64,000 nt of DNA from contig NC_057749.1 of NCBI RefSeq assembly GCF_004010195.1, positions 9,027,787-9,091,786 of the forward strand. The letters run 5' to 3'. The translations under genes and the position numbers were made by a program. Within the stretch, counting starts at the first letter, position 1. The number at the start of each line of letters is the position of its first letter. Under the pieces are notes generated by a model. It was not told the origin of the DNA. It saw only the letters and a list, made by a program, of their open reading frames with translations, and made no database searches. The stretch is from Chiloscyllium plagiosum (Eukaryota). This document shows, piece after piece, positions 1 through 64,000 of the stretch.

Positions 1-639
1 TTAGATGTAAGTTTCTTTTGGTTTCTTCATTAAATTAGTGAATAAAATGAAAACATTTACAGCAACTTTAAGGTAGAAAATTACATGGGGAAACACTTTA
101 TGGAAAACACATCCAGAAAAAATGGGTGCCAAGAGCAAATAAGGAGATGAGGGTTGGTCAGAGAATAGATTTAAGGATGGCCCTAAAGGCAATGGAGAGG
201 GTTGAGGGGAAAATCCATATCCACAAAGCCTAGGCAAAAAAAGGCAAGGGCATTAAAGATAGGGTAAAAGAAAACCTGAAGAGGTAGTGTTTGGAGGGAT
301 GGTGGGAAGGCTACAGAAATAAGGAGGTTTGAGTTTGGAAGGGAATATGCAAGACTGGAAATTTTACAGTGAAGGTGTCAGGAAAATGGGGGTTGATACA
401 GGCTGGTGTGGAAGGGGTGGGGTGGTGGGGTGGTGGGGTGACAAGTGAGCGGACATTGGTCCAGACAAGACTGTGAACAGCAGAAATGGAATGGACAAAA
501 CTTGGAGAGAGACTGGGGATAATGCCCAAGCCCCACTGAGTTGATTCTGCAATCAGCAGCAAGGTGGACTGTCAGACATGACAGGGGGAGACAATGGCCT
601 GGTAGTATTATTCCCTCGTGGACGGGTAGAGATAAGGTG

Positions 640-940
640 AATGGCGGGTGTCTTTTCACAAGGGTAGGGAATTTCGAGATTTCAAGACCAGGGGGCATAC
701 TTTTAAGGTGAAAGGAGAAAGATTTTAAGAAGACATGGGGGCAATTTATTTTATACATAGAGTGATTCATATGTGAAATGTACTTCCAGAGGAAGTGCGG
801 ATGCAGGTGCAATTGTAATATTAAAAGACATTTAGGTAAGCACATGAATTAGAATTGTTTGGAGGGATATGGGCCTAGGCTGGACTAGTTTAGTTTGGGA
901 TTATGGTTGGCATGAACTGGTTCCATGCTCTATGACTCTA
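640..940 (+). mobile_element. CR1 LINE 3' fragment
   Basis: CR1 3'-end sequence (fragments of TRGH..FTQRVV..WN.LP) ending in ctatgactcta. Confidence 0.75.
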
Positions 941-1864
941 GATTGTAATTCTCCTGGCTATTGTAAGAGCATAGGAACAGGAGGCCATTCAGCCCCTCAA
1001 GCCTCTTCTGCCATTCAATGATTGGGTCTGGATGAAACTCCTCAGTAGATATTCCCGCAGCTTGAAGAGAATAGCAATTGGATTTACTGAGTATTGGATG
1101 CACATGATTAGATGTGACAACTTCAGTTTTACTGATATGTATAAATTCATTATGATAGGAAAGCATGCAAATTGGTGGCTTAGGAAGGAGTTTGGTCAGC
1201 TCAGATGGGTGGTTTGCAATGCAGAGTGACGCCAAGAATATGGGTTCAATTCCCACCACCGGCTGAGGTTAAAGTGAAGGACCCATCTTCTCAACCTCTC
1301 TCCTTCCCTGAGGCAAGGTGGTCCTCAGGTTAAACCACCACTAGTCGTCTCTGTCTAATGAAATGGCAGGCACCTTTGTACAAAGAGTGTAAAATCCAAA
1401 ATCTAAATAAATTTCAAAAAGGTAACCAATTATTATTTACATGGGAGAATCCAATGTTGAAATTTTACCCATTACAGATCCAAGAATCTAACAGAGAGGA
1501 AAGAATCTCCAACGAACATTCAGCAGATCCCTGAAAATGTGAGGAATCGCTCAATTCTGAATAAATCTTAAGGGAATAACTCCAAATTATTCAAGTTATT
1601 TTGTGACATTTAGCATGGATTTTTTTGGTGTTGTATTACTAATTAAATACTTAGTGCATAAAATTAATCAACAATCAAATTAATAAAATTGACAGTGCGA
1701 TTGTACTGGGGAGGGTAACAGAGGAGATTTCCCAGGATGCTGCCTGGGTTGGCGGGTCTCAGATTGACGATTGGATAGACTAGGGTTGTTGTCCTTGGAA
1801 GGCAAACAGAGATGTTTAAAGCTATGACAGACACAGATAGAATGGTTAGGAAGTTACATTTTCT

Positions 1865-2066
1865 GGGCGGCACGGTGGCACAGTGGTTAGCACTGCTGCC
1901 TCACAGCGCCAGAGACCTGGGTTCAATTCCCGCCTCAGGCGACTGATTGTGTGGAGTTTTAGTGTTAGGGGTAAATGTAAGGGTATGGGTGGGTTGCGGG
2001 TCGGTGTGGACTTGTTGGGCCGAAGGGCCTGTTTCCACACTGTAATGTAATCTAATCTAATCTAAT
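1865..2066 (+). mobile_element. HE1-type tRNA-derived V-SINE (internally deleted)
   Basis: Head ggcggcacggtggcacagtggttagcactgctgcc..gggttcaattcc (A/B boxes); (aatct)n tail. Confidence 0.85.
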
Positions 2067-2649
2067 TTTCCACATGGAGGTAGTCAATAACTAGAGAGCA
2101 TTGATTTAAGTCAAAAGGCAGAGGTTAAGAGGAGAGTTGAGAAGTCATTTTGTCACTCACACGGTATCAGGAGACTGGAAAGCCCCTTTTTCCACTAGTA
2201 GAGGGGTAAATACAGAGGCATAGACTTATGGTGAGAGGTAGAAGACATATTGAAGAGATTTTTCACGTATGAGGAGGTGTGAGTCTGGAACTCACTGCTT
2301 GAAAGGGTGGTTGAAGCAGAAATTCTTGCGACATTGAAGCAGTATTTGGATTGGCATAACCTCTAGGGCTATTGGCCAAAAGCTATAAAATGTGATTAGT
2401 GTAATCAGACCGACACTATCCGTCCGAATGTCCGTTCTCCTTCTGTCCTGTAAACATCCATGAGCTATAAAAGGTGATGTGCAAAATAATCTTTCAAGCC
2501 ACAGAAACATGGTGAAAATTAAGCTTATTTTACAGATCTTTTACCAATATTAACATTCCCTTTATCTTTTGCTCTGGGCACCATCACAATCTGTTCCTCC
2601 TCCCTCTCTCTGTCAAAAGCGTAAAAAGCGTAATTTTCCAGCTCATTTT

Positions 2650-3140
2650 ATAGAGACATAGAGTCATAAAGATGTACAGCATGGAAACAGACCTTCCGTC
2701 CAACTCATCCATGCCAACCCAATCTAGTCCCACCTGCCAGCACGTGACCCATATCCCTCCAAACCCTTCCTATCCATATACCCATCCAGATGCCTTTTAA
2801 ATATTGCAATTGTACCAGCTTCCATCACTTCCTTTGGCAGCTCATTCCATACATGTACCACCCTCTGCATGGAAAAGTTGCCCCTTAGGTCTCTTTTATA
2901 TCTTTCCCCTCTCACCCTAAACCTATGCCCTCTAGTTCTGGACTCCCCAACCCCAGGGAAAGGACTTTGTCTATTTATCCTATCCATTCCCCTCATAATT
3001 TTGTAAACCTCTATAAGGTCACCCCTCAGCCTCCAACACTCCAAGGAAAACAGCCCCAGCCTGTTTAGCCTCTCCCTGTAGCTCAAATCCTGCAACCCTG
3101 GCAACATCCTTATAAATCTTTTCTGAACCCTTTCAAGTTA
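2650..3140 (-). mobile_element. CR1 (HER1-like) LINE 3' fragment
   Basis: ORF 2724-3107 LNRLGLFSLE..RLRGDLIEVYKIM..TRGHRF..WNELP. Confidence 0.9.
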
Positions 3141-4007
3141 CTTCCACTGGGGAGTCATATTGGACTCAAAGCGTTAACTTTCTTTCTGTTTCCACAGATG
3201 ACCAGCTGAACTTCTCCTGCACTTTCTGGTTTTATTTCAGATTTCCAGCATCCTCAATATTTTGGTTTTATTCCAGTATCGTACTTTTAGTGCAAAAGTC
3301 ATTGTAAGAAAACCCAGGACGTTGCACGTAATTTTTGTCAGCATCTTGATATTGTTGCAAAGAGGGCTGAATGTGTTATGCTTGCAAGCAACACGTAGAC
3401 TTTGTCGAAAACTGTGTTTGCTAAACGTTTTGCTAAAAAGCAGCTTTGGAACTTGGTTTCACCATCGCAATCCCTTTGGAACTTGATTTCGCCATCTCAA
3501 TCCCTTGTGCTTTCTTTGAACCTTATTTCTCGGACAGAGCGGGGGGAAATTTCTGGATGGAATTTCAGAGCTTAGAGCCCAGGTTGCTAAAAATAATGCC
3601 AAAGGCGGCATTATTAAAATTGTTAATGATGGGGTGCTTGGAATTGGACGAGACATCTTCTTACAGTTCAGGATTACACATTTCAAAATTAGCTCTAACC
3701 TGCGATCTCCTCCAGGCATATAATCCTCCAGAGTATCTGCAGTTCTCCCAGTCTGGTCTCCCGTCCTGCTCTAACTTGTCAATGGGGAGTGTGTTGTCAC
3801 CTATCTGGGCCCAAAGCGCTACAATTCCATCCCTAAACCTCTCCACCCGTCTAACTCTCTCTTCTTCCTTTATGACACTCGATAAAGCTGACCTCCAGGC
3901 TTTAAGTTCCTGGTTGTCGGGCTGTAATGTGTCAAGACATTGTTTGCTGACATTCCACTGCAGCACTCCCTGTCCCTTTCCCCGCTGTGAGCCTCCTGTC
4001 AGGGCTT

Positions 4008-4327
4008 ATCACAGAATCCATATGCCACGGAAGCAGGCCATTCAGCCCATTGGCTGCACACTGACCTTCTGAGGAGCATCCCGCCCAGACCCATTCCACC
4101 ACCCTCCCCGACCCGATAACTGCATTTCCCATGGCTAACACACCTAGCCTGCACATTCCTGCATGCTATAGGCAATTTCCCATGGCCAACCCACCCTAAC
4201 CTCCACATCTTTGGACTGTGGGAGGAAACCGGAGCACCCGGAGAAAACGCACACAGACACGGGGGTGGAATCGAACCTGGTTCCCTGGCAATGTGTGGCA
4301 AGAGTGCTACCCACTGAGCCACCGTTC
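4008..4327 (-). mobile_element. HE1-type SINE
   Basis: Reverse complement of the same head and body. Confidence 0.85.
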
Positions 4328-5294
4328 CGTCTTGTGGAATATATTTTGTCGCAGCCCTTTGGAGAGCGATGGGGAAGATGGAGAACGGAAATCAAAGCAG
4401 GTAGGGAGGGGGTTAGTGTTGGCCATTGCTGATGTGGAGCCCAGGACCCCAGAATATCAGATTGTGATCCAACTTCGAGAATCCCTGCATGACAGTGAAG
4501 CACCTTGAAACAGTTTACTGTGTTAAATGTGCTGACAGAATTGCAAAGGTAAAATCACCATGGCCTTACCAGACCATTGGGCTACTCTGTCATTCAAGAG
4601 TAAGAGACGACTGGTGGTGGTTTAATCTGAGGGTCGCCAAGCCTCAGGGCGAGGGCAGACGTCAAGAAAGAAGGTCCTTCATGGTAACTTCAGCTGGTTT
4701 GGGCAATTCAACCCATCTGTGCATCACAAACCAACCGTCCAAGCTAACCCACCCCAATGTAATTGCAACATGAGTCAAAGGCCAGGACTAGACCAGCATA
4801 TCGAGGAGTACATTTAGGCCATTTGGCCCATCGGGTTTGGTCTGCCATTCAAATATGGCTTATATATTTCTCAACCCCATCCTCCAGCCTTCTTTCTATA
4901 ACCTTTGATCCCCTTACCAATCAAGAACCTATCTATCTCCATCTTAAATGCACTCAATGACTTGACCACCACAGCCCTCTGTAGCGAGGAGTTCCACAGA
5001 TTCACCACCCTCTGGTTAAAGAAATTCCTCCTCATCTCAGTTCTAAAGGGTCATCCCTTCACTCTGAGGCTGTGCCCTCGGGTCCTGGTCTCTCCTATTG
5101 GTAGAAAGGTCTTCCCCGTGGTCCACTCTATCCGGGCCTCTCAACAAAGTTGTTTCCAGTATTGGCGGATGCAGTAAAGGTTCCTTTTGAAATATGTGAA
5201 GCGCTTGGGATGCCTATGTTGCCATTTCTGTGTTGCCTAGCGCTGTCGTGTGAGCTATCTTTTGCGGTGCATTAACATCTCGCTCTTGACTCAG

Positions 5295-6208
5295 TGCCTC
5301 TGCAGGTCCTCCTTGGAGTGGGTCTGGCCTTTCTCTGCTTCTGCCTGACGCTTGGCTGCACCCTCTGCTGGCGGAAAAGGAAACGTCGGGGCGTCCCCTT
5401 TGGCAAGGACCCAGCCTCCGAGCGGATCATCATGGACCCCAGCTCGCCTCTGCCAGGGGGCGCCAGTACGCCCATCAAGCAGCAGTACGAGGAGGTGCGC
5501 GGCTTGGTGCTGGACTATCCTACGGGCATCGTGACCTCTCTACCTGACAGAGAGCCCGATCCCGACTACAAGCACAACCCCCACGGCAGAGCGTCGCTGC
5601 CCTTTATCCCCGTCGTGCCGAGAGCCAGCCTGGCCGGCCGAACCAAGAGGATCCTGGAGAGGCGCTGCACCGTCTCGGGTGACTGCTCCGTCTACAACGA
5701 GCACGGCGCCCACCCGAACCCGGGCGCCAGGCCCTCGGTCCCTAGCCTGATGGGCACCAACTCCCTCACTGCAGCGCCCGACGACACAGTGGGCGCCAAG
5801 TCCAAGCCGAGACCCGTCCTGCGTTTCACGCTCTTCTACTTGCCGCGCGAGCTCACCTTGACGGTGACCGTTCTGGGCGTCTCTGGCCTGCCCAAGAAAC
5901 TCGGCAGTGGCTGCGACTCCTACGTGAAGGTCTACCTGCTGCCCAGGTTCATGGAGCCGCGGCAAACCAGCATCTGCAGGAAGAGCCTGAACCCCGAGTT
6001 CCGGGAGAGCTTTCAGTTCTCGGGCTATACCCTTGAGGAGATAAAGTGCTTCACGCTCCGCTTCACCGCCTACGTCAAGGAGTTCCACAACCTGAAGGAC
6101 ACCTTCGTTGGCGAGGTGCTGTTTGCCTGTGAGCAGGGTGACTGGCAGCCCCATTCACCCTCGGCTTATACAAGAGAGCTCACCACCACCAAGACAAAGC
6201 TCAAAAAG
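5295..6208 (+). CDS. Synaptotagmin-family gene, large coding exon (TM helix + linker + complete C2A domain)
   Basis: ORF 5294-6229: hydrophobic VLLGVGLAFLCFCLTLGCTLCW, then basic RKRKRR; C2 motifs DSYVKVYLLP, KSLNPEFRESFQF, DTFVGEV. Acceptor ...ttgactcag|TG (AG 5293-5294); donor AAG|gtaaga after 6208 (phase 0). In-frame TAA at 5273, so an upstream start exon is needed (not found). Confidence 0.93.
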
Positions 6209-6279
6209 GTAAGAGGCTGGCGGGGCTAGGTTTTCAGGCTAACTCTTGAACGTCTGGGTGGAAGATCTCTGCTGTTTTC

Positions 6280-6605
6280 ATAGAGTCATAGAGATGTACA
6301 GCATGTAAATAGACCCTTCGGTCCAACCCGTCCATGCCAACCAGATATCCCAACCCAATCTAGTCCCACCTGCCAGCACCCAGTCCATATTCCTCCAAAC
6401 CCTTCCTATTCATATATCCATCCAGATGCCTCTTAAATGTTGCAATTGTACCAGCCTCCACCACTTCCTCTGGCAACTCATTCCATACACGGACCACCCT
6501 TTGCGTGAAAAAGTTGCCCCTTAGATTTCTTTTATATCTTTCTCCTCTCACCCTAAATCTATGCCCTCTAGTTCTGGACTCCTCAGCTCCAAAGAAAAGA
6601 CTTGG
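6280..6605 (-). mobile_element. CR1 LINE 3' fragment
   Basis: SRTRGHRFRVRGERYK..FFTQRVVRVWNELP; tail catagagtcatagag. Confidence 0.9.
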
Positions 6606-9512
6606 GAGTGAGATACAAACTATCAATGTGCAAACCAGAGAGGTGGTGATGCTAGTCCCAAGTGAGTCCTGATGGTAGTGTCCGGACCTCTGAATCAGGA
6701 GGCTCAGGTTCAAGTTCCACCTGCTCCCGACCTCTCTATACAGGCTGATTGGTAAATATACCACAGACTGTGCATACAGCCCATCCCCTTTTTATATCTA
6801 ACCTTTCAGTTTACAACTAGAGCTCAATTGGAGCTAGCATTATTATCTCTCTGGTCAGCATGTTGTGAGGTCACATTCCACTTGAGTCTCTCTTCTCCGT
6901 TGATGTTCTCCATACTGTACCAAGAGAATGCCGCACTGTCAGAGGTGATATTTTCAGAATAAGACATTAGAATGAACCATCTGTCCTTCATCTCAAATAA
7001 AAGACCCCCTCCCCTAGCTTGAAGGATCATAGGAACGTTCTCCCCATTGTCCTAATTAGTGTTCCTCAAGAGTCACTTGGTAAAACAGGACTTGAAGGTT
7101 ACTGAAAAGTGAGACTTGTTTAAATATTTCATTTCCAATCATCAGGACAATTGCAAGAATGCCAAATTCTAAACAATCCCAACAATTAGTATTACAGGAG
7201 AAAACAGTGGTGTTTGGTTGATAATATGTGTGTACAGTTTTCACCAGCAATTTTATGATGTTGCAACAGAAGTTGACCACATTAAGCTTGCAAGTTACCC
7301 TTGTCCAACTTTAATAAGCCAAGGCATTGCCATGGAGAATGTAGCAAGGGACTGTCGCCTCACTGACTTCCTGCTGATTGATAAAAGGCACAAGGTGTGA
7401 TCATATTCCTTTTGTTTATGGAGAACAGTGCCTACTATAATGTCACTTCCAGGAAGCATAAATGAGCCACATCACAATACTAGGGTACAGGGAAGGGCAC
7501 CCTGTCTGCCCTCTGCAGTACGAGTATAGGTAACAGAGAACAATTCTCACTTACACCATTTTCCAAATGATAAGTACCTGACCAGCATTTAATAGGAGCA
7601 TAATGGGCTGCACCTTGAGAAAATGAAAGTCAAGACATGATCAGTGAGATGTTTTATGAGGATTTATAAAACCTACCCATCTCTTGACAGAGTTCAAAAT
7701 GAGTTCCTAACAGTAGAGGAGCAAGTAGAACAGTAGTGGAGGGCTCTGAGGAAGAATTCTGCACCAAGGATTTGTCATTAATACTCTGAGAAAGAACAAC
7801 TTTGGCTTTTTTGATCTCAGGATGTCCTCAAGCACTTTACAAACAATTAAGTACTTTTGGAGGCATCATTATTGTTGTTGGAACAAACGATAAGAAATAG
7901 GAACAGGAGTAGGCCATTTTGGCCCCTCCAGCCATTCAGTAGAATTATGGCTAATCCGATATACCTCAATCCACTTTCCTGCCCTTTCCCTGTAACCCTT
8001 GATTCCTCAACTGATCAAGATTTTTCCATCTCAGCCTTAAATATACACAAGGACTCTGCCCCCACAGCTCTCGGTGGCAAAGAGTTCCAAAAACTCTCTG
8101 AGAGAAGAAATTCCTCCTCATCTCAGTCTTAAATTGGCGCCCCTTAATCTGAGACTATACCCTCAGCTCTTAAACTTTCCCATTTGGGTTAGGGTTAGCA
8201 TTTACCTCTCAGCATTGACCCTGACAAGCCCTTGAGAGTCTGATATGCTTTAATGAGGTCACCTCTCATTTGCCTAAACTCCAGTGAGTAGAACCCCAAC
8301 CTATTTACCTTTGCTCAAAAGACAATACCTCCTCAGTCAAGGGATGATCCTAGAGAACCTTCTTTGAACTGCTGCCAATGGAAGAATATCTTTGCATTCA
8401 ACAATGCAAGAAAAGCCTATTTGTGCACAGCAAGCTCCCACAAACAGCAATGTGATAATGCCAGCTGAACCACGTTAAATATTGAGATGCTCCATCTTAA
8501 ACTGTATCATGAAATTGTTTAGGTTTGATGTTAGACCAGACACAGAGTCATGTTTCATCTGAGCAATGGGACCCTGAAAGTCCAGCACTCAGGCAGTTCT
8601 GCACTCCCTCAGCGCCGCACTAAAGGGCCCGTTTCTTCCAACAGGAACCTCAACTTTTCACCTCGGAGATGAGAGAGCTAACCCCTGAGCCACGTCTGAA
8701 AGCTGCCGAAGCTTAGCAAGAACTGTGTTTGCAGAAGCCATCTTAGAGGAAAACAAACCAAGGTTGTAAGAATGAAAGTGAGAGAGCAAACAACTTTCAA
8801 ATTGACAGATAGGCAGAAGGGCCAATTCTCTGATTAAATGACTCTAAGACCATAAGATGTGGGAGAAAAGTAGGCCATTCAGCCCATCAAGTCTGCCATT
8901 CAATAAGATCATGGCTGCTCTGATAATCCTCACTCCTTCCTGCTCCCCACAGCCCCAATTCCCTTACTGTTTAAAAAACTGTCTATGTCCGCATGAATAT
9001 ATTTAATGTCTCAGTCTCAACAGTTCTCTGCAATGAAGAATTCCACAGATTTACCGTCCTCTGAGAGAAGGAATTCCTCCTCATCTCTGTCTTAAATGGG
9101 TGACCCTTTATTCGACCCTCTAGTCATAGACTCCCACACAAGGGGAAGCAACTGCTCTGGATCTACCGTACAAGTCCCCTATGCTTCAATAAGGTCACCT
9201 CTCATTCTTCTGTACTCCAATCAATACAGGCCCAACCTACTCAACATCATAAAGCAGCCGCTCCGTACCTGATGTCAACCCAGGAACCTTTCCTGGACAG
9301 CCTCCATTAGCCCCCAACAAAGAGAGAAGGCTTTCCGAGGAACTCCCATTGGGAGACCCTCAGGCTGGAGCTCATCATCCATTTTAAACAGACCAGGAGC
9401 CAGCAATGCTCAAACGGGGAATCAGTCTGATGGCCCCAAGTTATAGAATGGACCTTAGGAAAGAATTGTTTCAATGTATATTCTGTTATTGGTCACGAGG
9501 TCTAATAATGTT

Positions 9513-10272
9513 TGTGTTCCACGAGCTGGGAAGTTGATTTGCAGATGTTCTGTCCCCCGTCTAGGTGACATCTTCAGGGCCTCCTGTGAAGTGCTACGTC
9601 TTCTGGAATTTATTTGGTTCCATTCCTGCTGCCTCTGGTTACTAGTTCCGGTTCATCGTTGTAGTGACCGGTCCAGACCTATGCGTTTGTTGTTCGAGTC
9701 CATGGTGAGTACCATGCTTCTAGGAATTCTCTGACGGAACTCTGTTTAGCTTGTCCAATGATCATTGTGTTGCCCCAGTCGAATTTGTGGTCCCACTCAT
9801 CTGTGTGTGTGGCTACTAGGGACAGCTGGTTGTGGCGGTTAGTGGCTAGTTGGTGTTCATGGATGTGGATTGCTAGTTGTCTGCCTGTTTGTCCTATATA
9901 ATGTAGCCACACACACAGATGACAGGGACGACAAATTTGACTGGGACAACACAATGATCATAGGAAAAGCTAAACAGAGGACAACCCAGAGAATTTCTAG
10001 AAGCATGGTACTCAGCCACGGACTCGATCAACAAACACAACAACCTGGACCCAATACACTGGCTACTACAACGACAAACCGGAACCAGGCAGGAACGGAA
10101 CCAAATAAATTCCAGAAGACACAGTACAGCAGCGCTTCACAGGAGGCTCCAAAGCCCTGAAGATGTCACCGAGACAGGGGGAAGGTCTGCAAATCAACGT
10201 CCCAGCTCGGGGAACACACCCACAACCACGGCAGCCAACGCCCGAGCTACAAATCTTTACACAAACCTTGAA
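9513..10272. mobile_element. Penelope-like element remnant (GIY-YIG endonuclease + 3' end) in inverted arrangement
   Basis: Minus-strand YIGQTGRQLAIHIHEHQLAT..HKFDW..REFLEAWYS; the same region recurs on the + strand from 9903. Confidence 0.85.
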
Positions 10273-10409
10273 CAAGGTGTCATTTCCAGTCACCCAGGAA
10301 CACCAACATCGAATCCATGTGTTCAACATACTGATTCATCAAACCCCACCAAACAATCTTACATCAAAAATAACTTGTATTTCAAGAAGATAGTAAAATT
10401 CCTTCATGC

Positions 10410-11005
10410 TGTGAGCCTTGAGTATAGGAGTTGGGAAGTCATGTTGAGGTCGTACGCAACATTACTTCTTCTGAAACACTACCTCCAGTTCTGGTCGCCC
10501 AGTTATAGGAAGGATATTATTAAACTGGAGATAGTTTGGAAGAGATTTAGCAGGTTATTGCTGGGTATGGAAGGTTTGAATTACAAAGGAAGGCTGGATA
10601 GGCTGGGACTTTTTTTCACTGGGGCACAGACGGTCGAGAGGTGACCTTGTAGACGTATATAATATAGTGAGCAGTAAAGATAGAGTTAATAGTTGTTGTC
10701 TTTTCCCGAGGACGGGGGGATTTCAAGACTAGGGGGGCATTGTTAAGATGAGAGGAGAGAGGTTTAAAAAGATATGAGGAGCAAAATTTTTACACAGAAG
10801 TGGTTTGTGTGTGGAATGAACTTCCTGCAGAAGCAGTGGATTTGGGTCTATTTACAAAATTTAAAAGACATTTGGATAAGTATGGATAGGAAAGGTTAGG
10901 AAGGATATGGGCCTGGAGTGGGCAGGTGGGACTAGTTTAGTGTGGGATTATGTTCGGCATTGATTAGTTGGACCCAAGGGTCTGTATCTGTGTTGTTTGA
11001 CTCTG
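10410..11005 (+). mobile_element. CR1 LINE 3' fragment
   Basis: LEYRSWEVML..QFWSPSYRKDI..RLGLF, followed by the CR1 3' UTR. Confidence 0.85.
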
Positions 11006-11555
11006 AGTGGCATCAAACAATGTTTGACATGGAGATACGCAAGGCAATTTTGGAAGAGGATTTAAAAGTTCAGTCCAAGACGTCAGTCTTAAGGAGGTAA
11101 GAGTGAAGTTTACTGAGGGAATCCAGGGCTAAAGACCCCAAACAGCTGAAGGCATGGCCATCAATAGTGGAGCGATGACAGTTTTTAATAGAAATATTTG
11201 CTTATGGAATGTGGGCTGCAAAGCCAACATTTGACGTCCATCCTTATTTACCCTTGAACTGATACACTTGCTGAGCCATTTCAGAGGGCATTTAAGAATC
11301 AAATAATTTGCTATAGGCCTAGAGTCTCACTTTGGCCAGACTAGGTAAATTCAGTAGATTTCCTTCCCCAAAGGAGAGAGTGTTTTTGTAACAATTAGCT
11401 GGGGTTACACGCTGACAATTGGACTGCCCAATTTTTTCTTGAAATTCCATTTAGTTCCAGATTTTTATTAATTTAGAATTTGACCATCTGCCATGATGGG
11501 ATTCAAGACTACAGTCCCAGATTGTTAATCGAGTGTCATCACCACTACCATTACG

Positions 11556-11726
11556 TAACCCTAGCCCTAACCTTAAACACAACGCTAACCCTAAAAACAA
11601 TCCTAACCCTAACCCTCAACACAATCCTAACCCTAACCCTAAACATAATCCTAACAATAACCCTAACAAACCTAATCTTAACTCTAACCTTAACCCTAAC
11701 TCTAACTCTAACCCTAACCCTAACCC
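11556..11726. repeat. Degenerate interstitial telomere-like (CCCTAA)n tract
   Basis: Runs of ccctaa/cttaa/ctctaa with aacac/aatcct variants. Confidence 0.85.
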
Positions 11727-12644
11727 AGACCCTGCAGGAATTGGCAAAGGGACAAGACCAAGGAAAGATTTGAACACCAGCTGAACAACATAAAAACTAA
11801 GTTTTCAACTGCCTATAATTTGCAGTTAAGTTACATGCTTGTCATTGATACCCTTGTTGACTGTGTTTGCAAGCAAACATTTAATGTTTATTTAAGCCAC
11901 ATTGTTCCCTTATTACATGCCACTCCACTGGGGCAAACAGGATCATAAGTGCGAACATAACATGAATTATTAGCCTCTGACCGGATATTTTTGGAAAGCA
12001 CACACGTTATCTTTTATCAATTGACCTGAGTCATGCAGGCAGCAGTAAGTTGATAACAAGAAACATTATTTCTCATTTGTGACGCACTTGATTTGAACCC
12101 TGGTTGTGTTCCAGTTCTGCTTCAACGCATTTGAATGGTCATTTATCTACGTTAATGTTGGAACTTATCAAAGTGATGGGCAAAGCAATACTTGTTTTCC
12201 GGCACTCGGTGTCAATCTGAAGTATTGTTATTGTCTTCGCTACAGCATGGTCCAGGAAAGAGTTGAGTTTCCTGTATTCCACTGCAGCTATACCGACCTC
12301 AATACTGGATTATTACTCAGATTTTCTGCTTCCTCCATCAGCCGCCCTTCAGTCGCTAAGATTGTGGATTTTCAGATTAAATTAGACAAGGTTTCGTTCA
12401 TGTTTTAGGTTCAGGCCTTCTCGGCTCTGAATTGAAATTGAAGTAACATGTGGCATTGGCATTTATTGCCCACACGGGAATAGTTGCCTCTGTGCCTTTG
12501 TCCCTCTTGGTGCTACAGGTCACGGGATTGGAAGGTCCAGTCACAGGGGTTTTGATAAGTTGTAGCAGTGTGGCGTCTATATGGCACACACTGGAGCCAG
12601 AGTACCAAAATATGTGTTGATCCTGGAAAGAGTTTGAGTAGGGG

Positions 12645-12960
12645 GAAGTAATGGCCTAGTGGCATTATCACTAGATTATTAATCCAGAGACTCAGGTAAT
12701 GCCCTGGGGACCTGGGTTCGAATCCCACCACAGCAGAGGGTAGGATTTGAATTCAATAAGCATCTGGAGTTAGGAGTCTAATGATGACCATGAATCAATT
12801 GTCAGGAAAAACCCATCTGATTCATTACTGCCCTTTAGGGAGGGAAACTGCTATCCTTACCTGGTCTGGCCTAGATGTGACTCCAGATCCACAGCAATAT
12901 GGTTGACTCTTAACTGCCCTCTGGGCAATTAGGGATGGGCAATAAATGCTGGCCTGGCCC
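12645..12960 (+). mobile_element. Second tRNA-derived SINE family (other copies near 11200-11550, 23550-23850, 26175-26430, 32075-32600, 54040-54375, 56625-56945, 58845-59182)
   Basis: Head tggcctagtgg..ggacctgggttcgaatccc; body cctggtctggcctacatgtgactccagacccacagcaa; tail gggcaataaatgctggcc. Confidence 0.75.
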
Positions 12961-12987
12961 ATTAATGTATAATTTTAAAAAACTTCT

Positions 12988-13357
12988 GGGTGGCACGGTG
13001 GCTCAGTTGTTAGCATTGCTGCCTCACAGCGCTAGTGATACAGGTTCGAGTCCAGACTTGGGTGACTGTGTGGAGTTTGCACATTCTCCCCGTGTCTGTG
13101 TGTGTGTGTTTCCTTGGGTACTCTGGCTTCCTCCAACAGTCCAAAGATGTGCCGGTCAGGATGGATTGGCCATGGGAAATTGCCCATAGTGCTCAGGGGT
13201 GATGTAGGTAAGGTGGATTAGCCATGAGGAATGCAGGGTTACAGGTATAGGGTTGGGGAGGGGGGGGTTGCGGGCGGAGTCTGGATGGGATGTTGTTCAG
13301 AGATTTGATGTGGACTTGTTGGGCCAAATGGCCTGTTTCCACACTGTTGGGATTCTA
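12988..13357 (+). mobile_element. HE1-type SINE
   Basis: ggcacggtggctcag..gggttcgagtcc..tgtgtggagtttgcacattctcccc. Confidence 0.85.
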
Positions 13358-13857
13358 TTTTTTTTAAGTTTTGTTATTCACTATGATATTTTTTCCTGGC
13401 AGAGTTTTAATATTCCCAGTTACATTAATACTCATATTCTATTTCTCTCCCTTCTCAGTTTTTTTTTTGTGGTCCTTTGCTGGCTTCTAAGATACTTGCA
13501 TCTGCAAAAATTTAAAGCTGTCCTTTTAATCCAGTGCAATCCTTAGCTTTCTTTTTTCTCGGTCATTTCTGTCCCACAGAAGATCAGAGGTGACCTAACA
13601 GTGTTTTGAGGATGGCAAGATGGTTTAATTGAGCAGATGAAGAAAAAAATGTTTCCCCGTGATAATTGGGACAAAAACTTGAGATCATGTATTTAAAATC
13701 ATTGACAAAAGATCTGAAGGAGGATAAGGTGAAAAGATTATGCTTAATTGTGAGGATTTTGAACCTACTACCTAAAAAGGCAGTAGAAACTCATTTGGTA
13801 GTCAGTACTACTGAATGCAGCTAAACAAAGACATTTTATTGAAGCCTTCATCCTGGA

Positions 13858-14158
13858 GTCATAGAACCCCTACAGTGTGGAATCAGGCCATTTGGCCTAT
13901 TGAGTCCACACTGACCCTCCGACGAATATCTCAGCTAGACCCACTTCCCTACCCTATCCATGTAATCTTGCATTTCCCGTGGCCAATCCACCTAACCTGC
14001 ACATCTTTGGACTGCGGGAGAAAACCAGAGCACCCAAAAGAAACCCACACAAACACGGGCAGAACGTGCAAACTCTCCACAGGCAGTTGCCCCAGGCTGG
14101 AATCAAACCCAGATCCCGGGCTGTGAGGCAGCAGTGCTAACTACTAAGCCACCCTACC
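13858..14158 (-). mobile_element. HE1-type SINE
   Basis: Same family, reverse strand. Confidence 0.85.
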
Positions 14159-14689
14159 ACCTCCCACAGACGATTTGTAAGACATTTCTGTGTAGGTGGA
14201 AAAATACATGCACATACACTGCGTATGTTTTAACTGAACACAATTATCTTATTTATTTCCCAAGCAAGTGCCTCAACCAATCAGAGTCAACCTATTTTGT
14301 ATAAAATCTAAACAAGATTGGAAGTTAACTGTCAGTTATTGTCGAACTGGTGCATTCTCCATGACAGCGCCTTCGTCAATATTCATTATTGTGAACCAAT
14401 CAGCACTCAACTCTCATACGGTATGAATGTCATTTTCCCTTTACGTTGGTATTTCTTGCAAATTATCCTAAAGAGTGTAAGACAAAGTGCTTCAACAAAT
14501 GTGTCCTTTCTCACCCACACAAAGTAATTTCACAAGCAGCTTCAGAGGGTGAAGGTAACAGACAACACATAGGTTTAAACATGCTGGACGTTTGAAGGAT
14601 CCATCACAGGCACACAATGGGCCAAATGGCCTCCTTCCTTTAAGTTTCAATGCTTCTCTGATAACTAATCAGTCTTGCCTTATTTTCAG

Positions 14690-14858
14690 TGTCTCAGCTC
14701 CCAAGATGTGGTGGGACCCTCGAGCGGCACAGGTCAAGCCAAGCTGTTGGGCCAGCTCTTCATCCTGCTCCAGTATCAGACCCTGGCTAACCGGATCAAG
14801 GTGATGGTTCGAAAGGCCGAGTCTTTGGCCAGACTGACCCGCATGCCAGGGTCACCAG
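14690..14858 (+). CDS. Synaptotagmin-family gene, exon (linker + start of C2B)
   Basis: tattttcag|TGT...CCAG|gtgaga; CLSSQDVVGPSSGTGQAKLLGQLFILLQYQTLANRIKVMVRKAESLARLTRMPGSP; 169 nt, phase 0 to 1, consistent with neighbouring exons. Confidence 0.92.
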
Positions 14859-16214
14859 GTGAGATGGCACAGGGAGATTTAACCATTGGGAGGGGTTGGG
14901 GGGGTTTACATCCTTAGAGGTCGTCCATAACATTCCTCATTCCACACATCTACATGGGGCATTGTGAATTGTCCTGAGTCCCTTACGTGGAACTAGAACG
15001 AAAATCAGAGAAATGTTTTGGGCTGTTTGGCTTTGACTCACTTACACTCGCTTTTAAAATGTCGATGCTGCAAAATCCAAACCCCTTTGCCAGAATTCTG
15101 TCAGTCAATGGCCAGGAGCTGTGAGTGGCTCACCGGTCTTAGATCAAATGGATCAGAACAAACCCTTTCAAAATATATCAAGGAGATACCCTGGACCCCA
15201 ACATTTATCTTATTTACAGGCTGTATTCCAGATTTGATTTGATTGATCAAATTATTAAGCTTTAACCAAAACGCACTTTATTTACAAACAAAAGAAAGAA
15301 GAATTGATCTACCTTTAACTCAAATGGGAAGTTTTACAGAATTATAAATTACTTAGGTACTGTTCCAATATAGTAACACCGCATAAACATAATTCCCTGG
15401 CCCATCCTCCACATTTTCACTCTGGGGACACAAGCAGAAAATGATCTACAAATTGGTGACTGAGGAAGGGTTGTCCCCTTCCTGACTTTGGGCCAACCCT
15501 TTGTTTTTGTCGCAAAACGTAACTCCTGCATTTCAAACTTCTCAGCAACGCGGATAGAATATCATGGAAGGTCATACCCTGCTTCATGAACGTGAAAGGC
15601 AACTTAGTTCAGTCAAACATCCCAGGGAAGTTTCACAGGAACGTTATCAAGCAAACTCTGAGCCTAAGGCACCTCGGGCTGTCTGAGGACTGCGCATCCA
15701 AATGTTTGGTACTAGGGTTAAGTCTTAAGGACAGGTCAGGTCTTAAGGAGAGGCCACACCAGCAAGAAATAAGCTCTTCCTATCCACTCTACCAAACCCT
15801 CAATGCAGTCAAGTCTCCCCTCAGCCTCCTCTGTTCCAAGGAGAACAATCCCGATGTGTCTATTTTTCCTCAGAGCTGAAGTTTTCCAATCCCGGTAACA
15901 TCCTTGTTCATTCCCTCTCTAGTGCAGTTACATCCTTTCTCTAATGAGGTGATCTGAACTGCACATAGGTCTCAAGTTATGGGGCCTAGCAATAAATCAT
16001 GCAACTCCAGCCTAACCTGCCATCACCTCAACACTTCTATCATTCTATTCCAATTGCCTTCTAAACCACATCATCGACCTCTCCTGCCACATTCTAGCAG
16101 ATGTGAACATTCACTCCAAGGCCCCTCGCTCCTTCCACATCTCTCAGTAATATCCCATTAATTATGTCTTCCTCCATCTTCATCACTCTCATGTGCCCGT
16201 TCTCACATTTGCAG

Positions 16215-16381
16215 ATCATTATGTCATTATAAGCCTCTACCAAGATGATAAAGTTCTCTCAACCAAGGAAACCAAGACATCAAGTGGCTATAACCCAGTG
16301 TGGAATGCACCATTTCTGTTTGATGTTCCTTCAGGAGATATTGAAAACCTACAGCTCTCTCTGGAATTTATAGTCATGCAG
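16215..16381 (+). CDS. Synaptotagmin-family gene, exon (C2B core)
   Basis: catttgcag|AT...ATGCAG|gtaagg; (D)HYVIISLYQDDKVLSTKETKTSSGYNPVWNAPFLFDVPSGDIENLQLSLEFIVMQ; 167 nt, phase 1 to 0. Confidence 0.93.
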
Positions 16382-16415
16382 GTAAGGGCAGTGCAAACCT
16401 CGTACTTTTGACTAC

Positions 16416-17203
16416 TGTTATGGACCAGGCCAGATCCCCTCAAAACATTTTAAGAAGGTCGTGTTTGGTGCTGGAAAAGCACAGCAGGTCAGGTAGCATC
16501 TGAGGAGCAGGAGAATCGATGTTTCTGGCGTAAGCCCTTCATCAGGATCTCTTCGGATGCAGCCTGACCTGCTGGGCTTTTCCAGCACCAAACTCTCAAC
16601 TCTGATCTCCAGCATCTGAAGTCCTCACTTTCTCCCATTTTTAAGAAGGTAGCCCAGTCCCTAACTTTATGAGTTGTTTTAAGAAGATGTAAGGTGAGTA
16701 TTCCAGGAGCGACACAGCTGGTCAAACCACTCCTCTTTAAACAAAACAGAATTTATTTACACACGAACAAAAGAAAACCAGATTTAGATTAACGTAACTA
16801 TTTGAAAACCCGACCAAATCAAAAGCGCAACTGAACAAAGAGCTGTTCCGATTTCCTGCAACTTCCCAGAAAAACGCCCCTGGAAAATTCAAATACACGT
16901 TCTTACAGGAGAGAGAAGTCAGAGAGAGAGAGAGGATCAGCATAGAGCTGTTTCATTGACTCCTCAGCTAAAAACTAACCCAAAACTAGAAAAATCCCTG
17001 AACTGGGAGAACTGGCCACTCCCCGTTCATTTTACAAGTGTTTTAAAAAGAAACCTGAAAGCCTTTTCTGATGGTTGACTTAGACAGCATCTGTTAGCCA
17101 TTCTTAAAGTCACGAGTTCAGACATTTCAGCACCTCTGCCTTTACGACCCCTCATGAAAAAAACAAGAATAGAATAACCCTGGTAAAGGAGCAGCATTGT
17201 CAC
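16416..17203 (-). mobile_element. Solo-LTR-like element (TG...CA), interrupted by a foldback element
   Basis: Starts tgttatggaccagg and ends ..attgtcaca; the reverse complement of this start ends the copy at about 56060-56616; a third partial copy at about 15148-15400. Confidence 0.6.
16460..16635 (-). mobile_element. Foldback element with minimal hammerhead motif
   Basis: Inverted arms; minus-strand CTGATGA-A-GGGC-TTAC-GCCA-GAAAC-ATC at 16518-16545; TSD CATTTT(T)AAGAAGGT at 16446-16459 and 16636-16650. Confidence 0.8.
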
Positions 17204-17650
17204 ACACTAACTCATCACTTCCAACAGAGTCAAGCCCCATTACTAGGGCTTTACAGCAGACATGGAATGGTAGCTGAGGTGATCTGCTGAGGCCAAAGCA
17301 CTTGACTCATTAAGGAGTACATGTAAAGGAGAGATGTTGAGCCTGACATTGTGAAACCCCCACACTCACGTTGACCTAATTCGCTTTTTGCAAAAGCCTG
17401 ATGAGTGGAACCCTGCAACCAGCTCTCGCCCTTTCTCCATCTTAATATTACAATCTGATGCAGACTGGTTAGGGCTGAGAACTGAGTTCAGAAATTTATC
17501 TTCAGAACGTGAATCTTGGTGAAATGGGAGATGGGTTGCTGAAGCTTTTACTCTTGCACTCATTAGGACAAATGACACATTTCTAATGGTCACAGCAATG
17601 TACTCGAGGGAGTAAAGGATGCTGATCAGTTGGCAATTCGACTCTGATTT

Positions 17651-17815
17651 AGGCAAGCAGGAGGCTGGAAGAACACAGCAAGCCAGGCAGCATCAAAAGG
17701 TGGAGAAGTCAATGTTTCAGGACTGAAGAAGGGTTCTACCCAAAACGTTGACTTCTCCACCTCCTGATGCTGCCTGGCTTGCTGTGTTCTTCCAGTCCCC
17801 TGCTGGTCTACCTTG
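17651..17815 (+). mobile_element. Foldback element with degenerate hammerhead motif
   Basis: Inverted arms around CTGAAGA(17723)-A-GGGT-TCT-ACCC-AAAAC-GTT. Confidence 0.75.
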
Positions 17816-18237
17816 GAATTCAACATGAATACTTTTTTTTTGTCTCTAACCAAGTTAATTCTGAATGGCTGAGCTATTGTCATAGAGAAAGCAACAGGTA
17901 ATTATAGGCTCCGCAAGCTCCTGGGTAATTGAAAACGTTGCAAGATTTTCAACTTGTATTTACAAGGTTATGAATACATCCTCTTTTTTTACATCCCTGG
18001 GATGTGGGCATTGCTGGCTTACCCATCCCTAATTGTCCAGAGGGCAATTCAACATCAGACACATTGCTGTAGGGCCTGGACCCAAATGTTTTCATGATTA
18101 ATGAGTCTGGAGTTACGTGTAGGTCAGTCCAGGTGAGGATGGCAGCTTCTTTGCCTAATGGACATCTGTGAACCAGATGGGTTTTTCTCTGACAATTGAT
18201 TATGAATCTTCGATCATCATTAGACATCAGTAGAGAA

Positions 18238-18572
18238 GGGGCACGGTGCCTCAGTGGTTAGCACTGCTGCCTCACAGCGACAGGGATTCGGGTTTGATTC
18301 TACCCTCGGGCGACTGCCTGTGTGGAGTTTGCACATTCCCCTCGTGTCTGTATGGGTTTCCTCTGGGTGCGCCGCTTTCCTCCCACAGTCCAAAGATCTG
18401 CAGGTTAGTGTGGATTGGCCATGGAAACTTGCCCCGTATTGTCCAGGGATGTGCAGGCTAGGTGTGTTAGCCTGGGAAATGCAGGCATTAGGGTAGGGAG
18501 TGGATCAGGCTGGGCTGCACTTCAGGGGGTCAGTATGGTCTCAATGGGCTGAATGGCTTGCTTCCACACTGT
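18238..18572 (+). mobile_element. HE1-type SINE
   Basis: Same family. Confidence 0.85.
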
Positions 18573-18998
18573 GAAAATGAACTCTTGACTTCAGATTTTT
18601 CATTAAATGCAAATTACATCATTAGGCATGGTGGGATTCAAATCCTGGTTCCCAAAATATTCCCTGGGTCTCTGGATTAATAGTCTAGATATTATACCAC
18701 GAAGCCATTGTCTCTCCGAATGAGCCATATTACAATCTCAATTGATTATCTTCCATGGGTTATTAGTGTAGCTATAGACACACTCCGGATTGTTTAGCAT
18801 CTGCTGTGGAGCCAAAACCAATAGCTCACTAGCAATTAGTTCGGTATTGTCCTGTCTGTTCTGTGGAATGCAAGACAAAAAGCTATAGCAACACATCACT
18901 TTTCAGTAAGATTCAAACAGTGTTACCATATTACGATCCTGAAAGAGTAAAGGTCCTAGATGGCAGGATGCAGAATAGCTAATGTAATGGAATTACTT

Positions 18999-19317
18999 GG
19001 GGTCGCTCGGTGATTAGCATTGCTGCCTCATAGCACCAGGGACCCAGGTTCAATTTCCACCTTGGGTGACTGTCTGTGGAGTTTGCTCATTCTCCCTGTG
19101 GGCTTCTCCTGGGTGCTCCAGGTTCCTCCCACAATCCAAAGCTGTGCAGGCCAGGTGAATTGGCTATGCTAAATTGCCCATGGTGTTAGGTGTATTAGTC
19201 AGGGGTAAATATGGGGTAGGGGAATGGGTCTGGGTGGGTTACTCTTCTGAGGGTCAGTGTGGACTTGTTGGGTTGACTGGCCTGTTTCCATATTGTAGGG
19301 AAGTTAATCTAAACTAA
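18999..19317 (+). mobile_element. HE1-type SINE
   Basis: Same family. Confidence 0.8.
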
Positions 19318-19454
19318 TCCCATAATAGTGAATGAAAGATATAGGCTTTTCATTAGGAATCTGAAACAGTCAAGAAAGCGAGTCACAGCAGACACAGTTT
19401 GGTGGTTTCATACGGTCATTTTCCATCATGTATCAGATTATTCTTGACGGAGTA

Positions 19455-20218
19455 TTACTGTACAGCTTGGAAACAGACTCTTTGGTCCAACTCGTCTGTG
19501 CCCAACCAGATATCCTAAATTAATCTATTCCCATTTGCCAGCATTTGGCCCATATCCCTCTAAACCCTTCCTAATCACATACCCATCCAGATGCCTTTTA
19601 AATGTTGTAATCATAGCCATCTCCACTTCCTTTGGCAGTTCATTCCAAACATGCACTACCCTCTGCGTGAAAAGTGAGACATGCAAGTGCCTTTTAAATC
19701 TTTCCCCATATCCCTCTAAACCCTTCCTATTCACATACCCATCCAGATGCCTTTTAAATGTTGTAATCATAGCCATCTCCACCACTTCCTTTGGCAGTTC
19801 ATTCCAAACACGCACTACCCTCTGCGTGAAAAGTGAGACATGCAAGTGCCTTTTAAATCTTTCCCCTCTCATCTTAAACCTACGCCCTCTAGTTTGGGAC
19901 TTCCCTACCCAGGGAAAAAGGTCTATTTATCCTATCCATTCCCCTCGTGATTTTTCTAAACCACCAGAAAAGGTCACCGCTCAGCCTCTGATGCTCCAGG
20001 GAAAACCGCCCCAGCCTATTCAGCCTCTCCCTGTAGCTCAAACCCTCCAACCCTGAAAACATCCTTGTAAATCTTTTCTGAATCCTTTCAAGTTTCCCTG
20101 CATCTTTTCTACAGTACAGAGACCAGAAGTAGGCACAGCATTCCAAAAGTGGCGCCACCAATATTCTGCACAGTTGCAATATGATCTCCCAACTCCTATA
20201 CTCAATGCACTGACCAAA
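19455..20218 (-). mobile_element. CR1 LINE 3' fragment with internal tandem duplication
   Basis: ORFs 19525-19872 and 19889-20179; the FTQRVV..WNELP segment appears twice. Confidence 0.9.
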
Positions 20219-20251
20219 GAATGTCGATGAATTTTGTTTTTAAATGTTCAG

Positions 20252-20401
20252 AGTCGCATTTACACCCGAAGTGGAGTCCTGGGCCGTGTGGTAATTGGGG
20301 GGAATGCTTCAGAGACGGGGAGAACACACTGGAGGGAGATGTCGAATCGAGGACATGTGGAATCTGCCAGGTGGCATACCATTCAACCAGACACTTTCTA
20401 G
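20252..20401 (+). CDS. Synaptotagmin-family gene, terminal coding exon (C2B end)
   Basis: Not in the supplied ORF track in this frame. aatgttcag|AGT CGC ATT...; SRIYTRSGVLGRVVIGGNASETGRTHWREMSNRGHVESARWHTIQPDTF*, with the synaptotagmin C-terminal HW..M / WH motifs; TAG at 20399-20401. Confidence 0.93.
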   Translation, partial: SRIYTRSGVLGRVVIGGNASETGRTHWREMSNRGHVESARWHTIQPDTF

Positions 20402-20464
20402 ACACCCACAAACACACCTGTTCTGTCGCTCCTCCCGCTGTCCCTTAACTGTTCAGTGAAATGT

Positions 20465-20470
20465 AATAAA
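20465..20470 (+). promoter_or_regulatory. Candidate polyadenylation signal of the synaptotagmin-like gene
   Basis: AATAAA about 64 nt downstream of the stop codon. Confidence 0.55.
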
Positions 20471-21239
20471 ATGTACGAAAATCCCAGTGTCCTTTAGGAG
20501 CTTGGTGTTGCCGGAGCACAATCAGTGGTCCCAGATATTACCTTCCCATTTCTGAGACCTAGCACAAAAGGTGGCCATTTTTTCACAGATGGCCTGTTGC
20601 TAAGGGATACATGATGAGTTGAGGTGGATTCAGCATTGATCCGAGAGTCTCAGTGTGAGCCCATATACCTCATACTGGGACAAATGAAAGTTCCTGAGAT
20701 CTGTTTAAAAAGACTTTTTAAATAGCGTGAAGTACGTATTCTTCCTACAACAAAGCTGCAGCATCACAAACTGACTCAACTTATTAAAATATTTCAAGGG
20801 GCTTAATATGCAAGCATTATCAACCCATATTGACACCGAATCACAACTGGAGATATCAAGACAGCTACAAACAGGTAGGTTTTTAGGAGTATCTTAAAGG
20901 AACAAAGCAAGGTGAAGAGGTTTAGGAAGGGAAATTCCAGAGTTTGGAGTTTACGTAACTCATAGCCTGGTGAGATGATAAAAAATAAAGGGCTTTGGAA
21001 GTGTTGCAGGAGCATTTTGTTGTCACTGTACCTAGGTACTGTGAAACGTTTTGTTTTGCGTGCAGTACAGGTAGATCATACCATACAACGACCACAGGGC
21101 GATTGAACAGATTTGATACAATGTTGCGGATGCAAGAAGGTGCACAGAGAGCAAGATCAACATTAGGTTTGAAACTTGAGAGGTCCATTTGGAAGTCTAA
21201 TAACATCGGGGAAGAAACTGTTCTCGAACCTGTTGGTTC

Positions 21240-23300
21240 CATTGACGTTGCCAGGTTTAGAGGGAGATACTAAATAGGCTGGGGCTGTTTTCGCTGGAAC
21301 ATCAGAGGCTGAGGGGTGACCTTTTAGAGGTTTTTGAAATCATGAGGGGCATGGATAGGTTGGATAGCCAAAATCTTTTCCCCAGGGTAGGGGAGTCCAA
21401 AACTAGAGGGCTTAGGTTTAAGGTGAGAGAGAAAAGATTCTAAAGGGAAGCTTTTTCACGCAGAGGATGGTGCATGTGTGGAATGAGCTGCCAGAGGAAG
21501 TGATGGAGGCTGGTACAATGACAGCATTTAAAAGGCATCTAGATGGGGACATGAATGATAAGGGTATAGAGAGATATGGGCCAAATGCAGGCAAATGGGA
21601 CTAGATTAATTTAGGATACCTGGTCAGCATGGATGAGATAGATTTAGGGTATGTTTGTATGCTAAACAACTCTATGTCTCTATGATCTGGAGGTGCCGGT
21701 GTTGCACTGGGGTGTACAAAGTTAAAAGTCGCAAAACACCAGGTTATAGTCCAACAGAGTCATTTGGAAACACTAGCTTTCGGACCATTGCTCCTAATTA
21801 ATCACCCAGAGAAAGAGTAGCACTCCGTGCTTCCAAATACACCTGTTGGCCTATAACCTGGTGTTGTGCGATTTTTAACTATGACTCTATGGCTGTATAT
21901 CTTTAAACTTTTGTATCTTCTGCCTGATGGAAGAGGTCAGAGAAGAGATTATATGGGGTGGCAAATGGTGAGGATGACACAAAGAATCTGCAGACGGATA
22001 TAGACAAGTAATGGAAGTGGCCAAAAACTAGGCAGATAGAATATAAGAAAACGTGAGGTTATGCAATTTGACAGCAAGAGTAGAGAAGCTGTCTATTATT
22101 TAATTGAAGAAGAACTGCAGTAATTTGCAGCAAAGAGAGATATGGGCATCCTTGTACATAAGTACCAAAATGCTAGCATTGAAGTTCAAAGGTAAATGGG
22201 GCAGTTCGTATGGGGCCTTAATTTCGAAAGGAATGGAATGTGAAGTTAGAGAAGACTTGTTAATGCTATACAAAGCACTAGCTAGACCTCACCTGTGAAC
22301 AGTTCTATTTGTCTAAAGAAAGATATATTGGCATTGGAGGCAATCCAGACAAAGTTCACTAGTTTGACCCTGGGTATAGAGAGATTTTCTTATTAGGAGA
22401 GGTTGAGTCCGCACTCATTGGAATTTAGAAACATGTGAGCCAACCTTATTGAAATGTACAGGTCACCTGCAAGGGTAGCTGCAGAAAAGTTGTTTCCCCT
22501 GCGGGAGAGTTTAGGATCAGAATGCATAATCTCAGGATGAGGGTTTCCCCTGTTCGAACAGAGATGAGGAGGAATTTCTTCTCTGAGTGAATCTGTAGAA
22601 TTCTTCACCACAAAGGGCTGTCCAGGTTGACACTTTAAGTATATTCATGGCTGAGATTCACAGATTTTTAATCAGGAGGTTTATAAGGAAAAGACAAGAA
22701 AGTTGAATTGAGGATTCAGATCAGGCATGATCTCATTGAATGGTGGGGCAGACTCAAATTGAGTGACCAACTGCTCCTACATCTTTAGGATCTGTTCTGT
22801 TATAGGCTTGGAGGAGATTAGAGAGTCAGTGTTGTGGTAGGGGTGAACAAGCTATGTAGAAATGTGAATAACAAAAGTAATATGAGGAATGGCTGAGGAC
22901 TCTGGGTCTGTACTCGATGGAGTTAAAAGGATATGGGGGAGATTTGATTGAACTTTACAGAATACTGTGAGCCTGGATGGACTGGACGTGGAGAAGATAT
23001 TTCCACTAATAGGAGAGACTAGGACCTATGGCACAGTTTCACAGTGAAGAGAGGACCCTTTAGAACTGAGATGAGGAGAAATTTCTTCAGCCAGAGGGTG
23101 GAAATCATTGCCGCAGAGGGCTGTAGAGGCCTAGTCACCAGGTGCATTTAAGACAGAGATAGGCAGGTTCTTCGTTAGTAAGGGGTACAGGGAGAAGGCA
23201 CAAGAATTGGTATTAGAGACATATCAGCCATGATCGAATGGCAAAGCAGTCTTGATGGGCTGAATGGCCTGATTCTGTTCTCATATCTTATGGTCTTATG
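21240..23300 (+). mobile_element. Cluster of nested CR1 LINE 3' fragments
   Basis: Three successive CR1 3' ends (about 21240-21685, 21955-22790, 22885-23300), with LYKALARPHL and tail motifs. Confidence 0.8.
21688..21880. mobile_element. Foldback element, related subfamily
   Basis: Arms gttaaaagtcgcaaaacaccaggttatagtccaacag and ctgttggcctataacctggtgttgtgcgatttttaac; centre degenerate. Related arms at about 24980-25055 and 52782-52825. Confidence 0.7.
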
Positions 23301-25258
23301 GTGTTGTGGGAAAAAAAAAAGTTTAATTTGAGGCATTGGGAGCCAATGTAGCTTAGCAAGAATAAGGGCAATGGGTGAGACTTGGTGGATTCATTCCAGT
23401 CACTGAACTCAATCTTACTTCGGGCAGAAACTGAGTGACCGGCCAGGGGATTGGCTCAACTTCCTGAGATTCTAACCCTAATCCCAACCCTATTGCAGGG
23501 AAAGAAGCCCCATTGAAAGATTAATGCCATTACAACAACAAGTAGGTAAAAGCCTAGTGGGATTATCACTGGACTGTTAATCCAGAGACCCATGTAATGT
23601 CCTGGGGACCTGGGTTTCAATCCCACCATGGCAGGTGGTGAAATTTGGATTCTCTTAAAATCTGAAATTAATATTCAAATGATAAAACCATTGTCAGGAA
23701 AACCCATCTGGTTCACTAATGTTCCATAGGAAAGCAAACTGCAATGGTCGGGCCTACATGTGACTCCAGACCTACAACATTACAGCAATTAGGGATGGGC
23801 AATTAATGTTGTCCTGTCTAGGGACAGCTTCATCCTGTGAATAAATAAAAAAAAACTTTGACATGGGAGAGTGTTCCTTGGCTCTTCACAGAAGGGTTCC
23901 CTTTTAATACCTGATACCAGACTACATTATGTATCATACTACTGAGTGCAGGAGCAATGCACCCCTGCTTCAGTTGGATAGAACACTGGGGGTGAGACTG
24001 AACTTGGAGGGTTGTGTGTAGTTTTGGTCCTCTTGCCTATGGAAGGATGTACCTGCCCTAGAGGAGTACAGCTGAGGTTCAGCAGATTGGTTCCTGGGAC
24101 TGCCCAGCAAGGCCAAATTCAGGAGACTGGGCCTATCTTTGAAAGATGACAAACAACTTGATAGAATTCTACAAGAATCTTAAAAGGGGCAGACAAAGTG
24201 TAGTTTCCCCGGTTGTAGGATTTAGAACCAGTGGGAGACAACCTCAGAATAAAAGACTGAGACCGAATAAAAGTCAGTTAGGCCAGAGGCAAGAAGGAAC
24301 ACTTTCTCTCAGAGGATGGAATTCTCTACCCCTGGGAACTATAGAGACTCAATCACTGCATACGTTTAAGGCAGAGACTGAGAGATTTCTAGCTACTCGT
24401 GCCGTGAAGGGATATGTGGCAGTACAAGAACATGGCGTTGAGGTGGGTGATCATCCAGGATAAAGAATGACAGAGCAGGCTAGAGGGGCTGAATGGCCTG
24501 TTTGCTATGTCCAACTGACCCGAGATAAACACTCATTTTTATGATCAGAGATTGCACACACATCTGAGCATGGAATATCATTCTCTCAAATCTCAGCTTA
24601 TAAACGAATGAGAACATTTTAAGGTTTTGTGTTGCAAGCGCAGGTGCACGTTTCCATCAATCTCTTCATTCCAAGCGGCGACATTTGGGTGGGTGTAAGT
24701 CTGTCATCAACTGTAGCAACTTAATCGCATCAGTCAGCATCACAATGGTGTGCCTTAGATACAGTGTTTACTACACTGGGGTTTGCTTGTGTTTAATGTG
24801 TGTCTCCTGTGCTATTTCAAGTGAGATCATGAGCCCTTTAAATTGGTGTCAGAAATTGAACACAAAAATGTTTCACAAAGTCAGTAACACCTTGTACTAA
24901 TGGAAACATAAACAGACTTAACAGGAATATAGATACCAATACCAGCTCCAATTGCATTGTAAAGTTGCTATAATCCAAAGTTGGAAGTCGCAGGCCACCA
25001 GGTTATAATCCAACAGGTTTATATGAAATCACAAGCTTTCGGAGCACAGCCCCTTTGCCAGTAACCTTCCAACCCATCCCCCCCCAGTCATCTTTCCAGC
25101 CCCACATCCTCCCTTCCATTCCACCTGCCAACCCTTCCTTCCAGCTACCAATTGGATTCATCCCTCCCATGGACCAACCAGGTCTTACCCACTACCCGTG
25201 TTCACCTATCACTACCTCCCCTCTCCACTTTATCTGTAGCTCCCCTAGCCCCACATCC

Positions 25259-25293
25259 AGTCCTGAAGAAGGGTTATACCCAAAACGTTGACT
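25259..25293 (+). ncRNA. Minimal type-I hammerhead ribozyme motif (one core mutation)
   Basis: AGTC-CTGAAGA-A-GGGT-TAT-ACCC-AAAAC-GTT-GACT: stem I AGTC/GACT, stem II GGGT/ACCC; the G of GAAA is replaced by A, consistent with CpG decay. Confidence 0.6.
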
Positions 25294-26637
25294 TCTCTAC
25301 CTTCTGATGCTGCCTGGCTTGCTGTGTTCGTCCAGCCTCCAGCTTGTCTACTTTGTATGGACTGCATTCACAACTCTCTGAAACTGATGGTCGCTAATAC
25401 CATCCAAGTTAGTTCCATTGACATGAAAAAGGTGTATCAAGCAGATGGCATTACGTTTGAATCTGTACTGATACTCCTGTTACTTTACCAGATGAAAATT
25501 CCATCATAAGCTGCCTCTGAGGCCCAGTTACATTAAATACAGAGACCTCTTTTGACAATGACATATTTACTGGAGGATGCATTGTCTGAAAGCATTTTTG
25601 GGAGGAGTTGATCGTATTACTGGACAGAGTCACAGAGAGTTCCTTGTGTTCACAGCCTGTACCTTCGTCCAAGTCTTTTAATACCAGTTACAGTGTGAGT
25701 GAAGTGCTTGGTAACGTGCAAAGTTAATGATCTGTTCCACATTAGGCATAAACGACAGGCAATGCAATATCACAAGCTTTGCTAGCGCACAAACAGAAAT
25801 ATCTGCTGTGTTTTTGGTTCGACACTGATACCTAGGAGTCTTTCTTTGTGAACCTGAATATCTCAATTAATAAAGTGCATGGGTGTAGTTGGTCTAAGTA
25901 TGTACATATTTTTGGACACTGGCTTATGTATTGCTTTAAATTAATATTTGTGTAAATGTTGTCTCCTAAATAAATCTTTTGATTGCAAACAGATGCTGTA
26001 CTCTTTTGTTTGTCCACAGAAGTCTCTGTGTAATTCTCGTTCCCTCTTCTCCAGGAGGTGCTGAGTCACATTAGGAAGTAGGTCCATCATGATTATCTCT
26101 GTTCCTCTGAAAGGGGGTACATGGAAGTGAACATTAAACACAAGCTCATCACTGCTTGTGCTGGAGATGTATTGGGTGGTGGCATGGCAATGAACTCAAG
26201 GCTAATGCTCCGAGAGACATAAATTCAAATCTCCACCATGGATCATGATGAAATTTGAATTCAATAAAATTCTGGGATTAAAGCTAGGCTAATGCCAACC
26301 ATGTGGAAACTTACATGGTTCACCATTGCACTTTAGAGAAGGAAATCTGTCTTCTCACCTGGTCTGGCCTACATATAATCCACCAGTAATGTGGTTGATA
26401 GCCAATAAACTACTCAGTTAAACAGCAATTAATGGTAACCTTACCATGATTATTTTTTTTAAAATGTCTTCCTGCAGAAACCATCTTCTATAAGGATGTG
26501 ATATCACTAGAGGGGGTACAGAGGAGGTTCACTAGGATGTTGCCTGGGATGGAGAAATTCAACTTTAAGGAGAGACGAGAGAGGCTTGGATTGTTTTCAT
26601 TCGAGCGGAGAAGACAGAGGGGGGGGACAAGACTAAG

Positions 26638-27137
26638 NNNNNNNNNNNNNNNNNNNNNNNNNNNNNNNNNNNNNNNNNNNNNNNNNNNNNNNNNNNNNNN
26701 NNNNNNNNNNNNNNNNNNNNNNNNNNNNNNNNNNNNNNNNNNNNNNNNNNNNNNNNNNNNNNNNNNNNNNNNNNNNNNNNNNNNNNNNNNNNNNNNNNNN
26801 NNNNNNNNNNNNNNNNNNNNNNNNNNNNNNNNNNNNNNNNNNNNNNNNNNNNNNNNNNNNNNNNNNNNNNNNNNNNNNNNNNNNNNNNNNNNNNNNNNNN
26901 NNNNNNNNNNNNNNNNNNNNNNNNNNNNNNNNNNNNNNNNNNNNNNNNNNNNNNNNNNNNNNNNNNNNNNNNNNNNNNNNNNNNNNNNNNNNNNNNNNNN
27001 NNNNNNNNNNNNNNNNNNNNNNNNNNNNNNNNNNNNNNNNNNNNNNNNNNNNNNNNNNNNNNNNNNNNNNNNNNNNNNNNNNNNNNNNNNNNNNNNNNNN
27101 NNNNNNNNNNNNNNNNNNNNNNNNNNNNNNNNNNNNN
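26638..27137. other. Assembly gap (500 N)
   Basis: Run of N. Confidence 1.
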
Positions 27138-27540
27138 TGGGCAACAAAGGCTGGTCTTGCAAGTGATACCCACCTTCCATGGTAGAATAGTTGATAGTAT
27201 CTTTTCTTTTCCCCACCCCCTTTCTGGTGTCTATGTTAGCCTACATTCCCTTTCTCTACATCATCACCCCCACCCCCCGTCACCTTTACATCTCCACGCT
27301 GTATAATACAGAGTTCTCACAACAAATTAGTGGATCAATCGGTATTTCGAGTGCAGGTCAAAATGAATACACTCCACTGAGCCAGCCTTACGCTGTAAAA
27401 GATTTAGAGTTGCCCACAGTTGGAAGTCTGATGAGGAATCATTGGACCACTGGGTCAGTTAGACAGCCAATCCCTTACCTATACAATGAGTCTTGCCTGA
27501 CAATTGTACCTCCTTTCCCAATATTGATTGGAACCTCCTT

Positions 27541-29945
27541 TGAGCAGATGGTTTGGAAGGAGCTGTTTTTGTAAGGTGTGTTCAGGAGGGTTTCCTAACT
27601 CAGTATATTAACAGGCCGACAAGGGGAGAGGCCATTTTGGATTTGGTGCTCGGCAATGAGCCGGGGCAGATGTCAGATCTTGCGGTGGGAGAGCATTTTG
27701 GTGATAGTGACCACAACTGCCTCACATTCTACATAGCTATGGAGAAGGAGTGAAGCAGGCACAATGGGAGGATATTCAATTGGGGAAAAGGAAACTATGA
27801 TGCTATCAGACGTGTGTTGGAAAGCATGGACTGGGAGCAATTGTTCCACGGGAAGGGCACTATAGACATGTGGAGACTGTTTAAGGAACAGTTGTTGCGA
27901 GTGATGCACAAATGTGTACCTCTGAGACTGGCAAGAAGGGGTAAGATAAAGGAACCTTGGATGACGAGAGCGGAGGAGCTCCTCGTCAAAAAAAAGAAGG
28001 CAGCTTATGTAAGGTGGAGGAAGCAAGGGTCTTGCTCAGCTCTAGGGGATTACAGGCAGGCGAGGAAGGAGCTCAAAAATGGTCTGAAGAGAGCCGGGGG
28101 GGGGCACAAAAAAGGCTTGGCAGGAAGGATTAGGGAGAATCCAAAGGCACATGTATGTGAGGAATAAGAGAATGATCAAAAAGAGTAGGGCCGATCAGGG
28201 ATAGCATAGGGAACTTGTGTATAGAGTCTGAGGAGGTAGGGGAAGCCCTAAATGAGTTTTTTGCTTCTGTCTTTGCTGAAGAAAAGGACCTTGTAGTGAA
28301 TGAAACCATTGAGGAGCAGGGAAGCATGCTGGAATAGATAGAGATTGAGGAAGCTGATCTGCTGAAAATTTTGACAAACATTAAGATTGACAAGTCGCCA
28401 GGCCCGGACCAGATTTGTCCTCAGCTGCTTTGGGAAGCGAGAAATGTGATTGCTTCGCTGCTAACGAAGATCTTTGTATCCTCCCTCTCAACCGGAGTCA
28501 TACCTGAGGACTGGAGGGAGGCAAATGTAATTCCTCTCTTCAAGAAAGGAAATAGGGAAATCCCCGGCAATTACAGACCAGTCAGTTTCACGTCTGTCAT
28601 CTGCAAGGTGTTAGAAAGGATTCTGAGGGATAGGATTTATGACCATCGGGAAGTACATGGCTTGATTAAATGCAGTCAGCACGGCTTTGTGAGGGGCAGG
28701 TCATGCCTCACAAATCTTATTCAGTTCTTTGAGGATGTTACTAGACAAGTTGATGAGGGTCGAGCGGTGGACGTGGTGTGTGTGGACTTCAGCAAGGCAT
28801 TTAATAAGGTTCCCCATGGTCGGGTTGTTCAGAAGGTCAGGAGGAATGGGATACAGGGAAATTAAGCTGTCTGGATACAAAATTGGCTGGTCGACAGAAG
28901 ACAGCGAGTGGTAGTGGAAGGAAAGTATTCTGCCTGGAAGTCAGTGGTGAATGGTGTTCCACAGGGCTCTGTCCTTGGGCCTCTACTCTTTGTAATTTTT
29001 ATTAATGATTTGGATGAGGAGATTGAAGGATGGGTTAGCAAGTTTGCAGACGACACAAAGGTTGGAGGTGTCGTTGACAGTATAGAGGACTGTTGTAGGC
29101 TGCAGCGTGACATTGACAGGATGCAGTGATGGGCTGAGAGGTGGCAGCTGGAGTTCAACCTGGATAAATGCGAAGTGGTGCATTTTGGAAGGTCAAACTT
29201 GAAAGGTGAGTACAGGATTAAAGACAGGATTCTTGGCAGTGTGGAGGAACAGAGGGATCTTGGTGTACAGGTACATAGATCCCTTAAAATGGCCACCCAA
29301 GTGGACAGGGTTGTTAAAAAAGCATATGGTGTTTTGGCTTTCATTAACAGGGGGATTGAGTTTAAGAGCCGTGAGACCTTGTTGCAGCTCTATAAATTTT
29401 TGGTTAGACCGCACTTGGAATACTGTGTCCAGTTCTGGTCACTCTGTTATAAGAAAGATGTGGAGGCTTTGGAGAGGGTTCAGAGAAGGTTTACCAGGAT
29501 GCTGCCTGGAATAGAGGGCTTATCTTATGAAGAGAGGTTGACTGAGCTCGGACTTTTTTCATTGGAAAAAAGAAGGAAGAGAGGGGACCTAACTGAGATG
29601 TACAAGATAATGAGAGGCATAGATAGAGTTCATAACCAGAGACTTTTTCCCAGGGCAGAAATTGTTAACACGAGGGGTCATAGTTTTAAGCTATTTGGCA
29701 GAAAGTATAGAGGGGATGTCAGAGGTGGGTTCTTTACGCAGAGAGTTGCGAGAGTATGGAATGCGTTGCCAGCAGCAGTTGTGGAAGCGAGGTCATTGGG
29801 GATATTTAAGAGACTGCTGGACATGCATATGGTCACAGACATTTGAGGGTTAGTACATTAAGTTTACCTCACACATGAGGATCAATGGTCGGTTCAACAG
29901 CGTGGGCTGAAGGCCTGTTCTGTGCTGTACTGTTCTATGTTCTTT
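27541..29945 (+). mobile_element. 5'-truncated, decayed CR1-clade (HER1-like) LINE ORF2 with reverse transcriptase
   Basis: Fragmented ORFs with ILDLVL..SDH (endonuclease end), KSPGPDQI, NYRPVS, QHGFVRGRSCLTNL, DFSKAF, GVPQGSVLGPLLF, KFADDTK, LVRPHLEYCVQFW; stops and frameshifts; 3' tail tgttctatgttct. Confidence 0.95.
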
Positions 29946-30079
29946 CAAACCTCCAGTTCCAACTTCAAATGTATTGATCACAATAAAATCCCACGACTTT
30001 TGTTATTGTCCCTACGGCACACATCAAATCATTTACTTTCTGAATGGAAGCAATTCAGTACTTGAATTTTGTCACCTAA

Positions 30080-30383
30080 ATCATAGAATCCCTACAATGT
30101 AGAAAGAGGCCATTTGGCTGATTGGGTATACACCCAATCCCGGCACCCCATCCAATTCCTGTATTTCCTATGGCTAATCCACCTAGCCTACGCATTCTTA
30201 GACACTATGGGCAAGTTAGCATGGCACATCTTTCGGGCTATGGGAGGAATCCGGAGCACCCAGAGGAAACCCACACTGACATGGGGAGAATGTGCAAAAC
30301 TCCACACAGACAGTCGCCCGAGGGTGGAACTGAATCCAGGTCCCTGGCACTGTGAGGCAGCAGTGCTAATCACTGAGCCACCC
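30080..30383 (-). mobile_element. HE1-type SINE
   Basis: Same family, reverse strand. Confidence 0.85.
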
Positions 30384-32132
30384 ATCACATAGTCACTGTC
30401 ACATAAACCAAGGTACAGAGAGAAGTCACAGCAATGAGGTCACAGCAAATGCATCAAAATCATTGAAAACTGGAGAAACGTGTCCTGTTTACCTCATGGA
30501 GGTGGAGGGAGGGGCATACAATGTAATAAATGGAATAGAGGAGGTACAACTAGGAAATCCCTGACACTTCATTATAGATTACCCTCCATCGCACCTCAGA
30601 TCCAAGAGGAGAAATAACAGTTTGGAGAATTCCTCTTTGACACACACCCCTTTGGTCATCACAGTCCATCCAGGAGATGACAAAGATGCACCTTCTGTGC
30701 TCTTGCTCTGAAATGTCTCATGTCAGTCAAAAGCCTTGAGGTGTTTAGCTTTCCACAGCAACGTTGTAACTTGCAATTCCACACGGAATCAACGTGTGAG
30801 GACTGCACTGGTCTAGATATATCCAACTCACCATGATATAACAGAAACATTCAACAACTGACATCTGTTTCAGAGAAACATCACAACAATTAACCCAGGT
30901 ACTGAAAAGATTGAAATACAAAACAGGAAATGAAATTGAGAAATTTGAGCTGTGTTAGTCTTGAAATGTAATGGCAGGAAGATGTTAGAGGATGTTGAGT
31001 GATACAGGAGGAGTAGGTTAACTTTAAAATATGGAGCCGTTGATTAAAGACCTTTTTCCATAAGATTACCCGACATGTACAAAACACAGAAACAAGTCCA
31101 CAAGCCTCCTCTCAGCCCTCAACACTGACAGACCGCAGGAGGAAATCTTAAAACAGAAAGTGAACAGGACAGTGAAATCAAACAACTGTACATCTCTAAA
31201 TGCAGGTATTAACCAAATGCTGACTTTCAGTCTTAAATGTTACATGCCAAACACAAGACACTAGACAGTCACACTCCTTCCCCAGGAGAAAAGGGAAGTA
31301 CAATGAAATTATTTGCATTTGAAAAGACAAAGTCTGGATGTTCTTTAGTATTTTATCATATAAGAAACAGCATTCCAGCAAAACATAATTTGACACATCA
31401 ATATAGATACAGCTCTGGTTATTATTGTTACATACATATCACAATCCATAAAAGAATCTCATGCTAAATATGTATCTTTACAAAATTAGGAATCAAACCC
31501 TATTAGTATGATTGTCACAAATCATGATTTCTCATTAGTGGACAGAACATGCTTGAGGAGCTCAATGGTCTACTCCCATCCCTATTCTGCCAGTGTGTTT
31601 TGTAAAATACACAAGTGCAAACTCAGCACCAGACTGTGGTAAATTAAAATAAATTTATAATTCCTGATATTATGCTTTCCTCAGTGACAGTTCCTGCAGA
31701 GTGTATGCACATATCACGATAATTCCTTTTCGATCAGAACTGAGAGACCCTTTATTTAGAAATAAAACTGACAAATTTCCAAACTCAGCACAACCTACAT
31801 CTTTGGCACTGCACAAATATCGGCAACAACTTTCATTGGAAAATGCCCGATTATTCCTGGGACTTTTAACAAGCCTTTTACGGAATTGCATGCTTTAGGA
31901 CGAAGAATACTCTCAATATTATTAATGTGCAGCTAATTACAGAGAAGAAGAAACACTGAACTTCCTTTTCCTGGCTGAGACGCTTCATCGCAATCTGTTA
32001 AATTGACCTGCACTGAATGTTCAAAATGAATATTGTTTATAAGGAAAGGTGGTTAGGAGATTGTGGGAGGTGATGGGTCCATAGTTTTGTCACTAGGCTA
32101 GTAATCCAGAGACCCAGGTAATGCCCAGGGGA

Positions 32133-32357
32133 ACAAAACAGAAATTGCAGGAGAAACTCAGCAAGTCTGGCAGCATCTGTGGAGAGAAAGCAGAGTTAAC
32201 AGTTCTAATCTGGTGATCCTTTGACAGAACCTCTACTAATTCTGATGAAGGGTCACTGGACCCGAAACGTTGGCATTACTTTCTCTCCCCAGATACTGCC
32301 AGACCTGCTGAGTTTCTCCAACAATTTCTGGTTTTTTTTCAGATTTCCAGTTTGTTT
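32133..32357 (+). mobile_element. Foldback element with intact hammerhead core, nested in a tRNA-derived SINE
   Basis: CTGATGA(32242-32248)-A-GGGTC-ACTG-GACCC-GAAAC-GTT(32271); roughly 90-bp inverted arms; degenerate duplication taatgcccagggga / taacgtcctgggga. Confidence 0.8.
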
Positions 32358-35264
32358 TAACGTCCTGGGGACCCAGGTTTAAATCTTTCCATGGCAGATG
32401 GTAGAATTTGAACATAATGAAAATTTGGAGTTAAAAGTCTAATGATGACCATGAAAGCATTGTTGGTTCGCTAATGTCCATTAGGGAAGAAATTTGCTGG
32501 GTCTGGACTAGTGCGATTTCAGATCGACAGCAACATGGTTGACTCTTAATTGCCTTCTGGGTAATTAGGGAGGGGCATCAAATGTGATCTAACCAGCTTG
32601 TTGATGAATTCAAAAAAAGTGAGATATTTTTAGGGTGGGAGGAGAAAGACTTTAAAAAGACACGAGAGGCTTTTTTCTTAGACAGAGTGTGGTTCACATG
32701 TGGAATGAATCTCCAGAGGAAGTGTTGGATGCAGATAGTTACAACATTAAAAGACAGTTAAATAAGAACATGAATAGAAAATATTTGGAGGGATATGGGC
32801 AGGCAGGTGGGACTAGTTTAGTTTGGAATTATGGTTGGCATGGAGTGGTTGGGCTGAAAGCTCTGTTTCTGTGCTGTATGACTCTGACAGTGAAATTAAG
32901 AACTAACCATAATAATATCCTTACAACAGCTGGGAAATCGGGAAGAAGAGGGCATCAGTTTAAGGTTAGAGGGGAAAGAATAAAAGGGAATCTAAGAGGG
33001 CAACTTTTTTTTTTACACAGAGGGTGGTACGCATATAGAATGAGCTGCCAACAGAAGTGGTTGAGGGGGGAACATTAACAACATTTAAAAGACATTTGGA
33101 CAAATACGTGGATAGGAAAGATTTAGAAGGATATGGGCCAAGTACAGGGAAGTAGGGTAAGCGTGGATGGACATTTTGGTCGGCATAGATCAGTTTGGGC
33201 CAAAGAGCCTGTCTGTGTGCTGTAGGACTCTATGACTCTAACAGTGACTGATCATTTGTACATGGAGCTGTACCATCATGCTGCTGTTGACACAAAACTG
33301 ACACCTCGTGAAACCCAAGTCCCACCTACTTATGCGCACAGTTTGTAAGCAATGAATGTCAACAGTTCACACCAGCATAGTGCTTGGTCTTTGGATATTT
33401 CCAGGTACGAATGGCAGTTACTGGATTCTCTGAGGGGGTCAAGTCATATCCTGTCATTTATGATAAAGAAAACTGTAAGATTAAAATAGTTAGATATTTA
33501 GTTGGATGGTACAGTTTTTGACTGGGAGCTGAAATTTATGAAATTTAAAAAGCAATGCAGTAGGAATGAAAACTAGTTTAATAGGCTGGAGCAACTAACA
33601 AGGTATAGTTGTTCAAAAAATACAGTAACCTAAGCAGCATCAAGGTTGTCTAATCTCCCCTGCCAATCTATCCCTGGCACTGTGAGACAGCAATGCTAAT
33701 CATTGTGCCACCCATGTACACTAGTTCATGGCTCCCCGAGTAACAGAAATATCTTCTGAATACGTACCCCCTGTCAGATCCCCTCATAACCTTACATGGG
33801 CAATCAAGGCCTAATCAAATACCTGTCCAATAGGAAGGCGCTCAGGTAGTAACTAGGACCAGTCAATCAACTCAGAATATAAGCAAAGTGCAATGCACCC
33901 AATGAAATCAGGAAAGCACAAAGTGTGCAGCAGAGACTGCTCGGACAGATTTGGGGTATTACCGGTAGCAGTATGCTTTATTTCACCTCCGGCATCCCCC
34001 CTGCACAGTAGGAAGAAAGATAAGTGTAAATTCTCTGCAGATTGCAGCTTTCTTTGATCCCAAAGCTAAGTGTTTAATTGTTTTAAAATAAATCATTTGC
34101 TTATTACTGAAATGGAATACATGTTGACAAAACTTCTTGACTTGCTCTCATCAGGGCCAATGCAAGAATGTCAAATTTGAAACAATTTATACTCCAGGAG
34201 AAAAAGGTTGGAACCTAAATAATTGGACGAAATTAATTTGGCATATAAAGTTCAGGAATTGTAAATGAGGAAAGCATGATATGTCTAATTACACATTGAT
34301 TTTACCACAGTTTATAGGCTGCATGCACATATGATTGACACGCTGGCAATACATGAACTGGAAGAGGGGTCTAATGGTGCAGTGGTATTGTCTCTACCTC
34401 TGGGTCAAGAGGTCCAAGTTCAAGTACAACCTGCTCCAGAGGTGAGTCCTAACATCGCTGAACAGGACGATTAGAAAATATCTATATGAACAGGAGGAGG
34501 CCATTCAGCCCCTCAAGCCTGATCCAATATTCACAGTTGATCTGTTTCTGAGCTCCCTCCAGCCAACTTGTCCCTCAGTTGGCTAGGCTAGCAAGAAAGC
34601 TATTGATAGGTAGGGCAACCTACACACCTATAGACTGCTACCATCCAGTCAGCTGGCAGAAAAGTCACGTGTGAGGCAATCGCACTGACTTCACAGATAT
34701 TATTACACAGAATCTTACAGCAGAGGAGGAGGCCACTCAGCCCACTGTACCTATCCAACTCATCAACAGAGTTCAAGCATCTGCTAACTTCCCTTTCAAG
34801 GATTTATCCTGTTCCTATTTGGAGCCTCCTATTGTGTTGAGTCCATTTCCACCAAAGTTTCAGGCAGCGCATTCTAAATCACATCAGCTCCTGTATAAAC
34901 CTGGTTCCCATCAGCCTCCCTCCCAGATGCTGCCTCACCTGCTGCGCTTCTCCAGCAACACATTTCCATCTCCCTCATTCTTTCGCCAATCAGTTTAATG
35001 TTGAGTCCTCTGACAGTTTAAATATCTTATCCTAATTGCTCTATCAAAACCTCTCATAAATGTACACACCTCTATTAAACCTCCTCACCTTCTCTGTTCT
35101 ACAGAGAGTGCTTCCAGCTTCACACACTTCATTACTGAAAAAATGATGCACTTGAGACAAAATCACTGATTTTATTCATCCGATTCTGGATTTTGAAAAT
35201 TCTAGACTGTATGGCTTCCTGTATCAAAGGGATAACTAATCTGTCCATATATGTAAGATTTTTT

Positions 35265-36110
35265 ATTCACTTGTGAGATGTGGGCATCGCTGGCTGGGCC
35301 AGTGCTGTTCACTGGCCATCCTCAAGAAGATGGGGTTGAGCTGCCTACTTGAATCACTGCAGTCCATATGCTATAGGGACACCCACAATGCCCTCAGGGA
35401 GGAAATTCCAGGACTTTGAGCCAGTGACACTGAAGGAATGGTGATATATTTCCACGTTAGGATGGTGAGCAGCTCGGAGGGGAAATTGGAGGAGGTGGTG
35501 CTCCAATGTATCTACTGCCCTTGGCTTTCCAGATGGCAATGATTGAGGGTTTGGAAGGCGCTGTCTAAAGATCGTTGGAGAATTTCTGCAGTACATCTTC
35601 TAGATTGTACACACTGCTACTGAACGTCTCTGGCGGAGGAAGTGAGTGTTTGCGGATGTGGTGCCAATCAAGCAGACTGCCTTATGCTGGATGGTGTCAA
35701 GCTTTTTGAGTGCAGTTGGGGCTGTACCCATCTAAGTGAAGAGTATTCCAGCACACTCTTGACGTCCGGCTTGTAGGTGATAGACAGACTTTGGGGGAGA
35801 CAGGACATGAGTTACCTGCAGTATTTCTAGCAGGAAGTGAGACTGCAGATGCTGGAGATCAGAGTCAAGAGTGTGGTGCTGGGAAAGCACAGCAGGTCAT
35901 GCAGGAGAACCGACGTTTTAAGCATGAGGATGAAGAGCTTATGCCCGAAACGTCTGTTCTCCTGCTTCTCGTATGCTGCCTGACTGGCTGTGCTTTTCCA
36001 GCACCACACTCTCAACCAGTATTTCTAGCCTCTGACCTGCTCTTGTCGCCACTGCGTTTACTGTATATGGTGAGTCCAGGTGAGTTTCTGGTCAATGGAA
36101 ACCCTATGTA
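35265..36110 (-). mobile_element. Decayed LINE (CR1/L2 group) 3' fragment, interrupted by a foldback element
   Basis: SFSVTGSKSWNFLPEGIVG motif; similar pieces at about 44760-45010 and 51810-51900. Confidence 0.65.
35832..36016 (+). mobile_element. Foldback element with hammerhead remnant
   Basis: GATGA-A-GAGC-TTAT-GCCC-GAAAC-GTC (about 35929-35954); perfect TSD CAGTATTTCTAGC at 35819-35831 and 36017-36029. Confidence 0.82.
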
Positions 36111-37505
36111 AATCTATAATTGTAACTGAGGGATTGTCTGGCATTAATTCAGTCATCAACTTCCATTTCTTGTACTTTGGAGATCTGTTCTCATCAGGAA
36201 GCGCATTCCTGCTCCTTGCAATGCATCATGGGGAAGTGGACATGATCAGGAGCAAGCACCAAGAATCAGGCTGTGCTCCCTAAAATGAAATCTCGCACAA
36301 GCTTTTATTGGGAAGGAAGGGCGAACTTGCATTTCTATAGTGCCTTTCATGTCCTCAGGACATCATTTCGCAAGGTATCCACCTTGCCCCATCATAAACA
36401 TGCAATGAAAGCACCTTCTGTTCACAAGAAGTCCGTCGTGGGTGCGTCTTTAAATTTATTCAAGGTTGAGTTAGAATGGTGGAGCAGGCTTGATGGGCCG
36501 AATGGCCTGCTTTTGTCACTCAGTCCTATATAAGGTCCAGGTGAGTTAAAAGGCAAAGGAACCAATTAATGGAAAGGATGGGGAAAACTATACTGAACAT
36601 TTGGTGGACAGATGGGAAAAGTGCTTTGGGGTTTTCATGTCCATCTGAACAGGGTAACTACAAAATGGTACCGATATACCTTCAGAAAACAGCTATGCCC
36701 CTTATATCTTTGCATAGAGTTACTCAAAATGTGGGGAAATAATTATACCCTTTTCAGATGATGGGGAGGGTAGGAATATTAAACATATCAGTTTTATTCA
36801 TATTGGACTGCCCATGTTTGGTCTCAACTCATCTATCCATAACCAGTTTTTACATTGAGAATGACTATTCAGAAGTGACAAAGATTCATCAATTAATAAG
36901 GAATTGAGCAACCATGCATTTAACATTGTAAAACCATTATTCCACCCATTGGCACCGCCCTCTGCATTGCCAAATTTTGCAAAATAAGCCATTTTGAGAT
37001 AAAGAGAAAAGACCTTTTCCACACGGTGAGTGGTCCCAGTTTGAAAAGCGCTGCCCGGAAGTGAGGTGGAGACAGGATCAGCCGAGGAATTCAAGAGGAG
37101 GCATTGGATGATTATTTCAGCGGAAACAGGGAGATGGGAAACGGGAAGGAATTTGGCACAAAGTCAAAATGCTCAGAGAGTCGGTGCAGGACTGAATGGT
37201 CTGAGATTCTGCGAACATGCAATTTATCAAAGGTCGAGCAACCGAGATGGAGGAACATTTCCCAAGCCTGTCTCACTCATAAACCAACCAACTTGCAGCA
37301 CACTGATGTGTGGAACCATTCATAATTGTGTCCTTAAACATGAGCAATCCTTTCCAAAACAAAATATTCCAGCACATTAACGCCACATAATATTACACGA
37401 AGGCAGTGCCCCCTTTAAGAGTATTGAGTTTCGATCATTTTTGGTTCTTAAAAGGATGCAAAGGTTTGTCTATTTAAAAATAATTTGGTTCTTCACCAAA
37501 GGATG

Positions 37506-38071
37506 TCATTTTTTATTCCTGTTCGACCTGTGCAATCTAAAAGGCCGAGGGGATAGCAGAAGCGAACACTTCATTGCAGGAGTCATCACTGTTCCCTGCG
37601 ACTTCTCGTCCTCACTCTGAGCTTCTGAGGAGAAATCACGCGGTGACTTGCTAGTATTCGGCGGTGCATCTGGACAGTTGGGTCTGGGAGGAGATGGAGT
37701 CCTGCTCTGGGTCATAGCAGGAGATGACCAGTCTGGCGAGCCAGCCCGTCTTGAATGCTTGTTGAACCTTGTCGACATACCGCTGAGCCAGGTCTCAGCG
37801 CAGGGAGCACCGGGTGAGGTGCAACCCACGTGCCGTTGCTCACCCTTGTCACTAGGGGTCGCTGTGGGTGAGATAGAGCCCCCCATCCGACAGGGAGATG
37901 GCTCCCTCATTCCTTGGTTACCGGGTTGGAGGTCCTGAAACAAGTGCATCGCCCAAGGGTTGCAGTGCTGCCCATCGGATGGCCTCGGAACTGCCCCCAG
38001 GATGGTGGTGATCAATGAGTCATGACTTTGCTCCCTCAAGCCCTGGACCTGTTGCCAATCTTTCATGTTTG
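37506..38071 (-). CDS. Coiled-coil protein gene, terminal coding exon (S/P-rich disordered tail)
   Basis: cattccccaacag|CA AAC ATG; joins the previous exon in phase 1 and continues as ORF 37506-38066 to ...LLSPRPFRLHRSNRNKK*. Confidence 0.85.
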
Positions 38072-38170
38072 CTGTTGGGGAATGGGGTTAGGGATGAGGA
38101 GGATAGCGTTAGAGATCAGCACAAGCCTTGAAAGGAACAGCGGCAATGGACGAGAATAGAGCGGCTTTAC

Positions 38171-38231
38171 CTGTCATGAGACATTCATTCTTGTGTCTTA
38201 GCGCCTCCATTTCACAAGCCATGGCAGCCAT
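38171..38231 (-). CDS. Coiled-coil protein gene, exon
   Basis: gcattgcag|ATG GCT...ACA G|gtaaag; MAAMACEMEALRHKNECLMT; 61 nt, phase 0 to 1. Confidence 0.88.
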
Positions 38232-38344
38232 CTGCAATGCAATTATGACAAGTGTTAAGCAAGTCAAGAAGCCAACTTAACAGAATCACTTAACAGAACT
38301 GGAAGAAGAAACATTTTTTAATTGATGGAATCTTTTGCTTACTA

Positions 38345-38701
38345 TGGCGAAAGTGCAGAAAGAGGCCATTCGTCCTGTCGAGGCTGCACCAATCCTCTGC
38401 AAGGCATCCCAAGCAGACCCATTCCCTCCCCCAAAAATCCTTGTAACCCCATATGGGGGTTTTTACTGTGGCTAATCCACATAACCTGCACATCCCTGGA
38501 CACTATGCAGCAATTTAGCATGGCCAATCCACCTAACCTGCACAACTTTGGACTATGTGAGGAAACTGGAGCAACCAGAGGGAACCCACGAAGACACAGG
38601 GAGAATGTGCAAACTCTACACAGACAGTCGCCCGAGGGTAGCATCAAACCCAGGTCCCTGGTGCTGTGAGGCAGCAGCACTAACCACTGAGTCACCATGC
38701 T
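38345..38701 (-). mobile_element. HE1-type SINE
   Basis: Same family, reverse strand. Confidence 0.85.
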
Positions 38702-38978
38702 GAAGTGATACCATTGTAGCTTGGAGGCTAATGCTTATTCAGTCTGTAAATAAATGTAGGTATGAGTAAGTATTGATTCCAATACTGAATGTTTTGGTTA
38801 TAACACTTATGTACATGAATTCTGAACTCCTGCCAAGATTTTCATATTTAAGTTCTTTAGTGAGAACTTTGTTCGGAAGATTCACACTGTTAACTCCCAG
38901 CAAGGACAGATTCTCTGTCACAATTACACGCAACCTTCACTGATCGCAAGGCAAGCTGCTGAGACGGTTTGCGGTTAC

Positions 38979-39134
38979 CTTTTCCGTTTTCACATCCAGG
39001 TGTTGCTGCAAGCTCTGAATCTCCTTTTCCAGCTTCTGGAAGCTTTGAAAACCAGGGTCTTCCTTCAGCTTCCGATTCTCTTCCTCCAAGTGCAGTTTCT
39101 GATCCTCCTGGGACTTCACCATTTCAACCACGTT
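38979..39134 (-). CDS. Coiled-coil protein gene, exon
   Basis: gtgtcacag|AAC GTG...GAA AAG|gtaacc; NVVEMVKSQEDQKLHLEEENRKLKEDPGFQSFQKLEKEIQSLQQHLDVKTEK; 156 nt; E/K/Q/L heptad character. Confidence 0.9.
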
Positions 39135-39342
39135 CTGTGACACACAGACAGCAGCAGGTTAATCCAGTGAGATTTGCGCAGATCAGACAGACGCCAATCC
39201 TAATCGCTGGACACTAACTCAATGACTCCTGGTAAAATACATGAGCCTGAGTGGCGTTGGCAATTATGTTTCTCAGTTGTGATGCCTTGCACAGTTGAAT
39301 AGCCCACAGTGAACAGGGATGAAGAATCAAAGGTTTTTTTTA

Positions 39343-39685
39343 ATAGAATCCCTACAGTGTGGAACCAGGCCCTTCAGCCCAACAAGGCCATACCGACCCT
39401 CAGAAGAGTTACCCAACCAGACCCATTCCCTTACCTCTGTATTTACCCCTGACCAATGCACCTAGCGTACACATCCCTGAACACTATGGGTAATTTAGCA
39501 TAGCCAATTCACCTGACCTGCACATCTTTCGATTGTGGGAGAAAAGCAGAGCACCCAGAGGAAACCCATGTAGATGTGAGGAGAATGTGCAAACTCCACA
39601 CAGACAGTCACCCGAGGCTGGAATCGAACTTGGGTCCCTGGTGGTGTGAGGCAGCAGTGCTAACCACTGAGCCACCATGCTGCCC
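39343..39685 (-). mobile_element. HE1-type SINE
   Basis: Same family, reverse strand. Confidence 0.85.
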
Positions 39686-40124
39686 AATCGTTATGATCAT
39701 CATGAAACAAGGGATAGATTCAAATGCTGTTGATAGAGAATAGGAGCCTATTTCTTGTCGTCAGGAGAATGAGTGGGTTATGACTGAACACCGGATGGAA
39801 TCTTTTTGATGGACAAGTCAGAAGACCCGCAGTGGAATGATTGGAGAGGTAGTGAACATCATAAATTAAACGTGGATGGTTAATCCAGAACATTAGGTAA
39901 AAGAGATCCAAACTGTAACTTCTGGGCTGATATCAAGAGGTTATCATGATGCAGAGAGCAGACACTGGACTTGAGTGTAGGTGAAAACCCTGGATGCATT
40001 TAACTACTAGAAAACAATTTGATTTCATGGATCAAGCAGAAGCAAGCCTTTGGACACCACGTGTTTATGTTTTTGTATCTAAATTAACCTTCATAGCCCT
40101 CTCGATTCCCCTCTCCCTCAAATG

Positions 40125-40935
40125 TTTTGATTTAATTAAATTTATTATTACCACATGTACCGAGGCACAGTGAAAAGATTTGTCTTGCGTGCAGTACAGG
40201 CAGATCATACCATAAAAGATCAGAGGGTGACGCATCAGAGCGAGGAATACAAAGTTATGGCTGCACCAAAAGCAAGATCAACATTAAATTTGAAATTTGA
40301 GAGTTCCATTCCGCAGTCTAATAACAGCAGGAAAGAAGCTGTTCCTGAACCTGTTGGTATGTGTGTTTAAGCTTTTGTATCTTCTGCCTGAAGAAGAGGT
40401 TGGAAGAGATTATAACCGGGGTGGGAGGGATCTATGATGACATTGGACGCCTTTCTGAGGTAGTGAGAAGTGTAGATGGATTCAATGGATGGAAACTTGG
40501 CTTCCGTGATGGATTGAGTTGTGTTCACAGCTCTATGTAATTTCTTACAATCCTGGGCAGAGCAGTTGCCATCCCAAGCCATGATGCATCCAGATAGAAT
40601 GCTTTTTATGGTGCATCCATAAAAGGGCTCTTATGGCCATAAGAGTTGGAGAGGGTACTTATACATGCTGAATTCCCTAAGCCTCCTGGTGGGTGTAGAG
40701 GTGTTGTGCCTTCTTGACCATCAAGTCAGCGTGGGTGGTCCAGGACAGATTGTAGGTGATCGTCACTCTGAGGAACTTGACTTTCTTGAGCATCTTCACC
40801 TCAGCTCCATTGATGTGGATGGGGGGGCGCGTTTCCTCCTCCTTTCTTTCTGAAGTTGATGACCAGCTCTTTAGTTTTGCTGACATTGAGGGAGAGATCA
40901 TTATCTTTACACCACAACACAAAGCACTCGATCTC
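40125..40935 (-). mobile_element. Rex1/Babar-like LINE 3' fragment
   Basis: INGAEV..KFLRVTITYNLSWTTH..VKKAQ; WDGNCSAQDCKKLHRAVNTTQSIT..IIDPSHPG. Confidence 0.75.
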
Positions 40936-42535
40936 ATCTGTATGGCTTCACCTTAAATGTATCCATAGTCTTCACTGCAATTGGCAAATGAAGAAAGGCA
41001 AATGCAACAGTACCACTCATTTCCAGAAGGCTAGAATACAAGAACAGAAATATACAGCAGCTGAATAAGGCCGCTCCTCAGACCGCATTTGGAAAATTGA
41101 GAGCAGGTTTGGGCCCCGTATCTAAGGAAAGGGTGTGCTGACCTTGGAGGGGAGGCTTACAAGAAAGGATGATGGTCTTGTCATGTGAGGAGCAGTTGAG
41201 GACTCTGGGTCTGTACTCGACGGAGGTTAGAAATTGAGTGGGAGGATGGGAATCTCACTGAATACTGAAAGGTCTGGAAACAGTGGACATGGAGAAGATG
41301 TTTCAACTAGTAGACAAGATTAAGACCTGAGGGCACAGCCTCAGAGAGAAGGGATGACCCGTCAGAACTGAGATGAGGAGGAATTTCTTCAGCCAGACGG
41401 TGGTTAATCTGTGAAACTAATTGCCACAGAAGGCTGTGGAGACCAAGTCACTGAGTGTATTTAAGATAGAGATAGGTTGGTTCTTGGTTAGTAAGGGGAT
41501 CAAAGATTACAGGAAGAAGGCAGGAGAATGGAGTTGAGAAACATATCAGCCATGGAGCAAACAGCGTAATTCAGCTCCTATATTGTACGGCCTTATGCTT
41601 TAAAGGCTGAGACAGGACCCGCTGGAAGGGTATAGAGTTATGAGGAGCATGGACAGAGTGGATAATAAGCAATTGTTCCCCTTAGTTGAAGGTTTGATAA
41701 CAAGGAAGCAATATTTTACAGCGAAGGGCAGGAGGTTCAGGGGGGATTTGAGGAAAGGTTTTTTCACCCAAAGAACGCTAGGAATCTGGAATGAGAGGGG
41801 AGTCAAGGCAGGAAACCTCACAACCTTTAAAAAGTACACGGATGATCACTCAAAATGTCATAAAATTTGAGGTCATGGGCCAAGTGCTGGGATTAAAGTA
41901 GATAGGTCGGGGCAAGACATGATGGGCCGAAGAGCCTCTGCTGTGCTGTGCTGTGCTGTATGACTTTACGATTTCGCAAACACTAAAGGTGTGAAGAGAG
42001 AGAGAGAGAGAGCAGGTGTATGGCATTGAGATAGAGGATCAGTCATGATCTTGTTGATGGCAGTGCAGGCTCAATGGGCCGAATGGCCTGCTCCTGTTTT
42101 TCTACACCTCAGCAAGAGCTGGCGGTACCAGCTGGCCTTACAGATGCTACGTTGAGTAGCGCTGGAATTTGATCCAAATCCGTCCTGGGTAAACCTGAAT
42201 TTGACAATAACTGGTTCAGGAGCGTTCACACAGTATTGTAAACCCATTAAAAGAATATTGAAGTTCCTGAGACAATGGGCGACTGTCTTCAGCCAACATC
42301 AGAATGTAATTTAGCCTCTCTGTCCTACTTGTTGCAAGCAAAGTGAGGCAAGTCATTGAGCTCGCACAGACTGTGCTAAACTCTCCGTTTGGTCATTTAT
42401 CCTGCCGGCGGGACTAATGTACTCATTCACTTTTCAGTCACGTCATTCTGAAAGTGAGCTTTTCTTTTCAATTTACCGTCACGTTAGAATGCTCTTTGCT
42501 TAAATTCACTAAGGAATCATTATAAACATGTTTAC

Positions 42536-42652
42536 CTGCACAAGGTGTGATCGGGGCACCCAGTAATCAACAGAGGCATTCCCTTTCCTGCTCTCTGGGA
42601 GCTTACTGTAAGCTTTTGTCAAATCTTCTTGCTCTTTTACCAGAGTGGCCAA
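42536..42652 (-). CDS. Coiled-coil protein gene, exon
   Basis: gcctttcaacag|TTG GCC...GTG CAG|gtaaac; LATLVKEQEDLTKAYSKLPESRKGNASVDYWVPRSHLVQ; 117 nt, phase 0 to 0. Confidence 0.85.
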
Positions 42653-43684
42653 CTGTTGAAAGGCACAGAAATTATTACAGACTCCTGGTAATGTCCTCTT
42701 GAAAACAGATACAAAAGAATCAGTGTGCTCTCCCTCTACACAGAATGAAATAAAGACTTAATTACATCCTTGACTGATCGTTGTGCCCCTACATTTGAAT
42801 TGAATCTAGTTTGTCATGTTTATAACACTCCGAAGGTGGCCATTCATCCTGTTATGTCTGTTCTGGCTTGTTTCTGAAGCAAACAACAAAAATGTAAGAC
42901 ATAGGAACAGCAGCAAGCCATTCGGCCCCTCGAAGCTGTTCTGCCACTCAGTGGCATTATGGTTGATCTGAAGGTAATCTTCCTGCCTGTCCCCTTGATT
43001 CCCTCGTAGATCAAAAATCATTCTGACTCAACCTTGAATCTATTCAATGACCCAGCCTGCATTGCTTGAGGAAGAGATCTACACTGTGTGTAATATCCTG
43101 TGAGGAAGGAAATCTGGCATGCTTATCCTGTCTGGCCTACCATGTGGTTATAATCAACTAGGATGTGGTTGACTGTTAACTGTCTCCTGGACAAGTAGGG
43201 ACGGGCAGTAAATGCTGACTTAAGTCAGCTTCACCCACATCCTATGAATGAATATCTTCCTAAATAATGAACAATAAAGACCACATTGGAAGAGCAACTT
43301 GGTCCTTTTACAATGTAAGAATGCAACTCCAGGCTTGCACAGCTCCTACCTTGGTCTTATCTTTGGAATAGCTCCCTCCATTACCATGCCTCTCGATTAC
43401 AGAATTACTTCTGCTATTTACCTTTCACCCTTTCCTTCAAAACCTCAATCTCCTGTTTCTTTGGCCTTCACCTGCTCTTTAAATTTTCACTCCCCCACAC
43501 CCCAAATCTCCACTTCTTCCCTTTCAGAAGGAGGATGCGGAGGATTCTGACACAGGGGAGATCCACAGATGGAATGCAAGTTACCGACGGAATGTTAACA
43601 CAGCTCAGTCAAAGTTCACATATTTCACCCGATGGTAGGTCGAGAAGGATCAATCAGCCTGGCAATATTCCCAGAATGCCCTAC

Positions 43685-43783
43685 CTGTTCAGTCATTTCT
43701 TGGCTGCGTCTGCTGAAGCTATGGTTCTCCCTCTGAAGAGTTTGAGACAACTGGTGTTCAAGCTTCAACGTCTCCTGCAGTCC
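43685..43783 (-). CDS. Coiled-coil protein gene, exon
   Basis: ctgttttgaag|GGA CTG...GAA CAG|gtaggg; GLQETLKLEHQLSQTLQRENHSFSRRSQEMTEQ; 99 nt, phase 0 to 0. Confidence 0.85.
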
Positions 43784-43827
43784 CTTCAAAACAGATGACT
43801 ACAGTATATCATCATGTATCAATTAGT

Positions 43828-44222
43828 CAGAGGCTGAGGGGGTGACCTTATAGTGGTTTATAAAATCATGAGGGGCATGGATAGGATCAATAGACAAAAA
43901 TATTTTCCCTGGGGTGGGGGAGTCCAGAACTAGAGGGCATAGATTTATGGTGAGAGGGGAAAGATATAAAAGAGACTTAAGGGGCAACTTTTTCACACAG
44001 AGGGTGGTACGTGTATGGAATGAGCTGCCAGAGGATGTAATGGAGGCTGGTACAATTGCAACATATAAGAGGCATTTGGATGGGTATATGAATAGGAAGG
44101 GTTTGGAGGGATATGGGCCAGGTGCTGGCAGATGGGACTAGATTAGATTGGGATATCTGGTCAGCATGGACGGGTTGGACCAAAAGATCTGTTTCTGTGC
44201 TGTACATGTCTATGACTCTATG
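43828..44222 (+). mobile_element. CR1 LINE 3' fragment
   Basis: ORF 43914-44141 is the typical CR1 C-terminus; tail ctatgactctatga. Confidence 0.9.
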
Positions 44223-44409
44223 ATAATTGCTCACTCACAGAATATCCTAAACTATCCAAATTCAAAAGGTGAAAGTCACTTTTTATTTCATTGTCTTTTC
44301 AGTGCACTGTACCTTTGCAATGTTTCATGGTGTACTTTCAAGGGAACGGCTTGTGGTCAGACTGTGCTGGAAAGTCCACCTTGGTTCATAGCCTGTCTAC
44401 AGGAATATA

Positions 44410-44637
44410 CAGGTATCCCTCACTATCCAAAAGTAGAGCGTTCCTATGAAACCTTTTTTAAGCTGAAATGGTGTAAATCAAAGAAGTATTAATTTATATG
44501 GGAGAAAATTTGCGTTTTCTCATAAAAGCGAAAATCCTCATTGGATTTCTTTCGGTTAGCAAAAACAGGTACTAATATCGGTCTTTCGTAAAAGCAAAGT
44601 GGCATAAAGCGAACTTGCGAAAATAAGGGGGTACCTG
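44410..44637. mobile_element. Tigger/pogo-like MITE
   Basis: TA|CAGGTATCCCTC...AGGGGGTACCTG|TA: imperfect TIRs and TA target duplication. Confidence 0.8.
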
Positions 44638-45315
44638 TACATTGCTTCCCCGTGCGGGAGAGACTAGATCTAGGGAACACTGAATATAAAGGGATCACCC
44701 ATTTACGATGTCAATGAGAACTGTTTTCTCTCAAACAGTTGCCGGTCTGTGGAGTTCACTCCAGGATGAAGGACTTCCAAAAGCACAACTTTTGCCATCT
44801 AGACAGACGGGGGAGGGGAGGGGGGGTGGGCAACAGGTACATTTGCAAGCTCCCCTCCAAGACATTCACCATATTGAGTTGGAAATAAGGAGTCGATCCT
44901 TCACTGTCACGGAGTCAAACTCCCTCCCCCCCTGCATGGTGGGTGTACCTACACCAAATGGAATGCAGCGGTTCAGGGACTTCTCCAGGGGCAATTAGAG
45001 ATGCACAATAAATAGTGACATTCTTTACTGCTGAGGGCTGTTGATGTTGGGTTATTCAGTATATTCAAGGCTAAGACAGACAGCTTTTTAATCTATAAGG
45101 GAATCAAGGGTTATGCATAAAGATGGGAATGTGGAGTGGAGGATAATCAGGTCAGCCAAGATCTCATTGAATTCAAGAACAGACTTGATGGGCTGAATGG
45201 CTTACTTCTATGTCTAATGGTCCATAAATGCTGGTCCAGCCCGTGACACCTATACCCCGCAAAAGGATAAAAAGAAACGAACAAGTTCAACTTCTCGACT
45301 CGCTCAAAGGGATAG

Positions 45316-45578
45316 GGCACCATGGTGGCTCAGTGGTGAGCACTGCTGCCTCTCAGGTGAGTGTGCAAAATCCACACAGACATTCTCCCTGTGTCTGCAT
45401 GGGTGTCATCTGGGTGCTCTGGCATCTTCCCACTGTCTAAAGATGTGCAGGTTAGGTGGATTGGCCCTGGGAAATGCAGGGTTACAGGGATAGGGTAGGT
45501 GGGAAGACTCTGGGTGGGATGCTCTTCGGAGGAGCAGTGTAGACTCGATGGGTCTCTTTCCACACTGTATGGATTCCA
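45316..45578 (+). mobile_element. HE1-type SINE (rearranged)
   Basis: Same head; a short internal segment (gtgcaaaatccacacagaca) appears in inverted orientation. Confidence 0.8.
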
Positions 45579-46199
45579 TGATAGTGCCTAAAGTAAACTG
45601 GTCACAATGGCAGTGAACTGCAGGATTAAAAATACGCAGCCAAAGCCAAGTGTCTCGCCTCTGGGACGCATCACTGAAATCAAACAACAGATTAACCTTT
45701 CCAGGTACTCAATGTACTTTTGAAATTTGCACAATCACTAACGACTAAACAAAAAGATTTGCCTTCACTGTGTAACTCAGTGACTTGGATCTGATCACTG
45801 AGGAGAAGTGATTAAAGTGGAGGAGTTCTCCACTGCTCGGTGCTTTTCCCTTGAAGTTAACAAATAAAAAGTTTGCCCAAAGCTTTAAGAACTTGAAAAC
45901 CTGCTCCATGGATCATTTAATCTGAAACATGGCAATGAATATAGATAGTTCGATGTTCACTTTCTGGTAAATAATTGGAATTCAATTTGATTCTTTGAGT
46001 CATTGGGTGAGTACTTTGGTGAGTCATTTGAATCAGCCCATACATCTCTCTAACAGACTGTCAATCTGTGAAGACACAATGCAATGACTAATTGCAGCAA
46101 TTTATTCGTCAGATATTTAAAAAACATTACACACAACTATAAAGCTGCTCTGATGACCCAAGTTGGTGAAAGGATTATTTCCTGCTGAACTAAATCTGC

Positions 46200-46707
46200 T
46201 ACAGGAGAGATGTTGTGAAACTTGAAAGGGTTCAGAAAAGATTTACAAGGATGTTGCCAGGGTTGGAGCTAGAGGCAGAGGCTGAACAGGCTGGGGCTGT
46301 TTTCCCTGGAGTGTCAGAGACTGAGGGGGTGACCTTATTGAGGTTTATAAAATCATGAGGGGCGTGGAGAGGGTGATTGGTCAAGACCTTTTCCCCAGGA
46401 CAGGTGAGTCCAAAGCTAGAGGGCATAGGTTTAGGGTGAGAGGGGAAAGATATAAAAGGGATCTAAGGAGCAACTTTTTCACACAGAGGGTGGTGCATGT
46501 ATGGAATGAGCTGCCAGAGGAAGTGATGGAGGGTGGTACAATTACAGCATTTAAAAAGCATCTGAATGGGTATATGAATAGGAAGGGTTTACAGGGATAT
46601 GGGCCAAGTGCTGGCAAATGGGACTGGATTAATTTAGGATATCTGGTTGATATGGACGAGTTGGACCAAAGAGTCTGTTTCTGTGATGAACACCTCAATG
46701 ACTCTAT
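46200..46707 (+). mobile_element. CR1 LINE 3' fragment
   Basis: ORF 46355-46753 matches the CR1 C-terminus. Confidence 0.9.
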
Positions 46708-46894
46708 ATTTACAGAAAGATTCCAGATTCAACCTCGGTTGAAATTTGGGTGAGCTTGCTCCACCTGAGAGGCTCAAACTAACATAACAGTCAATGTGAG
46801 TGAAAATTAAAATTGATGCAGGACTCCCTGTTGCAATGTGCAGGTAGAGGGTGTCCTCAGCTACCTGCTAAAACGGATCCTTAATAGAGTACAA

Positions 46895-47276
46895 TCACTC
46901 AGTGGGTAGCAGACTCACAAGGTTCCGGGTCTAATCCTGCAGTCCAGGGTTCGAGCACAAAAATCTCGGCTGACAGTAAAGCAACAACACTGGGGGGGTG
47001 CTGCACTGTCAGAGGCACTGTCTTTTAGATTCTCATCTTCCCACTTGAGTGGATATAAAGCATCCCTCAGCACTATTTTGACAAAGAGTTATGCCTATTA
47101 TTCTGGGCAATACTCATCCATCAATGAACATGTCCAAAAAACAAACAGATTACCTAATCACTATCACGTTGTTGTTTCTGGGAGCTGACTGCGAGTAAAT
47201 TGGTAGCTGCAATTCCTACATTATCACAGTGACTGCACTTCAAATGTGCCTTCCTGGTTATAAAGCATTTTGGGAT
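46895..47276 (+). mobile_element. Deu-domain SINE (SacSINE1/AmnSINE1-like); partial copies near 6870-7070, 8400-8690 and 59366-59620
   Basis: gtgctgcactgtcagagg..gtggatataaagcatccc..cacgttgttgtttctgggagc..cagtgactgcacttcaaa resembles the DeuSINE core as I recall it. Confidence 0.65.
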
Positions 47277-48589
47277 GCAAATAATTGCCCATTTAGCAGG
47301 ATACTTCAAAAAAAAAGGAGGAAGCTATAGATCAGGAATTGGGAGGGGATTGGAAAGCCAGGCTGAACAGATGAGTTTTCAGTGTCTTTTTGAAGATGGG
47401 GAACAACATGAAAAGAGAGAGGAGTCTTGGAAGACAGAGCAAGGCAGTGATGGCTAAAGGTTTCAGAACAGACAACTGGGCAGAGGGAGAGTTGGTGGTA
47501 AACATGATCAACCTTAGCATGCTACAGTCACATAGCCTGCACTCGATCACAGTGTAGGTGCAGCCTTAGACTCTCATTTAGGGAAATAACTGCAGAAAAG
47601 CTAACGCCCATGGAGATCCATCAGGAGAGGCGGAAGGGACATTGCAAGTTGATGCGGATGAGGGAAATCATTTACAGCGGCTTTGACATACATTGAAATT
47701 CACTGCAGGTCACAGAACAGCAACATAAAATGTCTGAATAGTAAAAGTTCCTCCTGCCATTGCACAATAACTATACTAATTAACTGCAGTTAAAATTGTG
47801 CCATTTAATTTCCAGTTAGATTAGTGAATCAGTCAGGTCAAAAGAGGATTGAAATGTCAACATTCTCATTTACGATCACAAGACTCGGCTGCATTATTAT
47901 AGCTGTCAGTGTGAATCCATTATCAAACCACCCCCATGAGTCCAGAAGTTAAGCTAATGTGCAAAACATCTTCCACTGATGGTCTATACAATATAAGAGC
48001 ATACACATAGACAGTAGAAGCAGGAGCAGACCCTTTGAACCTGCTCCACCATTCTCTATAATCAGGGCTGATCGTTCGCACTTTCTCCCCATACCCTTTG
48101 ATCCCTTTAGCTCTTAGAACTATATCTAACTCCTTCTTGAAAGCTTTCGAAGTTTTGTTCTCAACTGCTTTCTGTGGCAGAGAATTCCACAGGGTCACCA
48201 CTCGCTGCGTGAAGAAATTTCTCCTCACTCAGTCCTAAATGGCCAACCCTGTATCCTCAGTCTGTGACTTCTGGCTCTCCTCTCCCCAGTAATCAGAAAC
48301 ATCCGTCCTGTGTTTACATTGTCCCGTTGTATTAGAACTTTCTAGGTTTCTAGGATATTCTCCTCTTTAGTCTAAATGTCAGTGAATATTATCCGAACTG
48401 ATTTCTTTCATACGTCAGTTCTGCTCTCCCAGGAGAAATGAAACTTGCTCTCTAATTACCAATATAATGCTATTGTTGTTGTTTCCTGAAGCATCCCAAT
48501 CTGAAATGACTATAATTGTTGTGATGAGCATTTTGCAGCATTATTGAAAGCCGCATTGGAATGATTAACCCATTCTATACGGAAGGCAA

Positions 48590-49012
48590 AAGTGAGGACT
48601 GCAGATGCTAGAAATCAGAGTCTAGATTAGAGTAGTGCTGGAAAAGCACAGTAGGTCAGGCAGCATCCGAGGAGCAAGAGAATCAATGTTTTGGGCAAAA
48701 GCCCTTCATTAGGAGCCGCTAAAGCCTTTGCTAAGGGGCACTGGAACAGTCTGGGCCCACACACACGGTACTGAGAACACGCTGAGAGACACAACCTCCA
48801 GTCTGAGCAGTCCCTCCAGGGCTAAAATAAAACAAAGAACTGCAGATGTTGAAGATCTAAAACAAAAATAGAAATTGCTGGGGAATCTCAGCAGGTCTGG
48901 CAACATCTGTGGAGAGACAGAAACACACTTAACATTTCTTGCCCAGTGAACCTTCAGTTCTGAAGATGGGTCACTGGATTCCAAATGTTTCTCTCTCCAC
49001 AGATGCTGCCAG
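48590..49012. mobile_element. Two adjacent hammerhead-type elements (single arm about 48590-48714; foldback about 48822-49012)
   Basis: Minus CTAATGA-A-GGGC-TTTT-GCCC-AAAAC; plus CTGAAGA-T-GGGTC-ACTG-GATTC; arms match the other copies. Confidence 0.7.
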
Positions 49013-49019
49013 AAATAGA

Positions 49020-49995
49020 TGCTGTCAGCACTGAAATAAACCCTTCAGTCCAACTCATCCATGCCAACCAGACATCCCAATCTCACCTAGTTCCATCTGC
49101 CAGCATTTGGCCCATATTCCTCCAAACCCTTCCTATTCATATACCCATCCAGATGCCTTTTAAATGTTGCAATTGTACCAGCCTCCACCACCTCCACTGG
49201 CAGCTCATTCCAAGCACGCACCACCCTCTGTGTAAAAAAGTTACTCCTCCATTTCTTCTTAAATTTGTCCCCACTCATCTTAAACCTATGCCCTTTAGTT
49301 TTGGGCTCCTCCAACCTTAGGATAAAGAGCTTGTCTAATTATCCTATCTATGCCCCTCATGATTTTATAAACCTCTATAAGGTCACTCCTCAGCCTCCAA
49401 TTATCCAATGAAAACAACCCCAGCCTATTCAGCCTCTCCCAATAACTCAAACACTCTGGTTGCAGCAACATCCTTGTAAACCTTTTCTGAACCCTTTTCT
49501 GAACAGGAAAGATATGGACACTTTGGTAGAGGGAGCAGAAGAGGTTTACCAGGATGCTGCCTGGATTGGAGGGTATGAGCTATAAGGAGAGGCTAGAAAA
49601 ACCTGGGTTGTTTTAGCTGGAGAGGTGGAGACTGAGGGGAGAGTTGATAGGAATCTATAAAATTATGAGATGCGTAAATGGGGTTGACAGTTGGAATCTT
49701 TTTCGAGTTGAAATGTCTAATATTAGGAGGTTTTCCTTTGATACGAGAGGGGGAAAGTTCAAAGGCGATGTGAGAGGGAAGTGCTTTTACACAGAGAGTG
49801 GTTGGAGTCAGAAAGGCACTACACCAGGAGTGGTTGTGGAGGCAAGTATCATAGGGGTGTTCACGGGGCTTTTAGATAAGCAAGGAATGGAGAGATAGGG
49901 GCCAAGAGCAGGCAGAAGGAATTCATTTAATTTGCCATCATGTTCAGCACAACAATGGCTGAAGGGCCTGTTTCTGTGCTGTACTGTTTCAAGTT
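49020..49995. mobile_element. Two oppositely oriented CR1 3' fragments (- about 49020-49495; + about 49505-49995)
   Basis: ORF 49087-49314 (-) and ORF 49644-49898 (+) both match the CR1 C-terminus. Confidence 0.8.
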
Positions 49996-50755
49996 CTAAG
50001 CACCTAACGGGTTAAAAGTGGGATATAAGTAGCAAAGACTATCTGAGCAACAGTGGGAAGGACAGAGGCAGATTAAGAGCAATAGCAATGGCTAACCAGC
50101 AGGGTTATCATGCAAAAGGTCATATATCTGATCTGATTATTCAGCTTTAAGCATCTAGCTGACTGGACCTCCTCCAGCGGTTAGGAAACTTCATAAATTT
50201 ATTGGAGCTTCGCATGAATTTCAAAGAACAGCAGGTGGAGAAAAGTCGTCATCCATTCACTTGGGAGTACGAGACCAGGATTTCCACTGGGTGTTTAAAT
50301 TGTGAGGTACAGGCGTAGGAATTCAAAGTTAATCAGAAAATCTCATACACAGGACAAAATCTCCTCGGTCTAATGCTGAGTCACAAGCCAGGGTGATAAC
50401 AAGATTAAAGGCACAAGTTCCTCTTTAGTCAGTGCCTCAAACATTTTCATTACTTTGATCTCCTCCTTTTGTAACAAGTGGGAAGATATAAGCAAATGCA
50501 CATTAAAGCCACTTTTAACTCAATCAAGAGAATATTCATCGCAAAACAGTGCAGGGACACAAAACAGTTTCTTTCAGATTTCAGTCGCTACCAATTTTAC
50601 AATACCTTTGACTTTGGTACAGAGGATCTTAAAATGACAATAGCTAAGAAAGAACCAAAGCCAAGGGACTGGACTACAGTTTGCATTTTATATGGAACCT
50701 TTACAGGAATGCAATTAGAAAAGAAGACCAGACGACACAGTCAAAAGCTTGATCA

Positions 50756-51139
50756 AGTGTGTGTGTGTGTGTCTGTGTGTGTGTGTGTGTGTGTGTGTCT
50801 GTGTGTGTGTGTGTGTGTGTGTGTCTGTGTGTGTGTGTGTGTGTGTGTGTCTGTGTGTGTGTGTGTGTGTGTGTGTCTGTGTGTGTGTGTGTGTGTGTGT
50901 GTCTGTGTGTGTGTGTGTGTGTGTGTGTCTGTGTGTGTGTGTGTGTGTGTGTGTCTGTGTGTGTGTGTGTGTGTGTGTGTCTGTGTGTGTGTGTGTGTGT
51001 GTGTGTCTGCTGTGTCTGTGTGTGTGTCTGTGTCTGTGTGTGCCTGTGTCTGTGTGTCTGTGTGTGTCTGTGTGTGCGCGCCTGTGTGTGTGTCTCTGTC
51101 TGTGTGTGTGTGTGTCTGTGTCTGTGTCTGTGTCTGTGT
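50756..51139. repeat. (TG)n microsatellite with 26-bp higher-order period
   Basis: C interruptions at 50773, 50799, ... 51007, exactly every 26 bp, followed by a degenerate TGTC/TG tail. Confidence 0.97.
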
Positions 51140-51459
51140 TGGGGGGGAATGGTTTAAAGAGGTAGCGTTCTGTGGTGTTAATGATGTCAGGCCCAGTTTG
51201 TTCCTATTCTTTCAACGTCTCGTGTTTGTGAGAAGAAGGACAATCTTTGCCAAATGGAAGAGACAGGGACCTAAAACTTGGAGCCCAAAACACAGATCAA
51301 TGGGTGCCACCATTGAACTCCCGCGTTCTGATGTATTTACAGCCTCCTTGGCTGATGGTATTGGCACAAGAATGGGTAGTTTCTTTCATTCACTTACAGA
51401 ATGCTGGCTCAGTCAGCATTTATTGCCTATCCCTAGTTACCCTTGTCCTTGAGAAGGTA

Positions 51460-51808
51460 ATAGAATCATCAAATCCCTACAGTATGGAATCAGGCCAGTT
51501 CGCCCATCAAGTCCTCGGAAGAACATCCCCCCCAGTCTGAACCACCCACTCTCTCCTTGTAACCCTGCATTTCCCATGGCTGGTCCACCTACCCTTCATA
51601 TCCCTGGACACTATGGGCAATTTCACATGGCCAATCCACTTAACTTTCACATCCTTGGACTGTGGGGGAAGACCAGAGCACCTGGAGGAAACCCACGTAG
51701 ACACAGGGAGAACGTGCAAACTCCACACAAACAATCGCCCGAGGCTGGAATCGAACACGGGTCTGTGCTGTGAGGCAGCAGTGCTAACCACTGAGCCACC
51801 GTGCCGCC
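51460..51808 (-). mobile_element. HE1-type SINE
   Basis: Same family, reverse strand. Confidence 0.85.
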
Positions 51809-52116
51809 CCTGTGGTGGTGAGCTGCCTTTTGGAACTGCCGCAGTCCCTGCGCTGTCGGAAAGCCACAATGCCATGAGGGATGGAGTTCCAGGATTAGCC
51901 AAGTCAAGATGGTGAGAGACGTGGGAGTAGACATCGGAGGGAAGAGATCTGAGCCTTCCAGATGGGAGTGAGTCTACCCACCAGTATCTGTCAAGCAACA
52001 GTCTCGTAGCTGGAACCACTGGTTTCTCTTGATGGCTGCTGGCCCTTACATAGAAGCAGGGCCAGCTTAACCTGTTCGAGGTCTCCATTGAGGAGCTACA
52101 ATGGAGTTCAACATAC

Positions 52117-52199
52117 CTGGGTGAGGGCCTGCACCTCATTCAGTGAATTCAGGGCCGTGTCCCGCTGTTCCTGGAGCTCGCTGCTTCTGGCATTGTAAT
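52117..52199 (-). CDS. Coiled-coil protein gene, exon
   Basis: ctgctctttag|AT TAC...ACC CAG|gtatgt; (D)YNARSSELQEQRDTALNSLNEVQALTQ; 83 nt, phase 1 to 0. Confidence 0.85.
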
Positions 52200-52689
52200 C
52201 TAAAGAGCAGAAACAACAACATCTGCTTTTAAAACGGAAACACGGATTCATGCACGACACATCCCTACTGCTGGCTGCAAGTGATGTGCACCCAGAATTT
52301 AGATTGTAAATCTCTGGGGCTGGTGGAAGTGCAGACCTCCTACTGGATCTACAGACCTCAGCTACAAATTACTCATGCCACAGATTATACCTCGGATAGA
52401 TGACTCATGATTAAACATTCATTTGCCTGGCATTGACAGTCCTAGGCTCTATGCAGCAATGACTTACATCTATGTAACAGCTATAGGAACTGAGCAACCC
52501 AAGTCATTTCATAAGAGCATTATTGGAACAGATCTTAAAAACACAGATAAGATGGAATGGACTGGGTCAAATAGCATCCTCCTAATAAACATTAGTTTTA
52601 TGTCTCTGTTAAACATACAGATATCATACTGTTAGAGTGACAGTAATGCAAACCCTGCCAAATTAAACATACCTGCACAAAAATTAACT

Positions 52690-53325
52690 AATGGAGGCAC
52701 TATGGTCAGGAAAGCAGAACAACAAATCTACTTCCTCAGGAGGCTAAGGAAATGTGGCATCTCCGTAAAGACACTTGTCAACTTTAACTTTGTGCACTCC
52801 AGTCCAACACTGGCATCTCCAAATCACAACTTTTACAGATGCACCATGGAAAGCATTCTATCTGGATACATTAAAGTTTGATACGGCAACTGCTCTGCCC
52901 AGGACCATAAGAAACTGCAGAGAGTTGTGACCACAGCCCAGTCCATCACACAAACCAACCTTCCAACCATCTACACTTCTCACTGCCTCAGGAAGGCAGC
53001 CAACATCATCAAAGACCCCTCCCACCCCGGTTATAGTCTCTTCCAACCCCTTCTGTCAGGCAGAAGATACAAAAGTTTAAACACAAAAGTTTACATACTG
53101 ACAAATCGAAGAACAGCTTCTTCCCCGCTGTTATCAGAGCTCAGAATAGACCTCTCAAATTTCAAATCTAATGTTGATCTTGCTCTTTGTGCACCTTCTC
53201 TGCAGCTGTAACATTGTATTCCTCACTCTGTTCTATTACTCTAATGCACTTTGTATGGTATGATTTGCCTGTACTGCACGCAAAACAGAACTTTTCACTC
53301 TACTGAGGTACAATAATAGATCAAA
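52690..53325 (+). mobile_element. Rex1/Babar-like LINE 3' fragment
   Basis: KAEQQIYFLRRLRK; TAQSITQTNLP..KAANIIKDPSHPGYSLFQPLLSGRRYKS; same family as 40125-40935 and about 21015-21240. Confidence 0.75.
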
Positions 53326-55026
53326 TTTCACATCCTTGATATATCCTTGAAATTGCATCAGCCAGCAAAACTTCCCTGTTAAGATCTCAAAGTGAAAGAA
53401 AAACTAACAAATCAAAAGGGAGAGAAAGGATTTGCATTTGTATAGTAACTTCCATAAGCTCAGAATATCTCAAAGAGCTTTATAAGCAATGATGCACTTT
53501 ACTGGAGTAGCCTCTATTGCGTGTCGGAAAAGTGGCGTCCGATTTGTGTGAGGTGTTTCTTCAGTGCAGTGTTTAAGATGTTTTTTAATCAACCTGTTCG
53601 GAGATGCTGTGGCACACTCCTGGAGTAGGTGGGACTTGAACCCAGGCCTCCTGACTTAAAGTACAAACACTACCAACTGTGCCACACTTCCCAGTGCAGT
53701 GTTCAATGCTTCTGCCCTTGATTATGTGAGTCTATTTACAATTGATGTGCACTGTGCTTGATTGGAGTGGACTGTGACGAAAGTAACCAAAGCTGTAGAG
53801 AGAACCAGAAGGGAAAGCAGTAGCATGGAACAGATATTGTGAGCCATTGTGACTAAAAACTATTACACACAGAGGCTGGAAAGTGAGACACATATAGATT
53901 TAGTATACTTTTGGCCGAACAGACTTGATGGGCTATAGGGGCTTTTCTGTACTGTATGATTCTATATCAATCAATGTCATCTCTGTATTGCTATGTGACC
54001 TAAAACAGACACCATAATTTACCAGCAGGATGGATAACCTGGGGAGGCAAGGGCTTAGGCCATATTATTGCTGGATTGTTAATCGAGGTAATGTTCCAGG
54101 CAACTGGGTTCAAATGATGCCATGGCAGATGGTAGAACTTTATTTCAACAAAAAATTTGGAACTAAGAATCTAATGATGACCATGAGAGCATTGCTGATT
54201 GATGGTGAAAGTCCATCTGGTTTATTAATGAAAGAAATTGCCATCCTTATCTGGTCTGGCCTACACATGACTCCAGACCCACAGCAGTGTGGATGACTCT
54301 TAAATGCCCTCTGGGCAATTAGGGATGGGCAATAAATGCTGGCCCAGCCAGTAACACAGTCATCCCGTGAATGAATTTTTTTTTAAAAATGAATGATCTA
54401 CCATAACGTGGAGGAAGGTACATGTCCTCATGTCATTTCGTTGGCCTCTTACTCTGCTACTACAACATATTAAAACAGAATTCATGATGGAGGCACCCAG
54501 TAACAGGAACTATTGAGATCGTGATAGGATGGAAGTTAGCTTCAGGTGAAAGAGACAGAAGCAGCCGATAAATTTAAGAAATAATGACAGCAGGAAGGAC
54601 AGGTGACCAAAATAAACAATGATCAGCAGGAGCGAAACAGGCGATGAAGGAATAATGAAAGAAAGAGCGAGTGAGAAAACTAAAGGGAGAAAGAGAGCCG
54701 CAACAAACATCAGGAATGAGAGAGGTGGTTAATAATGGAAAAACCAAGAAAGGGGGAGAGAGAGAAATAACAAAAAAAAAATCAGGGAAAATAAAAAGTC
54801 AAAACCAAGGAAGAAGATAACAAGCATTCGGTAAGAAAGAGGTTTAAAAATGAACCAATAGTAGGGACTTAGAAACCACAACAATCAAGCACCACTATCA
54901 TCTCTCATTGGCTGAACAGATCACCCTTCAGCCAACCTCATTCAGGGGAAAGAGGGACAACGATAAGAGATTACTACCCAGGGAATAAATCACACAGGGA
55001 GACCACAACAACACGGTGAACTGTAC

Positions 55027-55091
55027 CTTGCAATTTGGAGCTTATTTCTTCCAGAAAGGAGTCACAACGAGCACATTTCCGAATGGGAGAA
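55027..55091 (-). CDS. Coiled-coil protein gene, exon with CxxC motif
   Basis: ccccttcttctgttgcag|T TCT CCC...CAA G|gtacag; SPIRKCARCDSFLEEISSKLQ; 65 nt, phase 2 to 1. Confidence 0.85.
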
Positions 55092-55451
55092 CTGCAACAG
55101 AAGAAGGGGAAACATTAATAGTTTCTGAAGAGCTAGCCAGCGACATTACCAGACAAATGTTCTCATATCCAACTCCTTTTCACATTGAAATTTGAATGTG
55201 GTTATTTAAGAGGGCAGTGCCTTTAATGTGTCTAATTGCATGTGTTATAGTTCAGGGGGAGCCTGTGTTGCACTTTTCCCTGCATGTTGCAACCTGGAGC
55301 TGTGGATGATGAAGGTACAGAGGGTCCAACAATATTTTCATTTCATGGCTGACCAAGAATTCATCTGGCTCATACCGTTTGCCACTAGCTTGTGTTGGAA
55401 GGATTTGCAGGGTGCTCCGTAACCAAACAGGTCGAGTAGATAGTGATGTAG

Positions 55452-55665
55452 AGGGTGGCGCTGGAAACGCACAGCAGGTCAGGCAGCATCCAAAGAGCAG
55501 GGGAGTCAACGCTTCAGGCACAAACCCTTCATCAGCAATGTGATGAAGAGCTTATGTCCAAAACATCAACTCTCCTGCTCCTCTGAAGCTGCCTGACCAG
55601 CTGTGCTTTTCCAGCACCACACTTCTTGACTCTGATCTCCAGTATCTGCAGTCCTCACTTTCTCC
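55452..55665. mobile_element. Foldback element with back-to-back hammerhead remnants
   Basis: cttcatcag-caat-gtgatgaag at 55527-55548; perfect TSD TAGATAGTGATGTAG at 55437-55451 and 55666-55680. Confidence 0.85.
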
Positions 55666-55715
55666 TAGATAGTGATGTAGTGTGACAATACTGTGGCTTT
55701 AAAAGGTGTATTTAT

Positions 55716-56033
55716 GGCGGCACAGTGGCTCAGTGGTTAGCACTGCTGCCTCACAGCACCAGGGTCCCAGGTTTGATTCCAGCCTCGGGCAACTGTTTGT
55801 GTGGAGTTTGCACATTTTCCCCATGTCTGCCTGGGTTTCCACTCGGTGCTCCGGCTCCCTCCCACAGTCCAAAGATGTGCAGGTCAGGTGAATTGGCCAT
55901 TCTAAATTGCCCCGCAGTCTTAGGTGCATCAGTCAGAGGGCAATGTGTCTGGGAGGGTTACTCTTCAGAGGGTTAGTGTGGACTGGTTGCGCCGAAGGGC
56001 CTGTTTCCACACTGTAGGGAATCTAATCTAATC
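55716..56033 (+). mobile_element. HE1-type SINE
   Basis: Full head to (aatct)n tail. Confidence 0.88.
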
Positions 56034-56059
56034 TTATTCCTCGTTTTTTTTAAGACAGA

Positions 56060-56616
56060 GGTAACGAGCAGTCTACCAGAGTCATGAGAATATACAACTT
56101 GTAAGACCATTTGTTTTAACATTGGAACAACAGAAGGAGCCTGAATGGGTGGGGTCAAGCTCCCAGAGAACCAGGAGTTTTAGTTTCGCTTTCCATAGTT
56201 GCTATTAGGGTCTTGAAGAGATGGAAGCTTTTTTCTCCCGCTCTCTCTCTCAATTACAGTCAAAACCTGGGGGTCCCCTTCCTGCTGGGATTTGCATGTG
56301 AAACAATCTGTTTTCTGCACGTGGCTTCTTGCAAAGGGTGTATTTATGGAATGTTGCTATGTTGGAACAGTTAATTAGCAATAGTTACTGTATTTATTAT
56401 TCTGTTAAGTTTTCCAACAGAGTTAAATTATTCAAATTCTTTGTTTCTTTTGTTGTATTTTAACTATAGTGGATGAATAAACCGTGTTTTGCTTTAAAAT
56501 TTGGTAGCTTGAAAAATCTGGAATGTAACACCTTTTATTTACCTTTAAAATAAGAAAATGTTGGGGTCCAGGTTATCTTCTTAATATTTTGAGAGGCTTT
56601 GGTCTGGTCCATAACA
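56060..56616 (+). mobile_element. Solo-LTR-like element, same family
   Basis: Internal AATAAA (about 56476); ends ggtctggtccataaca. Confidence 0.6.
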
Positions 56617-57659
56617 TATGGAGACAGGGGCACTGGACTGATAATCAAAAGGACTCAGTTGATGCTCTGGGATTATGGGCTTAAATCCCAGAGCAGCACT
56701 CGGTGAAATTTAAATTCCTGGAATGGAAAGCTAATCCTAAAACCCCATCTGGTTCACTCACATCCTTCAGGGAAGTGAACTGCCATCCTTAGCTAGTCTG
56801 GCCTATATGGGACTCCAGACCCACAGCAATGTGGTTGACTCTTAATTGCCATCTGAGATGGCTGAGCAAGCCATTCAGTTCAAGGACACTTAGGGATGGG
56901 CAACAAATGCTGGCCTTGCTAGCGATGCCCACATCTCACAGAAGAATAAAAGGGAAACAAAAACTTGCCAAATCAAATCCTGAATTGAGACTTGAAGCCA
57001 GAATGCCAGGCTGAGAAGCAGGAATATGATGAACTGTGTCCAGTGTATTTGTTTAAATTTCCACATGAATGACAGTAAGGGAAGGTTGGATGAGCAATCT
57101 GGAGTTCAGATCTCATAATAGCAAAAACTAATCGTGATTATTGTCATAGAAACCCAACATCAGAAAAGGGAACCGCATAACCCGTTCCTAATCCAGCCTC
57201 CACATGGTTCTACTTCAGACAATCAGCTTGATTCGATAAAAGACAATCCTCTACAAATAGCACGTACAGAGGGGAACTCAAAGTACATCGTAGGCAGTTT
57301 GTTCCTTTGGAAGGGTTTTGCAGTCAAAACCTTGCAGCCATGAGGCAAGGTCAGGTTGTGAAGGTTGAGGGAGAAACATTACGTAGAACACCAGGGAGAA
57401 TTCCACCGTTTTTCAAACAGTGCCACATACTGTTTTGCATTCACCTGAGAAAGTGCAATGAGATGTTGGTGTAAGTGTCCATTGAAAGAAGGTACTCCAA
57501 CAGCACAGCACAATACACTGAAGGCTAAACTAAACTGGAAGCGGAGTTGGAAGTGCCAGGCAAAATGCACATTGAAGTGGCCTTGTGTCTCAGGCTGGTG
57601 AACATTAGCAATAAATTCGGCTCTGCTACATGCCAGGTTAGGGTGATCTGCTCAAAGGG

Positions 57660-58598
57660 ATGACGTGGTGGTGCAGTGGTTAGCACTGCTGCCTCACAGC
57701 GCCAAGGACCTGGGTTTGATTCCAGCCTCAGGTGGCTGTCTGTGTGAAGTTTGCGCACGCTGCCAGTGTCTGTGTGGGTTTCCTCTGGGTGCTCAATTTC
57801 CTCCCATAGTCCAAAGACGTGCAGGTTAGGTGGACTGGCCATGCTAAATTGCCCAAAGTGTCCAGGAATGGGCACGCTAGGTAGATTAGCTTAAGGATCT
57901 TGCGAAGAGTTGTAGCTTGGGTTGTGGAGTTGGTTGTAAGTTTCTTCGCTGAGCTGGTGGGTTGTCATGCAAACGTTTTGTCACCGTGTTAGGTAATATC
58001 ATCGGTGTGATTTCCATGAAGTGTTGATATTCTATTTTGGTTGATATCGAGATGCCCCAGTCTGTTAAGGTGGCTGGTATCACTTCTGGTTTTCATTTGT
58101 TGTGGTTTGTATATGGGGTCTATGTCAACATACCTGTTGATGGCATTGCAGGTTGATAATTAGGCCTTAAGGAATTCCCGTGTATGTCTCTGTTTCGCTT
58201 GTCCTTTATGTTGTCCCAGTCAAATTGGTGGTCCTCTTTGTCTGCACATACTGAGATGAGGGAGACCTGGTTGTGCCATTTTGCTGTTAGTTGGTGTTTG
58301 TGTATCCAGATTGCTAGTTTTCTTCCAGTCTGGCCAATGTAATGTTTGTGACAGTTGTTATATGGGATTTTGTACATCACGTTGGTCCTGCCTGTTATGG
58401 GCATGGGATTTTTCATTCTTATGAGTAGTTGGCATAGTGCGGCTGTGGGTTGGTGTACTGTCATGATTCCTAGTAGTCTAATTGTCATTTCTGATTAGAC
58501 ATGGGAAATGTGAGGTTATGGGGATAGAGTAAGAGGTGGGATTCTCTTCGGAGGGTCAGTGTGGGCAGAATGGCCTGCTCCCACACTAGGGATTCTAA
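57660..58598 (+). mobile_element. HE1-type SINE split by a Penelope insertion
   Basis: 5' half 57660-57890; 3' half 58493-58598 resumes at gattag-(c)catgggaaatg. Confidence 0.85.
57891..58492 (-). mobile_element. Penelope-like element 3' fragment (GIY-YIG) inserted in a SINE
   Basis: ORF 58120-58488 NVMYKIPYNNCHKHYIGQTGRKLAIWIHKHQL..HQFDWDN; GATTAG on both sides (57884-57889, 58493-58498). Confidence 0.88.
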
Positions 58599-59671
58599 GG
58601 TGGATGTCTTGGTTTATCAAGTCAAGAACAGACTTTGTTTTTTCCACTTGCAGTTTGAGCAAATTGTGTATCATGAATCAGTGATTGGTTCAGAGGTTAT
58701 GGTTTCAAGACCAACTCCACAGATCTAAGTCAGCAGGAACGAAACAAGCAATGAGGGAATAAGTGAAAGAGAGAGAACATTGCAGGAGGAGAATTGGAGT
58801 GAGAAAACTAAAGGGAACTGCAAGTGACATCAGGAATACGAGGGCTGTTTTATTTAGTCATTAGATGAAGGCATCGCTGGCAAGACCAGCATTTATTACC
58901 CATCTCAGAAGGCAGTTAAGAGTCAACCACATTGCTGTGGGTCTGGAGTCACATGTAGGCCAGACAAGATAAAGATGGCAGTTTCCTTACCGAAAAGACA
59001 TGAGTGATCCAGATGGCTTTTCCTAACAACGGATTCACTGTCACCATTACACCTTTTCTTTCAAAAATTGAATTCAAATTTCACCATCTGACTTGGTGGG
59101 ATTCCACCTTGGTTTCCAGAACACTCCCTGAATCTCTGGATTAACAGTCCAGCGATAATACCACTAGGCTGTCACCTGCTTGGGTGGTTAATAATGAAAG
59201 AAACCAAGAAAGGAGGGAGAAAGAGATAACAAATAAAATCAAGGAAAATAAAAAGTCACAACTAAGGATGAATATGACAAACACTGGGTATGACAGAGGT
59301 TTCAAAATGAACCAATCGCAGTGACTCAGGAACAACAACAATCAAGCACCACTATCATCTCTCAGGGCTGATACTGCGGTGCAATAATTGAGGGAGTGCT
59401 ACACTGTCAGAAATACTGTTGCTCAAATGAGATGTCAAACTGAGATCTCCTCTACGTTCTCGGTTGGTGTAAAATAGCCCGGGGCACTTTTGCGAGGAAG
59501 GTTTCACCAAATTGTCCTTGTCAACATGGATCCCTCAACCAGAAACAGCAAAAAGCTCTCGTCTGTTCACGGTCCCATTGCAGGATCTTGCAGTGAACAA
59601 AATGGTTGCCAGGTTTCCGACAGCATTGGACCCTCGTCCAAGGGGTTACCAGTTACAACTCTCAGTCTCAC

Positions 59672-59745
59672 CTCTGGTGCTTTTCGGATTCTTCACGCAT
59701 GCTCCTTTGCTGGTGAGGTTTTCCCAAAACTTCCATTTCGGCCAT
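59672..59745 (-). CDS. Coiled-coil protein gene, exon
   Basis: gttttgcag|ATG GCC...CAG AG|gtgaga; MAEMEVLGKPHQQRSMREESEKHQ(S); 74 nt, phase 0 to 2. Confidence 0.82.
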
Positions 59746-60485
59746 CTGCAAAACATCAACAAGAGTAGAGGGACTGTATTCAGGACCATGGACCATCAAC
59801 TACAACAACTCACATTGACATAGCAGCCTGAACTTTGGAAAATCTCCAGGTGCTGCACAGAAACATAATTTTCCATTGGCCCACGTAAGGAGATGTTAAC
59901 AAAGGTGATCATTAGCTGGGTCACAGAGATCTGTTTTGAGGAGTGTCTTAAAGGAGGAAAGGAAGAGAGATTCAAAAACTAAATTTCACAGTTTAGGTCC
60001 CAGACAGCTGAAGGCATGAGCACCAATGGTAGGCCCAACTTGGACGTGTGCAGAGATTCCAGACTTAGAAATCTTCAAAGACCCCTAACAGACCCAGTGA
60101 GAGTTACATTGTTCCTGGAGTAAGCCTTTCCCGTGAGCAGGAAGTTGATACTCCATGAAGAATGTCGATGGGATCCACCAATGAAGTTTTTTTACCTGGA
60201 ATCACAAATTCTGTCCCAAATTCAGACAGTGATGTGTCAAGACTGGAAGCCTGGGCTATAATTGCCACTGCCCTGTGGCCATATGCTTCATATACAATTA
60301 ATTAATATTATTATTTTATACGCAAGGTTGCTCGCAGCAATTGGCCAATTCAGAGAGGTCTCCCATTGGAGGCCTGTGGTAGCAAATCCTTTTGTGTGTC
60401 AATAATGTTAGAGTGGTAAGTTGAACTTGAATCACAGCACGTAGAAACTCGACAAGAGAGAGGAAGAAACCTTTAACTAACAAAC

Positions 60486-60570
60486 CTTCAGTTCCAGTGA
60501 CGAAATCTTAATTTCAAGTTCAGTCTTCTCTGTCTTTCGGAGCCTTTCAATTTGTCTTAATGCTTGTTCC
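60486..60570 (-). CDS. Coiled-coil protein gene, most 5' exon found
   Basis: ctgtttccag|G GAA CAA...CTG AAG|gtttgt; EQALRQIERLRKTEKTELEIKISSLELK; 85 nt, ends phase 0. Confidence 0.82.
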
Positions 60571-60598
60571 CTGGAAACAGGCCCAGAAACAGTTAGGG

Positions 60599-61368
60599 GA
60601 GTCATAGAGATGTACAGCACGGAAATAGACTCTTCACTCCAACCCGTCCATCCCGACTAGATATCCTAAATTAATCTAGTCCCTTTTAGAGTCATAGAGA
60701 TGTACAGCACAGAAACAGACCCTTCGGTCCAACCCGTCCATCCCGACTAGATATCCTAAAGTAATCTAGTCCCTTTTAGAGTCAGAGAGATGTACAGCAC
60801 TGAAACTGACCTTTTGGCCCAACCCGTCCATGCCGACCAGATATCGCAACCTAATCTCGTTCCATTTGCCAGCACCCAGCCCATATCCCTCTCAACCTTT
60901 GCTAATCATATACTCATCCAGATGCCTTTTAAATAATGCAATTTTACCAGCCTCCACCACTTCCTCTGGCAGCTCATCCCATACACATACCACTCTCTGC
61001 GTGAAAAAATTGCCCCAGAGGTCCCTTTTTAATCTTTTCCGCATCACCTTAAACCTGTGCCCTCTAGTTTGGACTCCTGACCCCGGGGAAAAGACCGTAT
61101 CTATTTATCCTACCTACGCCCCTCATGATTTTATAAACTTCTATAAGATCTCCTCTCAGCCTCCGACCCTCCAGGGAAAATAGTCCTAGTCTATTCAGCC
61201 TCTCCCTACAGCTCAAACTCTCCAACCCTGGCAACATTCTTGTAAATCTTTTCTGAACCCTTTCAAGTTTCACAGCATCTTTCCTATAGGAGGGAGTCCA
61301 GAATTGAATGCAGTATTTCAGAAGTGGCCTAACCAATGTCCTATATAGCTGCAACATGACCTCCCAAC
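60599..61368 (-). mobile_element. CR1 LINE 3' fragment with triplicated 90-bp tail
   Basis: ORF 61064-61357 LYRTLVRPLLKYCIQFW; tail units start at 60599, 60689 and 60779. Confidence 0.9.
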
Positions 61369-62094
61369 AATCCTGGGGCAGTATAGCATCTCTTCAGATG
61401 TACCCGTGTCCCTCAAAATACTTTGGCCAAGGCAACAAACTAGTCCCAAGAAGGTTAGCATATTTATACTGGAGTGTGGGAGTCCCTGGTCTTTATTGCC
61501 CATCTATAAAGGAGGCGATATTGTGCCAATTTTTCGTTGCATTCCTTGCACTGAATATCTCCCTGGAACTGTCCGGCAGGGAGTTACAGGATTCTGACCC
61601 AGTGACGATGAAGTAACAGGCTGCCCAGGAGCACTCCAGTTTCCTTCCATTTCTCCCTCGACCTGCCTATCAGAGACTTCAGTGTACTTAACAACCAAGC
61701 CTCTAAAGAATTCCACACATTAACTCCCCTTGGAGAGAAGGAATTCCGCCTCATCGCTCTTAAATGGGAGACCCCTGGTTCTGAGATTGTCCCCTCGGAC
61801 CCTCAACTCTCAAATAAGGCAAAACAACCTTTCCACATCTACCCTGTCCAGTCCCCGAAGAATGTTTTAATAAGGTCGCCCCCTTAATTTTCTAAACTCT
61901 GTGTTTAGTGAGTACGGGCACAACCCATTCAAACTCTCAAAAGAAAATTTTCCCATGAGCAGAACCAACATGGAGAATCTTCTCTGGACTGCCTCCGATA
62001 TATGTTCCCTGACATAACGGAACCAAAACTGTCCGGGTTTGATCGGACTGGTGCCTTGTCTAATTTAAGCAAAATGTCCCAATTTTGCAGGGAA

Positions 62095-62425
62095 TTCTTT
62101 CAGTGTGGAAAGAGGCCATTCAGCCCATCGAGTCCACACTGACCCTCCAAAAGAGCATCCCACCCAGACCTAGCCCACCCCCCCACTACTCCATCCCTGT
62201 AGTCCCACTTTTACCAACATTAACTCGCCTGGCCTGCATGCCTCTGGACTCTAAAGGAAATTCAGTGTGGCCAATCCACCCTGACTTGCACATCTTTGGA
62301 CTGTGGGAGGAAACTGGAGCACCCTGAGGAAACCCACGCAGAGTATGTGCAAACTCCACACAGACAGTCACCCATCGAACCCAGGTCCTTGGTGCTGTGA
62401 GGCAGTTGTGCTAACCACTGAGTCA
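62095..62425 (-). mobile_element. HE1-type SINE
   Basis: Same family, reverse strand. Confidence 0.8.
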
Positions 62426-62668
62426 CATACCACCCATTAATACTCCATTTCCTTTGGACTGCAGGCCAACAGTTTGTTTGTCTTCCCTTTTATGCAGTGA
62501 ACCTAGATGCGAGCTCACTGTGATTCATACATAGGGACTTCCAGATCCCTGGGTGCTGCAGCTTTATGCAATCCTTCCCCATTTTCCCTCAAGAGGTTAA
62601 CATGTGGATATCTCTCCCCAGCATAACTGTTGAGACTGGGTAATTGAATTGGATCAAGGTTGAGTTAG

Positions 62669-63360
62669 ATTTTAATCAATAGGAAAGTCAACCATTTTGG
62701 GGATCAGACAGATCAGTGGAGTTGAAGTCACAATCAAATCAGATCTCCTCGACAGGCAGAGCAGGATCAGTGGGCCAAATGGCCTACTTTTGCCCTTAAA
62801 TCTTGTGTCCCTGTAGATCACAGTAAGGCAGATAGAATGCCAATTTCTAAGTGTGCAACAGGTTTATCTATTGTGCTTTAAAAAGTCACTACACACACAA
62901 AATGTTTGTACTTATCACTATCTCAGTTTCAGTATCTGGCAGCTTCTGTGCTGTCTGATGACTTTGGTTCTGAGTCAACTCTAAGTTTTAAGCAATCAAG
63001 CACCATGAACATTGGTTCTGAGAGTCTGGTCACTGATCTAACAGTGAACAAATGAATACCCAGACCTCTATATCACATCACATCTGTTGTACAACTAACC
63101 AATAATAAGCAAGTTGGATAATGGATACCGCCCTGCCCCTTCCTCCTGTGAGACATTTCAATCAGCCTGGTACTTAGAGCTAGATCACCCATTCTATCTG
63201 CCTTACTGTGATCTGCAGGGACACAAGATTTAGGGGCAAGAGTAGACCATTCGGCCCACTGATCCTGCTCGGTCTGTCGAGGGGATCTGATTTGATTGTG
63301 ACTTCAACTCCACCGATCTGTCTGATCCCCAAAACTGTTGACTTTCCTATTGATTAAAAT
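62669..63360. repeat. 171-bp inverted repeat with 350-bp spacer
   Basis: 62669-62839 vs reverse complement of 63190-63360: about 11 mismatches, no gaps. Confidence 0.92.
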
Positions 63361-63409
63361 TGGACATAATCCTGAAGGTTTAATTATACGTCCTCATGGC
63401 TCCAACCTC

Positions 63410-63911
63410 ATAGAGTTAAAGAGATTTACAGCATGGAATCACCCTTTGGCCCAATTTGTCCATGCTGTCCAGTTTCACAATTAATCTAGTCCCATTTGCC
63501 TGCATTTGGTCCATATCTCTCCATACCTCCCTTTCTAAATGTTCCTTAAATGATGAAATTGTACTCACCTCCACCACTACGTCTGGCAGCATGTTCCAGA
63601 TACTCACCACCCTCTTGTGAAAAATTGCCCCTCTGAACCATTTCGTATCTCTCCCCTCTCACCTTAAACCTATGCCCTCTAGGGTAAAAGCTGTAGGCTT
63701 TCTATTTTATCTATGTCCCTCATGATTTTACAGACCTCTATAAGGTCACCCCCCAGTCTCCCATGCTCCAGGGAAAAGACTCCCAGCCTATCCAGCCTCT
63801 CCTTATAACTCAAACCTTCCAGTCCAGGTAACATCCTAGTAAATCTTTCAGCACTCTATTAGGTTAATTACTATCCTTTCTATGGTAGAGTGGCCAGAAC
63901 TGCACACAGTA
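63410..63911 (-). mobile_element. CR1 LINE 3' fragment
   Basis: ORF 63416-63610 WNMLPDVVVE; interrupted at 63912 by a Tigger-like element. Confidence 0.85.
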
Positions 63912-64000
63912 CAGGTAGACAATCCTTTATCCGAAATGCTCGGGACCAGCTGTTTTTCGGAATTCAGAACTTTTCGGTTTTCAAAATAAGTGACAGTTTA
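63912..64000 (+). mobile_element. Left end of a Tigger-like DNA transposon or MITE
   Basis: TA|CAGGTAGACAATCCTTTATCCGAAATGCTCGGGACCAG; runs off the end of the window. Confidence 0.6.

Follow-up and report, generated by a model that had tools for sequence, protein, structure and literature searches.

Minimal dimer-type hammerheads of metazoan Penelope-like elements (PLEs) were reportedly treated by Lunse, Weinberg and Breaker in 2017 (cited in PMC6765202). These motifs are marked by an extra nucleotide, a G10.1-C11.1 pair, a palindromic ACGU and compensatory changes, and include 'dual' motifs in which the two copies lie on opposite strands at a distance of 100-700 bp (PMC4209133). PLE insertions can contain an adjacent inverted 5'-truncated copy and a tail of 30-40 bp at one end only (PMC8557442), and inverted pLTRs have been described in which one of the pair carries a 31-bp tail, with TSDs (PMC3846280). 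The PLE protein of an anole nicks and extends both strands; its reverse transcription begins within an AC-rich loop ~85-92 nt past the ribozyme cut, at two internal sites that bound the tail (PMC11167929). Non-LTR retrozymes, relatives of PLE pLTRs, are found in vertebrates other than mammals, one chondrichthyan among them (PMC7229834; bioRxiv 10.64898/2026.07.22.740005). The initial annotation of the DNA analyzed here overstated the novelty of its repeats: tailed pairs of inverted pLTRs (PMC8557442, PMC3846280) were already in print, as were minimal hammerheads scattered through the genomes of fish, coelacanth and frog (PMC4209133).

We found 12 loci of one repeat superfamily in a 64-kb window of Chiloscyllium plagiosum DNA (the whole stretch that was analyzed), together ~1.9 kb, or 3% of the window. 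An nhmmer profile search of the window, using an HMM made from 16 arms at 10 loci of families A, B, and C, recovered all 16 input arms at the 10 loci and gave no other match below E=1; family D adds two further loci. Families A, B, and C are related, with 45-71% mutual identity across the common arm, and their 16 arms have a single layout (MAFFT alignment; nhmmer). An arm begins with 0-4 nt, followed by CUGA(U/A)GA, a single additional A, a helix II of 4-5 bp, and GAAAC-GUY, and then by ~56-62 nt leading to a short end and an optional tail of 25-42 nt. Foldback insertions are 170-230 bp each. The loci are as follows.

3151-3262, plus strand: C3, family C remnant; a single arm and tail, core decayed.
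16460-16636, minus strand: A1, family A foldback; left arm (sense on minus) with hammerhead 16518-16545 and a short end; right arm cut off near the ATG block, with a tail of ~40 nt.
17643-17812, plus strand: B1, family B foldback; right arm with hammerhead 17723-17749, G12 changed to A; left arm truncated within the 3' strand of helix II.
21681-21881, minus strand: D1, family D foldback; helix II GGAGC/GGTCC and GAAAGCUA retained, box decayed; left arm with a tail of ~31-35 nt, right arm with a short end.
24965-25070, minus strand: D2, family D single arm; GGGGC-UGU-GCUCC-GAAAGCUU.
25247-25351, plus strand: B2, family B single arm; hammerhead 25263-25289, G12 changed to A; 4-bp helix I, AGUC/GACU.
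32133-32360, plus strand: C1, family C foldback; right arm with the only intact minimal hammerhead of the window (32242-32271) and a tail; left arm with a decayed hammerhead (32198-32227, minus strand) and a short end.
34915-34974, plus strand: A5, family A remnant; truncated downstream of the hammerhead.
35832-36016, plus strand: A2, family A foldback; right arm with hammerhead 35928-35954 and a short end; left arm cut off within the helix II loop, with a 32-nt tail.
48588-48713, minus strand: A4, family A single arm with tail; hammerhead remnant 48685-48712.
48822-49013, minus strand: C2, family C foldback; left arm (sense on minus) with tail; right arm ending near 49013, probably truncated by a copy of a different repeat family that starts there (49008-49300).
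55452-55665, plus strand: A3, family A foldback; both arms extend to the CUGAUGA box, with hammerheads at 55540-55567 (plus) and 55508-55535 (minus) and a 4-nt spacer; right arm with a 42-nt tail.

The places listed in the initial annotation are real and all of them have the features described there. Two of its elements, at 25259 and 48590, are single arms rather than foldbacks. The one at 21688 is indeed a tailed foldback, assigned here to a fourth family, D, which has a second arm-bearing copy (24965-25070) and in which the CUGAUGA box is unrecognizable in both copies. As annotated, no open reading frame or poly(A) was seen in the elements. We looked for both a partner arm and a TSD at A4 and found neither. 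D2 and B2 lie head to head with ~190 bp of C-rich DNA between them. A non-LTR retrozyme was rejected as a candidate: the arms are inverted or single, and no head-to-tail tandem units were found. None of the eight rows reported by Tandem Repeats Finder overlaps an element.

The core boxes of the hammerhead (C3-U4-G5-A6-N7-G8-A9 and G12-A13-A14, with cleavage after N-U-H) occupy homologous columns in families A, B, and C. By a strict structural descriptor the core is intact in one of 14 tabulated arm segments (32242-32271). Departures from it in the other arms are mostly CpG-type transitions, and G12 is lost in both complete family B copies. Three of the four signatures listed in PMC4209133 were found: the additional nucleotide preceding helix II (column 16, an A in 9 of 11 arms), the G10.1-C11.1 pair (columns 17-32, retained as G-C in 8 of 11 arms), and the ACGU palindrome (at 15.1-16.1 in 4 of 11 arms). 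Covariation is the fourth. Five arms are altered at 15.2-16.2, and each change is a CpG-transition product, CA or TG. No family has a helix III hairpin, and each has a palindrome, which would permit a dimer. It reads ACGU in families A to C and AGCU in family D, which kept a 5-bp helix II while the palindrome was swapped.

The enrichment of exact CTGANGA...GAAAC matches was not significant (4 found versus 1.6 expected, with at least 4 in 7 of 100 shuffles). The strict structural descriptor had 1 match in the window, versus 0 in 60 shuffles, and a relaxed structural descriptor had 4, all inside elements, versus a shuffle mean of 0.65 and maximum of 3. None of the Rfam hammerhead models, suggested initially as a check, matched, whether at the gathering score or with E allowed up to 10, and the intact copy searched by itself gave none either. 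No match was to be expected because these models, we assume, include the helix III hairpin. The Rfam search yielded only weak miRNA-hairpin and snoRNA-word matches.

Compensatory changes have kept helix II of the motif. Overall, 78.9% of cells were paired, compared with 22-48% when partner columns were slid. Helix II was 91.3% paired, with changes on both sides in three of its pairs; pair 20-29 is C-G in four arms and U-A in four. Changes on both sides were found in 12 cells versus 5.4 in shuffles, a count reached in 4 of 500 shuffles and drawn from three or four related families, so that few of the events are independent. The 3-4 bp of helix I (GAUC/GAUU, AGUC/GACU, GUU/AAC) were 65.9% paired with two covarying pairs (pair 8-41 is C-G in three arms and U-A in three), and the 5' strand of helix I in foldbacks is confounded with the junction sequence. 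The earlier observation that stem II differs between subfamilies and still pairs was borne out, as was the minimal hammerhead layout, with its PLE dimer-type features and covarying helix II. These sequence features support assigning the arms to the minimal, PLE-type type I hammerhead motif, and past ribozyme activity of the motif seems probable.

TSDs flank four of the foldbacks. They are ATTTTAAGAAGGT (16447-16459) and ATTTTTAAGAAGGT (16637-16650) for A1, a TSD of 13-14 bp with 12 nt exact and 13/14 allowing one indel; CAGTATTTCTAGC for A2 (35819-35831 and 36017-36029, 13/13); TAGATAGTGATGTAG for A3 (55437-55451 and 55666-55680, 15/15); and, for B1, TTGGCAATTCGAC (17630-17642) and TTGGAATTCAAC (17813-17824), ~12-13 bp long and differing by one indel and one CpG-type change. 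The first three had been reported in the initial annotation and were confirmed; that of B1 was added by eye and was not picked up by a gapless TSD scan. The TSD of D1, of 7-11 bp, is ambiguous. All seven foldbacks have their 3' ends outward, and exactly one arm is tailed in all five that could be evaluated (A1, 40 nt; A2, 32 nt; A3, 42 nt; C1, ~25 nt after an internal deletion; D1, ~31-35 nt). Families A and C have in common the tail block GAT(C/T)TCCAGCATCTGCAGT. By hand count on the MAFFT alignment, the distance from the cut is 56-62 nt to the short end and 94-98 nt to the long end, and the sequence there resembles CACCACAC.

These ends are difficult to reconcile with a MITE that has a hammerhead-like interior by chance. 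The long terminal inverted repeats, the small size and the detection by Rfam of hairpins only would all fit a MITE, but TSD length is not fixed, varying from 12 to 15 bp across the four copies, and the termini are not equivalent, with a one-sided tail in 5/5 foldbacks. In addition, single arms exist, further features of PLE hammerheads are present, and helix II covaries within one arm, which a foldback cannot explain. TSDs of 12-15 bp are also, to our knowledge, longer than those of cut-and-paste superfamilies. The MITE reading is thereby largely refuted, and we give it almost no credence.

TSDs of 12-15 bp are compatible with target-primed reverse transcription generally, and copies of LINEs and SINEs are plentiful in the window, as would suit a SINE-like element moved by a LINE (for example, one of the abundant CR1-like or L2-like elements of the window) with the hammerhead as a passenger, as in schistosome Sm-alpha. 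We consider this very unlikely. The elements have no poly(A) or microsatellite tail, BLAST and HMM searches with the arms matched only their own family, and the arm ends match none of the LINE 3' ends that recur in the window. The one-sided tail and head-to-head arms are described as specific to PLEs and unseen in LINE TPRT (PMC8557442).

The junctions and the relatedness of the arms bear on how the inversion arose. Partner arms within an element are 74-85% identical, which is no closer than the 72-91% between elements, and so do not point to one template for both. Most arms begin at the ribozyme's 5' edge, a boundary not expected if a long element had simply been 5'-truncated at random. This boundary, shared by nearly all full arms, could indicate a self-propagating hairpin retroelement, in which the foldback is transcribed as a SINE-like RNA that parasitizes PLEs and is copied end to end, so that the inversion is inherited. 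The junctions of C1 and C2 are similar and symmetric, the predicted hairpin RNAs are very stable (-66 to -132 kcal/mol), and the minus-strand RNA of A1 is predicted to form a ~45-bp helix I tipped by one hammerhead only, all in keeping with such an element. However, the junctions of A1, A2, A3, and B1 differ from each other, although this is not decisive since central deletions after insertion could mimic it; there are single-arm copies (A4, B2, A5); and partner arms are no nearer to each other than to other copies. We therefore think a self-propagating hairpin improbable. The suggestion that the elements are inverted dimers bearing ribozyme-like motifs was right as to the head-to-head arms; these supply no tandem sense dimer, which ribozymes of this type require, and the predicted hairpin RNAs have the core base-paired to the opposite arm.

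There was no autonomous PLE, and no open reading frame for reverse transcriptase (RT) plus GIY-YIG, in or beside the elements in the 64-kb window. The sole RT fragment there (RVT_1, 28338-28865) is in a LINE-like context. Used as a protein query, the conserved open frame of one arm matched nothing, and collection scans for relatives of the arms gave chance matches only. The elements are thus at best non-autonomous or truncated PLE derivatives. The earlier proposal of PLE-mobilized insertions agrees with the hallmarks found (head-to-head 5'-truncated copies, a one-sided tail, and variable TSDs).

We believe that the elements are probably fossil insertions of a PLE 3'-terminal module that was copied by PLE machinery. 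The module would consist of the minimal type I hammerhead, ~56-62 nt ending AC-rich (the short end), and the optional tail of ~25-42 nt (the long end). Since no copy encodes a protein, a PLE reverse transcriptase/GIY-YIG endonuclease would have had to copy them in trans. The enzyme would make nicks staggered 12-15 bp apart and prime reverse transcription on both DNA strands, once from an inner RNA start site and once from an outer one; both cDNAs would end close to the ribozyme's 5' edge and then be joined head to head. The expected outcome is a foldback with 3' ends outward, a one-sided tail, and a TSD. The hammerhead would be inherited from the template and decay neutrally in genomic copies, mostly at CpG sites, and no cutting would be expected in hairpin transcripts. 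The anatomy, motif, covariation, TSDs, and tail asymmetry are observed; from them we infer the identity of the enzyme and the priming on both strands.

A more specific version of PLE copying is possible, though we are doubtful of it: the arms could represent a dedicated mini-template RNA of ~90-130 nt, with its 5' end at the hammerhead 5' edge, holding only the ribozyme and the RT entry region, and inserted at very high copy number via priming on both strands, with each of the two RT start sites used exactly once. If so, it would be the smallest natural unit mobilized by PLE enzymes, and genome-wide copy statistics would be a natural read-out of the formation of PLE tails and inverted repeats and of the role of the ribozyme in the template.

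Decayed head-to-head copies of PLE tail ends are an already described kind of insertion, and no new kind of element or ribozyme is revealed here. What is gained is that ~3% of the window can be assigned to the PLE world, and by extrapolation this may apply to a possibly large, probably unclassified repeat fraction of the genome. The elements also provide several natural examples consistent with the in vitro findings on the lizard PLE (nicking of both strands and two start sites), and two small new details: one arm is regularly tailed and its partner not, and the arms have a sharp 5' limit at the ribozyme. A genome-wide count of the arm and tail pattern and of the 5' boundary could test the PLE integration model.

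Like the elements described here, animal non-LTR retrozymes are non-coding and have a type I hammerhead (Cervera and de la Pena 2020, PMC7229834; Li, Clavereau and Pollet 2026, bioRxiv 10.64898/2026.07.22.740005). However, retrozymes are head-to-tail tandem arrays that give circular RNAs, whereas the present elements are inverted or single. The minimal dimer-type hammerheads of metazoan PLEs (Cervera and de la Pena 2014, PMC4209133) have the same CUGANGA box, extra nucleotide and G10.1-C11.1 pair, the same lack of a helix III loop, a palindromic ACGU/AGCU and a short helix I, here a putative one of 3-4 bp; they too form consensus families with compensatory changes and are mostly dispersed single motifs. 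The opposite-strand pairs abut directly here, in contrast to the 100-700 bp separating those in PMC4209133, and helix II of the candidate ribozyme here is 4-5 bp, compared with 7-8 bp in schistosome families.

Inverted pLTR PLE insertions (Evgen'ev and Arkhipova; Arkhipova et al. 2013, PMC3846280; Craig et al. 2021, PMC8557442) likewise have 3' ends outward, a junction at the 5'-truncated ends, a tail of ~30-40 bp at one end, TSDs, and a hammerhead in the repeat. The present elements differ in that the whole insertion measures only 170-230 bp and its arms enclose no open reading frame, the arms stop at the ribozyme 5' edge, and the TSDs are 12-15 bp rather than the 8-10 bp of rotifer PLE examples. 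The anole Poseidon element PAc (Frangieh et al. 2024, PMC11167929) was studied by biochemistry on one lizard element, and the likeness drawn to it here is one of anatomy. The ends found here, 56-62 and 94-98 nt past the cut, compare with ~85-92 nt for the mapped PAc site (PMC11167929). PAc likewise has two alternative 3' ends ~25-42 nt apart, an AC-rich inner end, a ribozyme tens of nucleotides upstream, and, as a further likeness, a region downstream of the ribozyme that is sufficient as template (PMC11167929).

The dispersed foldbacks in the window belong to one repeat superfamily, and each place listed in the initial annotation was found by sequence inspection to contain a member of it. We used one arm per family (an arm is one 3'-terminal module with a hammerhead motif) as BLAST queries and an nhmmer profile built from 16 arms, and recovered 16 arms at 10 loci with no other match below E=1 in the 64-kb window. 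Families A, B and C account for five, two and three loci in the window, respectively, and a fourth family, D, consists of the locus at 21688 and an arm at 24965-25070. Summing the part coordinates puts the superfamily at about 1.9 kb (3% of the window). Its 12 loci are five single arms or remnants and the following seven foldbacks.

16460-16636: foldback A1
35832-36016: foldback A2
55452-55665: foldback A3
17643-17812: foldback B1
32133-32360: foldback C1
48822-49013: foldback C2
21681-21881: foldback D1

The upstream flanks of two single arms, B2 (25247-25351) and A5 (34915-34974), have no sequence in common. At 24965-25351, a D-type arm on the minus strand lies head to head with a B-type arm on the plus strand, with a low-complexity, C-rich spacer of about 190 bp between them. 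We looked for a target-site duplication (TSD) of this pair and found none; the two arms could have arrived as one composite insertion or be neighbours by chance. An assembly gap, 500 N long, occupies 26637-27136.

The insertions are probably of the Penelope-like element (PLE) type. We assessed four hallmarks of PLE insertion, as described by Craig et al. (PMC8557442), Arkhipova et al. 2013 (PMC3846280) and Frangieh et al. 2024 (PMC11167929), and found all four. The seven foldbacks are head-to-head inverted, 5'-truncated copies, and the junction point differs among A1, A2, A3 and B1. The tail is one-sided, with one tailed arm per foldback in all five that could be evaluated (A1, A2, A3, C1 and D1). 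The TSDs that had been reported were found and are variable in length (13-14, 13 and 15 bp, plus another of about 12-13 bp). Finally, the repeat contains a hammerhead, judged by its sequence motif. Arkhipova et al. 2013 (PMC3846280) describe inverted pLTRs (PLE terminal repeats), one with a 31-bp tail, and TSDs of 8-10 bp. Four observations agree poorly with mobilisation by a LINE, which we consider very improbable: tails occur on one side only, TSD lengths vary, arms also occur singly, and covariation is seen within a single arm. The same four fit a miniature DNA transposon (MITE) poorly as well, and we regard that origin as even less probable.

The arms have a conserved anatomy, given here 5' to 3' on the strand that carries the ribozyme, as read from the arm alignment. 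The 5' part consists of 0-4 nt, CUGA(U/A)GA, a single additional nucleotide and the helix II hairpin (4-5 bp), followed by GAAAC-GU(C/U), about 25 variable nucleotides and a highly conserved block, GAUGCUGCC(U/A)G(A/G)C(C/U)UGCUG..UUCCAGC. Arms end either in AC-rich sequence 56-62 nt beyond the predicted cut (the short end) or after an additional tail of 25-42 nt (the long end), which in family A places the terminus 94-98 nt beyond the cut; distances from the cut were counted by hand on the alignment. The tail block GAU(C/U)UCCAGCAUCUGCAGU is common to families A and C and is therefore part of the template rather than filler. In the foldbacks, the 5' ends abut centrally and the 3' ends face outward. 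Between 10 and 11 of the 16 arms begin 0-4 nt from the CUGAUGA box and none clearly extends beyond it, which may indicate that the template was short and dedicated, and not a long element truncated at random. For the 3' module, RNAalifold predicted a GAUGCUG/CAGCAUC helix with an inner hairpin (-4 kcal/mol), without covariation support.

The reading of these motifs as hammerheads in the initial annotation is favoured by comparative pairing and by signatures of the PLE type, but Rfam offers no match and only one arm (32242-32271) retains an intact core. Exact core-word matches in the window (4 observed versus 1.6 expected) are weak evidence. A strict structural descriptor gave one hit versus none in 60 shuffles, and a relaxed one gave four hits, all inside elements, versus a shuffle mean of 0.65. 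Across 11 arms from three families, 78.9% of cells pair, compared to 22-48% when the partner columns were slid, and helix II was 91.3% paired. Pair 20-29 is U-A in four arms and C-G in four; pair 8-41 of helix I is U-A in three and C-G in three. Cells changed on both sides numbered 12, versus 5.4 in shuffles (at least 12 in 4 of 500), although this covariation represents few independent events because the arms belong to three related families.

Three further features were absent from the criteria of the initial search: an additional nucleotide ahead of helix II (in 9 of 11 arms), a G10.1-C11.1 pair (8 of 11) and, where helix III would be, an ACGU palindrome (AGCU in family D). Cervera and de la Pena (PMC4209133) list four signatures of PLE minimal hammerheads, and the arms have all four: these three and the covariation. 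The core defects are mostly CpG-transition products (G12 to A, and ACGU to ACAU or AUGU), as would be expected of copies decaying neutrally in a vertebrate genome with methylation. The check proposed with the initial annotation, a search with the Rfam hammerhead models, gave no match at any threshold tried, and a custom covariance model of the hammerhead region recovered, at E below 0.5, just its 11 training arms. Rfam also returned weak matches to miRNA families (E 0.019-2.7, far under gathering scores); these reflect nothing more than long hairpins.

The best-supported model for integration is target-primed reverse transcription on both strands of a staggered break. After the break, reverse transcription would be target-primed on each strand, one priming event starting from the inner site and the other from the outer site, and both cDNAs would extend to about the 5' edge of the ribozyme before being joined head to head. 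The PLE enzyme and the double priming are taken from the literature and would apply here by analogy. The PLE enzyme of the anole nicks both DNA strands and extends them (Frangieh et al. 2024, PMC11167929); two internal reverse-transcription starts, in an AC-rich loop, delimit the tail, the region immediately downstream of the ribozyme is a sufficient template, and the protein is required for ribozyme cleavage (PMC11167929). Partner arms were no more similar than unrelated arms, and this comparison does not establish that both arms came from one template. Between-arm identity does not discriminate twin priming from copying of the hairpin as a whole unit, an alternative that we consider unlikely.

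The ribozymes in these insertions are most likely passengers. Inverted dimers had been proposed, and inverted pairs do exist, but an inverted pair lacks the tandem, same-sense dimer required by minimal hammerheads. In addition, the predicted foldback RNAs (-66 to -132 kcal/mol) have the core paired with the opposite arm, the asymmetric A1 excepted. The passenger role is suggested by both the missing tandem dimer and this predicted pairing.

No autonomous PLE was found within the 64-kb window. When public collections were scanned with a degenerate 19-nt pattern taken from the conserved block, 9 viral and at least 119 metagenome matches came up; none had neighbouring family sequence, and we rejected them as chance matches, leaving no related sequences in the viral and metagenome collections scanned with this pattern. 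The most conserved arm block opens with an ATG, and in undamaged arms its frame (MLPDLL.FSS...) runs without a stop as far as the long end.

16557, 35973, 55489, 48666, 17767, 25307, 32176, 48906: ATG of the arms

By eye, several differences between families in this frame appear synonymous (uncounted). The conserved frame may mark the beginning of a PLE ORF. Looking for such an ORF by protein search with a 45-aa query gave no matches, which is weak evidence. According to PMC3846280, pLTRs can include the first codons of the ORF, and the open ATG frame of the arms is reminiscent of this arrangement.

The window is animal DNA, and its repeats are reminiscent of those of cartilaginous fishes. Two protein-coding features were found elsewhere in the window.

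5276-6229, plus strand: C2-domain open frame, 317 aa (Pfam, E=9.9e-13)
28338-28865, plus strand: RVT_1 fragment of a LINE, in LINE-like context (Pfam)

The look-alike clusters of the first are all eukaryotic, and it probably represents an exon of a host gene resembling synaptotagmin. The LINE 3' region at 29745-29827 is common to several SINE-like repeats in the window, where tRNA-like SINE copies are numerous. Other repeats include a degenerate interstitial telomere-like TAACCC array (11556-11733; 28 copies, 68% match, 24-nt higher-order period), a (GT)n microsatellite of 383 bp whose higher-order unit is 26 nt (50757-51139), and a 186-nt inverted repeat (62654-62839 and 63190-63375; 90% complementary, arms 350 nt apart) that is unrelated to the hammerhead family. 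Two short tandem duplications lie within another dispersed repeat family: two copies of a 159-nt unit (19549-19866) and 2.7 copies of a 90-nt unit (60599-60845).

Two small regularities of these elements merit a genome-wide count. Exact sequence words of the elements were not found in the text of the papers searched. The initial annotation was correct in singling the elements out, but this kind of insertion is already known from the PLE literature: two papers (PMC8557442; PMC3846280) already describe the inverted-plus-tail PLE insertion. In fish, coelacanth and frog genomes, minimal hammerheads are dispersed by the thousands, including opposite-strand pairs (PMC4209133), and a recent preprint links the retrozymes of vertebrates, one chondrichthyan among them, to PLE pLTRs (bioRxiv 10.64898/2026.07.22.740005).
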